This document shows positions 1 to 64,000 of a DNA stretch of 64,000 bases, one piece after another (positions within the stretch are counted from its first letter, which is position 1; the number at the start of each line of letters is the position of its first letter). The DNA lies in assembly GCA_048213135.1 (NCBI GenBank), contig PS015203.1, forward strand, positions 62,001-126,000. The letters are read 5' to 3'. The stretch is from Reclinomonas americana ATCC 50394 (taxonomy: Eukaryota). Position numbers and translations under genes: made by a program. The notes beneath the pieces are model-generated. The model worked only from the letters and a program-made list of their open reading frames with translations. It did not search any database and was not told the origin of the DNA.

Positions 1-2741
<2,741 letters not shown>

Positions 2742-2860
2742 GATTGACGATCGATGGTGTGCAGGACCACTGGTGGACTTTTTCGTCGACAAACTGACGA
2801 GTGCGCGAGGTTCCCGCGCATTCTCCCTTTGCGTGTGTGACCAAGAGAGCGTGCCGTGGT

Positions 2861-5625
2861 ATGAGTCGACGCCGCCGACATCGTTGCGTGCGACGCTCGA
2901 ACGCAGATGAACGTCGCCGCGTGCGCTCATGCTCTCGTGTGTGCACAGGCAATGGAAGCGACGCAGACGACGATGAGGTGGGCGAGGAGGAGGAGGAGGA
3001 TTCAGTAGATGAGGAGTACATGACCGCGAGTGACTTGTCGTCTAGCGACGACGACGACGATGGTGGTGGCGACGATGAGCTGCGGATCCCGATCGAGAGA
3101 GACAGCGACGTCGAGGAGGACGACGATCAGGAGGAGGAGGAAGAAGCCGGTGTGAGTGCCATGGATGATGATGCAGATGCGGCGGGCAACTCCGCCGATG
3201 AGGTGTGGACCTGGCAGCACTCGGAGGCGTACGGATACGAGCTGGGGGGAATGGTGTTCGGACCGGTGCTGGGCGATGTGGGCGAGGAGACCGAGGACGT
3301 CGACGATGGCTTGTCGGTGGTGGCGGCGGATCATGGTCGAGATGATCCGCAAATGGCCCAACTGACGACGGCGTTGGAGGAGGGTTTGCGTGCGGTCAGA
3401 TCGCTCAAGTTGACGCCGGTGTCGCTGGCGGCGTTGCTGGATCGCGTGCGTCTACGCAAGGGCGACACGCCGACGGTGACGGCGGAGGAGGCGCAGGTGG
3501 TGGCCGCTGTTCGCGAGTGTGAAGTCGACAGGGAGGGTGGCCGATCAACGCTGCAACGCCTTGCGCCACCGCCGCTCACCTGCAGTCGCTTCTCGCTGGT
3601 GGAGATGTTCAGTCGTTTCCAGTTGTGCATGGGTATGGAGACCATGGTGGCACGTGCGGGCCTGCAGTGGGCCGAGTGCACACTGGCGGCGCTGTACCGT
3701 GGCACCGTGTTTCTGCGCAGAATGCTCAAACACCGCATCGTGGGCAAGTTCATCGTGGTACTCGGTGTGTACACTTGTCGCCAACGCGCCATTCGTCGTG
3801 ATAACTCACAGTCGTGTGGTGCGTGTCACACAGCACGGCCGTACGAGGCGCGACTGCGGAACCCGTCGGTGAAGAACGTCAAGTCGCTGCTCGACGAGTT
3901 CCGACCGACGCTGGATGTGGTCGACACCATGCTTGCCGACTGGTTCGACGTGGACCGAGCCACCGGCGGCAACACGGCTGTGCTCGACTCCATCTTCTCC
4001 GACGCGGTGGTGCAGCACTTGTTGCGCCGCTCCGCTGTCGTCTTGTACCACGTTGCGTTTTGTTTTTGCATCCATCTCTTCTGCCAGTGATTCGAAACGA
4101 GAATGGTAACCAAATCGTTGCAGCCCAAGTGTGTATCGGCTGCACGCTCGCTGCTGGCCATGGTCACTGTGCGTGCACTCCAGCTGGCCTACGCCAGTGC
4201 CGCAGAGCGCTGCAAGAGTGCAGCGGCAGGTTGGTCTTTTCTTGCACAAAGTGCAAACTGCAGATGGATTCTCTCAGTGTTTTTTCTTTCGCTGTTTGCA
4301 CAGTGGCACGTATCAACGATGCGGATGTGGCCGCGGCGCTGGCACGCATGGGCCACACGGTGTACACGGGCAGCAGCAAGGTGGCGGCGACCACCGCCAT
4401 CACGGCCACCAGCGCCCGCTTGCGGCGTCGCTTGCCGGAAATGGACCAGCGAGCTTTGGAGACCAGTTTTGTGCCGGCGACGGTGGTCAAGGATTTTTCG
4501 CTCTCCCCAGCCGCCGTCCGCATCGTGCGCGACATTGTGGAGGTGTGGAGAGATGCACTTTTCCGCTTTTTTGCAAGACCGTAATCGAACGACTGTGTTG
4601 ACAACCAACAGGATCAAGCCGTGGTACTGCTGGAGAATGCCAGTCGGTGGCGAGCCGCTCGCTTGTGTCACGCCTCGCTCGCCGATCCCCGAGCTCTCAT
4701 GCCTGAGTTGCGCTCGCACAAGTGACTCGATTTGTCTGTTGGGATCTCTGAACGCCTCTCGTGCAGTGACTTGTGGCTGGCAATGGAAGCCCTCAACACG
4801 AGTCGAGTCCGTTGCGTGTGGTGTTGCAATGGTTCTCTTTGCTTGACCTGGAATGCTCACGTGCTCTCTCGCTGTGTGCAGCTGGCTACCGCCTGGAGCT
4901 GGACGCATTGCAGAATGCACACACCGCAGTGTCGCAGCTGCTGGACTCCAACCCGACGAGCACCGATCTGTTGGCGCTGCTGCAAGTGCTCTCGGTGGTG
5001 CACTCGCACTCCATGATCTGGTTCCGCACGCATACCGAGCACGATCCACGTTGCGCCCGCCCCGCTCCTTCCCTCCCCTCCCCTTCCACCGCGTGTTCTG
5101 TCTCTGAGGGTGATATTTCCAGTTCGTCGGCGACCTCGCATGCCGCTGCCCGCCGATCCGACGCCATTCGACGACGCCGAGCACGAGGCGGCGCTGCAGG
5201 CCATCATGAAGCCTGGCTCGTCGTCGCGACATGCACTCAACGTGTCAGCCTTTCGCGAGTTTGCCGACCTGGCGCTGCACAGTTGCGTAATCGGTGGGCG
5301 ATCTGCCGACACGTGCACAGAGAAATGACCGAGATCGTGCGCGCAGATATTGCTCAGCCGCGGTCGGCCACCATCACCAAGCAGGCACTGAAGGAGTTGC
5401 ACGAGTACGTCGAGTATTTCATGGTTGACCTGCTGAGGTAAAATAATGCTTGTGCCCCGTGCCTGCAAGAAAGAAAGCAGCAATCTCACCGTGCACCTGC
5501 GCAGCAACGAGCAACGCGGTGCCGTCGCGCTTGCGGTGCGCGCCTCGAATTTCACCGACACCTCCACGCTGTCGGTGACGGAGGAAGACATGATGGCCGC
5601 AGTGGCATGTTCAGCCTTTAGCTGA
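2861..5625 (+). CDS. Acidic N-terminus plus multiple tandem histone-fold-like domains (H4-like, H3-like, H3-like)
   Basis: Hand-spliced from ATG 2861 to TGA 5623-5625; introns include 2883-2948, 4052-4123, 4707-4766, 4811-4881, 5050-5122 and 5282-5346. H4-like QHLLRRSAV..INDADVAAALARMGHTVY; H3-like AVRIVRDIVEDQAVVLLE..LMPDDLWLA and ALNVSAFREF..ITKQALKELHEYVEYFMVDLL. Confidence 0.65.
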
Positions 5626-5776
5626 TCACCTCTATTTTTCCTTGTACAATTTTTCAATGATCAATCAAGTACACACACAACCGGGTGTGCCGCATCGTGT
5701 AGCCGACACGGCACGCCCACACATAACAAGCCACACCACACAGCACGACATCACGTCACCCGATGGAAGTGACGTC

Positions 5777-6438
5777 TCAGATCGCCGGACAGCGATACAA
5801 GTACGGCAGGTTCTGCACTTGATTCGGATCCCTTCGTGAGCGCACCATGGTCTCCTTTTCCGCATGCGTGACAATGACGGGTTCTGTGGGAAGAATAAGA
5901 CCCGCGACAAGATTCGATTCAAGGTCATCAAACACACACCCTTCTTGGCCAACTCCTCTCGTTCTCTCTCGAGGAAGTGTCCACCGCGCATCTTCAGCTG
6001 ATGCAGCGCCGTTGGCTCCGATGCCGTCACCTCCTACGACGGAAGAAAGAAAGGTGAGCACGAGCAACCAAGAGAGAGGCAAGTCAAAAAAAACACACAC
6101 ACCTTGACGGTCTCCTTCTTCGCTACTGCATCCACAATCGAGGCCACGGACGCCTTCGAGTGCACTTGTCGCATGGTCTATGGTAATCAATGGTGAGTGA
6201 GCTGGACACCAGCACGTCCGTATCGATGCCAGACACGACGCAACAGTTGACGACTGCAGCACTTGCTGCGCCAGCTCCTGCTTCGCACGATCTTGGTCCG
6301 CCTCACCACCCTCTCCAGCACTGTCTGTCGGTGCAGCTGGCTTGCGTGCTCGCCGGCCTGTTTGAAGGAAGAGAGTGTAAGGGAGGGGGCAAGGAATAGG
6401 AGAAGAGAGTAAAATGGGGACGGGAAGGGAGAGAAAAA

Positions 6439-6496
<58 letters not shown>

Positions 6497-8568
6497 GAGG
6501 AGGAGGAGAGTAGTAGTAGTAGTAGTAGGTAGGAGGTAAGGTAAGGTAAGGTAAAGGTAAAGGTAAAGTAAGTAAGTAGTAGTAGTAGTAGTAGTAAGTA
6601 NNNNNNNNNNNNNNNNNNNNNNNNNNNNNNNNNNNNNNNNNNNNNNNNNNNNNNNNNNNNNNNNNNNNNNNNNNNNNNNNNNNNNNNNNNNNNNNNNNNN
6701 NNNNNNNNNNNNNNNNNNNNNNNNNNNNNNNNGAGAGAGAGAGGGAGGGATGGAGATAATGATGAGTGGCAAGTGGGGAAAGAGTGAAAATAGAAGTATG
6801 ATATGACTGTAGAAACAGGAGCATGAAGAGGGCTGAGAGTCACAGACACGCAACGGACACGGCGAATCATGCGTGGTCCGCGTGTTCCGTCCTCCCTCAG
6901 TTCGCCCTCCACAATGTTGGCCTTGGTCTCCTCGTCCATCAGCTCCTCCTCGTCGCTGAGGGCCTCGTAGTACGATTCAAAATCATCGAAATCCTCAAAG
7001 CTGCGCGGAAGGAGAGTCAGCATCATCATCCTGCAACCAGACACTCCAGTAAAACCAACCCTTCCACTTGCTTCACGGCCTTCTCTGCTGCGTCCTTCTC
7101 CCCCGGCGCCAGCTCATCTACACGCTTGTGAATGGCATTGAGTGCCTCGCGCACCTCCAGATCGGCAATGACTGCGGTGGAGCACGTGAGGAAGGGGGTG
7201 CACGGACGGGAGAATGGGTGAGTGGAGAAGAGAGACGCAACACTTGTCGTAATCGAGGCCCTTGGCAAACTCCACCAAATCCTCCAGCTCCTCATCGTCC
7301 ATCTCCTCTGCTTCCTGAGGAGGGGAGCGCAACGTGAGCAAGAGCGGAAATGAATAGGTGAGTGTGAGAGACACACAAACCTTGGCAGTCATGGCCCACG
7401 CGGGCTTGTTATCCGACGACGACTTGGCGTTACGAATGGCGGCGACCGACGACGAGTACTCGGCCGGTTTGAGCACCGCTGCGACACCCACAATGAGCTC
7501 CCATGCTGCGGTAGCGGAAGACAAGGGCGAAGGCAACAACAACAAACGCACCACTGGCCGGCAGCTTCTTCTGCAACACCTCAATGACACCCGGATCGCC
7601 ACGAGCAATTCCCTGCCGAATCGCCGCCTGCGTCTCCTTCAGTTGCGATGCCTGCTCCTCACTACGATGCGCCTCCTCCAGCGCCTGCATCCTCTCCAAG
7701 TCCTTGAGCGCCGCCAGTTCCTTCAGGTACTTGCGATGCCGCATGTGAATGCTCTTGGTCTTCTTGTGCGCTGTGAGTGTGTGGAATAGAATAAGCGACA
7801 CGCGACACAAGAGGGAGGAGGAGAAGAACACGGAGAAGGAGAGGGGGAAGTACTACACGAACAAGATGAAGAAGACTGAGAAGAAGAACAACGAGAAGAG
7901 AAGCTGAGGAGGAGCAGAGGGGCAAGAGAGGGAGACGCAACACTTGAGCTCCTCACGCGCAATGCCATTCTCCTGCGCCGATTCTTGCGGAGGAGGTAAG
8001 CCCACTTGCCCGTGAACGACACCTCCCGGAACAAACGGAATGCTGCGCAAAATAGAAGCAAGCCACAAAGTCAGTCGGTGTACACAAGAGAGAGAAGAGA
8101 GAGATCAAGGCGACGGATAAGTTGACGCCTAAGTCGCTTTGTGTGACACCTAACTCGCTTCTTGCTCTCTCTCTCTCTCTCTCTCTCTCGTCGTCGTCTN
8201 NNNNNNNNNNNNNNNNNNNNNNNNNNNNNNNNNNNNNNNNNNNNTGTGTGTGTGTGTGCTTGTGTGTGTGATCTTCCTCTCTCCCTCTCTCCAGTGAGTC
8301 ACGCAACGCTACTTGGCCAACGGCGAACTTGCGAGCATGGTCCACTTGCGGTCGCGCACTCAACATCACACCGCGGAATTGCTCTGAGAGAACAAGAGAG
8401 AACAAGAGAGAAACAGAGAGAGATAAACGTCAGTCATGACACTCTCTCTCTCTCTCTCAAACACAGAGGAGAGACAGCACCATCTCGGCCTCCGCCTGCG
8501 CCACTTCCGCCTCCGCCTCCGCTGTAGTGTGCGCCAGCAGGTCGCTCAGAGATGAGAAGTTCTTGCAT
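5777..8568 (-). CDS. Uncharacterised coiled-coil protein (about 9-10 exons)
   Basis: Frame-consistent splicing from MQELLISERP (ATG 8568) through FRGVMLSARP, KPAWAMT, LVEFAKGLDYDKFIADLEVREAL and QVHSKASV to NLPYLYRCPAI* (5777). Confidence 0.7.
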
Positions 8569-8977
8569 TCCTTCCTTTGCGCGTGCTCTTTCAACTGCAA
8601 TCACAATTGATTGGTTGGTATGGGCTGTGGAATCGCCCAACAGAGGCGTGTGTCGAGGTCGACGATGAGCACGCGCAACTACAGCGCACTGTGAGTGAGA
8701 GAGTAGAGAGTGTGTGTGTGAGAGAGAGAGGGAGAGAGACACAAAGAACGAAAAGTGTGAGAAGAGAGAGATAAGTGTGTGAGGAAGTGAGAGAGAGAGA
8801 GAGAGAGAGAGTGTGTGTGTGTCTGTGTCTGTGTCTGTGTCTGTGAGAGAGAGAGAGAGAGCGATTTGCGAGTGAAGAGAGCGTTCAGGTGCGAAGAGTG
8901 CGATCGGTCACTGTTACTCTGTCATTGTCTCTCTCTCTCTGTGTGCGTCTCTCTCTCGTCGTCTTGCCTCTTCGCTC

Positions 8978-11900
8978 ATGAGTGTGTATTCGATCGGCAG
9001 TTGTCTCTTGTCGCACTGATCGATGCTTATTTTGACTCCTCTGCTTAGGCACCTGACGAAGAAGCAGGTCAGTGCTGCTTCTACTGCGGTCGCTCATGTG
9101 CCCAGTGGTGGAGGAGGAGCAGTTGCGCGTGCGCCTCTGACTGTCAAAGTTGTCACCTTGGTTCACTCTAACTTCTGTGCTCAGTCTGCGAGGACCGTGT
9201 CGGCCGCACCGATGCCTTCACCGTCGTTTGCGGCGGCGCCTGCACGCGATCCGGAGGAGATGGAGCGACGGCTGAAGCAGATTCGACGGGAGAATCGCAT
9301 GCGCATGAAGAAGCAGGTGGAGCAGCAGCGGAAAGACGAGGAGGCGGCGGAGACGAAACGACAGGTGTGGCGCACAGGGTTGCTGACTGGATCGTTGGTG
9401 ATTGATGTTGAAAAGGGCTGTCTCGCAGCACATCCTCGAGGAACGACGACGCAAGTTGTTGGCGCAGCGTGAGGAGGCCAGGAAAGCTGTGCAGGCGGGG
9501 AATGCGACGAGCAATCTGGTGCTGTTGCGCATGCATCGGTTTCCGCACGAGACTGACGACGGTGGCGATGTGGCGGTGCCGGTAAGAGGTCGCTCGGCGA
9601 GTGATGACGGTTATGGTGATGATGATGATGGAGCGGCGTCGTTGGATGGGGCTGGCGTGGGGCCGAGCAGTGGGTCGGGACTGGCGGCGGCTCGGCAGAG
9701 ATTAGAGATGCGCAAGTCGCGCGAGTTGTTGGACTCGTTGGATCTGTCGTCGTCGCTCACCAACTCCATGTCGGAGTTCCTGGTGGCTGAGCGGCTAGCC
9801 GGGCAAATGACGCGCACGGCCGACAAGGAAGCGCTGTCGCTCAGTCCGAAGAACACGACGCCGTCACGGAATCGAAGTGGTATGTGGTGTGATGATGATT
9901 GTAGAGGGAAGGTTTTCTGATTAATTGTCGCCTGCTGCTGCAGTGTCACCGGCAGCTGGCCGTGCACGACAGGGAACCTTGGTGCCAGCCGTGGCACCGG
10001 GTCTGAGACCTCTGCTGGTGTTGGATCCCTCCAAGCGAGTGAGGTCTTTCTCATATGTCTGTGCGCGCGTTGATGTGCCTTATTGCTCATTCACTCGAGA
10101 CGTTTTGCAGGGATCCGAGTCGGCGCGTGCATTTTTCTGATACGGAAGATGACGATGACGATGACGACGATGATGATGAGGACAGTGACGATGGGGGAGG
10201 TGCTCGGGGTGTGCCACCACCTGTGCGTGCAGTGACACCCACCACGGGGGCCGATAGAAGAGGACGTGGCCCTGTACGGGGAGTTGGTGCTGTTGCTGCT
10301 GCTGGTGCTTCTGCTGCAAGTGGTGCAGAAGGGCCGCAAGGCAAGCCACCTCAGGGACGAAGTCGATTCGTTGCGCACTTGTCTGATCCGTCGCACGCGG
10401 AAATAGAGTCATTGCGCTGATGTGTGCTGTTTGTTGTGCAGGCGACTCTGTCTGTGGAGGAACGGAGATTACTGGCCAGCTTGGCGCGTCTGGATGCCAT
10501 GTTGGACACGAAACGAAGGACGGGTCTCATTGGTAGGCTGTTTCGCTGCGTTGTCGATCAAGTGTGTGTGCATTCTTACCGCCGCACTCGGGACAGCGTG
10601 TGTCACCGAAGCAGAAGCGGCGGCGGCAGCAGCGGCAGGTGATGAAGGCGATGGTGATGCAGAGCGACCGGCGGGTCCACGGAGGAGGCGACCTGTGGTT
10701 GTTGATGGCACCATTCGCCTCTTGCCTGTCACCGGTGGTACCGTGAGTGGTGCAAGTGCAGGTGGTCCGTCGGCGGCGACTGCCACGGCCACTCGACCGC
10801 TGGCGAAAAAGAAACGTGTGATTGCAGGACGAGGTAGATGTCGCAGCTTTTTTTGTCGTGTGCGAGACAAGTACCTGACGGAATATGCGCGTGCAGCGGT
10901 GTATGGTGGTGCCCCGGGAGCAGTGGCTGTTCCTGACGCTGTGGACGACGAACCGAGCAAGTACTCGCCCAAGATGGTTCCTCGCGACTGGATGCCGCAA
11001 GAGAAACCACGAGTTGTGGCAACACAACCGCCACCACCGCCGCCACCACCATCATTACCGCAGCCACAGGTTGTGGAACGGCACATGGAGCCACGCGAGA
11101 TGGCCGTGACGCCTCCCACACGGACGCGACAGGCCAATCAGGTGTTCGGAGCGCTGGCTGTGGTGTGCCTCTATTGTGAATGTTGTGTCAGCGGCGTGGC
11201 GTGTGTGAAGCTGATTGTCTGTGGCAGGACATGAAAATGGGAGTGGGGATGGGCACCTTGGGGGCGACCACGACAATGGTACAGTATCTATCATCCAGTC
11301 GGTCTCCCGATGTCGAGTGTACACAATTCTCAACTTGTTTTGTGTGCTCAGGAGCGAAGAGTTGGGGGCGGCACAAATGGATTGGCTATTGTGGTGTGTG
11401 TTGGCGATTGCATGCTTCACTTGCATCGACTTTGTCTCACTCTGGTTGTGCAGGATGAGAGGAGGGCGGCCGGTGCTGGAGTCACCATGGTGTGTGTTGA
11501 ACTGCGTGCTTGATTTGTGCGTGTGTCAGTGCTCACTCCATCGCGCAGGATGGGAGAAACGGAGGCGGAATGGGAGCGACGGCTGTGATGGTGAGTGACA
11601 GCTGCTGGGACTCTCTCTCTTCTGCGCAACCATTCCCGCCCACACAGTGCCTCGCAGACTCGACCACCATTACAATCACGACCACCCATGACTGGTGCAT
11701 TCACAGCAGGAGATGCTCCGGTTCGTATGATCTCTCTTTCCATCACAACAGTACCACAACTGATCCGACGGCCAGCAGTCGCAGGTGGTGTCGAGATCAG
11801 CACACGAAACATCAGTGCGTATGAACTGCGGAGATTGTTAATTAGCACTTTCCCGTGAGCTCATCGCGTGCCTCACACAGGTACGATCGAGAGATCCGTC

Positions 11901-12547
11901 GCCCCGCACAAAGTTGCAGGCGCCATCACCATCTGCGACCGTGACCAGTACAGTTGCGTCCGATTGCATGCCAGTATGTGAGTAACAGGATCTCACCCGG
12001 TGCATGCTAGGTTCCGACGCTGCCACCAGTCGGGCGTCCCACGTCGCGTGATCCGTCGCCGATGCAGCAACTGAGAGTTGTGTGGGGTGACGACATGATT
12101 GTGACGTGATTCCTTCGCTCACCCAGTGCGTGCAGCCCGTGGCGGAGCATTCACGTGCCGCCAATCCTCCCCGAGCACGGGAACCATCACCCTCGAACCA
12201 GCAGCGAGCGGCAGCGGTGCGTACAGGCCACATAGTTTCGTGAGTCCAGCAGGTGTGTGTGCTCATTGTAGGGGGTGCAGCCGTCCATGATTCCACGGCC
12301 ACTGCCGGTGCGCACCACCAGTTATGTGGTGAACCGACAGGCCGCGCCGCCGCGAATGCGCGTCCTCAGTGCCGAGAGTCAGCGACACGAAGCGTCACTG
12401 ACGGGCGGTGGTGGCGGAGCAGCACCGGCGGCGCCAGCTGCAGCACCGGCCCGATTGCGCGAGAGCTCCGACTCGCAAGTGTCGTCCGTGGAAGACGAAT
12501 CCGATCGCATCGTGCAGACCTCACACACCTACTTGTTATTCCAATGA
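8978..12547 (+). CDS. Low-complexity coiled-coil protein, weakly reminiscent of CEP126/K1377 (start uncertain)
   Basis: Chain of + strand exons separated by short GT-AG introns; N-terminal coiled coil (EQQRKDEE..HILEERRRK) and motif LSVEERRLLASLARLDAML; last exon ends TYLLFQ* at 12547. The family resemblance is recollection only. Confidence 0.5.
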
Positions 12548-12708
12548 TACATATGTTACTTGTTACGAATGTGTGTTGTTCATCTTCATTTCGGCCCGGC
12601 GTGGGGGAAGGGCAGAGGGGCACTCACACCACCACCCCCCAACAAAAGCATATCGCGGCACTATACATACAATAACAGCAACAGAGAAGGAAAAATGGTG
12701 TGGAGCGC

Positions 12709-13931
12709 TCAGTCGTCCTGGCGCTTGTGAATCCACTTGGTGGTTTCCGACACAATGCCGGGATTGGAGAAGCCGGTGGGAATGCTTTGCGTGCCGCCAA
12801 AGTGCCGCTGATTGCTGGTGATGAAGCGGGTGGAGTCCGATCGACTGCCGTCCTTGATGCTGCGAAGGGGAGGCAAGGGTAAGGAAGGGGAAGGGGAAGG
12901 GAAAGGAAGGAGGGAAAAAGGGAAAGAATGAGTAAAATGATGAGTGACAGCGAAGGAAAAGTGAAGTGAGCGGGGAGAGAGAGAGGAGAGCAACTCTCAG
13001 GTGCAATGATTGTTAGTAAACTCAGTTTGCGAGGTGCTAAGGAGAAGAGAGAAGGGGTGAGCAAGTATGTACGGAGCAGAAAAACGATGAACAAATGCAT
13101 GAAAGACGAAAGCCACGGAGAGGAAGAAGGTGTGATGACCGAGAAGCGAGAGAGGGAGCAGAATGTACGCGACAAGGAGGAGGTGAACTTTCTGCTGCGG
13201 AGGACAGCGTGCAGAGTGAGCAACAGAGAGACGGAGACTGAGCCGCAATTGAGAGACGATGCAATGAAACAGAAGACTGCGAGGGCGGCAAGGACAGAAA
13301 ACGAAGTACGACAAGGAGACGCTGCTGCGGAGGACAGCGTGCACAGTGAGAAAGAGAGAGACTAAGACGATGAACAGAAGTACTGAATGACTGAGACGCT
13401 GCTGAGGACACAGTGAGATGGAAAGGCCTCGTGACGACGAGAGAGGAGACACGTCCCTTTCCTCGTTCCCTCTCTCTCTCTCTCTCGTCACNNNNNNNNN
13501 NNNNNNNNNNNNNNNNNNNNNNNNNNNNNNNNNNNNNNNNNNNNNNNNNNNNNNNNNNNNNNNNNNNNNNNNNNNNNNNNNNNNNNNNNNNNNNNNNNNN
13601 NNNNNNNNNNNNNNNNNNNNNNNNNNNNNNNNNNNNNNNNNNNNNNNNNNNNNNNNNNNNNNNNNNNNNNNNNNNNNNNNNNNNNNNNNNNNNNNNNNNN
13701 NNNNNNNNNNNNNNNNNNNNNNNNNNNNNNNNNNNNNNNNNNNNNNNNNNNNNNNNNNNNNNNNNNNNNNNNNNNNNNNNNNNNNNNNNNNNNNNNNNNN
13801 NNNNNNNNNNNNNNNNNNNNNNNNNNNNNNNNNNNNNNNNNNNNNNNNNNNNNNNNNNNNNNNNNNNNNNNNNNNNNNNNNNNNNNNNNNNNNNNNNNNN
13901 NNNNNNNNNNNNNNNNNNNNNNNNNNNNNNN

Positions 13932-13970
<39 letters not shown>

Positions 13971-14302
13971 CAAGCAATCACAGGCACTGACGCAATCGCA
14001 CACACACACAGAGATGCAGAGAGAGTGAAGAAAGGCACAATGAGCGCAACTCTTCTTGTTAGTGGTCTCCGACTCGAGCTTTGCAGTGGGCGTCACTGAA
14101 AGAGAGAGAGAGAAAGAGAGGCACGCGTGTTAATTAATCAATAATACAACACTCCTTCTCATTCTTCTCTCTCTTCTCTCTCTCTCTTTCTATTACGCTC
14201 ACCATGCTTGGGCACTGGGTGTGAGACCGCAAACACCTCGCCATTGCGACGAATCACTCCGCGAGAGCTCGTCGTTGTCTTGGAGGTCTCTGCCTTGCTC
14301 AT
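12709..14302 (-). CDS. Small uncharacterised protein (internal exons possibly lost in the 13492-13931 gap)
   Basis: MSKAETSK..GEVFAVSHPVPKH | VTPTAKLESETTNKK | ... IKDGSRSDSTRFITSNQRHFGG..GFSNPGIVSETTKWIHKRQDD*; splice sites flank each segment. Confidence 0.55.
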
Positions 14303-14735
14303 TCTTTCCACTGCACACACACACACACACACAGACAAGTAAGCACATGCGCACACACGCACTCACTCTCACTCACAACTCGTGCTGCACACCTTTCTCC
14401 GCGAGTTTATGAGTTGCGAAAAACGGCTGCTTCCGATTGGTTCACATGGAACGGTCAATTTCCTTCACTCTCAATGAGACGACTACTTTGTAAAGGCAAG
14501 ACGGAAGGAAGATGAAAATGGAGAAAAAAAGAGGAAGATATACAGAGAGAGCACGAGAGAAGACGGGTGCTTCTCTCTCTTTTGTGGGTTGGTTGTTGGT
14601 GGTTTGGACGGTGATCACTGATCGACTTCGCGCGTCACTCGTGATTGGCCCTGGTCTCGTCGGAAGGTCAGTGTCTCGGCTGGCGCCTCCACGCGACGCG
14701 TTCGTGGTGAGGTGGGTCGACCCTGCAGCACACGA

Positions 14736-19713
<4,978 letters not shown>

Positions 19714-20707
19714 CTCGTTACAGTGCGTGTGTGTGTGCGTGACAAGTGAGTGGGGAAATTTCGCGTTCCCGCCGAATTCGCGCAAGTGTGCTCTGCACGC
19801 AGCGTGTGTGTGTGTGCGTGTGTACGTGTGATTGGTGTGGCAAACGGTAGACAGTAGCACGGTGGTTTATAAGCGCAGCGATTTCGAATTGAGCAATTGC
19901 CAATGTTGCAAAAGATGCGATGGCGTTGCAAGCTAGCGCTTGGAGGAAGGCCAGCCGGCCTGGCTGTAACCACGGTCCGGATCCGCTTGTACTTGACCGG
20001 AGCGGCGGTCAGCTCGTTGCAGCACAATGGCCTCGGGTTGCAACGAAGTTGTTCAATTTGGTTTCGCTGCGCATTTCTGGTTTCGAATGCACAGCGAAAC
20101 CTTGGCCAGCATGCTGAGGGGCAAGCATAATTGCGGTACTCGCCAGCTGCACTGTACCCGGGCGGCCACCGCAAGCCGAAGTCAAAAACGCTGCATGAAA
20201 GTTGGAATTTCCAAATCGAAGCGCTGCGGCGATAAATCAGGCTTTCGCTCGACCTTCTGCCACAACACTTGTACGTCTCCTGTCGGGTCCTGCACGTGGC
20301 TTGGTGCCAGCAGCAACACGGGCCCTGCATTCAGAATCCAACTCGATCACTTTTCATTCCCCCGCCTGCAATCGATCCCCTGCGCGCACACCACTGCGCC
20401 CCTCAGAACGCCCACGGCCAGAGAGGCACCACTCGCCACGCTTTGCAAAACCCATTTTCCCGCGCAAAAATCTCTCGAATCAACCAAACGGACCACTTTA
20501 TCGTACCTCTCCAACGCACACGCACTCACACGTGTGCGCGCATTTTTCTTCGCGCACCACTCGCCAGCCCTGCCAACCACGTTGCGTTGCTCTCCCTGTG
20601 TGGAAGGAAAAAAACAAACACAAAAGACAAAGCACTCGCCCACACGTTTGTCTCACTCTGTCTTTGGCGCGGCCAACAGCAACACACNNNNNNNNNNNNN
20701 NNNNNNN

Positions 20708-23700
20708 TCTTCTTCTTCTTCTTTCTCTCCTCCTCCTCCTCCTCTCCTTCATCTTCTTCTTCATCATCCTCATCATCTTCTTCTTCCTTCTTCTTCCTTC
20801 TTCGTCTTCTTCTCTTGTTCTTGTTCTTGTTCTTCTTCTTCTCATCACTTTCCTCCTCCTCCTCCTCCTTCTTCTTCTCGTCTTCTTCTTCTTCTTCTTC
20901 TTCTTCTTCTCATGCTGTGCGTCGCTCCACCAGTCGAGCCTATCGACTGGTGGACATTCGCGGTCGTCGCTGGTTCGTGACGCCGGCCGAGGTGGCGTAT
21001 TGTGCGCGTCGGCTGCGGTTGACGACGACGGCGGGGTTGTTTCCCGAAAGCATTGAGGCGGCGTTTCAGCAGTTCCCGGAGACGTCGTTTGCAGGTGAGG
21101 ATAGATGGGAGGGAGAGGGCAAGGGAGAAGAAGTTGTTTGCTGCATTGCTGCACTTCTCAGTCATTCCTCCTGTCTTTCGCTTCCCTGATTGCTGGAAAG
21201 GGGACGGGTGATTGCTTGTGAGTTGTCGTTCGTTCGGGCCTTCATGGCCTTCATGGCTGTCTTCTGTTTTCAAGACCTTTCGTTGTTTTCACTGTGTCGA
21301 CATGCAGACTTTGTGCAAGTGCTCATGTCGCAAGGCGATCCTCGTGAGGGCGCCCTTCGCGCACTCGTGTTTGGTGTGACGTCCATGCCAAGTTGCGTGC
21401 CTTTCCATGCTCGCCGTGTGCTTGCCATCACGCTCATGCATCCGTCCCCCCCCCTCCCCCGCAGCAAACAGCGTCATGGTGTGCGGCAGCAACACGCAGC
21501 TGCAGCTCGGCGTCGATGTGCCCGACTGCGTGGCGTCGGTGGTGCCACTGGAAGTGGCGCGCCCGACGCACATGGTGTGCTGTCAGTATGTGAATGCCGT
21601 GCTGACTGGTGCGTGCGAATATCATTCGTCGTTGTCGTGTGTGTTTGTGGCCTCTCACCGACATGCAGAGACACGCGAGCTGCTCATGTGGGGCATGCTC
21701 AACAACGACGAGTTACCTCGCGAGGAGGCCCTGGAGCCCATCAATCGTGGTCGACCACTGCGCGTAGGTGGCGCGGAAGTGTTGAACATTGTGGATGTGG
21801 CCGTCGGACTCGGCCATGTCTGCGCTCTCACTTGCGGTGCGCTCCACCCTGCACTCTCTCTGATCTGTTCCGGTCTCTTTGCCTTACTCTCATCTCTCAT
21901 GCAGACGGCGCGCTGTATGTATGTGGCAGGTTTATCATCATTTTGCAGGTACTTATTGCTATTGGTTTCCCTGCTGACTGGCAACGCCTGCAGCGGTCTC
22001 TTTGGCGTTCTCGGTGATGGCACCGGCAAGAGTCACCACGCGCTGGTGCGCATGCCAGATCTGCGTGATGACAGTGCACCTCCGCCGCCTGAAACTGCAG
22101 AAGCGACAGCAGCCGCTGTGCCACCTGCAGAGGAATCCACGCCACCGCCACCACCACCACCACCGCCACCTGCAACAGACGACGCCAGTGCGCCCCCCGC
22201 ACCTTCATCCTTCGTCGACTACCGATACGTGCAAGTGTCGTGCGGGCAAATGTACACGGCGGCGGTGACCGATCGCGGCGAGTTGCGTGTGTGGGGCCAC
22301 CTGCCGCCAGTGGTCGAGTCCACCGTTCCCGTCGAGCTGGTGATCGACAACGACGGCGATGGAGAGGAGGGTTCAAGTGCCATCGTGCCGCAGCTCTCCG
22401 CTCACGGCACAGTGCTGGTGCGCGCCGTGTCATGCGGACCCACTCACATGGCCGTTGTGTCGCGTGACGGCCGCCTGTTCACCTGTGGAAACGACCACTT
22501 TGGGCAGCTGGGTATCGGCACCGCCGATGGCCGCGCAGTGAGGCGACCGTCGTGGGTGTGTGACGGTGACTTTGACACGACGCCAGCGGTGCGAATCGTG
22601 CAGGCGGCGTGCGGTGGCTCGCACACTTTGGCGCTGGCCGGTGAGGGCACATCTGGGCTTTTACTCTGTGTGTCACCACTCGCTGACTTCACTTCCTTTT
22701 CGAAGACGACGGCCGCGTATTCTCGTGGGGTGCGGGCTTGTTCGGCCAACTCGGCCACGGTAATCCCATGGACCGGAGTGTGCCCAAGCTGGTGGAAGCC
22801 TTGAATGGCCTGTTCGTGGTGCAAGTGGCGGCCGGACACGGTCACTCGTTGGCTGTCACCAGTTGCGCAGCAGCGAGGGAGAGAGAATGAGAGAGTGAGA
22901 GGGCTCACATCTTTCGCCCATCGCAGACACTGGCAAGTTGTACGCCTGGGGCCTCAACCACCGAGGCCAGTTGGGACTCGGCGATTTGGTCGACCGATCG
23001 GTGCCCGCACTTGTCCCTGTGGCGCTCAAGGTGGCACAGGTGGCCGCCGGCGACGCACACACAGTGCTGCGTTCGGGCTTTGTATTTGATGACACCATAT
23101 TAATGTGAATGCACACAATTTTGTTTGTTTTATGACACTCTCTGCTAGATGACTTCCACGATCCCCTCGTCGTCATCCAGACCACTACTACCACCACCAG
23201 CGCCAGTGCCCGTGGTGGAGACGGATAATGTGCGGCGATTGGTGAGCGTGCTGGATGGTGGTCGTGAGGCCGTGGTGGATGTGCGGCCGGTGAAGACTGC
23301 GTGCGGTGAAGCGAGTGAGCGAGAGGGAGAGTGTGGAGAGACGCGGACAGTGACGCACAACTGGAGTTGGCGGTGGTCGGTCGCGACCATAGTGCCTGCT
23401 GCGCGTCGCTCAGTCGGGGTTGACGGAGGTGCAGAGCGGCGGGTGCCGAGTTTACTTGCACGCCTGGCGAGTGGTATCGACCTGCGCAACTCTTTCGTGT
23501 CAGCAACGCAGCGTGGCCTCACTGTACCGACAGCGATCAACGCACTTGAGATCGAGGGGGGTGTTCGAGGGGCTGACGGCGACCGGCGTTTGGCGGCGTT
23601 CTGGATTCGCGGATTGTGCAGTACCAGCTCTTTGACGAGCGGTGGTCGTGGTACGAGACTCGGCGCACCACTGGAGATCTGGCGACGAGCTGCCGCTGGC

Positions 23701-24048
23701 TCCGACGGCGACGACAGCAGAACCGTGGACAGCATCGCGGCTGTGGGACTGTGTGGACGTGCTCCTGTGCAGAGAGACGCCGGCACCTCATCGCCGGAAT
23801 CCTGCTGCCGGTGGTATCTCTTGTTCGGCGACACGGTCGACAGGGGGATGTACTGCTTGGTGACGACGGTGTGCTCCACTATGTCTGCACGGGCGGATGG
23901 ATGGATTGAGCAAGCACAAGCTACACGGTGCGAGTGGCAAAGAGGGCACCTTTTTGACAGACGGGCGTGGCGGCCGCCTCTTGTTCCGCCGGCGTCAACA
24001 GGTGCGACGGCTTGGTTAATCTGTAGACTGTCGTCGAAGAGAGTGTGA
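20708..24048 (+). CDS. RCC1-repeat (beta-propeller) protein; start probably in or near the 20688-20707 gap, 3' end tentative
   Basis: Repeated RCC1 motifs: VCGSNTQLQLG, VAVGLGHVCALT, VSCGPTHMAVVSRDGRLFTCGNDHFGQLG, AACGGSHTLAL, VAAGHGHSLAVTNTGKLYAWGLNHRGQLG. Confidence 0.85.
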
Positions 24049-24091
24049 GGTGATGGCTCGTCGAAGACGGGGAGAAGCCACTCATAAGTAC

Positions 24092-26054
24092 TCAACTGGC
24101 CGCAGGCGGTGACATGGAGCCGGAGACGAGCAATTCGGGTGACACGTCGACCGGTGGTGGTACTGGTCTGGGGCGGTGTGTGCCAACTTCGACACGCGTC
24201 ACTGCGTTCGTGGGCGACGGAGACAGCTGGCGGCGCACGCTGCGAGTCGCCGTCGACGAGGCCGAGGGAGAGCGCTTGGAGGAGGCAGAGGGGTGACGGG
24301 AAGGAGGCGACCACGTCATGGCCGAGACCGGCGGCAGCGGCGCAGACGGCTGGTCAATCTGCTTGAACTCACCGCCGTTGGCGTCGGCCAGCTGCATTGG
24401 CATGGCCGTTCCGGGTGTCATTGTGTCAGTGGCCGGTGGTGCTGGTGCCGGTGGTGGTGGTGGAGATGGTGATGGTGAGGGCGAGGCGGAGGGGGAGGGA
24501 GAGTCACGTGTTGAGTTGTCGGCGCTCTCGATCAGCGCCGAGCACCAGTACTTCAGCGCCGCTTGAAAGTCGCCGCCAAAGTACCTGCACATGAACAGAA
24601 TAAGGAGAGAAGAGAGACAACTGCTTTGCGTGCGGTGCGCAACTGATCGGCCGTGGCGCGCGCCAACTGCTCCTGCACCTCGCTGGCCCACGCTGGCACC
24701 TCTTCCGCATCCGGCTGCCGTGGCCGCTGCTGCTGCTGCTGCGAATGCAGTTCCTGCTCCAGCATGGCCCGCACTCGCTCGTCGTACACCTCGCCGTCGC
24801 CACCAAACGCATTCGAGCCGGTGACAAAGAACAACTCGCGCACACTGTTCATGTTGATCTCGGTGTTGGGCGTGGTCAGGCGCCGCGTCGACGACCCAAA
24901 CCACGACTCGAGATCAATCGGCGACAAGATCAACCCACTGCCATTGGCCGTAACAGGCGCTGTTCGCGAACCGCGCTGCGGTGAGGTGGGCGTGGTGGAG
25001 CGCGACGGCGACTTGCTGGAGGAGGAGCCCTTGGGCGACAACCCGCCACCGATCGGCGAGTACTTTTTGATCACACCCGTGCTCTTCAGCAGCATTCGCA
25101 TGGAGAGCGGCAGCGTCGGGGCGGCCGCATTCACCGGGTTGATGTTGAACATGCCAGCCGCATCCATGGCCGTGCAATCGCGCGCATACAACCTCATCTC
25201 AGGCCCACTGACATGAATACTTGACACGTGCCTCCGCTGCTTCTCCCACTCCCGCGTACGCTCCTCGCTGGTCAGCACCTTGAACGGCGCCACCATGCCG
25301 TATCGCGCAGGTGCTTCCTTGGCCTCGCTCATGGGCCGGAACGCCGACGGACCGCCTCGCACCGCGCGCGTGTACTTGAGCTTGGACTCGCCGCGTGGAT
25401 CCGGCGACAAGCCCGCCTGTACCATCGCCGTGTGCCGTAGTTGTGCCATCGAGAACTCGCCGCCAGTGGAGGATCGCTCTGTGGGGGGAAAGGGAGGGCA
25501 AAGGGGAAGGGAGAAGGGGAGAAGGAGGGGGAGAAGGGAGAGTTGGGGAAGAGGTCAGGACTACGATTGGAAGGGAGGTAGAGAAAGAGGGGGGCAAAGT
25601 GAGAGGGAAGGATGGAAGGGGAGAAGGAAGGGAAGAGGTCAGGACTACGATTGGAAGAGAGGTAGAGAAAGAGGCAGGCAAAAAGCAAGAGGGAAGGAGA
25701 GCGCTTGAGATGGAGAACGATGCTGCTGCGAAGAAAGGAGTGAACAGGGCAAGCAAAGTGAGAGGGAAGGAGAGAGCTTGAGATGGAGAACGATGATGCT
25801 GCGAACAGGGCAAGCAAAGTGAGAGGGAAGGAGATGGAGCGATGAAGATGCGAAGACAGGAGTGAACAGGGCAGAGGGAAGGAAAGAGCTTGAGATAGAG
25901 AACGAAGATGCTGCGAAGAGACAGGAGGATCATAGTGATCATAGGACCAGTGCGCGCCTCTCTGTCTCTCAAAACAAGCGAATATCACACTCTGTCTCGA
26001 GCTGAGAGCCACGCAACTGCGCGTCTGAACGGCACCGACAGGCGACGACGCCAT
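24092..26054 (-). CDS. Uncharacterised Ser/Pro-rich protein
   Basis: ATG 26054 (MASSPVGAVQTR). The long exon within ORF 24553-25449 joins in frame via the GTTGCG donor at 24643 to YFGGDFQAALKYW; stop at 24092. Confidence 0.6.
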
Positions 26055-26196
26055 CTGGACAAGGCTCCCAGAAAACAGAGAGAAAGAGAGGGGAGGAGAT
26101 GTGTGCGCGTATGATGCAGTTTGCACAACTCAGACAAGAAGGAGAAACTGACGTAACCGATGGACGGATGACTGTAAATCGCATCTGTGGATAACA

Positions 26197-26528
26197 ATGT
26201 GCGTCTGTGAGCTCTTGTCTCACTCCTCTCTTGCACACTCTCTTGCACACTTTTCTTCTCACTTTGTCTCCTCCTCTTTGTCTCTCTCTCTCTCTCTCTC
26301 ACTCTCTCTCTCTCACTCTCTCAGGCATCGCTTTTTCAAGGGACTTGCGGAGTTTTTGTTGCCCGTGCCCACAGACTCCAAGTTTCAGGAGAAGGGCCAG
26401 CTGACACCAGAGGAGTTTGTGCAGGTGTGTGAGAGAGAGAGAGGGAGGGAGAGAGAGAGAGAGAGACAAAGAGAAGACTCTCAGACAACAGTGTGCATGT
26501 GTGTGTGTTTCTCCCTCTCCACACACAC

Positions 26529-26571
<43 letters not shown>

Positions 26572-26637
26572 CACACACACAGAGAGAGACTCTCTCAGTC
26601 ACACACACACCTGCACACACACACACACACACACGCA

Positions 26638-26677
<40 letters not shown>

Positions 26678-26760
26678 AGAAGAAGAAGAAGAAGAAGAGA
26701 GAAGACAATGAGGGAGCAAATGCGCATCAAGGTGAGAGAGAACGTGTGTGTGAGAGGGTG

Positions 26761-26798
<38 letters not shown>

Positions 26799-29634
26799 CA
26801 CACATTGATCACCTTGCTCGCTCATCGTCCTCCTTCCTTCTTTCGTCCCTCTCTGTCTCTGTCTCTCTGTCGCCTCTCTCTCTCTCTCTCTCTCTCGTTC
26901 ACTCCACATTGATACGCATTTGATCGTCTTCTCACTGTCTTTTCCTCTCACAGGCTGGAGACTTGCTGGTGCGAAACATGCTCTGTGTCTGTTTGTGTGT
27001 TTGTGTGAGTCTGACAACATGTGTACTGAAGGTCTCAAAATGCCCGACTTGGTCGTGGGAGGCGGGCGATGCGGCCAAGGCCAAGGACTACTTGCCTCGC
27101 GATAAGCAGTTCTTGCTCACACGACAGGGTTTGTGTGGAGCTCCCTTATCATTCCCTTTTTCCTGACTTGCACTGCGTGCATCTTCCCTCTTGTTGTTCC
27201 TCTCGATCGTCCCGTGGCTCCAAGCGTGTCTTTCTGATACCCCCTCTCTCACTCTCGCTCTCTTATTCGTTCTCTGCCTCTTGTTCTTGCAATCATGCAC
27301 CTCCCCTTCCGCGTCTTTTTTCTTGTTGTTCCTCTCGATCGTCCCGTGGCTCGAAGCGTGTCTTTCTGATACCCCCCCTCTCACTCTCGCTCTTTCCTTC
27401 GTTCTCTGCCTCTTGTTCTTGCAATCATGCACCTCCCCTTCCGCGTCTTCTTTCTTCTTGTTCCTCTCGATCGTCCCGTGGCTCGAAGCGTGTCTTTCTG
27501 ATACCCCCTCGCTCACTCTCGCTCTTTCCATCGTTCTCTGCCTCTTGTTCTTTCAATCACGCACCTCCCCTTCTGATCGCACTTCTGCGTTCTCCTTCTT
27601 TCTTTCTCTCACTCCCTGTCTGCATACTTCTCCTTCCAATCGCTCATCCGTGTTCCTCTCTCCACACGCTCAGTCTAGTCGGTTATTTTAAGTCTTCCAC
27701 TCATATCACGTTCTCCCTTCGCCCCCTTGTGCAGTACCATCTCTGCGCCGCGCCAAGGACATTGGCCAAGGCGAGGAGGAGGAGCAACTGAGCGGACTCG
27801 GCGCGGTGGCCGACGGCGAAGGCGGATGGGTGGCCACGCATTTCAATGGTACTCACTCTCCATCTGACAAATCGTTGAACCACTTTCCTCAACCTTCTCC
27901 AACCTCAGCGGCCTCGAAGGCCGGCACGGAGGAGGAAATCGACGAGATCCCGACGGCATCGGGCTCCCGCTCGGCGGCACCACCGGCCAAGACCGTGTCG
28001 GCTGCGGCCGCGGCGGCAGCATCGTCGCCCGGCGACGACGACGACGACGACATTCCCGACATGGACGAGTTCGAGGAGGAGGACAATCTGGTGGAGGACG
28101 AGGCCACGCTGACGCCGCTCGAGGACAACATTCTGAAGACGCGCAAGTACGACATTAGCATCACCTACGACAAGTACTACCGAACGCCTCGTGTGTGGTT
28201 GTTTGGAGTTGATGAGGTGAGGGGAATGAGGGGATGGGGAGGGGAGGGGAGGGGAGGGGAGGGGAGGGAACAGAGAAAGAGAGAGAGAGAAAGAAAGAGA
28301 AAGAGGGAGACAGCGAAAGGGAGACAGTCAGAGTGAGAGAGAGAAAGGAAGAGAGACAAAGAGACAGAGGAGAAACAGGGCGACGAGGGAGAGAGAAATG
28401 AGGTAGAGTGATGAGAGACAGACTGAATGCCAGACAGGTCGGCGAGGAGACAAGCAGTCTCTTTACATCCTCCTCGCCTGCCGCAAGCCACTCAAAGATG
28501 CTCTGACTTGCACATCCAGACAGGCAGGCAGGCAGACAGACAGAGCAAGCGTGTCTTGGTGACAGAGAGAGACTGAGAGACACAGACGTATAGGCGGACT
28601 GAAAGCCAGACAGACATGAGGAGACCGACAGACTTTCACCTCTCCGCGTGCCACTCCAACCATACACAGTCTTCAATGTGCACACAGACAAAACGAGTGT
28701 GTGTGTGTGTGCGAGAGAGAGAGAGTGAGAGACAGGCAGACCAGACTCTTCACCTCTCCCTTGTCTACCGCATGCCACCCTAATGATTCATTGGCTTGTG
28801 CACAGGCAGACAGACAGACAGACGAGAGAGTGTGTGTGTGTGCGACAGAGAAAAAGAGAAAGAGACAGCCCAAGAGACAAGAGACAGGCAAGAGACAGAC
28901 AAGCAATCAGACAGACAGACAGAAAGAGTGTGTGTGTGTGTGTGAGTGAGTGAGAGAGAGAGAGAGAGAGACTGAGAAACCGACTGCATGCCAGACAGGC
29001 ATGTATAGAGACCGACCGACTGACAGGCAGACAGACCCTCAGAGCAGCTTTAACAACCACGCCCCACATTGAGTTGGCGCGCCTGCCTCCTTCACCCTTC
29101 TATCCATTGACATCGGCCTTTGCCACCGCAGCACGGCCACCCGCTGGACCCCGAGTTGGTGCTCGAGGACATTTACTCGGACTACGCCAACCGAACGGTG
29201 ACGATCGAGGCGCACCCGCACCTCAGCCTGCAGCACGCCTCCATTCACCCGTGCAAGTTGCGGTGATGATGAGGAGCAGAGAGGCAACTTGCATGTGTGC
29301 TCACTCTCGCTGCAGGCACGCGCACGTCATGAAGCGCATGATTGACCGGCTGGCAGAGGACGGCAAGTACATTCGCGTGGACTTGTTGCGTGGTTCACCA
29401 TTCTGCTCGTCTCCGTTGTGCGCAAATGCTCACTCACCTTTTCACCCACCAGGTATCTCTTCCTCTTCCTCAAATTCATCTCCAGCGTTGCGTCGCACCT
29501 TCCTTCACTATGTGCTGCAGTTTCTTTTATGCTGACGTCGACGCGCGCAGGTGTGTCCCACAATCGCGTACGACTTCACGTTCGAGGTCGACGCGGGCGG
29601 TGGCGGTGGTGCCAGTGGCAGCGGTTCAGCATGA
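26197..29634 (+). CDS. ATG3: Autophagy E2-like enzyme ATG3
   Basis: Spliced protein [90 protein letters not shown] (catalytic Cys)..[24 protein letters not shown] 29632-29634. Confidence 0.97.
27190..27575. repeat. Intronic tandem repeat, about 132 bp x3
   Basis: TTGTTCCTCTCGATCGTCCCGTGGCTC recurs at about 27194, 27326 and 27458 inside an ATG3 intron. Confidence 0.9.
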
Positions 29635-29648
29635 TGTGTGTGTGTCCT

Positions 29649-29684
<36 letters not shown>

Positions 29685-29717
29685 GTCGTTTTGCAGCGAG
29701 GCGAAAAAATCACTTCA

Positions 29718-31685
29718 TCATGAAGGTGCCCTGTATTCCACATCCACGGCATCCACACTCTCCTCCACATCTGCATATCGGTGCTTGGCGGCAGCCAACA
29801 GCAAGTCACGACGCTGGCTTCGTGGATTCATCGCCAGCGGATCGCTGGAGTGGCGCAACTTGACCCGCGCGCGCGTCTGTAAATTCACCTGTGGCGAGAA
29901 CACCACGGGCTTTTCGCTCCGCGGCGGTGACCGCCGTGGACTTGGCACCGCCGGAATCGTTGAACATACTCTCCGTACCATTTCACGGACCACACGTCGC
30001 GAGCCTGGTCTCAGCTGCTTTCTGGGTGGCGGAACAGCGGCCGGTATCCGTGCCGAGTTGGTGGTGGTCAGCGACGGTAACCTGGGTGACACAGGCACCG
30101 TCGATGTGGCAGTAGTAGGTGGTGTTGTGGGCAGCGCCGGCAGAGGCTGAGAGCGCGAAAGTCGCGGAGTATAAAGACGCGGTCCACCGCCGCCACCGGG
30201 CACTGGCAGATCGACAAGCGTCGAGGGCACAACACGAGGCGACAAGGCGGCAGCGGCAGCGCTGCTCTCCTCCGGCAACGTCAGCCGGCGATCTGCAGGC
30301 GACACGGAGCGATTGTGCCGCGGTCCGCGCCGCCGGTCGGCCAATTCCTTGCGATACTATACGCGCGCTCTCGTTAGTTATCTACAAAGACAGCTCTCGC
30401 GTTTCACATTATACATTCGCTCACCTCGGACACGAGCTGAGCGTGAGCACTGGCGGTGCGCGGCGACAGGCCACCACTGCCCGTCACGGGCGTGGATGGC
30501 ACCGACAACACGAGGGAGAGCACAGATGTCAGCGTCGACTCACTATCTGCTGTGTTTGAGCGGTAGGTGGCGACCACGGATTCAGCAGGCACCGTCGCCA
30601 GCGTGGCAATCTCGGTTGGATCCACTGGCGCCCACGGTAAGTCCTCCCCGTACTCCAACATCTCCTGTGGTCTCAGTTCCACCGCTCGCTCCAGAATCGC
30701 TACGGCTGTGTTGGGGACAGGACAGAGGGCGGTGAGAGAAGAGGAGAAGAAGAAATGAATACCGTGACGCTGAGACGCAACCGTACGGATACAACTGTGA
30801 GGGAGGGGGGTTAAGAGTGAGGATGTGATGAACATTTAAAGATGAGAGGGCACTCAAGCACCCGCACCTTGTCCAGCGCATGCTGCTGCGAGCGCAGATT
30901 TTGCAGCTCACGCATGACGGTGAGTCTGCGACTGGCAGCAAAGGCCACGTCGGCACGCAGCGCCTCAATCTTGGTGTACGCGTCTGGTTGGTGCGAGTTC
31001 ATGAACTGTGCGCGGCGAGTGAGTGTGACAGGAGACTGCGGGGGAAAAACTGGAGGATAAACAGGAACCTGGCGACTGGCAATGCGACCGGTGGCGATTC
31101 GGTCGTCGAGCACCACCACCTCGTTGAGAACGTCGGAGGCGCATTCGATGAGCTCGGCAATGTCGCCGTGCAGGTCGGCTCGCACGCGCCACATTTGCGC
31201 TAGGGTGATGTCTGCGTAACAAGGGAGAAGAGGGAAAGGGGGGAAAGAGGGGAAGGGGGGAAAGAGGCAGAAGAGAGAAGCGAGAGGGAAGGGAGAAGGG
31301 GGAATGAGGGAGAAAAGAGGGGAAGGGGGATTAGAGAGGAAAAGGGAACGATCGTAAGTGTGTGTGTTTGTGTGTATGTGAGGGGGGATGGCAGAGGGGA
31401 AGAGGAGACAGGAATAATGGACACAAGCGTGTGTGTTTGAGAGTGAAAAAAGGGAGAGAAACTAAGAGTGAGAGGGGATGGGAATGTGCGTGCGTGTGAG
31501 TGAGAAAGAAGGAAGGGAGTGCAACTAAGAGCAAGAGAGAAAGAAAACCCGAGAGGAGAATGACGAGCAGAGAGGAACACAGAAAAGTAAGTGGAGTGAG
31601 AGAGACAGACAAGGCTGAGAGAGAGAATCAGAGGATGACGACAGAAGAGACAGAGACTCTCACTCACTCGCTCACTCAGACACAC

Positions 31686-31725
<40 letters not shown>

Positions 31726-33511
31726 TGAGAGAGATAGAGAGAGAGAGAGGCAGACTGACAGAACAAGATGGGCGAAGACAGAGAGAAAGAAACAGAGCGC
31801 GTGGTGAGTGTGTACACTGGGAGTGCTGCAGAGACTGCGGCACAGAGGAACACGGTGGTTACGACGATATTGATGAAGAGAGATAGTGAAAGACCGCACA
31901 GTCGCAGGCAAAGAATAGTCCAGTGCGGAGCGGCCTGGATTTAGGCTCAGCAGAAGACATTGCGGAAAGGAGTAGCCAGGAAGAGGGCAGAGAGAGGAAG
32001 AGGGACAGAGCAACACGGGTGCTACGCATGGTAGGGGAAACTGCCTGCAGGATACTGTGCACAGCGTACACACTCCCCTCTCCACGCACCCTTCAAATCA
32101 TTGGCAATCACATCGTCGAGGTTGGCGGAGCCGACCTGACACTTGATAATGGTCTTGACCACACACTCGCGTGCCCTATACAGCGACACTCGCGGCAGCC
32201 CGAGTCGCAAGAACCGCACCGGCAGCTCCTCATCCGCCACCGTCGACGCCACATCCGATCGACTCTCGGTTCGTGTGGAGGCCGTGCGCGGTCGCGACGG
32301 TGATCCCGGGAGCGCATTTGGCATGGGCAGTCGCAACGACGACGCTTGCACGGGCTTCTCCTTTCCCCCACGCGCATAATCATCGTCATCGTCGTCGCTC
32401 AGTATGAGTTCCTCCACTTCCTCCAGACCCGCAGTGTTGACTTGATTGCTTTTCATGCGGGGCTGCGAGGCACGCAGGGTGATGAGGGGAGAGAGGGAGA
32501 GAGGGAGTGGAGAAAACAAAGACGAAACGAGAATGTGTCGTTCCATGAGTCGCACAAAGCCGTCAAAGTCCAGCACGCCGGTCTTGCTCGTGTCGGCGGC
32601 CAGCAGGTAGCGATTGGCTTCGGAGAGCGAGACCTCGATGTCTAAGGGGGAGAGAAGGGAAAGAGTGAGGTGAGGGGAGATGAGGGGGAAGGATGAGTGC
32701 GAAAGGGAAAGCGTGTGTGTGAGAGAGAGACAGAAACATGAATGGGAGAGAGAAGGATAAACACGCCCATGACTGCGGATGGAGAGCAGATCAAAGCGAC
32801 TACGAGACACCAAGAGGAGCAAAGGAAGCCAGACAGGACAACGTGATGAACATGACGTGATCGACAGCGGCAGGATGACTCAAGAACATGGGAGCACAGC
32901 GATCAGGGACGGTCCAGTGGAACAAAGGTGAGTTGCAGGAGAAGGCGGTGGAAGAGAGTTCGACAGCGGCCAACAGGCAGGAGGATGAGGTAGGATGGGA
33001 CTAAACAGCCAGACAGGAGAGCGAGCGAGGTAATAGTGACCCAAAGGCCGAAGGAAGAGGAGCAATGCGATCAAGGTCCGTCAAGAGAAGACAGCAGAGG
33101 GAGTGATGATCAACAGTGACCCAAAGGCCGAAGGATGAGGAACATGCGGTCCGCCAGAGTTCAGACAGGAGAGGGAGTGGTGATCGACAGCGGCCGGAAG
33201 GGAGGAGGATGAGGTCGGGTGAGAGCAAGAGATCAAGCGATCAGAAAGGTGGTAGACAACGCGATCGAGAGGACCGGAAGGGAGGAGGATGAAGTGGTGT
33301 GAAGCACAGCGATGCAAACGATTGTCAACAGAAGACTGAGACAGGAGAGTGATCGACTGTGACAGCAGTCTGATTCAAGACAAGAAGAGCGATCAAGCAC
33401 TCGTCTGGTGATCGCAGTGTGAGAGCACACGAGAGAGAGAGAGAGAGAGAGACAGCAGAGGCCATCGATCCAGAGACAGACAGGGTTCAAGTAAGAGGCG
33501 AACGATGCGAT

Positions 33512-33551
<40 letters not shown>

Positions 33552-33817
33552 CGCAACGAAGAAAGGCCATTACTTGCCGAAGTTCCTGCGCGTCAATGTC
33601 GCCACTGTTATCCTTGTCGGTCTGGTGAAACGCGAACTCCAGTTCACTGTCACAAGCACAGTCAGAGAGAACAAGAACAAGAGAGAGTGAGAGAGAGAGA
33701 GAGAGCAAGAGTGAGAGAGTGTGTGACTCACCGACGTGTGAGTGGTAACGCTGTGGCGACGGGGACTAAGAGTCGCGCAGATGGTGTGTCATCACCCCAG
33801 TCGCCTCCACTGTCCAT
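29718..33817 (-). CDS. EF-hand (calmodulin-like pair) protein with helical/coiled-coil middle and disordered tail
   Basis: ATG 33817; ELEFAFHQTDKDNSGDIDAQEL and ADTSKTGVLDFDGFVRLM EF-hands; further exons at about 32440-32090, 31210-30870, 30720-30540 and 30430-29718. Confidence 0.7.
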
Positions 33818-34466
33818 GTTGTGAGTGTGCGTGTGTGGAGGGCACACAGCGTTGTGACTGCGAGGAGTGTGTTCGAAAATGCCTGCGGGACTTCCCGTTC
33901 GCACTTCAACGTCCAACTGGCACTCTCTCATGCTCCGGTTTTTCCTCATTCTGAAATGTGCGAGTGCTCGATATAGCGTGTATTGTGTTGTGAATTAGCG
34001 ATCGTGGGCTGTGCTGGTGGCTGAGTGAAGGAGCGCATGAGCTTCGATATCGACGCTCACGTGTTCGAAATGCAATTGCAATTGGTTTTGTACATCTTCT
34101 GAGAGGAATGATGGCTGTGTTGGGCAGTCTGCGTTGCGCTCCAGTGACCCACGACGATGATGGACTCGCCTTCACGTCGGCTCTTCTCTGTTGTCGAAAC
34201 GGCAAATCGAAATCGTGAAACGGTCATGTTGCTCTCAATGCCGCTGCCAAGATGGACCCGGGCATCATCCTGACCTCGCCGTCGCCCGCTTAGAGGGGCA
34301 AATGAACTAGTTGTTGTTGTTGGTTTGCGGCTGAATTGTACACTGGGGGAAAAAGTGATAGCATGAGGGAAAACTGTGTGAGCTGCCGCTGCAGCTTCCG
34401 GTCGTCGTCCTTGTGCGTCGTGCGCGCAACAAGGCACAGCAGCTGGCGGGCTTGTGAGTCTTGTGT

Positions 34467-35033
34467 TTAAAGGTCGGGGTTGTTCCACTCGGAGTCGACG
34501 GGGAACTTGAGAATGCCGGAGCCACCGACGAGGCCGTCCTTCCACACGGCGGAGAACTGGAAGCCGCCGGGTAGGAACATCGTGCCCTTGCCGTCCTTGC
34601 GTCCGTTGCGCCAGTCGCCCTCGTAGCGCAGTCCGTGTTGGTCGACAAAGACGCCGTGGCCCTCGCGCTGGTGAGCGGAGAAGGAGACGAGAGGGAGTGA
34701 GAAAAGGGAAAGCGAAAAGAAGGGCAATTGAAAGGAAAACTTCGCGCTCGTCTCCTTGTGAGTGAATGTGTCTGTATCACGCTAAACCCTCCCCCCCTCA
34801 ACAGTGCTCTCCTCTGCGTCTCTCTCTCGCTCTCTCTTTCGCTCCCTTTCGATTTCTCGACTCCTCTCTACAGTGCTCTCCTCTCCTTTTTCTATCGCCT
34901 CTCTCTCTCGCTCTTTTTCTCTTTCTATCTAACTCTGTGTTGCTCACTCGCCGACGTATATATTCGCGGGCGTTCTCTTTGCAGCCGTGCACTCGCTTGC
35001 TCTGCCCTTGCTCGTCCTCAGCCGCTCTCTCCC

Positions 35034-35068
<35 letters not shown>

Positions 35069-38000
35069 GTACGTACGTACGTACGTACTACGTACGTACT
35101 ACTACGTACCGTACCGTACGTACGTACCGTACCGTACGTACCGTACCGTACCGTACCGTACGTACCGTANNNNNNNNNNNNNNNNNNNNNNNNNNNNNNN
35201 NNNNNNNNNNNNNNNNNNNNNNNNNNNNNNNNNNNNNNNNNNNNNNNNNNNNNNNNNNNNNNNNNNNNNNNNTTACCGGGTCCGGGGTCCGTTCCTTTCG
35301 TTCGTCGACCGTCCGGTCGCCTACCGTCCGTCGTCGTCTCGTCCGTCCGTCTCGTCCTCCTCACGCCTCTCCTCCTCCTCTCTCTCTCTCTCTCTCTCTC
35401 TCTCCTTGAAATAGAGCGATGATCTCACCTTATCGTCCGACCATGAACCCTCGTAGCGGCAGCCATTCGAGTAGACCAGCACGCCGAGGCCGTTTGCGCG
35501 GTCGTTGCGCCACTCGCCTTGGAACACGTCGCCGTTGTGGTAGTACAGGTCGCCCTGGGTGAGAGGGAGATGACAGTGAGCAGGGTGGAAGGGAGAGGAG
35601 ATGGAAGGAGAACAGAAAGTAGAATAACACAGAAACGGGGGAGACGACAGACTGAATGTCGACAGACTCGGTGACCTGGTGAGAAAGAAACAACTGATGA
35701 AGTGCAAGTGGCAGAGGCACAGACAAAACGGGTGCATAGAGCATGCGTTCTTATCGTCAGATTTAAAGCGACGAGAAAGAGAGAGAGAAGGAGAGAGAGA
35801 GACAGACGGCACCGCGCTCGAGAGAGAACTTCACCAGCGTAAATGTCTCCGAGGCAGAGAGAAAACAGGTGCTATCGTCAGCCACAGAGTGACGAGGANN
35901 NNNNNNNNNNNNNNNNNNNNNNNNNNNNNNNNNNNNNNNNNNNNNNNNNNNNNNNNNNNNNNNNNNNNNNNNNNNNNNNNNNNNNNNNNNNNNNNNNNNN
36001 NNNNNNNNNNNNNNNNNNNNNNNNNNNNNNNNNNNNNNNNNNNNNNNNNNNNNNNNNNNNNNNNNNNNNNNNNNNNNNNNNNNNNNNNNNNNNNNNNNNN
36101 NNNNNNNNNNNNNNNNNNNNNNNNNNNNNNNNNNNNNNNNNNNNNNNNNNNNNNNNNNNNNNNNNNNNNNNNNNNNNNNNNNNNNNNNNNNNNNNNNNNN
36201 NNNNNNNNNNNNNNNNNNNNNNNNNNNNNNNNNNNNNNNNNNNNNNNNNNNNNNNNNNNNNNNNNNNNNNNNNNNNNNNNNNNNNNNNNNNNNNNNNNNN
36301 NNNNNNNNNNNNNNNNNNNNNNNNNNNNNNNNNNNNNNNNNAGAGAGAGAGAGAGAGAGAGGAGAGGAAGGCAGAGGATGCTTGTGTCACCGAGACTGTG
36401 AAACAAGAGACGCATGGTACAAGAGTTGTCATCGCCGGAGCGCAAAAGAAGGAAGAGTGACTCAGTAACAGAGAGGGCGAGGCACAGCAAAGAAACAAAG
36501 AGATACTGAGAGAGAATGACCCTGCGGCCGAGAAAAGAGCCGCAGTGCAAGAGGATAGCTGCAGGAGTGGGAGAGAAGGAAGAGTGACTCAGCAACAGAG
36601 AGGGCGAGGCACACCAAGGAGACTAACAAATACTGAGAGAGGATGCCAATGTGGCTGAGAAGAGTGTAAAAGGGAGAAAAAGAGAGACTTTCCAACTCCC
36701 CACCCCCCTACACGATACCACAACCACCCTCCCTTTGTCACTCTTCCCCCTCTGCCACCCTCTTCCCTTCCCCCACCCCTTCCCCCTTTGCCACCCTCCC
36801 CCCTTTGCCACCCTTCCCCCTCCACGCACCTGCCCATGCTTCTTGCCCGCCAGCCAATCACCGACATACTTGTCGCCCTCGGCATATGTTAGCGTGCCCT
36901 TGCCGTGCGCCTTGTCGTCCTTCCACTGTCCCTCGTAGCGTTCGCCATTGACATATGTCAGTGTGCCCTGACCCTCCTTGACGTCGCGCACAAACTCGCC
37001 CTCGTATTTGTTGCCGTTGGGGAATATGTATGTACCCCGTCCGTGCATCTGCCCGTCGACCCACTCGCCATCGTACACTCCACCGTCGGCGTAATAGTAC
37101 TTGCCGAGGCCGTGCATTCGACCTGCGACAAACGGGAGGGGTGGGATTGAGCACAGCGCGCGTGCGCACACATCAACATTCCATCTCCAGCACGCACCAT
37201 CTACCCAGTCGCCCTCGTACTTTTCGGCCACGCTGCCGTCGGGTGCGGCGTAGGTGACCACACCGCGACCGGAGCGCCGATCCTCCTTCCACTCGCCGTC
37301 GTACTTGTCTCCGTTGGCGTACACGTACATGCCTGCAGTCGGCAGTGAGCACAGAAAGAGGAGCACTCGCCCGCGCGCCATGCGCACACACCTCTGCCGT
37401 GCATCTTTCCGTTCTTCCACTCGCCCTCGTATCGGTCGCCGTCGGCGTACACCAACTGGCCGCGACCGTGAATGCGACCCTCGACCCACTCGCCATCGTA
37501 GCGGTTGCCGCTGGCGTAGTAGCAAGTGCCGTGGCCGTGCACCTGAGCGCAGAGGTGCGAAATTGAGTGGATATTCAAGAGATAATCATGACACACCGAA
37601 ACCGACCTTGTCGTCCACCCACTCGCCCTCGTATCTGCTGCCGTCGCTGTACACGTAGGTTCCGATGCCGTGGCGCTTGCCGTGCACCCAGTCGCCCTGC
37701 AGAGAAGAGGAAGGGGATGCGTGAGCAAGATCCAAGATGCAATTCGCCATGCACCAAGACGAATTGGACATCGCATTGATCCAAAATGTCATGTGTCTTC
37801 CACTTTCCCTCTCTCTCTCACCGATGCTGCAGCCGCTTGTTGCTGCTGCTGCTGCTGCTGCTGCATCGCCGTCGCCATCAACTCTCGCTGTCTACGCTCC
37901 TCACAACTCTGACACCGACTGCACGACCGCTCACTGCTGGCATCGCTACGCGACCGCCGTGAACTGCGACTGCGATGCCGATGCCGCTCTTCCACCACCT

Positions 38001-38699
38001 CACGCTGCGGCTGCGGCGGTGGCGGCGGCGGAGTATGCTCACGGCGATGACGGTGCGACGAGGAGTGGTGACGCTCGTGCGCAACCGGCTGCTGATGCCG
38101 ACTACTTCTACTGCGCTCACTCGGGCTCTGCAGGAACTCTTGCTTCTGCTGCGCCGCATGCCGCTGCCGGCGCTGCTCTTCCTCCTCTCTCGCCACTGCA
38201 CGATCACGACTGCTGCTTCTCTCTCGGTGGTGATGGCGACTGTGCGAAGGCGATCGCGTCACCGATGTCCACTCAGGCATGGTGGTGGCTCTCGCTCGCA
38301 AAACACACACTGAAACAAACAAACAAACAAGAATGACAGATTGACAGGCAACAAAAGAGACCGCTGATTCACGAGCGCGGAGTATTACGTCTATGTGTAT
38401 CGGGGAGGTACATGACGTTCACAGGTTCAACGAGATCGTCTTCGCCGGTGGATGGAAGTGGAGGAGAGGAGACAGGGAGAAGGGAGTGAAATGTACAGGA
38501 GACATGCTTACTGCAAGAATGGTCTCTCTCCGTGTGTGCTCTTGTGTGTACGTGTGTGTGAGAGAGAGAGAGAGGGAATGAGGGAGAGAGAGTGAGAAAG
38601 AGGGAATGCACCTCGGTGATTCAGAGTCCTTCCTTGCAATGTATTTGTCGATCGCCCTCATTCCTCCTCCTCTCACTCTCCCTCTCTCCGCTCGCGCGC

Positions 38700-38748
<49 letters not shown>

Positions 38749-39372
38749 CGTGTGTGTGAGAGAGAGAGGGAGAGAGAGACTGCATCTGAGTCATTCCTTG
38801 CACTGGACTTATCGGTCTCCCTTTTTCCTCTCCCTCACTCACTCTCTCTCTCTCTCTCTGTGTGCGNNNNNNNNNNNNNNNNNNNNNNNNNNNNNNNNNN
38901 NNNNNNNNNNNNNNNNNNNNNNNNNNNNNNNNNNNNNNNNNNNNNNNNNNNNNNNNNNNNNNNNNNNNNNNNNNNNNNNNNNNNNNNNNNNNNNNNNNNN
39001 NNNNNNNNNNNNNNNNNNNNNNNNNNNNNNNNNNNNNNNNNNNNNNNNNNNNNNNNNNNNNNNNNNNNNNNNNNNNNNNNNNNNNNNNNNNNNNNNNNNN
39101 NNNNNNNNNNNNNNNNNNNNNNNNNNNNNNNNNNNNNNNNNNNNNNNNNNNNNNNNNNNNNNNNNNNNNNNNNNNNNNNNNNNNNNNNNNNNNNNNNNNN
39201 NNNNNNNNNNNNNNNNNNNNNNNCTCTCTCTCTTTCGTCGACTGCACTGAGCATGCAGATGCGTACGTATACGCACATACACATGTGTGCGCAGAGTATG
39301 CATCGTTCTTGTGTGCATGCAGTCGCGCTCTTTGTCGTGTATTGCAGCATTAGACACACACACACACACGCA

Positions 39373-39406
<34 letters not shown>

Positions 39407-40367
39407 GAGAGAGAGAGTGTGTGTGTGTGTGTGAGGGAGAGGAAAAAGGGAGACCGATAAGTCCAGTGCAAGAAGGGACTTGGATGCAGAAAGGGTCCGG
39501 CGCACGCATACACACACACACGNNNNNNNNNNNNNNNNNNNNNNNNNNNNNNNNNNNNNNNNNNNNNNNNNNNNNNNNNNNNNNNNNNNNNNNNNNNNNN
39601 NNNNNNNNNNNNNNNNNNNNNNNNNNNNNNNNNNNNNNNNNNNNNNNNNNNNNNNNNNNNNNNNNNNNNNNNNNNNNNNNNNNNNNNNNNNNNNNNNNNN
39701 NNNNNNNNNNNNNNNNNNNNNNNNNNNNNNNNNNNNNNNNNNNNNNNNNNNNNNNNNNNNNNNNNNNNNNNNNNNNNNNNNNNNNNNNNNNNNNNNNNNN
39801 NNNNNNNNNNNNNNNNNNNNNNNNNNNNNNNNNNNNNNNNNNNNNNNNNNNNNNNNNNNNNNNNNNNNNNNNNNNNNNNNNNNNNNNNNNNNNNNNNNNN
39901 NNNNNNNNNNNNNNNNNNNNNNNNNNNNNNNNNNNNNNNNNNNNNNNNNNNNNNNNNNNNNNNNNNNNNNNNNNNNNNNNNNNNNNNNNNNNNNNNNNNN
40001 NNNNNNNNNNNNNNNNNNNNNNNNNNNNNNNNNNNNNNNNNNNNNNNNNNNNNNNNNNNNNNNNNNNNNNNNNNNNNNNNNNNNNNNNNNNNNNNNNNNN
40101 NNNNNNNNNNNNNNNNNNNNNNNNNNNNNNNNNNNNNNNNNNNNNNNNNNNNNNNNNNNNNNNNNNNNNNNNNNAGTGTGCATTCATGCGTGACGCACAC
40201 CAAACACATGCACTTTCGTCACTCTCACTGTGTCTCTCACTCCCTCCCTCCCTCCCTCTCTCTCTCTCATGCACACACACACTGACCTCATACTTTTCAT
40301 GGTTGGGATACGTAAGGCATCCCTTGCCATGCATCTGGCCTTTTTCGATCTGACCCGTGTACAACAT
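34467..40367 (-). CDS. MORN1: MORN-repeat protein MORN1 orthologue
   Basis: [39 protein letters not shown].. continuous 23-aa YEGEWxxGxxHGxG repeats, a YAAPDG insertion and terminus WNNPDL*; this matches my recollection of trypanosomatid/apicomplexan MORN1 architecture. Confidence 0.9.
37822..38280 (-). CDS. Putative alternative first exon (or nested ORF) inside MORN1 intron 1
   Basis: GCCACCACC-ATG at 38280, 153 open codons (R/H/S/Q-rich), ending at a phase-0 GTGAG donor compatible with MORN1 exon 2 (starts 37696, phase 0). Confidence 0.5.
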
Positions 40368-41237
40368 TCTGCTGGCTGGTCTGGTCGCTCGAGAGAGAAA
40401 GAGAGAGAGACACACACACAAGGATCAAGTAAAGGTAAAGAGTGAGAAAGAGTGAGAGATAAAGAAGTCGCTCACGCGACGCGAACAATGGGGGAACGTT
40501 GCGGATTTGGTTGATTGGCGATCCGAGGAAATTCACAGGAAATAACAAAACAACATTGCTGATCGCCATCTTCAACAGCAACAACAACTTTACGAATAAC
40601 TGCAACACAGCTGCATGATGATCATATGAGTGAGCTCAAGAAACTGAGATATCACGAGAAAAGGTCGAGAAAAAGTCGAAGTTCAATCGCAACTACGTAC
40701 GCAGCGCGTGTCCAAAACATCAACACAAACACCAATCTTGAGGCAGCAGCAGGTTCCTTGTGTTCGTGTGTTCGCTCTCGGAGCTCCGAACAAGTCGAGA
40801 ACTGCGAATTCACCGCGTAAGCGTGGTTGACCACTGGATTTGACGCACTTGCAAAGACGCATAGCGTTTTCTGCGATCGTACACGGCACATCGAATTCGA
40901 GAAAAGGCCACAAGCCAGGCAAACAAAGCAAAAGCCGGGTCTGGATCCGTGGAGTCGTCAATGATGGTGTGACAGAAACAAAAGAGGGAGCATGTTACAA
41001 CAACAACCAACTGTACTACTTTACAAATCCAAACAGCAACAGCCGCATGATGATCACCATCTTGAGTGAGCACCAGAAACAGAGCATCACGAAAAAAAGC
41101 GAGAGATGGCTAATGCTGGTGTTTCTGCAAGAGAAACCACGGCTCGTGACTAGGGAGACAGCACGACAAGCTGGAGTTAAAGGTCAAAGGAAAAAGGACA
41201 GACAACGTGCAGTTCAGTCGGATTGACACCGCCAACG

Positions 41238-44200
41238 TCACAGCACCACACCTGCAGCCTCTCTTGCACGTCGTCGACAGAACATCAGCGCAGTGACCGC
41301 ATCCTTCGTATCCTGATGCCGTTCACCAAGCACCGCTCGACAACCATCAACACACTCCACCAATATTGCTTCTGCCTCGGCACACCGTTTCACCCTCGTG
41401 AGCACAATACCACAATTGCGCATCACAAACAATGTCTTCACATGCAAGTCTCCAAGTACCTCCCGCCGGGCGTGCAGGCACTCAAGTAACAAACCAGCAG
41501 CCTCCGCCATTGATTCCGGTGTGTTCTGCCGATTGAGTGAATTCGAAAGATTGCACATCGAGATGAGAGTGTCGGGATGGCGAGCACCAACTGCTGCTCG
41601 TCTCAACAGCAAGCATTCTCTGTCGAGTCGAATTTTCTCCTCCAGACGCGCACCATCTTCGATACACAAAGCCACGTCACTCATGGACGCCAGTGTGTCG
41701 GGATGTTCTGTTCCAAGCACCAGTCGTCGAACTTCCCAGCACTGTCGATAAAGAGTCTCCGCATCAGCAAACCGTTTCCGATCAAAATGGGTCAATGCCC
41801 TATAAAAGAGCGCTGTCAGCGAGTCCGGATGACTCTCACCCAGTGTCGCGCACTGCCGCTCATGACACTGCACCAAGCGTGGCAAGTCGCCTGAAAAGTG
41901 ACCAAACCACATCAAGCACCTAAAGGCGTCAATTTTATCGAGCACAGTCATCTCGCCAGTGCCATCTCCCTCCCACTCCTCGCACAACCCCCACGCATGC
42001 CCCCACGCTGTTTTGCGCTCATTCCCCTGAAGAAGCATGGAATGCAACCATCCTTGACACTTTGCCACCACGATGGCGAACCGTCGTCGCATTGGACTCA
42101 TCTCCATATCTCCAACTTCATGGTGTGCACACTCCGTCACGCGTTGAACAAGTGAACCAGCCACAGCTGCATCGAAGCCGACTGAAGGCAGTCGACCACC
42201 TTCACACAGCTCACCAATCCACTCCACCGCGCCACACTGCACCAGCAGCCCATTCACACCAACAGCATTCCTCGCCCACATCCCGTCGTCCTCACCCAAC
42301 CGTCGCCACACCGGGTGCAGCACACTGAGCAAGTCACGAGACACCAGCAGCACGCCGTCACTGTCAATCTGTGAATCAATCCCATTCAACACACAACACA
42401 CAAGTCGCACAATCAGTCGCTGCATCCGTGACACGGCATCTCCACACCGTCCCACAATCCACCCAGCAATCTCGTCGTGCACTCGATACTCCATCACCAC
42501 GTTGCTCTCCCTCACCTGCTCACCACATAATACACGAGCCACAAAATCCATGCTGCCACTGACACCCACCGTCACCAGATTCGACAAACACAGACCCTCC
42601 AGCACATCCTCCACTCCTTCCTCAACTCCACCACCAATCACCAACTCGTCACGCCGTACACGCACTCTTCGCTCCTCTTCCTCACTCATCTCGTCAAACT
42701 GCAGCCGCTCACCCACCACCTCGGGAGCACGACGTCGTCTCTGCCGTGCCAGCTCATGCAGTCGCAGTCGACGCACACACTGGCCCAACTCCACCAATCG
42801 ACTTGCCGCCTCCTCATCTTCATCACCATCACCATCCACAGCCATCGTCATATCGGGAATCACACGCAGCACGCCCAGCGCCACTCGTGCGAGTGCCACT
42901 GTCACCGACAAGCCGAGCTCCTTGCACGCCGTGATCAGCACCAACAGACGACGTGCTGCTGCTGTCTGTGACATCACATTGCATTCCAGTAGCTGTGAAA
43001 GTGCATCACCACCGATGCCACTCAGTACCTCCTCCAGTCGCGCTCCCACCAGCTGCGCAGGTGATTGGGACAGCAACCAGCTGCATGCCAGAAGGGAGAG
43101 AAGTAGTGAGTCTTCTCATGCACACCACTCCCCCACGCACTCAAAGCACTCACCCAACACAAGCACTCACTCGCAGTGCACTCTTCTCCTGTTGTCCACT
43201 CTCCAGCGCCTCCACAATTCGTCGACGCACGTCCCCCGACACCCTTTGCAGAAGTCGCTCCTCCACCAGCTGAACAATGTCCTCATTCTCCACGCTCTCC
43301 ACTCTCACGCACTCGACCTCTGCCTCGTGCATCATCGAGTCACGGATCTCATCCGTAACCCGCCCATATCGACTCGTCACCACCACAATCGGTGCCACCA
43401 TTCCACCTGCACACAGAAACACACACGATGTACATCAAGTCAGGATCCAACATCCAAGCAAGAATGAGAATTCTCTCTCTCCTGAAACGCACCCTCATCA
43501 GCACATTGAACAACACTCCTCACTTGCTCCGCCGATCCCACGTTGTCCAACACCATCACTCCACTCGATGCGTGCATCAACTGTCGCAGGAGACGGCGTG
43601 CTGGCTCCACTTCGCCACTTGCCAGCAGCGCATCCACCTGGCCGGCCATCCTTCGTCCCTCCACTTCATCCACTCGCATCTGTGCCGACACAAAGGCACG
43701 CAGACACTCGCCCAGAGCACTCCCCGCCTGCAGCACGTGGCAAGGGGAGAGTAGAGTCAGAATGACAACAGCAGGAGATGACGCAACATGAAAAGACAAC
43801 ATGCATGTTCCTCAGCACACCTTCACATGCTCCCTTGCATCACCCACATGACCACGCATCTCCACAGACACGGCCGATCCCTTCCATCGACGAGTCGCCA
43901 GCAACTCGGTCACCAGCAGCTCGGCTAGGAACGACTTGCCAGTGCCACCATCACCCGTCAGCACCACCATGATTGGTTGGTGTGCTGCGCAGGAATCATC
44001 CGCCACCAGACAACATGATGAGGCACGCGAATGTGGAAGAAGGAGGGGAGAGGGAGAATGAGGAGCACCCAACCTTCCACTGCCGCCACGATGCGCGTGG
44101 CGAGTGAGGCTGCCAGTGCCCGCCGACTTGGGAAGCGGAATGCAGTCACTGGATTGACGGTGCGGGCGATCAGCAGCGATGTCTTGGGTGTGAGACTGCT

Positions 44201-45623
44201 GTCTGGTGCTGTGTGGCACAGAGAGGAGTGAGTGAAGGAGCACAGCGATGCACAATCCATGCAGATCAACCATGGAACGCACCTGCAGCTGAGAGAGAAG
44301 AGGGAGAGGCGCTCATCGGGTCGTCTCCTTCGTGCATTTCCATCCGCATCTGATCAATTGACATGCAAGTGAGGAACAGAAAGTTATCTGCAAATGACCG
44401 CCTCGTCATGCAAACCCACTCAACTTGCTCCATGTGTGCCAGCAGCGAGTCTTGGTCAGCCTGACTCAGCGCACCTGCATTCACACACGCACAACCAAGA
44501 GAGCATCAGCATCCACATTCAATCCAAACACAAACAAGCACCAGCCATCTCTCTCCTCTGCACTCACCATCACGAGCCTCGTTCAGCTGCACCACCAATT
44601 CCTCCTCCATATCCCTGCCAATCTGCAGTCGCCGCACAAGCTGATGCAACTCGCCCTCTCCTCCTCCTCCGTCGCCGAGCAGATCTAGAGGCACAAAGAG
44701 TGCACGAGCTCGTGCGGGACTCGCATGCTCAAACACCTCCCTCATTCGCTCAATTGCATTGCGCTGTGTGACAACGAGAGAGTGAGAGGCACAATCACAC
44801 ACAGAGAGAGGGAGACCACACTCCTCCTCCTTCCTTCTCATTCTCGTACACACTCACCACATCGCCAGCTGGAATCAGACGATCCGGCTCGTCTCGCGGG
44901 TGCTCTCGATGACCCGCCAGCAGCAAGATCGAGCAGCACAGCATCGCACCAAATGAACTGCAGTCGTGCAGCTGGCCTCGCTGATGCCACTCGCGCACCA
45001 GCTGCCGCTCCTTCTCGTTCAACTGGACACACATGTCCACTCCGTCTGGCATCGTGCTGCACGGTGGGGAAAGCCACGAAGACAGAATGGATGCTGGTGA
45101 GTGAGGGAATGTGTGGCAAGAAAGAGGGCGATTCATCAGGGATAGAACGTGGAGATGAGTGTGGTGAGACAATGAAGAGTGCGAGAATGGGGAAGAAAGG
45201 GGGATGACCAGTGCATTACAATCTGCCACTTGCTCTGGCAATCTTTTCTCTTCTCCTCCATCTGCATCTTGCCATCTATGTGCTTCGGCATCCTCCCCCA
45301 CACGCACTCACCGCACATCACGCTCACTCGGCGCCTTGCACCACTCGTCAACGTGATTCACACCGGGATACGAATCGAGAAACGCCGGCAGCACTTGCTC
45401 GAGTTTGGATTGCAGAGCGCGGGTGCATGGACGTGACAGGGCTTTGGCAAGGCGAATCATGCATCCCTCATCACCAGGAACACCATCGTGATGATGACTG
45501 CACGACAGGAGAGGAGAAGAGATAGAACGAATCATACACAAGGTGAGAATGATGATGATGACGTAACAACAACAAAACGAGAGACACACGCAACTCAAGC
45601 GGCACTCCACTCCCACTCGCCAT
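41238..45623 (-). CDS. NLR-like STAND protein copy 1: putative HEPN - NB-ARC-like - TPR (11 exons)
   Basis: ATG 45623 (MASGSGVP); Walker A GDGGTGKS, Walker B VMVLDNV, sensor VVVTSR, MHD-like YRVHD, 42-aa TPRs (LGxxHPDTL); all junctions GT-AG and in phase. Confidence 0.85.
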
Positions 45624-46006
45624 GATGATGCGTCACAACAACAAGCACAACAACAACAACACTGACAGATGCACAGGGGAAAGACACACTCTCTCTCCAG
45701 AAGTGGACTAATGCAACAGCTCGCTCTCCTTCTCTCTTGCACACACGCACGCACACAGTGGAGAATGACACTGCCACAGAACAGAACAGAGAACGCACAA
45801 TCTCACTTCTGCTCACACGCTGTTTTACACAATTGTGGGACATGACTTCGTCGGAGTGAATGCGGGCTCACAAGACAGGAACAGAATGTCGTCATGAAGA
45901 GAGACTTGTGTTTGTATGCACACTGTGCCATGACACACGTAACAGTGGAGACTGATAGTCAAGACGAAACGTCGAGAGATAGTCTTGAGCGACAGAGAGG
46001 TCAACT

Positions 46007-49000
46007 TCATTGTAACAGCACGCCGGCCCTTCTTGCACGTCGCCGGCACTCGGTCAACATCCTAATGGTATTCATAGTCTTTGGATTCTCTTCACCAAGC
46101 ACCGCTCGCCGACCATCCACGCACTCCACCAGCAGCGCCTCTGCCTCCGCCCATTGTTGCTGCTCCATGAGCAGAATGCCGTCGTTGAATATTGTCTCCA
46201 ATGTTCGTTCATGCCTATCGCCCAGCAACTCACGTCGTCCCTCCACGCACTCACGGTACAAGTCAACAGCTTCCGCCAGTGATTCTGGTGTGCTTTGCTG
46301 CTCAAGAGCATCAGCAAGATTGTTCATAGAGATGAGAGTCTCGGGATGCTTGTCCCCCAGCGATGCTCGCTTCAACCACAAGCATTCTCTGTCCAGTTGC
46401 ACTCTCTCCTCCAAGCGACTGTCGTCTTGGATACACACGGCAACGTCGCTCATTGACACCAGTGTATCAGGATGCTCAGCACCAAGAACGTGTGCCTGCA
46501 TCTCCCAACACCGTCGATAGAGTATCTCTGCAGCAGCAAACTGCTGCCGCTTGTAGTGGTCTACGCCCTGGTTATACAGCGTCATAAGCGAGTCCGGGTG
46601 ACTCTCACCCAGTGCCGCGCACTGACGCTCATGGCACTGCACCAGCAGTGGCAACTTCTCTGAACAGAGAGCAATCCACATAAAGCACCGCAGTGAGTCA
46701 AGTCTGTCCAGCACTGTCATCTCGCCAGTGCCATCTCTCTCCCTCTCCTCACATAAACGCCACGCTTGCTGCCACGCCGCTTTGCGCTCATCCCGCTGAA
46801 AAAGCATGCGATGCAATCGTGCTTGACACTTTGCAGCCGCCATGGAAAGCTTTCGTCGCGTTGGACTCATCTCAACATCGCCAGCTGCGCGTTCTTCACA
46901 CTCCGTCACACGCCTCACAATCGACGAGGCTACAGTTGCACCAAACCCACGTGGCGGAAGTTCTCCACTGCTACACAACCCAGCCATCCACTCCACTCCT
47001 CCGAATTGTACATGTAGCCCATTCACACCAACAGCATCTCTCACCCACATGCTGTCATCCTCGCCCAATCGTCGCCACACTGTGTGAAGCACACCGAGCA
47101 CGTCTCGTGATATTAACAACTTACCATCGCTGTCATTCCACAGATCAATGCCATTCAACACACAACACACAAGTCGCACGATCAGTCGCTGCGCCCGTGA
47201 CACTGCACCTCCACACCGTTCAACAATCCGCTCAGCAATCTCGTCGTGCACTCGATACTCCATCGCCACGTTGCTCTCCCTCACTTGCTCACCACAAAGC
47301 ACACGAGCCACACTGTCCATGCTGCCACTGACACCCACCGTCACCAGATTCGACAAGCACAGACCCTCCAGCACCTCCACCACCTCGTCTTCTCCGTCAC
47401 CACCACCACAAACCAACTCATCACGCTGCGCATGCACTCGCTGCTCCTCCTCCTCACTCATCTCGTCAAACTGCAGTCCCTCACCCACAACCGCAGGTGC
47501 ACGTCGTCGCCTCTCCTGTGCCAGCCCATGCAATCGCAGTCGACGCACACACTGGCTCAACTCCACCAGTCGACATGCCGCCTCTTCATCCTCATCCACA
47601 GCAGCCTGCCCACCACCATCACCATCCACAACCGCCGCCACATCGGGTATCACTCGCAGCACACCCAGTGCCACTCGTGCAAGTGCCCCAGTCACCGGCA
47701 AGCCGAGTTCCTTGCACGCCGTAATTAGAACCAACAGACGACGTGCTGCAGCTGTCTGTGACATCACATTGCGTTCCAGTAGCTGTGAAAGTGCATCACC
47801 ACCGATGCCACTCAGTACCTCCTCCAGTCGCGCTCCCACCAGCTGTGATGGCGATTGTGACAGCAACCAGCTGCATGACGAAGAAAACAAGAGAGAAGAG
47901 TGAGTTGTCTCATTCACAACCACTCACACAATCACTCACTCACTCACCCAACACAAGCACTCACTCGCAGTGCACTCTTCTCCTGCTGTCCACCCTCCAG
48001 CGCCTCCACAATCTGTCGTCGCACATCCCCCGACACCCTTTGCAGAAGTCGCTCCTCCACCAGCTGCACAATGTCCTCGTTCTCTACACTCTCCACTCGC
48101 ACGCACTCGACCTCCGCCTCGTGCATCATCGAGTCACGGATCTCATCCGCAACCCGCCCATATCGACTCGTCACCACCACAATCGGTGCCACCATTCCAC
48201 CTGCACACACGCATGATGAACATCAAGTCAGGATCAAAAATCCAAGCAAGAACGAATTCTCTCTCTCCTGAAACGAACCCTCATCAGCACATTGAACCAC
48301 ACTCCTCACTTGCTCCGCCGATCCCACATTGTCCAGCACCATCACTCCACTCGATGCATGCATCAGCTGTCGCAGGAGACGACGCGCTGGCTCCACTTCG
48401 CCACTCGCCAGCAGCGCATCCACCTGACCGGCCATCCTTCGTCCGTCTACTTCGTCCATTCGCATCTGTGCCGTCACAAAGGCACGCAGACACTCGCCCA
48501 GAGCACTCTCCGCCTGCAGCATGCGGCAAGGAGAGAGGGAGAGAGTCAGAATGACAGGGAAGGAGATGGTGCATGAAAGAAAACATGCATGCTCATCAGC
48601 ACACCTTCACGTGCTCCCTCGCATCACCCACATGACCACGCATCTCCACCGACACGGCCGATCCCTTCCATCGACGAGTGGCCATCAATTCGGTCACCAG
48701 CAGCTCGGCCAGGAATGACTTGCCAGTGCCACCATCACCCGTCAGCACCACAATGATTGGACGATGTGCTGCGCAAGAGTCATCCACCACAAGACAAACA
48801 TGATAAGACAAACGAATGTGAGGGAAGAAAGTAAGGGAGAATGAGAAGGAACATCCGACCTTCAACAGCATCCACAATGCGCGTGGCGAGTGAGGTTGCC
48901 AGTGCACGTCGACTTGGGAAGCGGAATGTGGTCACTGGATTGACGTTGCGGGCGATGAGCGGTGTCCTGGGTGGGCGACTGCTGTCGAACGCTGTGTGGC

Positions 49001-50381
49001 ACAGAGTGAGTGAGAGTGAGCACAGCAATCCATGTTGAATGCAGATCAACCGTGGAACACACCTGCAGTTGAGAGAGAAGAGGGAGAGGCGCTCATCGGG
49101 TCGTCTCCTTCGGGCATTTCCAATCGCATCTCCTCAAACCACGTAAAATGAGAAACTGAAAGTTATCTGCAAATGACCGCCTCGTCATGCAAACCCACTC
49201 AACTTGCTCCATGTGTGCCAGTATCAACGACCGGTCCGCTTGACTCAGCGCACCTGCATTCACACACAACCAAGACAGCATCAGCTTCCACATTCAATCA
49301 CATTATCCACACACTCAAGCGCCAGTTATCTGTCTCCCCACTCACCATCACGAGCCTCGTTCAGCTGCACCACCAGCTCCTCCTCCACATCCCTGCCAAT
49401 CTGCAGTCGTCGCACAAGCTGGCGCAACTCGCCCTCTCCTCCACTCGTCCTGTCACCAAGCAGAGGCACAAAGAGTGCACGAGCTCGTGCGGGACTCGCC
49501 TGCTCAAACACCTCCCTCATTCGCTCAATTGCATTGTGCTGTGTAACAATGAGAGAGTGTGAGGCACAATCACACAGACAGAGAACACACTCCTCCTCCT
49601 TCCTATCTCCTTCCCATTCTCACACACGCACCACATCGCCAGCTGGAATCAGACGATCTGGCTCGTCTCTCGGGTGCTCTCGATGACCCGCCAACAACAA
49701 GATCGAGCAGCACAGCATCGCATCAAACAGACTGCAGTCGTGCAGCTGGCCTCGCTGATGCCACTCGCGCACCAGCTGGCGTTCCTTCTCGCTCAACTGG
49801 ACACACGTGTCCACTCCATCGGGCATGGTGCTGCTTGTGGGGAAGGGAAAAAAAAAAAGAAGAGGATGCTGGTGAGTGAGGGAGATGTGCGACAAGAAAA
49901 AAGGGGATTCAACGGGATAGGAGGTGGAGACGAGTGCGAGAACGGGGAGAGAGATGGCCAGAGCGTCACCGTCAGCCATGTGCCTGTAACAATCTTTTCT
50001 CTTCTCTCCACTCTCATTCACATCTGCATAATGCCATCGTGTGCTTCCACATCCTCCCCCACACACACTCACCGCACATCACGCTCACTCGGCGCCTTGC
50101 GCCACTCGTCAACGTGATTCACACCGGGATACGAATCGAGAAACGCCGGCAGCACTTGCTCGAGTTTGGATTGCAGAGCGCGGGTGCATGGACGTGACAG
50201 GGCTTTGGCAAGACGCATCATGCATTCCTCGTCACCGCCATCGTGATGATGACTGCACGAGAGGAGTGGAGAGTGACAGGGAACGAATCACACAATGTGA
50301 GAGATGATGATGATGCATCTGACAACAACACAATGAGACAGAGACACGCAACTCACGCGACACTCCACTCCCACTCGCCAT
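46007..50381 (-). CDS. NLR-like STAND protein copy 2: putative HEPN - NB-ARC-like - TPR
   Basis: Same exon series and motifs as copy 1; ATG 50381, stop 46007. Confidence 0.85.
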
Positions 50382-50801
50382 GATGATGCGTCAGCAACAA
50401 GAGCAACAACAACAGCACACTGACAGGGAAAGACACGCGCGCTCTCTCTCTCACACAATAAGAAGCAAAGAAATACAACAGCACACTCTCCTTCTCTCTT
50501 GCACACACGCACGCACACAGGGGGGAATGAAACAGATAGAGAACAGAACAGAAAACACACAAGCGTACTACTGCTCACAGAAGCAGGAGTGAATCCGTCT
50601 CTCTGGGACGCTATCGGCGGACGACGTCGTACGTACGTGCTGGCTCGCGAGGCAGAATAGCGCGTCTTCGAGGGGTGGATTTACACGCTATGCCGTGGCT
50701 CGCTTACCGGTGGAAACATCGCTGAACAAGATGAAACGTCGAGATATCGTCCAGGTGTTCTTGAAGATGAGAGGAATGCAGTGAGCAGGTTCACTCATGA
50801 T

Positions 50802-53800
50802 TCACAACACAACACCGGCCTTTCTTGCACGTCGCCGGCACTCGGTCAACATCCTAATGGTATTCATAGTCTTTGCATTCTCTTCACCAAGCACCGCTCG
50901 CCGACCATCCACGCACTCCACCAGCAGCGCCTCTGCCTCCGCCCATCGTTGCTGCTTCATGAGCAAAATGCCGAAGTTACACATCGTCGACAGCATGCCT
51001 TCATGTCTGTCACCCAGCACCTCACGTCTTCCCTCAAAGCACTCACGGTACAAGTCAACAGCTTCCGCCAGTGATTCCGGAGTGTTTCGTCGCTCGACAG
51101 ATAATGCAAAATTGTTCATCGAGGCGAGAGTCTCTGGATGCTTGTCCCCCAGCGATGCTCGCTTCAACCGCAAGCATTCTCTGTCCAGTTGCACTCTCTC
51201 CTCCAAGCGACTGTCGTCTTGGATACACACGGCAACATTGCTCATGCACTTCAACGTGTCGGGATGCTCAGCACCAAGAACGTGTGCCTGCATCTCCCAA
51301 CACCGTCGATAGAGTATCTCTGCAGCAGCAAACTGCTGCCGCTTGTAGTGGTCTACGCCCTGGTTATGCAGCGTCATTAGCGAGTCCGGGTGACTCTCAC
51401 CCAGTGCCGCGCACTGACGCTCATGGCACTGCACCAGCAGTGGCAACTTCTCTGAACAGAGAGCAAACCACATAAAGCACCTCAAGGCGTCAATCCTATC
51501 GAGCACAGTCATCTCGCCATAGCCATCCCTCTCCCACTCCTCGCACAACCCCCACGCATGCCCCCACGCTGTTTTGCGCTCATCCCGCTGAAAAAGCATG
51601 CGATGCAATCGTGCTTGACACTTTGCAGCCGCCAGAGAGAACCTTCGTCGCGTTGGACTCATCTCAACATCGCCAACTGCGCGTTCTTCACACTCCGTCA
51701 CACGCCTCACAATCGACGAGGCTACAGTTGCACCAAACCCACGTGGCGGAAGTTGGCCACTGCTACACAACCCAGCCATCCACTCCACTCCTCCGAATTG
51801 TACAAGCAACCCATTCACACCAACACCATCACTCGCCCAAATGCCGTCATCCTCACCAAACCGACGCCACACCGGGTGCAGCACACTGAGCAAGTCACGA
51901 GACACCAGCAACACGCCGTCGCTGTCATTCCAAAGATCAATGCCATTCAGCGCACAACACACAAGTCGCACGATCAGTCGCTGCACTCGTGATACTGCAT
52001 AGCCACACCGTCCCGCAATCCACCCAGCAATCTCGTCGTGCACTCGATACTCCATCACCACGTTGGTCTCCCTCACTTGCTCACCACAAAGCACACGAGC
52101 TACACTGTCCACGCTGCCACTGGCACCCACCGTCACCAGATTCGATAAACACAGACCGTCCAGCACATCCTCCACCTCGTCTTCTCCGTCACCACCACCA
52201 CCCACCAACTCATCACGCCGTGCGCGCACTCTTCGCTCCTCCTCCTCACTCATCTCGTCAAACTGCAATCGCTCACCCACCACCTCAGGCGCACGCCGTC
52301 GCCTCTGCCGTGCCAGCTCATGCAGTCGCAATCGACGCACACACTGACTCAACTCCACCAGCCGACCTGCCGCTTCCTCATCTTCATCACCATCACCATC
52401 CACAACCACCGCCACATCGGGAAGCACACGCAGCACACCCAGCGCCACTCGTGCAAGTGCCAGCGTCACAGGCAAGCCGAGTTCCTTGCACGCCGTGATC
52501 AACACCAACAGACGACGTGCTGCTGCTGTCTGCGACATCACATTGCGTTCCAGCAGCTGCGACAGCGCATCGCCACCAACACCACTCAGCACCTCATCCA
52601 GTCGCGATCCAACCAGCTGTGCGGGTGATTGCGACAACAACCAGCTGCACGATACAAAAGAGGAAGAAGAGTGAGTCTTCTCATCCGCACACCTTACTCA
52701 TTCACACATAACACTCACCCAACACAAGCACTCACTCGCAGTGCACTCTTCTCCTGTTGTCCACTCTCCAGTGCCTCCACAATCCGCCTTCGTACGTCCC
52801 CCGACACCCTTTGCAGAAGTCGCTCCTCCACCAGCTGCACAATGTCCTCGTTTTCCACACTCTCCACTCGCACGCACTCGACCTCCGCCTCGTGCATCAT
52901 CGAGTCACGAATCTCATCAGCCACCTGTCCGTATCGACTCGTCACTACCACAATCGGTGCCACCATTCCACCTGCACACACGCATGATGAACATCAAGTC
53001 AGGATCAAAAATCCAAGCAAGAACGAATTCTCTCTCTCCTGAAACGAACCCTCATCAGCACATTGAACCACACTCCTCACTTGCTCCGCCGATCCCACAT
53101 TGTCCAGCACCATCACGCCACTCGAGGCATGCATCATCTGCCGCAGGAGACGGCGTGCTGGCTCCACTTCGCCACTTGCCAGCAGCGCATCCACTTGACC
53201 GGCCATTCTTCGTCCCTCTACTTCGTCCATTCGCATCTGTACCGTCACAAAGGCACGCAGACACTCGCCCAGAGCACTCTCCGCCTGCAGCATGGGGCAG
53301 GGAGAGAGAGAGTCAGAATGCCAACAGAATGACGAAGCATCATGAAAGACAACATGCATGTTCGTCACACACCTTCACATGCTCCCTCGCATCACCCACA
53401 TGACCACGCATCTCTACCGACACGGCCGATCCCTTCCATCGACGAGTCGCCAGCAACTCGGTCACCAGTAGCTCGGCCAGGAATGACTTGCCAGTGCCAC
53501 CGTCACCCGTCAGCACCACCACGATCGGATGATGTGCTGCACAGAATCATCCAGCACCAGCCATCACGATGAGGCACACGAATGTGGAGAAGGAAGGGAG
53601 AATGAGAAGGAGCACCCAACCTTCCACTGCCGCCACGATGCGCGTGGCGAGTGAGGTGGCCAGTGCACGTCGACTGGGGAAGCGGAATGCAGTCACTGGA
53701 TTGACAGTGCGGGCGATGAGAGGTGTCTTGGGTGGGCGACTGCTGTTCGGTGCTGTGTGGCACAGAGAGGAGTGAGTGAATGAGCACAGCGATGCACAAT

Positions 53801-55111
53801 CCATGCAGAACAATCATGGAACGCACCTGCTACTGGAGGAGAGGAGGGTGAGGCGCTCATCGGGTCGTCTCCTTCGTGCACTTCCATTCGCACCTGATCA
53901 ATCGCATACAAGTGAGAAACTGATTGGTATCTGCAAAAGACCGCTCTCTTGCGCAAATCCACTCAACTTGTTCCATGTGCGCCAGCAGCGAGTCTTGGTC
54001 AGCCTGACTCAGCGCACCTGCATTCACACACAACCAAGAGAGCATCAGCATCCACATTCAATCCAAACACAAACAAGCACCAGCCATCTCTCTCCCTCCA
54101 CTCACCATCACGAGCCTCATTCAGCTGCACCACCAATTCCTCCTCCACATCCCTGCCAATCTGGAGGCGCCGCACAAGCTGATGCAGCTCGCCTTCTTCT
54201 CCTCCTCCGTCGCCGAGCAGAGGCACGAAGAGTGCACGAGCTCGTGCGGGACTCGCTTGCTCAAACATCTCCCGCATTCGCTCAATCGCATTGCGCTTTG
54301 TGACAACGAGAGAGTCTGAGAGCAGAATCACACAGAGAGATCACACTCCTTTTCATCTCCACTCATTCTCACGCACTCACCACATCGCCAGCTGGAATCA
54401 GACAATCTGGCTCGTCTCTCGGGTGCTCTCGATGACCCGCCAACAACAAAATCGAGCAGCACAGCATCGCATCAAACAGACTGCAGTCGTGCAGCTGGCC
54501 TCGCTGATGCCACTCGCGCACCAGCTGGCGCTCCTTCTCGTTCAACTGGACACACATGTCCACTCCGTCTGGCATGGTGCTGCATTGTGGGGATGGAAAA
54601 AAAAAAGAAGGATGCTGGTGAGTGAGGGAGATGTGCGACAAGAAAAAGGGGATTCAACGAGATAGGAGGTGGAGTCGAGTGCGAGAACGGGGAGAGAGAT
54701 GGCCAGAGCGTCACCGTCAGTCATGTGCTTGTGACAATCTTTTCTCTTCTCTCCACTCTCATTCACATCTGCATAATGCCATCGTGTTCTTCCACATCCA
54801 CCCTAAACACTCACCGCACATCACGCTCACTTGGCACCTTGCACCACTCGGCGACATGATTCACACCGGGATACGAATCGAGAAACGCCGGCAGCACTTG
54901 CTCGAGTTTGGATTGCAGAGCGCGGGTGCATGGACGTGACAGGGCTTTGGCAAGGCGAATGGCACATTCCTCATCGCCAGCATCGTGATGATGACTGCAC
55001 GAGAGAGAGAGAGGAGAGTGACAGGGAACGAATCACACACAAAGAATGATGCATCTGACAACAACACAATGAGACACGCAACTCACGCGGCACTCCACTC
55101 CCACTCGCCAT
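50802..55111 (-). CDS. NLR-like STAND protein copy 3: putative HEPN - NB-ARC-like - TPR
   Basis: Same exon series and motifs; ATG 55111, stop 50802. Confidence 0.85.
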
Positions 55112-55172
55112 GATGATGCGTCACAGGAAGAACAGCAACAACAGCACACTGACAGATGGACGGGGGAATGAA

Positions 55173-55212
<40 letters not shown>

Positions 55213-55530
55213 ACAATAAGAAGCGGAGAAATGCAACAACTCACTCTCCTTCCTTTCCTCTCTCACACACGCACGCACACAGTGGAGAATGACACTGCCA
55301 CAGAACAGAACAGAGAACGCACAATCTCACTTCTGCTCACACGCTGTTTTACACAATTGTGGGACATGACTTCGTCGGAGTGAATGCGGGCTCACAAGAC
55401 AGGAACAGAATGTCGTCATGAAGAGAGACTTGTGTTTGTATGCACACTGTGCCATGACACACGCTACAGTGGAGACTGATAGTCAAGACGAAACGTCGAG
55501 AGATAGTCTTGAGCGACAGAGAGGTCAACT

Positions 55531-58500
55531 TCATTGTAACAGCACGCCGGCCCTTCTTGCACGTCGTCGGCACTCGGTCAACATCCTAATGGTATACATA
55601 GTCTTTGGATTCTCTTCACCAAGCACCGCTCGCCGACCATCCACGCACTCCACCAGCAGCGCCTCTGCCTCCGCCCATCGCTGCAGCTTCATGTGCAAAA
55701 TGCCGAAGTTACACATCGTCGCCAATGTATCTTCGTCCCTGTCACCCAGCACCTCACGTCTTCCCTCAAAGCACTCACGGTACAAGTCAACAGCTTCCGC
55801 CAGTGATTCCGGAGTGTTTCGTCGCTCGACAGATAATGCAAAATTGTTCATCGAGGCGAGGGTCTCTGGATGCTTGTCCCCCAGCGATGCTCGCTTCAAC
55901 CACAAGCATTCTCTGTCCAGTTGCACTCTCTCCTCCAAGCGACTGTCGTCTTGGATACACACGGCAACATGGCTCATTGACACCAGTGTATCAGGATGCT
56001 CAGCACCAAGAACATGTGCCTGTATCTCCCAGCACCGTCGATAGAGTATCTCTGCAGCAGCATACTGCTGCCGCATGTAGTGGTCTACGCCCTGGTTATG
56101 CAGCGTCATTAGCGAGTCCGGGTGACTCTCACCCAGTGCCGCGCACTGACGCTCATGGCACTGCACCAGCAGTGGCAAGCTCTCTGAACAGAGAGCAATC
56201 CACATCAAGCACCGCAGTGAGTCAAGTCTGTCCAGCACTGTCATCTCGCCACTGCCATCACTCTCCCACTCCTCACATAAACGCCACGCTTGCTGCCACG
56301 CCACTTTGCGCTCATCCCACTGAAAAAGCATGCGATGCAATCGTGCTTGACACTTTGCAGCCGCCATGGAGAACCTTCGTCGCGTTGGACTCATCTCAAG
56401 ATCGCCAACTGCGCGTTCTTCACACTCCGTCACAAGTCTCACAATCGACGAGGCTACAGTTGCACCAAACCCACGTGGCGGAAGTTGGCCATTGCTGCAC
56501 AACCCAGCCATCCACTCCACTCCGCCGAATTGTACAAGCAGCCCATTCACACCAACAGCATCTCTCACCCACATGCTGTCATCCTCACCCAACTGTCGCC
56601 ACACTGCGTGCAACACACCGAGCAAGTCACGTGATACCAACAGCACGCCGTCACTGTCATTCCACAGATCAACGCCATTCAACACACAGCACACCAGTCG
56701 CACAATCAGCCGCTGCACTCGTGACACTGCATCGCCACATCGTCCCGCAATCCACCCAGCAATCTCGTCGTGCACTCGATACTCCATCACCACGTTGCTC
56801 TCCCTCACTTGCTCACCACACAACACACGAGCCACACTGTCCATGCTGCCACTGACACCCACCGCCATCAGATTCGACAAGCACAGACCCTCCAGCACCT
56901 CCTCCACTCCGTCGTCACCACCGCCCACCAACTCATCACGCCGTGCACGCACTCGCTGCTCCTCCTCCTCACTCAACTCGTCAAACTGCAGTCGCCCACC
57001 TACCGCCTCGGGCGCACGTCGTCGCCTCTGCCGTGCCAGCTCATGCAGTCGCAGTCGACGCACACACTGACTCAACTCCACCAGTCGACCTGCCGCTTCC
57101 TCATCTTCATCACCATCACCATCCACAACCACCGCCACATCGGGTATCACTCGCAGCACACCCAGTGCCACTCGTGCGAGTGCAGCAGTCACTGGCAAGC
57201 CGAGTTCCTTGCACGCCGTGATCAACACCAACAGACGACGCGCTGCTGCTGTCTGTGACATCACATTGCGCTCCAGCAGCTGCGACAGCGCGTCGCCACC
57301 AATGCCACTCAGCACCTCCTCCAGTCGCGCGCCCACCAGGTGCGCTGGCGACTGGGACAGCAACCAGCTGCATGCCAGAAGGGAGAGAGAAGAGTGAGTC
57401 TTCCCATCCACACCACTCTCCCACGCACTCAAAGCACTCACCCAATACAACCACTCACTCGCAGTGCACTCTTCTCCTGTTGTCCACTCTCCAGCGCTTC
57501 CACGATCCGTTTTCGTACATCCTGTGACACCTTGTGGAGCAGTCGCTCCTCCACCAGCTGCACAATATCCTCGTTCTCCACGCTCTCCACTCGCACGCAC
57601 TCGACCTCTGCCTCGTAAACCATCGAGTCACGAATCTCATCAGCCACTCGCTCATACCGACTCGTCACCACGACGACCGGTGCCACCATTCCATCTGATG
57701 ATGCACATCAAGTCAGGATCCAACATCCAAGCAAGAATGAGAGTTCTCTCTCATGAAATACACACCCTCATCAGCACATTGAACAACATTCCTCACTTGC
57801 TCCGCCGATCCCACATTGTCCAGCACCATCACTCCACTCGATGCATGCATCAGCTGTCGCAGCAGTCGACGTGCTGGCTCCACCTCGCCACTTGCCAGCA
57901 GCGCATCCACCTGACCGGCCATCCTTCTTCCCTCTACTTCATCCACACGCATCTGCGCCATCACAAAGGCACGAAGACACTCGCCAAGGGCACTCTCCGC
58001 CTACAGAATGTAGCAGGGAGAGAGAGTCAGAATGACAGTAGAAGGAGACGACGAAGCACGAATGACGACATGCATGTTCCATCAGCACACACCTTCACAT
58101 GTTCCCTCGCATCGCCCACATGACCACGCATCTCCACCGACACGGCCGATCCCTTCCATCGACGAGTCGCCTGCAACTCGGTCACCAGCAGCTCCGCCAG
58201 GAACGACTTACCAGTGCCACCGTCACCCGTCAGCACCACCATGATTGGTTGATGGGCTGCACAAGAAATCATCAACCACCAGACAACATGATGAGGCACA
58301 CGAATGTGGAAGAAGGAGGGGAGAAGGAGAAGGAACACCCAACCTTCCACAGCGTCCACAATGCGTGTGGCGAGCGAGGAAGCCAGTGCACGCCGACTCG
58401 GGAAGCGGAATGTGGTCACCGGATTGACGGTGCGGGCGATAAGCGATGTCTTGGGTGGGCGGCTGCTGTCTAGTGCTGAGTGCCACAGAGGAGTGAGTGT

Positions 58501-59942
58501 ATGAGCAGCAATGCACATTCAATGCAGATCTATCATGGCGCGCACCTGCAGCTGAGGGAGAAGAGGGAGAGATGCTCATTGTGTCAAATCGTTGGTGCAT
58601 TTCCATTCGCATCTGATAAATGACAAGCAAGTGAGAAACTGATAGGTATCTGAAAGTTACCGCCTCATGAAAATCCACTCAACTTGCTCCATTTGTGCTA
58701 GCAGCAACGGCCGGTCCGCCTGACTCAGCGCACCTGCATTCACACACAACCAAGAGAGCATCAGCATCCACATTCAATCCAAACACAAACAAGCATCAGC
58801 CATCTGTCTCTCTCCACTCACCATCACGAGCCTCGTTCAGCTGCACCACCAATTCTTCCTCCACATCCCTGCCAATCTGCAGCTGCCGCACAAGCTGATG
58901 CAGCTCGCCCTCTCCTCCTCCTCCTCCGAGCAGAGGCACAAAGAGTGCACGTGCTCGTGCTGGACTCGCTTGCTCAAACACCTCCCTCATTCGGTCAATC
59001 GCATTGCGCTGAGGCAATGAGAGAGTGAGAAACATAATCACACAGAGAGGGAGATCACACTCTTCCTCCTCCTTCCCATCTCGCCTCCCTCTACACACTC
59101 ACCACATCACCAGCTGGAATCAGACGATCCGGCTCGTCTCGCGGGTGCTCTCGATGACCCGCCAGCAGCAAGATCGAGCAGCACAGCATCGCACCAAATG
59201 AACTGCAGTCGTGCAGCAGGCCTCGCTGACGCCACTCGCGCACCAGCTGACGCTCCTTCTCGTTCAACTGGACACATTTGGCCACTCCGTCTGGCATGGT
59301 GCTGCGCGTGGGGAAAGGGACAAACAAAGAGAGGATGCTGGCGAGTGAGGGAGATGTGCGACAAGAAAAAGGGGATTCATCAGGGATGGAATGTGGAGTC
59401 GTGTGGTGAAATAATGAAGAGTGAGAGATGGGGAGAAAGGGTGACCAGTGCAGTCACTATCTGCCACTTTCTAGCAATCTTCTCTCTTCTCTCTCTCACT
59501 CATTCACATCTCCATCTGCATCCTGCCATCGTGTGCTTCCACATCATCCCCACACACTCACCGCACATCACGCTCACTCGGCGCCTTGCACCACTCGGCA
59601 ACATGATTCACACCGGGATATGAATCGAGAAACGCCGGCAGCACTTGCTCGAGTTTGGATTGCAAAGCGCGGGTGCATGGATGAGACAGTGCCTTGGCAA
59701 GGCGAATCACGCATTCCTCATCACCAGCATCGTGATCATGACTGCACGGGAGAGGAGAGTGACAGGGAACGGATCACACACACACACACACACACATACA
59801 CATACACACACACACATACACATACACACACACATACACACACACAGTGTGAGAACGATGATGATGATGACGATGATGCATCTGACAACAACATAATGAG
59901 GGAGACACGCAACTCACGCGGCACTCCACTCCCACTCGCCAT
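55531..59942 (-). CDS. NLR-like STAND protein copy 4: putative HEPN - NB-ARC-like - TPR
   Basis: Same exon series and motifs; ATG 59942, stop 55531. Confidence 0.85.
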
Positions 59943-60003
59943 GATGATGTGTCACAATACAAGAACAACACCAGCACGATGCACCGAGGAGCACGCTCTC
60001 TTT

Positions 60004-60042
<39 letters not shown>

Positions 60043-60414
60043 TTGTCACAATACGAAGCGGAGAAATGCAACAACTCACTCTCCTTCCTTTCCTCTCTCA
60101 CACACGCACGCACAGTGGAAAAAGGCACTTACACAGAGCAGAAACAAGAACAAACACGCACTGCTCACACGCTGGTTATTTACACAATTGTGGGACATGA
60201 CTTCGTCGGTGTGTGCATTGCTTGCCTACAACACAGAGCAGCGAGCCGACGAGGAGAGATACTTGGTACCCGATACTTGTGCTCACAGATGTGGCATGGT
60301 GCACGCGCCGGTGGAATCATCGGGGTAACACGACGACGTCGCAAAGGCGTTCACGGAGAAGAGAGGATCGGCTTGTAACAAACAAAACACTTCATTCACC
60401 GGTACCACAATTAT

Positions 60415-63400
60415 TCACTGCTTCACGCCGGCTTCTCTAGCACGCCGCCGGCACTCGGCCAGTGCAGCAACGGCCGCCATTGTATCGGAATGGCCTTCAT
60501 CAAGGACCTTTTCCATACCACGCACACACTCCACCAGCAGCGCCTCCGCCTCGGCCCACCGCTGGTGCCTCATGAGCATGTCACCATAGTTACACATCGT
60601 CTCCAAAGTCTCTACATGCATTCTTCCAAGTACCACTCTATGTCCCTCCAAGCACTCTCGGTACAAATCTGCAGCTTCTGCCAGTGATTCCGGCGTGTTT
60701 TGTCGTTCCAGAGCATCAGCAAGATTGTTCATCGAGATGAGAGTGTCTGGATGCCGATCTCCCAGTTTCGAACGCGACAACTGCAAAGACTGTCTCTCAA
60801 GTTGAATCCTTTCCGCCAGACGACTGTCATCTTGAATAGATGCAGCAAGATTGCCCATGGACACCAAAGTGTCGAGATGCTCATCACCGAGAACCGATTG
60901 TCGCATGTCAAAGCATCGTCGGAAGACAGCTTCCGCATCGGTATATCCGCCGATATTAAAGTGATATTTGCCCTGCCAGTACATGGCCAATAGCGAGTCC
61001 GGATGACTGTCACCCAGTGTCGCACGCTGCCGCTCATGACACAGCACCAGTTGAGACAAGTTGTTTGAATAGAATGCACACCACATCAAGCACCGCAACG
61101 TGTCAATCTTATCTAGCACAGTCATCTCGTCACCGTGATCTCTCTCCCACTCTTCGCACAGACGCCACGCCTGCTGCCACGCCGCTTTGCAATCAGCAGC
61201 CCGACGGAGCAACAACCAAGCTTGGCACTTTTCTGAAGCAATCGCTAATCGTCGTCGCAGTGGACTGATCTCAACATCACCATCTTCACCTTCTCCACAT
61301 TCTGACACTCGTCGCACAAGCAATGAGGCCACTGCGTCGTCAAATCCAACAGATGGCAATTTTCCTCCGACACACTGCAAACCGATCCATCCCAAAGCTA
61401 CACACTGTCCCAGCAACCCATTCACACCAACAGTATCACTCGCCCACATGTCGTCGTCGTCGCCCAACCTTCGCCACACAGTGTTCAGTACACTAAGCAA
61501 GTCACGCGACACCAAAAGCACACCATCACTGTCGTTTAGTGTATCAATGCCATTCAGCACACAACACACCAGTCGCACAATCAGCCGCTGTGTCCTGGAT
61601 ACAGCATACTCCCACCGTCCAACAATCCACCTAGCAATCTCGTTGTCAACTTGATACTCAACAACAACACCGCTCCGTTGCTCAATCGAGCCACACAGTA
61701 TTTGGGCCAAACTATCCATGCTGCCACTGACTTCCACCGTTACCAGATTCGAGACGCACAGACCCTCAAGCACATCCTCCACTCCGTCGTCCTCACCACC
61801 ACCACCACCCACCAACTCATCACGCCGTGCACGCACTCGCTGCTCCTCCTCCTCACTCAACTCGTCAAACTGCAGTTCCTCACCCACCACCTCACGCGCA
61901 TACCGTCGCCTCTCTCGAGCCAGCCCATGCAGTCGCAGTCGGCGAACACACTGACCCAACTCTACCAACCGGGTTGCCGCCTCCTCATCTTCATCCGCAG
62001 CAGCCTGCCTACTATCACCACCGTCATCAGGAATCGCCAAATCGGGAATTACCCGCAACACACCCAGAGCCACTCGTGCAAAGCCTGGTGTCACTGGCAA
62101 GCCGAGTTCCTTGCACGCCGTGATCAGCACCAACCGACGACGTGCTTCTGCTGTCTGCGACATCACATTGTGTTCCAGCAGCTGCGACAGCGCCTCTTCA
62201 CCAACGTCACGCAGGACTTCTTCCAGTCGTGCGCCGACCAGCTTTCCTGGAGACTGCGCATGCGACAGCAACCAGCTGCACCACAAGGAGAAGAGAGAAG
62301 AGTTAGGCATCACATCCACACCACTCTTACTCACCCAATCACTTACTTAACACAAGCGCTTACTCGCAAGGCACTCTTATTCTGCTGTCCGTTCTCCATC
62401 GCCTCCACAATCCGCCGTCGCACCGCTCCCGAAACCACTCCACGAAGTCGCTCTTCCACCAATTGCACAATATCTTCTTTCTTCACATCCTTCACTTGCT
62501 CGCACTCCACAATTGCATGATGTTCCATCGAGTCACGAATCTCATCCGCCAACCACCCATGTCGACTCGTAACCACCACAATCGGTGCAACCAGTCCATC
62601 TGCACGTAGAAACACAGACACACACACGATGGACAAAAGGTCAGGACCAAACATCCAAGCAAGAATGGATTTCTCTCTCACGCACACGCACCCTCGTCAG
62701 CACATTGAACAACATTCGTCACTTGCTCTGACGATCCCACATCGTCCAGCACCAATACTCCACTCGATGCATGCATCAGCTGTCGCAGGTGACGACGTGC
62801 TGGCTCCACCGCACTACTCGCCAGCAGCGCATCTACCTCACCGGCCATCCTTGGTCCCTCCTGTGTATCCACTCGCATCTTCGCCGTCACAAACGCACGC
62901 AGACACTCGCCCAGAGCACGCTCCGCCTGCAGCGCATGTCAAGAGAGACCAAGTCAGAAAGGCAACAGAAGGATCTCAGATGGTGCTTCAGGAAAGACAA
63001 CATGCACCTTCACATGCTCTCTCGCATCACCCACATGGCCTCGCATCTCCACCTGCACGGCAGATCCTGTCCACCGACCGGTGGCCTGCAACTCGGTCAC
63101 CACAAGGTCGGCCAGGAACGATTTGCCAGTGCCACCATCACCCGTCAGCACTACAATAATTGGACGTCTTGCTATAGACGTACATCGTCATCAAAGACAA
63201 TTTGATAAGACAAATGAGTGTGGAAAAGAAAGAAAGACGGAAACGACCAACCTTCAGCAGCACACACTATGCGTTCTGCAAGTGAGATTGCCAATGCACG
63301 GCGACTGGGGAATCGGTAAGTAGTCACTGGATTGATGATGCGGGCAATGAGCGGTGACCGAAGTACTGTGGCATCGAGTCAGTAACTGAGCACTGTAGAG

Positions 63401-64000
63401 TCCGTGCACCAGTGCAAATGTTGCTTGATACATGTACAGATAGTTTCTCTGCTGCTCACCTGGATGCAAGCGCAACCGAAACACGTTGAGCGCATACTCG
63501 GACAACCTGTGCCGCTGTACGGGTTCTTGTTGTCGGTCCAGTGGTTGCGCGTTGGGAATCAGAAGCCTGACTTGTTCGTGCCAATCATGCAGCGGCAAGT
63601 GCCCGTGGCTATTGATGGCCGCAACGAGCGCTTGCGCATATGGCGATGTGTAAACTGCAACGCACCGAACTTGCGCACGTCAGAAAAACCAGTAAACGGT
63701 ACGACGGAATTCTAGTCGTGACGCACCGCCCTCGTATGCTTCCCAGCCGTGATAGCAAGCAAAACTAACAAACACGTTTTGTGCCAGAACGCTCTCCTCA
63801 ATCGGGCCCACACCTTGTTGGAAGATGCTTCGCCCAGGCGCACAGAGAACAAGTGAGAAACAACAACACAAGCATCGCTCTGCAAAAACGTCTCACACCT
63901 ATCGAAGGAACGACAACAGTTCGTTAACAAGACGATTACTGTGCGCGTTGACGCTTTCTGGCGCAGTTGGTTCATGCAGTTCGCGATAAGCTTTAGCGAC
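60415..64000 (-). CDS. NLR-like STAND protein copy 5: caspase-like (peptidase C14) - NB-ARC-like - TPR (5' end off window)
   Basis: NTPase/TPR exons are homologous to copies 1-4 from 63365 downward. Upstream exons (64000-63899, 63827-63727, 63669-about 63460) splice in phase to VIVLLTNCCRS..NVFVSFACYHGWEAYEG..SPYAQALVAAI..HEQVR..QQEP. Confidence 0.8.

Follow-up and report, generated by a model that had tools for sequence, protein, structure and literature searches.

What kind of protein is encoded by the genes that fill positions 41238-64000 of the window, the whole 64-kb stretch of DNA analyzed here? The preliminary description had reported five tandem paralogues with a shared body and two unrelated N-termini, and motif counts, spliced models and blastp all confirmed this. 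The five copies lie head to tail on the minus strand in units of about 4.8 kb, with last-exon stop codons at 41238, 46007, 50802, 55531 and 60415 (copies 1-5), and they are the only copies of their chassis within the 64 kb. That chassis, a P-loop NTPase followed by five 42-residue TPR_10/TPR_12 repeats, is common to all five. From N- to C-terminus, the order of domains is an output head, a divergent NB-ARC-like switch, a helical spacer of ~280 residues and five TPR_10-type repeats. We consider it reasonably probable that these genes form a tandem array, five or more in number, coding for STAND receptors of an NLR-like, 'all-in-one' type in an intron-bearing eukaryote. The preliminary description took the host to be unicellular, which it may be; no match carried information on its taxon.

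Table 1. Genes, exons and domains of the array (positions in the window)
Feature	Position	Strand	Remarks
g1, helical-head type	41238..45623	-	exons mapped from g2 by alignment; frame open
g1, candidate start exon	45623-45590	-	
g1, head exons	45497-45312, 45056-44858, 44763-44568	-	
g1, NTPase exons	44208-44074, 43984-43821, 43727-43493, 43406-43154	-	
g1, last exon	43080-41238	-	
g2, helical-head type	46007..50381	-	manual model, script-checked
g2, candidate start exon	50381-50357	-	
g2, head exons Ea, Eb, Ec	50252-50073, 49830-49632, 49538-49346	-	
g2, pre-P-loop, P-loop, Walker B and TSR exons	48991-48860, 48768-48605, 48513-48279, 48200-47948	-	
g2, last exon	47870-46007	-	
g3, helical-head type	50802..55111	-	open frame 1064 aa
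g3, candidate start exon	55111-55087	-	
g3, further exons	54994-54815, 54579-54381, 54295-54106, 53752-53621, 53536-53373, 53284-53050, 52971-52719, 52644-50802	-	
g4, helical-head type	55531..59942	-	open frame 1061 aa
g4, candidate start exon	59942-59918	-	
g4, further exons	59741-59562, 59301-59103, 59008-58822, 58475-58344, 58256-58093, 58000-57766, 57694-57442, 57367-55531	-	
g5, caspase-like-head type	60415..64000	-	5' end beyond window; open frame 1005 aa
g5, caspase-like exons	63999-63897, 63813-63727, 63654-63460	-	
g5, pre-P-loop exon	63365-63252	-	YRFPSRRALA
g5, further exons	63171-63008, 62926-62686, 62599-62347	-	
g5, last exon	62275-60415	-	
N-terminal head of g2 (Ea, Eb, Ec; ~190 aa), standing for g1-4	49346..50252	-	coding: dN/dS 0.16-0.26, exon indels multiples of 3
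STAND NTPase exons of g2	47948..48991	-	pre-P-loop FRFPSRRALA, Walker A GDGGTGKS, Walker B VMVLDNV, VVVTSR
Spacer of g2, ~280 aa	46676..47530 (approximate)	-	MHD-like His to TPRs; acidic low-complexity inserts
TPR module of g2	46010..46675	-	five 42-residue TPR_10-type repeats; Pfam, 42-residue register
TPR modules of g1, g3, g4, g5	~41241-41906, 50805-51470, 55534-56199, 60418-61080	-	
Caspase-like (Peptidase_C14-like) half-domain of g5, 128 aa	63460..63999	-	three exons; hhalign

Whole-unit DNA identity is 83-88% among units 1-4; unit 5 is ~71% identical and can be aligned solely from the pre-P-loop exon on. Genes were called intact on open spliced frames and dN/dS below 1, and we infer that the head exons are spliced to those of the NTPase. 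Copies 1-4 appear intact, as had been supposed, with GT..AG at all seven homologous junctions and open frames of 1061-1072 aa; copy 5 cannot be called intact because the window end cuts it. In the g2 model (1072 aa), every acceptor reads ..CAG and every donor GT, and the introns measure 242, 93, 354, 91, 91, 78 and 77 nt. The g1 model likewise has GT..AG at all junctions and an open frame of 1069 aa, not counting its candidate start exon, where TT stands at the consensus donor and a GT 9 nt downstream keeps phase 1. For g5, an open frame resulted from three of the GT/AG combinations examined close to the expected junctions, and the one homologous to g1-4 was retained. Gap runs were multiples of three in 26 of 26 cases in exon columns versus 17 of 102 in intron columns, and every exon, the N-terminal ones included, is coding. 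The candidate start of g1-4, a conserved ATG exon (MASGSGV), ends in phase 1 and misfits exon Ea at Ea's strong acceptor. The intron between head and NTPase is 346-359 nt long, about four times the usual 71-94 nt, and may hold a 93-nt cassette exon.

The central domain had been described as STAND-like, and profile comparisons bear this out. An alignment of the spliced NTPase regions of g1-5 matched a 32-sequence NB-ARC profile with an hhalign probability of 96.3% (E 1.9e-9, score 70.0, 284 columns), versus a score of 13.9 for the reversed template and at most 18.5 for 20 column shuffles. A NACHT profile gave 91.4% (E 9e-7, score 52.6), so that in the single comparison made the NTPase appears nearer to NB-ARC than to NACHT. 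The NB-ARC alignment runs from F-x-x-R through Walker A, Walker B and TSR to 'MHRL', and the similarity reaches past the P-loop into the helical and winged-helix modules. Based on these sequence comparisons, the central domain is best classed as a STAND NTPase.

Among the shared motifs listed in the preliminary description, Walker A, Walker B and VVVTSR stood. Six-frame translation showed GDGGTGKS, which fits GxxxxGK[ST], and VVVTSR in 5/5 copies, while FRFPSRR is found in four of the five and copy 5 has YRFPSRRALA. The Asp of Walker B (GV[ML]VLD[ND]V) is invariant in all five, as is TSR, and in the high-confidence part of the alignment Walker B and VVVTSR fall on 'LLVlDNa' and 'vLiTSR' of the NB-ARC profile. 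As for the MHD-like position, an invariant His in RLRLH(E/G)LA aligns to the template 'MHRL', in the low-confidence tail of the alignment. The last exon of g2 still contributes its first ~115 codons to the domain, as far as RLRLHGLA. The GLPL (GxP) motif of ARC1 was not recognized, since the segment ..SALRVSACVGWLLSQSP.. lacks a Pro against 'G.LPLALeQA', again in a low-confidence part. The switch appears to retain the Lys of Walker A, the Asp of Walker B and the Arg of TSR, together with a candidate MHD-like His. Pfam on single exons gave no NB-ARC (PF00931) or NACHT match, the best hits of the P-loop exon being nSTAND3, AAA_16 and NPHP3_N, all under the cut-off; the NB-ARC profile built here scored only 18-23 bits by hmmsearch against the spliced proteins; and a phmmer comparison of the spliced proteins, minus their TPRs, with 120 fetched proteins yielded no significant hit (best E 0.07).

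The C-terminal 42-aa TPRs of the preliminary description form five units in register and were recovered by Pfam, with TPR_10 at E 2.9e-25 and 1.4e-25 (87.9 and 88.9 bits; cut-off 27.5) and TPR_12 at E 2.2e-21 in g2 (76.3 and 75.5 bits; cut-off 30.1). All TPRs of a copy lie within one 1.8-kb exon. They fall into three sequence types (g1; g2-4; g5), with 56-60% identity between types and 88-91% within g2-4. No LRR family appeared in the Pfam output and the sensor is TPR; the proteins would therefore have an NLR architecture, yet would not be NLRs in the strict sense of NACHT/NB-ARC plus LRR. A 370-aa stretch of g2 that covers most of the spacer (46760-47869) had no match at E<=0.001 among 1.84e9 representatives, nor in a word-indexed search; its AF2 model had a pLDDT of 36.6, and the Atlas gave leads only.

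The two kinds of head are unrelated (blastp of the N-terminus of copy 5 against those of copies 1-4, best E 1.4). The claim that copy 5 is caspase-like was supported: in hhalign, the g5 head matched a profile made from 29 bacterial PF00656 segments at 93.6% (E 2.1e-7) over template positions 102-213 of 218; the reversed template scored 11.6 and 20 shuffles at most 15.3. The match covers the C-terminal half of Peptidase_C14, the His half lying beyond base 64000. A candidate catalytic Cys lies in VIVLLTNCCRS (exon 63999-63897), where 'NCCR' aligns on the template 'DaCr' with its second Cys on the template Cys. A single g5 head exon gave Peptidase_C14 in Pfam at E 0.31, under the cut-off. We thus regard this head as caspase-like, of the Peptidase_C14 kind.

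The DNA homology of units 5 and 2 begins at 63359/48967, within ~30 nt of the pre-P-loop exon's acceptor, and both head types end in phase 1. The output domain has been exchanged at the phase-1 intron just upstream of this exon. The idea of interchangeable N-terminal domains on one chassis therefore stands, with one caspase-like head and four of a second, predicted helical type. Purifying selection acts on all modules, with dN/dS of 0.16-0.26 for the head, 0.09-0.37 for the NTPase, 0.21-0.32 for the spacer and 0.27-0.44 for the TPRs; the TPR value, being below 1, gives no indication of diversifying selection. In the TPR module, g1 is as distant from g2-4 (dS 0.95-1.0) as g5 is, although the head and NTPase of g1 are close to theirs (dS 0.13-0.37). 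The history of the TPR module is mosaic, with three TPR types set against two head types.

Such features bear on whether these proteins could instead be STAND-TPR scaffolds with housekeeping or signalling roles, similar to NPHP3 or to regulators like MalT/AfsR, rather than immune or cell-death receptors. Weak sub-threshold Pfam hits would fit this idea (E 0.013 for NPHP3_N with the P-loop exon; E 8.2e-5 and 3.5e-3 for TPR_NPHP3 with the last exons, where the cut-off is 100 bits), as would purifying selection everywhere with no dN/dS above 1, and NACHT-TPR proteins such as NPHP3 are described as carrying a head directly upstream of the NTPase (bioRxiv 10.64898/2026.09.21.753143). However, tandem amplification, three divergent TPR types, exchange of a caspase-like head and mosaic recombination are typical of conflict genes, not of single-copy housekeeping scaffolds, and the NB-ARC profile matched better than NACHT. 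A scaffold role is thus unlikely, and we retain the receptor reading.

The head of copies 1-4 was harder to place. Its exons had no match in Pfam, PADLOC, PDB, the Atlas or 1.84 billion representatives. A 64-residue fragment from Ec of the g2-type head, about a third of the domain, was predicted to form four helices (pLDDT 69), an arrangement that HEPN would fit, as would many other helical domains. These heads had been called HEPN-like, in which case they would be DZIP3-type RNases and activation would degrade RNA. According to PMC3710099, which also defines the Rx4-6H motif, animals have DZIP3-type HEPN joined to TPR and NACHT, Capsaspora shows a lineage-specific expansion of it, and bacteria contain HEPN-STAND-TPR proteins; in addition, the Ec fragment is predicted to be all-helical and an 'R-N' dipeptide opens a predicted helix in the head. 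The label was nevertheless not upheld, since HEPN profiles, including PF18738, matched none of the three head exons singly even at E<=10. The candidate motif reads RNAIER in g1 and g3, RNAIDR in g4 and HNAIER in g2, so that an Arg takes the place of the catalytic His, none being present at +5 to +7 in copies 1-4, and g2 has lost the first Arg as well. Other R..H spacings in Eb are not kept between copies. A HEPN RNase is therefore quite improbable here.

A second possibility, which we put forward tentatively, is that this head is a non-enzymatic helical adaptor or executioner (death-fold-like, a coiled-coil/HeLo/MLKL-like bundle or an effector-associated domain) that, once oligomerized, would bring in a separate effector or act on membranes. 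Heads of this type are the commonest kind in plant, fungal and animal NLRs. The helices predicted in Ec, the strong purifying selection on the head and the absence of a catalytic-family signature from all searches are consistent with such a role, but no family of this kind was positively matched, the fragment model is of modest pLDDT and partial, and no partner gene was seen within 64 kb. A last candidate for this head is a TIR-like (NADase-type) domain that has diverged strongly, in which case the genes would encode TIR-STAND-TPR proteins. Locally, in AGD-N-x-I/V-ERM-x-E, the head resembles the TIR heads found in actinobacterial TIR-NB-ARC-TPR proteins, and hhalign against a 16-sequence profile of those heads scored 18.1, slightly above 20 shuffles (<=15.9). 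The hhalign probability was only 1.3-1.4%, though, a 27-sequence TIR_2 profile scored 16.4 with shuffles up to 15.1, a Pfam TIR match was absent, and Ec was predicted as four helices without strands at the expected TIR strands C and D. We find a TIR-like head very hard to credit.

Taken together, a shared body with swapped heads resembles the arrangement typical of innate-immune or cell-death receptors, and by this analogy the array probably serves to sense non-self or danger and is linked to regulated cell death. On the model of Apaf-1, of the NLRs of plants and fungi and of bacterial Avs/STAND proteins, ligand binding by the TPR and spacer region would release autoinhibition, ATP would replace ADP on the NTPase, and oligomerization of the NTPase would cluster the N-terminal domains. 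The caspase-like Cys protease of copy 5 would thereby be activated directly, without a CARD-type adaptor. Clustering in the other four copies would activate or expose a lineage-specific helical domain, which may act as an enzyme, as a bundle active on membranes or as a homotypic adaptor. Adaptor and all-in-one designs are both discussed in PMC4986451.

Several known systems share parts of this design. Metacaspase-STAND fusions are described as common in bacteria, and the 'all-in-one' proteins of cyanobacteria, Chloroflexi and actinobacteria carry a caspase-fold protease directly N-terminal to STAND and a repeat sensor, as g5 does (PMC4986451, PMC3501461); here, in contrast, the gene is eukaryotic and contains introns, only the Cys half is visible, and the caspase module is interchangeable within one array. 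The DZIP3-type HEPN-NACHT/TPR proteins of animals and Capsaspora likewise have a head on a STAND/TPR chassis and lineage-specific expansions (PMC3710099), while the heads described here have no HEPN match and lack the Rx4-6H His. PADLOC, including its Avs/AVAST models, returned no system match. Eight of ten pieces had no match at all, the P-loop exon had generic P-loop matches only (TRIP13, E 9.8e-5; PtuA, E 1.5e-3) and a single weak match (E 0.019) was seen for the TSR exon. The same order of head, NB-ARC-like NTPase and TPR_10/TPR_12 is found in NB-ARC-TPR STAND proteins of bacteria and fungi (such as the actinobacterial 'FxSxx-COOH system tetratricopeptide repeat protein', P0014/L004, and fungal NB-ARC-TPR NLRs). 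The TPR part is 30-40% identical to theirs and the NTPase is colinear with their NB-ARC profile, but it is too divergent for single-sequence detection and its GLPL-equivalent has no Pro; the proteins here also differ in their ~280-residue spacer without detected relatives, their spliceosomal introns and their five TPRs only.

The Apaf-1/CED-4 apoptosome uses an NB-ARC-type switch to activate a caspase through induced proximity. For Apaf-1, the caspase is a separate protein recruited via CARD and the sensor consists of WD40 repeats, whereas here protease and TPR sensor would belong to the same polypeptide; a PDB search at the exon level gave no match, and the likeness to Apaf-1 rests on architecture. 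In Ectocarpus, each TPR is a separate, shuffled exon, whereas in this array the TPRs share one exon and it is the N-terminal head that is shuffled. The NB-ARC-TPR genes of Ectocarpus are described as diversifying by exon shuffling (PMC3341825), and such genes have been proposed as receptors there and noted in Acanthamoeba (PMC4053784). Likened by description, they are, similar to the array reported here, candidate receptors outside plants, animals and fungi.

Our analysis has shown that the right-hand third of the window carries five tandem copies of one gene type, as the preliminary description had claimed; they lie head to tail on the minus strand at a period of ~4.8 kb. Each copy has a long open last exon of 1.8 kb, and six-frame translation recovered the motifs GDGGTGKS and VVVTSR in all five. 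A third motif said to be common to the array, FRFPSRR, is present in four of the five copies; copy 5 reads YRFPSRRALA. Since the motifs lie in different frames with short GT..AG intervals between them, the genes are eukaryotic and contain introns. Automatic prediction with a splice-aware program that had been trained on the five long exons gave reliable 3′ exons and noisy 5′ ends, and it missed the pre-P-loop exon; manual models were used in its place. Copy 2 was modeled manually as eight exons, namely Ea, Eb and Ec (the N-terminal domain, or head), pre-P-loop, P-loop, Walker B, TSR and last, and was carried over to copies 1, 3 and 4 by DNA alignment of the units. Within the last exon the NTPase module ends and is followed by a spacer and the TPRs. 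In copies 1-4 each of the seven junctions is GT..AG, the positions being homologous, and the open frames span 1061-1072 codons. For copy 5, GT/AG combinations were tried near the expected junctions; three were frame-open, of which the combination that is homologous with copies 1-4 was retained. Every gap run in exon columns of copies 1-4 is a multiple of three (26/26), compared with 17/102 in intron columns. In pairwise comparisons the head exons have a dN/dS of 0.16-0.26 and the NTPase exons one of 0.09-0.37; the spacer has 0.21-0.32 and the TPRs have 0.27-0.44. The gap-run pattern and the dN/dS values together indicate that the head exons are coding and under purifying selection. These exons lie on the same strand as the NTPase exons and in phase with them, and the two sets are predicted to be spliced together. 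Rfam and tRNA scans across the window returned no matches.

The C-terminus is composed of TPRs, as had been proposed (Pfam TPR_10, E 2.9e-25; TPR_12, E 2.2e-21), arranged as five units in a 42-residue register. In a database search the last exon matched TPR proteins only. The best matches of the TPR part were bacterial kinase-TPR and NB-ARC-TPR proteins and fungal 'kinesin light chain'-type NLRs, at 30-40% identity across one third of the query. The 380 aa non-TPR part of this exon, which takes in the NTPase end as well as the ~280-residue spacer, gave no match in a word-indexed search, and the 370 aa ahead of the TPRs gave 0 matches against 1.84e9 representatives. A metagenome contig scan with the alignment of the RLRLH(E/G)LA His segment (A3) likewise found no match. 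An AF2 model of the 370-aa middle region was unusable (pLDDT 36.6), and the ESM Atlas clusters returned for this region (unnamed, 'Archaeal ATPase' and TPR, at 0.88-0.94) were treated as leads only.

The central domain was more difficult to place. Single-exon Pfam searches showed generic P-loop similarity only, with nSTAND3 (E 2.5e-4), AAA_16, NPHP3_N and NACHT all below the cut-off. The Walker B and TSR exons gave nothing meaningful in Pfam or PDB sequences, and exon-level PDB searches with alignments A1 (TSR), A2 (Walker B), A4 and A5 (the last two among the head searches) gave chance matches or none. Against 120 retrieved proteins, phmmer with the spliced non-TPR part was blank, and single-sequence hhalign aligned the P-loop alone. 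A first NB-ARC profile of 7 proteins reached 44% probability (E 2.3e-4) over 171 colinear columns. A richer profile of 32 sequences was then compared profile to profile and gave 96.3% probability (E 1.9e-9, score 70.0). Of 79 loci, it drew on 27 selected for a match that extended into the N-terminal part of the query; a P-loop was present in 26 of the 27, and 6 proteins from databases completed the set. With the alignment threshold set permissively, the match extends over 284 columns between F-x-x-R, ahead of the P-loop, and the winged-helix His, and takes in Walker A, Walker B, TSR and an 'L..ee...L' segment. The reversed template scored 13.9 and 20 column-shuffled templates scored ≤18.5. A NACHT profile built from 19 of 30 loci gave 91.4% probability and a score of 52.6, and the two profiles match each other at 97.3%. 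Based on these profile-profile scores and controls, the central domain is a STAND NTPase, in agreement with the preliminary description. NB-ARC is tentatively the nearer clade in the profile comparison. The Pro of the GLPL motif is missing, and the His of MHD type is aligned in the low-confidence tail only. Three 21-residue matches from a metagenome scan with the Walker B alignment were rejected as chance; the one examined (L001) falls within an ORF that is out of frame and runs opposite a long gene of a bacterium.

The head of copy 5 had been described as caspase-like, and the Cys half, which is the part within the window (the His half lies past base 64000), agrees with this. Its 128 residues matched a Peptidase_C14 profile at 93.6% (E 2.1e-7, score 45.5) over positions 102-213 of 218 columns, with NCCR placed on the catalytic 'DaCr' of the profile. 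This profile was built from 29 of 30 loci, one partial match being left out. Control scores were 11.6 for the reversed template, ≤15.3 for 20 shuffles and 13.5 for the head of copies 1-4. With one copy 5 exon alone, Pfam returned Peptidase_C14 at E 0.31 (profile positions 180-224). DNA homology between units 5 and 2 starts at 63359/48967, within ~30 nt of the pre-P-loop exon acceptor, and nothing aligns upstream of this point. The best blastp E between the two head types is 1.4. Since both end in intron phase 1, exon shuffling between them is possible, and the effector shuffling suggested earlier can now be located: the heads were swapped at the phase-1 intron upstream of the pre-P-loop exon.

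The ~190-residue head of copies 1-4 had no match in Pfam (E≤10), PADLOC (which returned nothing specific), PDB sequences, ESM Atlas or the database search. Exon Eb had none in a database search against longer proteins or in ESM Atlas. When compared with 41 N-termini of retrieved STAND proteins, this head scored ≤20.4, which is chance level. It had been described as HEPN-like in all four copies, an idea based on an R-N dipeptide. The relevant passages of PMC3710099 define the HEPN motif as Rx4-6H, in which the Arg is followed by a polar residue. The site reads RNAIER, with RNAIDR in copy 4 and HNAIER in copy 2; the His is missing, so the motif is not present, and no HEPN match was obtained with any single head exon in Pfam (E≤10), so the designation is not supported. 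Neither PF18738 nor PF18731 yielded bacterial sequences for a HEPN profile. A TIR head was also considered and rejected. In hhalign the head scored 16.4 and 18.1, where the shuffles reached at most 15.1 and 15.9, respectively (probability 1.3-1.4%), a chance-level resemblance to the TIR heads of actinobacterial TIR-NB-ARC-TPR proteins. Several of the NB-ARC-TPR records retrieved as templates (L008, L015, L018, L042 and L046, Actinoplanes-type) are bacterial TIR-NB-ARC-TPR proteins with TIR_2-like heads containing ..IFISYAG.D.. An AF2 model of the 64-residue Ec fragment, used for secondary structure only, predicts four helices (pLDDT 69), which argues against TIR and fits HEPN or any helical bundle. 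A strongly conserved head with no family match could be a new cell-death effector.

The modules of the array appear to have separate histories. Heads and NTPases of copies 1-4 share 89-95% amino-acid identity, whereas the copy 1 TPR module shares only 59-60% with the modules of copies 2-4 (88-91% among themselves), and is as far from them as is the copy 5 TPR module. Synonymous divergence between copy 1 and copies 2-4 is likewise ~1.0 in the TPRs and 0.13-0.37 in head plus NTPase. Taken together, these contrasts indicate that the array is a mosaic of two head types and three TPR types, which arose as modules recombined or underwent gene conversion. The TPRs have the highest dN/dS values (≤0.44), and none exceeds 1; diversifying selection is therefore not demonstrated.

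Upstream of Ea, a 100%-conserved block contains an ATG in good context (MASGSGV[P/S]), then a consensus donor in phase 1. The phase of this candidate start exon is incompatible with Ea at Ea's strong acceptor; the sole fit is a weak internal acceptor (..CAAG/TG), which would give ..LLPAFLDSYPG.. The Ea-compatible frame has no upstream ATG in copies 2-4. The donor is TTGAGT in gene 1 as opposed to an otherwise invariant GTGAGT, and a GT nine bases 3′ of it retains phase 1. From the stop of one copy to the conserved ATG block of the next there are ~420 nt in each of the four spacers. A promoter and the two UTRs (3′ and 5′) on either side of it would have very little space there, and for this reason co-transcription or trans-splicing was considered. 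At 346-359 nt, the intron that separates Ec from the pre-P-loop exon is long compared with most other introns (71-94 nt). Within it is a possible 93-nt phase 1-1 cassette that is open in copies 2-4 (192 nt in copy 1), with a CAG acceptor, a GTG[CT]G[TC] donor 70-74 nt ahead of the next exon and the conserved ..MR.E.HEGDDPMSASPSS.. This stretch may be a cassette exon. Another candidate exon, 'Ed' (ALSQAD..MEQ), was rejected: no in-phase donor connects it with the pre-P-loop exon, the copies differ by a 1-nt indel in this region, and read-through from the CTGCAG site reaches a stop in genes 3 and 4. The start-exon and long-intron questions leave the domain order unaltered.

The neighbors are ordinary eukaryotic genes: RCC1-like, PPP-type phosphatase, MORN repeats and an Atg3/Atg10-like active-site domain. 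The MORN exons lie directly downstream of gene 1, and a MORN-like YxGxxxxGxxHG segment was seen by eye in the translated ORF at 38835-40424, beyond two gaps. The assembly gaps are ten N runs that total 2,471 bases, mostly bordered by (GA)n/(GT)n dinucleotide microsatellites; the assembly is repeat-rich and unannotated.

Coordinates of array features, neighboring genes and assembly gaps in the window
Feature	Position	Strand	Remark
Stops of last exons, copies 1-5	41238, 46007, 50802, 55531, 60415	-	
Head exons Ea, Eb, Ec, copy 2	50252-50073, 49830-49632, 49538-49346	-	
Donor after ATG exon, gene 1	45598-45599	-	TTGAGT
Donors after ATG exon, genes 2, 3, 4	50355-50356, 55085-55086, 59916-59917	-	GTGAGT
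Cassette region, gene 2	49063-49155	-	homologous places in genes 1, 3, 4
Stop-to-ATG-block spacer	~50382-50801		one of four
Calcineurin-like (PPP-type) phosphatase	15626-17934	-	at least 2 exons
RCC1-repeat protein	21380-22801	+	
Atg3/Atg10-like 'Autophagy_act_C' exon	27692-28333	+	
MORN-repeat coding exons	36626-37788 and ~40200-40424	-	Pfam MORN E 4.7e-37 and 5.4e-19
N runs 1-5	695-953, 6601-6732, 8200-8244, 13492-13931, 18527-18546		
N runs 6-10	20688-20707, 35170-35272, 35899-36341, 38867-39223, 39523-40174		

The array has a modular architecture; its nucleotide-switch residues are intact, copy 5 has kept the protease Cys, and every module is under selection. Apaf-1, NLRs and bacterial STAND systems provide the analogy from which we predict that a ligand would bind the TPR and spacer region, that ADP/ATP exchange would follow at the NTPase, and that the receptor would then oligomerize, with proximity activating the head, which in copy 5 would be a protease. 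The protist source and the immune role given in the preliminary description are putative. A more far-reaching reading, which we consider unlikely as a whole, is that a eukaryotic lineage absent from current protein databases has apoptosome-like machines in one polypeptide, with a caspase-fold protease directly fused to an Apaf-1-type switch and exchanged by exon shuffling for an undescribed, lineage-specific death/effector domain. If this were true, the helical head of copies 1-4 and the searched spacer region would be new effector and sensor modules with no detected relatives among 1.84 billion representative proteins, and the array would stand, as a living intermediate, between the caspase-STAND fusions of bacteria and the adaptor-based cell-death signaling of eukaryotes.

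Receptors consisting of a head, a STAND NTPase and repeats are the common design for intracellular immunity in plants, animals, fungi and bacteria, and fungi and bacteria are well known to have proteins of the head-STAND-TPR type. To our knowledge, few such receptors have been documented in other eukaryotes. The present variant is marked by a very divergent family, the direct caspase-like fusion, the intron-level head swap and the orphan head domain. This single locus shows the direct coupling of a caspase-like protease to an NB-ARC-like switch in a eukaryote with introns, an output domain exchanged precisely at a phase-1 intron, and a TPR sensor module that recombines independently of the head. 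A non-exhaustive literature search found no eukaryotic caspase-NB-ARC-TPR fusion. Related arrangements are described in several sources: NB-ARC-TPR genes have been recorded from Acanthamoeba and, in Ectocarpus, put forward as receptors (PMC4053784; PMC3341825), HEPN-NACHT/TPR fusions are recorded for animals and Capsaspora (PMC3710099), and a 2026 manuscript reports a new family of heads that sit immediately upstream in NACHT-WD40/TPR proteins (bioRxiv 10.64898/2026.09.21.753143). Metacaspase-STAND fusions are described as common in multicellular bacteria in two papers (PMC4986451; PMC3501461). In contrast to those bacterial fusions, the caspase-like protease described here is joined to an NB-ARC-like switch in an intron-bearing eukaryote.

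Follow-up and report, generated by a model that had tools for sequence, protein, structure and literature searches.

The question raised by this locus is whether a eukaryotic gene joins, in one chain, a caspase-type protease to a STAND-type ATPase and a set of C-terminal repeats. The locus lies at the end of the window, by which we mean the whole stretch of 64,000 nucleotides of Reclinomonas americana DNA that was analyzed and on which all positions given below are counted. A preliminary description of this DNA had proposed that a caspase-like domain is hidden across three short exons at the 5' end of the fifth copy of a tandemly repeated gene and that it is fused directly to an NB-ARC ATPase. 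The reading that we prefer, with a probability of about 0.6, is that copy 5 encodes a single polypeptide in which a C14-like (clan CD) protease domain stands at the N-terminus, a P-loop ATPase of STAND type (NB-ARC-like) follows, and a TPR_10/12 sensor forms the C-terminal part. Within the window, this reading is carried by the exon structure, by the C14 homology with its conserved Cys position, by the in-frame continuity to the stop codon, and by the TPRs.

The five-copy array and the ATPase-TPR body of copy 5

Reading the genes of the window requires the removal of short GT-AG introns. Between 41 and 64 kb, the minus strand carries one gene in five tandem copies, the long last exons of which occupy positions 41238-43115, 46007-47923, 50802-52697, 55531-57627, and 60415-62346 (all on the minus strand; the last interval is that of copy 5 as delimited in the array listing). 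Other ORFs of the window have Pfam matches to Metallophos, RCC1, and MORN, and weakly to BTB. Copy 5 is the last of the five and reaches the end of the window, where its frame is still open. Our model of this copy has eight exons, separated by seven GT-AG introns that measure 71-110 nt, and yields a single open frame of 994 codons that closes with a stop codon at 60415-60417; with the better GTAAGT donor for the last intron, the frame extends to 1,007 codons. Downstream of the head, which occupies 63999-63460 (minus strand) in the window, the model continues with a shared exon (63252-63365, minus; LRSPLIARIINPVTTYRFPSRRALAISLAERIV...) that is common to all five copies and directly precedes the P-loop, a P-loop exon (63008-63171, minus) with the motif GDGGTGKS, a Walker B exon (62692-62926, minus) with VLVLDD, and a VVVTSR exon (62347-62599, minus) that ends at 62347 (donor AA/GTAAGT) or at 62364 (donor CGA/GTAAGC). 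The last exon (60415-62275, minus), which starts at 62275 or 62253 depending on the choice of intron, encodes a helical region followed by TPR_10/TPR_12 repeats and the stop codon.

The repeats are recognized by Pfam in the last exon, both as TPR_10 (E 1.9e-25, 88.5 bits against a cut-off of 27.5) and as TPR_12 (E 5.6e-21, 75 bits against a cut-off of 30.1). For the ATPase, the name NB-ARC used in the preliminary description holds in part: the read-through of the P-loop and Walker B exons does match NB-ARC (PF00931) over positions 20-121 of the 248 in the profile, but with 20.3 bits (E 3.6e-4) it stays below the cut-off of 23.5, and AAA_16 scores higher on the same read-through (28.3 bits, cut-off 32.6). 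An NB-ARC profile of our own, which with five sequences is too small to be useful, gives 0.5 bits on the spliced protein. In the copy 5 model, the VVVTSR motif stands 29 residues past Walker B, where it may correspond to the hhhTT/SR motif of STAND ATPases. Searched alone, neither the VVVTSR exon nor the helical region preceding the TPRs has a Pfam match. On the strength of these motifs and scores, 'NB-ARC-like STAND ATPase' appears to be a fair name for the predicted domain.

Three short exons upstream of the shared exon

The part of the head that lies inside the window is divided among three exons joined by GT..AG introns. Exon 1 (63899-63999, minus) encodes, as far as the window shows, a helix and then a hydrophobic strand ending in NCCRS, which holds the candidate catalytic Cys. 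Exon 2 (63727-63827, minus) contributes a linker and the strand NVFVSFACYHGWEAYEG, a p10-like part, and exon 3 (63460-63654, minus) the S-P-Y..AL helix, the motifs HEQVR and QEP, and the last strand, with which the C14-like domain ends. Intron 1 (63828-63898, minus; 71 nt, GTGTGAGA...GAAG) interrupts the frame in phase 2 and intron 2 in phase 1, since exons 1 and 2 measure 101 nt each. The two introns placed in the preliminary description at 63898-63828 and 63726-63670, with these phases, prove to have canonical GT..AG ends, and joining the exons across them returns exactly the peptide given there.

Alternative splice sites, equally canonical, are present in two of the three introns of the head, namely introns 1 and 2. 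Intron 2 starts with GTGCGT, stands in frame with a single TGA, and contains a CTGAC branch-like site. With the earlier acceptor at 63670, it is 57 nt long and ends in CAAG; a TTGCAG acceptor 15 nt downstream, from which exon 3 starts at 63654, keeps the frame, slightly raises the C14 score, and gives the intron of 72 nt (63655-63726, minus) that figures in our model. The alternative to intron 1 (63797-63843, minus; 47 nt, GTGCGCCT...TTGAG) is stop-free and gives the top score of all, 24.3 bits with our own C14 profile; its GAG acceptor is weak, and it is shorter than the other introns of the gene, which span 71-110 nt. In a codon-usage test of the three short head exons, the predicted frame was the best one in only two.

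The spliced peptide as a probable divergent C14 domain

The spliced peptide was compared with a Peptidase_C14 HMM of our own, which has 263 positions, rests on 18 actinobacterial domains and hence on one phylum, and carries no curated threshold. Its seeds come from a sample of 301 genomes of that phylum; matches at E ≤1e-8 occurred in 45 of these, and 30 loci were obtained. Of the 30, we retained the 18 that are matched as far as Pfam profile position 210 or further, and discarded 11 partial ones together with one (L025) whose genome is flagged as unpublished. With the downstream acceptor of intron 2, the spliced peptide reaches 19.8 bits (E 2.3e-8), and with the earlier one 18.3 bits (E 7.1e-8), both as single tests; its alignment runs collinearly over profile positions 129-250. 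The segment VIVLLTNCCRS falls on vvll.dcCrs of the profile and places NCCRS at the catalytic Cys column, which is Cys in 18 of the 18 seeds. Further along, the strand ...FACYHGWEAYEG is aligned to ...taskddelafeG, S-P-Y-A-Q-A-L to s-v-F-t-a-a-l, and Q-E-P to Q-t-P, and the p10-like motifs (the A-[SC]-x3-x-x-A-[FY]-E strand, the S-x-[FY]-x-x-A-L helix, and the Q-x-P before the last strand) are all collinear with the profile. Of the paracaspase/bacterial C14 pattern that the preliminary description had read from the sequence, the NCCR motif, the FA..G..AYEG strand, the SP(F/Y)..AL helix, and QxP are borne out in that they lie on the matching profile columns.

Several controls support this match. 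None of 20,000 shuffled peptides reaches 10 bits (maximum 8.8 bits), the reversed spliced peptide scores -3.0 bits, and, among the six possible permutations of the exons, the natural one (1-2-3) scores highest (18.7 bits versus at most 13.9 bits). As had been claimed, the domain is not visible as a single ORF, the best unspliced piece among the 1,386 ORFs of the window scoring 5.2 bits with the same profile. Enumeration over the head stretch gave 1,063 stop-free GT-AG splice models, 71 of which reach 15 bits (best 24.3 bits); the C14 match therefore does not depend on a precise choice of sites, and after Bonferroni correction by about 1e3 for the number of models, E is still near 2e-5. When the seeds are split into four disjoint subgroups, the resulting profiles give 4.4, -2.3, 4.8, and 8.4 bits (E ≤1.1e-3 in three of the four), values that fall inside the range of -2.7 to 57 bits obtained for true C14 half-domains across subgroups. 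A local hhalign comparison gives P 1.7e-4 over 53 columns, with a probability of 49%.

The HMM search that had been suggested as a check came out divided: the spliced peptide matches our own profile with the 19.8 bits just given, but curated Pfam, run on the read-through of exon 2, intron 2, and exon 3 (122 residues, TGA taken as X), puts Peptidase_C14 (PF00656) at 12.0 bits (E 0.17), below its cut-off of 21.4. In the curated match, residues 17-104 of the read-through align with profile positions 160-223 of 233, as would be expected of a piece from the rear of the domain. Only two families appear on this read-through at E ≤10, the other being Gag_p24 (E 0.078), which we take to be a chance match, as we do an antibody Fab match among PDB sequences (E 1.6). 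The single head exons have no match in Pfam or among PDB sequences, and the other frames and the plus strand of 63379-64000 have only chance-level Pfam matches (E ≥0.03). A CHAT (PF12770) identity of the head was also considered and set aside: a profile of 11 CHAT proteins, namely P0035 (introduced below) and 10 others, gives -2.5 bits, and Pfam lists no CHAT match. On this evidence, the spliced peptide is very probably homologous, though divergent, to the rear half of C14 domains, and it keeps the position of the catalytic Cys.

State of the putative catalytic site

The window ends 27 codons before the candidate Cys, and the N-terminal half of the domain, including the position of the catalytic His, lies beyond base 64000. 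Around the Cys motif the flanks deviate from the norm, with Asn in the place of the usual preceding Asp and SF in the place of the usual following SG. The rival reading that survives best builds on these features: it accepts one chain and sees in the head a dead caspase fold, retained as a scaffold or as an oligomerization module. It draws on the location of the His position outside the window, on the Asn before the Cys motif and the Phe that replaces Gly after Cys-x-Ser, and on the great divergence of the head, which has no relatives among 1.84 billion proteins; it has to contend with the retention of the Cys and its surrounding strand in the profile alignment and with the good alignment of the p10-like motifs. 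We consider a pseudoenzyme unlikely, while regarding it as the alternative most worth bearing in mind.

Predicted junction of the head with the ATPase-TPR body

The head would be joined to the body across intron 3 (63366-63459, minus; 94 nt, GTGAGCAG...CCACAG), a phase-1 intron with a TACTGAC branch-like site. Exon 3 ends at 63460, where the sequence CCA G/GTGAGC provides a phase-1 donor at 63459, and the use of the CCACAG acceptor at 63366 leads into a continuous frame through the shared, P-loop, Walker B, VVVTSR, and TPR exons. Of the direct fusion to NB-ARC that had been claimed, the fusion itself is what the sequence favors, given that the phase-1 junction preserves the reading frame and that a single frame then stays open as far as the stop, while the family label is weakened by the sub-threshold NB-ARC score and the higher AAA_16 score described above.

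The competing possibility at this point is that two genes meet here: an independent metacaspase-like gene would terminate immediately upstream, the ATPase-TPR gene of copy 5 would be a neighbor that is truncated at its 5' end or separately started, and the agreement in frame at the junction would be coincidental. Agreement of frame over one intron has a one in three chance of arising by accident; if splicing at 63460 does not occur, the caspase-like frame runs on for 69 codons to a TGA at 63256-63254; and in three of copies 1-4 the exon preceding the shared exon starts with ATG, such that the ATPase genes may begin there and the upstream helical exons may be separate. Such an arrangement would, however, leave copy 5 with an ATPase gene lacking a start. 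Exons 2 and 3 and the shared exon are devoid of Met, and the first 240 residues of the model have Met only at residues 9 and 213, because of which the ATPase part has no start of its own. The body nonetheless keeps more than 860 open codons, is about 65% identical to copies 1-4, and shows a dN/dS of 0.30-0.36 in comparisons with them; as this resembles the 0.26-0.33 found among the other pairs of copies, the copy 5 body is evidently not decaying. Moreover, the end of the C14-like domain coincides exactly with a consensus donor (CAG/GTGAGC), which is followed by the TACTGAC branch-like site and, 94 nt on, by a CAG acceptor. Two adjoining genes are on these grounds rather improbable, and the head is probably fused with the ATPase in one protein, as judged from the frame and the splice signals.

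A head restricted to copy 5

The caspase-like head was found in copy 5 only: a tblastn search of the window with the spliced peptide returned nothing but the peptide itself, all else having E ≥0.96. The DNA similarity of copy 5 to copies 1-4 starts at 63352-63359, a few nucleotides inside the shared exon, with 63356-63359 corresponding to 7-10 nt into it. Upstream of that exon, copies 1-4 carry about 1.3 kb of a different sequence, which is 83-85% identical among them and includes helical-looking exons that have no Pfam match; the one preceding the shared exon ends with a phase-1 CAG/GTG donor and, as noted, starts with ATG in three of the four copies. These upstream exons may constitute either a fused head of another kind or a separate gene. 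The pattern is consistent with an exchange of the 5' part at an intron. Because no other copy has the head and the similarity of copy 5 to its paralogues sets in directly at the next exon, we infer that the head was acquired, or retained, through recombination at the intron, i.e., by exon shuffling.

Close relatives of the head were sought in several collections. An exhaustive phmmer search of 1.84 billion representative proteins with the exon 2-3 read-through gave no match at E ≤1e-3, a word-index search of longer proteins with the exon 3 ORF gave none, and metagenome scans for peptide patterns from exon 3 and for exact matches to a 41-mer of exon 1 likewise gave none. In a protein atlas, exon 3 alone retrieved just unnamed clusters at values of at most 0.90, within the stated noise level. 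The last exon, by comparison, finds 37 longer and 27 near-length proteins in word-index searches, with matches that are driven by the TPRs and mostly bacterial or metagenomic; neither a close relative nor a self match is among them. The remaining alternative, that the three pieces are not caspase-type or are non-coding and resemble C14 by chance, can point to the sub-threshold outcome of all curated-library tests of the head, to the lack of homologues in the word-index search and among the 1.84 billion proteins, and to the noise-level atlas look-up of exon 3 and the weak codon-usage signal, but it is very improbable given that the significance of the spliced match comes out alike whether estimated empirically or analytically, that the match is collinear over three exons with a Cys at the catalytic column, that Pfam independently sets exons 2-3 at the end of PF00656, and that the signal outlasts correction for 1,063 splice models.

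Proposed function and implications

If copy 5 is read as a single protease-ATPase-TPR chain, then by analogy with bacterial metacaspase-NACHT/NB-ARC proteins, fungal protease-NLRs, and Apaf-1/caspase-9, the binding of a ligand to the TPRs might release the ATPase for nucleotide-dependent oligomerization. The oligomer would then gather the fused protease heads and activate them by proximity, and the active heads could cleave some death or defense substrate. We accordingly advance, as a tentative and clearly less secure extension, the possibility of a working single-chain 'apoptosome' in a eukaryote: a TPR-NOD receptor with its own fused divergent C14 protease, switched by oligomerization, at the edge of a tandem family that swaps N-terminal heads at a phase-1 intron.

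Should this extension be correct, copy 5 would be equivalent to the metacaspase-STAND proteins of bacteria, but eukaryotic and with introns, and a living example of the all-in-one state that has been proposed to predate adaptor-mediated caspase activation in animals. The presence of one protease-headed copy beside four with another 5' part would amount to a natural experiment on the contribution of the head. The locus also suggests a methodological point, namely that intron-split and fast-evolving heads of NLR-like proteins evade both ORF-based searches and profile searches with single exons.

Comparison with known systems

The Apaf-1/CED-4 apoptosome likewise has a NOD-type ATPase whose C-terminal repeats act as the sensor and which governs caspase-9 by induced proximity. 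Its protease is a protein of its own that joins the complex by CARD-CARD contacts, whereas that of copy 5 is predicted to be covalently fused, with no adaptor domain; the repeats of Apaf-1 are WD40, while those of copy 5 are TPR. Another point of reference is P0035, a CHAT-NB-ARC-DUF7779-TPR protein from a public assembly, which like copy 5 has a clan-CD protease head before an NB-ARC/TPR_10-12 body. Its TPR part matches that of copy 5 with E 1.9e-12 (29% identity over 28% of the query), but the similarity is confined to the TPRs and the head of P0035 is CHAT.

The novelty that the preliminary description had implied for a one-chain layout is overstated, as all-in-one combinations of a caspase-type protease, a STAND ATPase, and repeats are described as common among bacteria in a bacterial survey (Asplund-Samuelsson et al., 2012, PMC3501461), and CHAT and S8 heads are reported from fungi (10.1101/2021.06.03.446900). 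According to the same survey, fusions of metacaspases to NACHT and WD40/TPR are frequent in bacteria, and two metacaspases occur with NB-ARC in Chloroflexus (PMC3501461); Dyrka et al. (PMC4986451) also treat enzymatic heads, including metacaspase, as common on bacterial STAND proteins. These bacterial metacaspase-NACHT/NB-ARC proteins are the nearest parallel in layout, since they place an N-terminal C14-type protease, a STAND ATPase, and repeats on one chain (PMC3501461), as copy 5 is predicted to do, and the best sequence match of the copy 5 head is with bacterial C14 domains. Copy 5 differs from them in being eukaryotic, in having seven short introns, and in belonging to a tandem array with the head in one copy only. 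Its head is also far more divergent (19.8 bits on a half-domain; 0 relatives among 1.84 billion proteins), and, in comparison with the bacterial metacaspase-NB-ARC proteins, its NB-ARC score falls below the Pfam cut-off.

Among eukaryotes, the closest layouts are those of the fungal HET-Q2-like NLRs (Clave et al., 10.1101/2021.06.03.446900; PMC12881547), which are all-in-one protease-NOD-repeat proteins (TPR, ANK, or WD40), as in our model of copy 5, and for which a proximity-activated protease cleaving a death effector is proposed, as we propose for copy 5. Fungal NLRs with CHAT or S8 heads are described, often beside gasdermin genes, in three papers (10.1101/2021.06.03.446900, PMC12881547, PMC9815663); in contrast to these CHAT/S8 proteins, the copy 5 head matches C14 and not CHAT (19.8 versus -2.5 bits). 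The 12 classes of fungal NLR heads enumerated by Dyrka et al. (PMC4986451) include Peptidase S8, with caspase-type heads absent from that enumeration. For animals, the placozoan and amphioxus surveys (PMC6321704, PMC2575513, PMC2246300) report CARD/DD-NB-ARC proteins and LRR- or TNFR-caspase hybrids, and in the passages covered no caspase-NB-ARC fusion is described. Our literature search, which covered passages of article texts, retrieved no eukaryotic C14-type head on an NB-ARC-like/TPR body, although supplementary domain tables may list one. In Dyrka et al. (PMC4986451), the direct fusion of a caspase-fold protease to a NOD ATPase appears as a simple and possibly ancestral wiring of regulated cell death, which animals later split into receptor, adaptor, and caspase. 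Against this background, the layout is one already known, and what copy 5 would add to it is a eukaryotic, intron-split, and extremely divergent version of the C14 type, with a head that is swapped within a tandem array.

Divergence of the tandem copies and their 5' regions

The last exons of the five tandem ATPase-TPR genes (41238-62346, minus strand) are under similar constraint, with dN/dS values of 0.26-0.36; across these exons copies 2-4 are the youngest, sharing 86-89% amino-acid identity, and copy 5 is the most distant of the five, at about 65%.

Copy 5 loses its DNA-level similarity to copies 1-4 at 63352-63366; this breakpoint is 7-14 nt away from where the acceptor of the exon shared by all five copies is predicted. 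Beyond the acceptor position that serves the other copies, copy 5 has two additional bases, so to keep the frame it must take an AG located 20 nt farther downstream. Immediately 5' of the shared exon, copies 1-4 have a short exon (58545-58612 and its homologues, minus strand; alignments A1 and A2), which opens with ATG in three of the four (copy 3 has GTG instead) and terminates at a CAG|GTGCG donor of phase 1; the donor of exon 3 of the caspase-like region of copy 5 has the same phase and position. Further upstream, copies 1-4 contain a part unlike that of copy 5, represented in copy 4 by 58657-59773 (minus strand) and elsewhere in this set by the homologous stretches 44181-45540, 48964-50294, and 53725-55041. 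This part, absent from copy 5, is 83-85% identical between copies 1-4 and comprises several exon-like ORFs of helical appearance, for which a Pfam search returned no match. It may represent an alternative head at the N terminus or a small gene of its own, ending near 58659.

Genomic context

Between the genes lie extended microsatellite tracts of the (TG/CA)n and (GA/TC)n types (59770-59880, 60010-60060, and many sites in 1-40000), along with several N runs marking assembly gaps in the same regions. The neighboring ORFs match Metallophos (16708-17934, minus strand; E=1.5e-18), RCC1 repeats (21380-22804, plus strand; E=2.8e-18), MORN repeats (36623-37585, minus strand; E=4.7e-37), and, weakly, BTB (2170-3126, minus strand; E=0.0086), which is ordinary eukaryotic gene content.

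Database matches

The only genome-contig match to the last exon of copy 5 comes from an Acidimicrobiales MAG (L001, OZ220743.1, 3001-3261), with 39% identity across query residues 45-142; it covers the helical region preceding the TPRs, not the repeats themselves. The 1275 aa public assembly protein P0035 displays a CHAT domain (98-365) followed by NB-ARC (a precomputed match), DUF7779, and TPR_10/12 modules. Its head is a clan-CD protease and its body is of the copy-5 type, which makes it a ready comparator.
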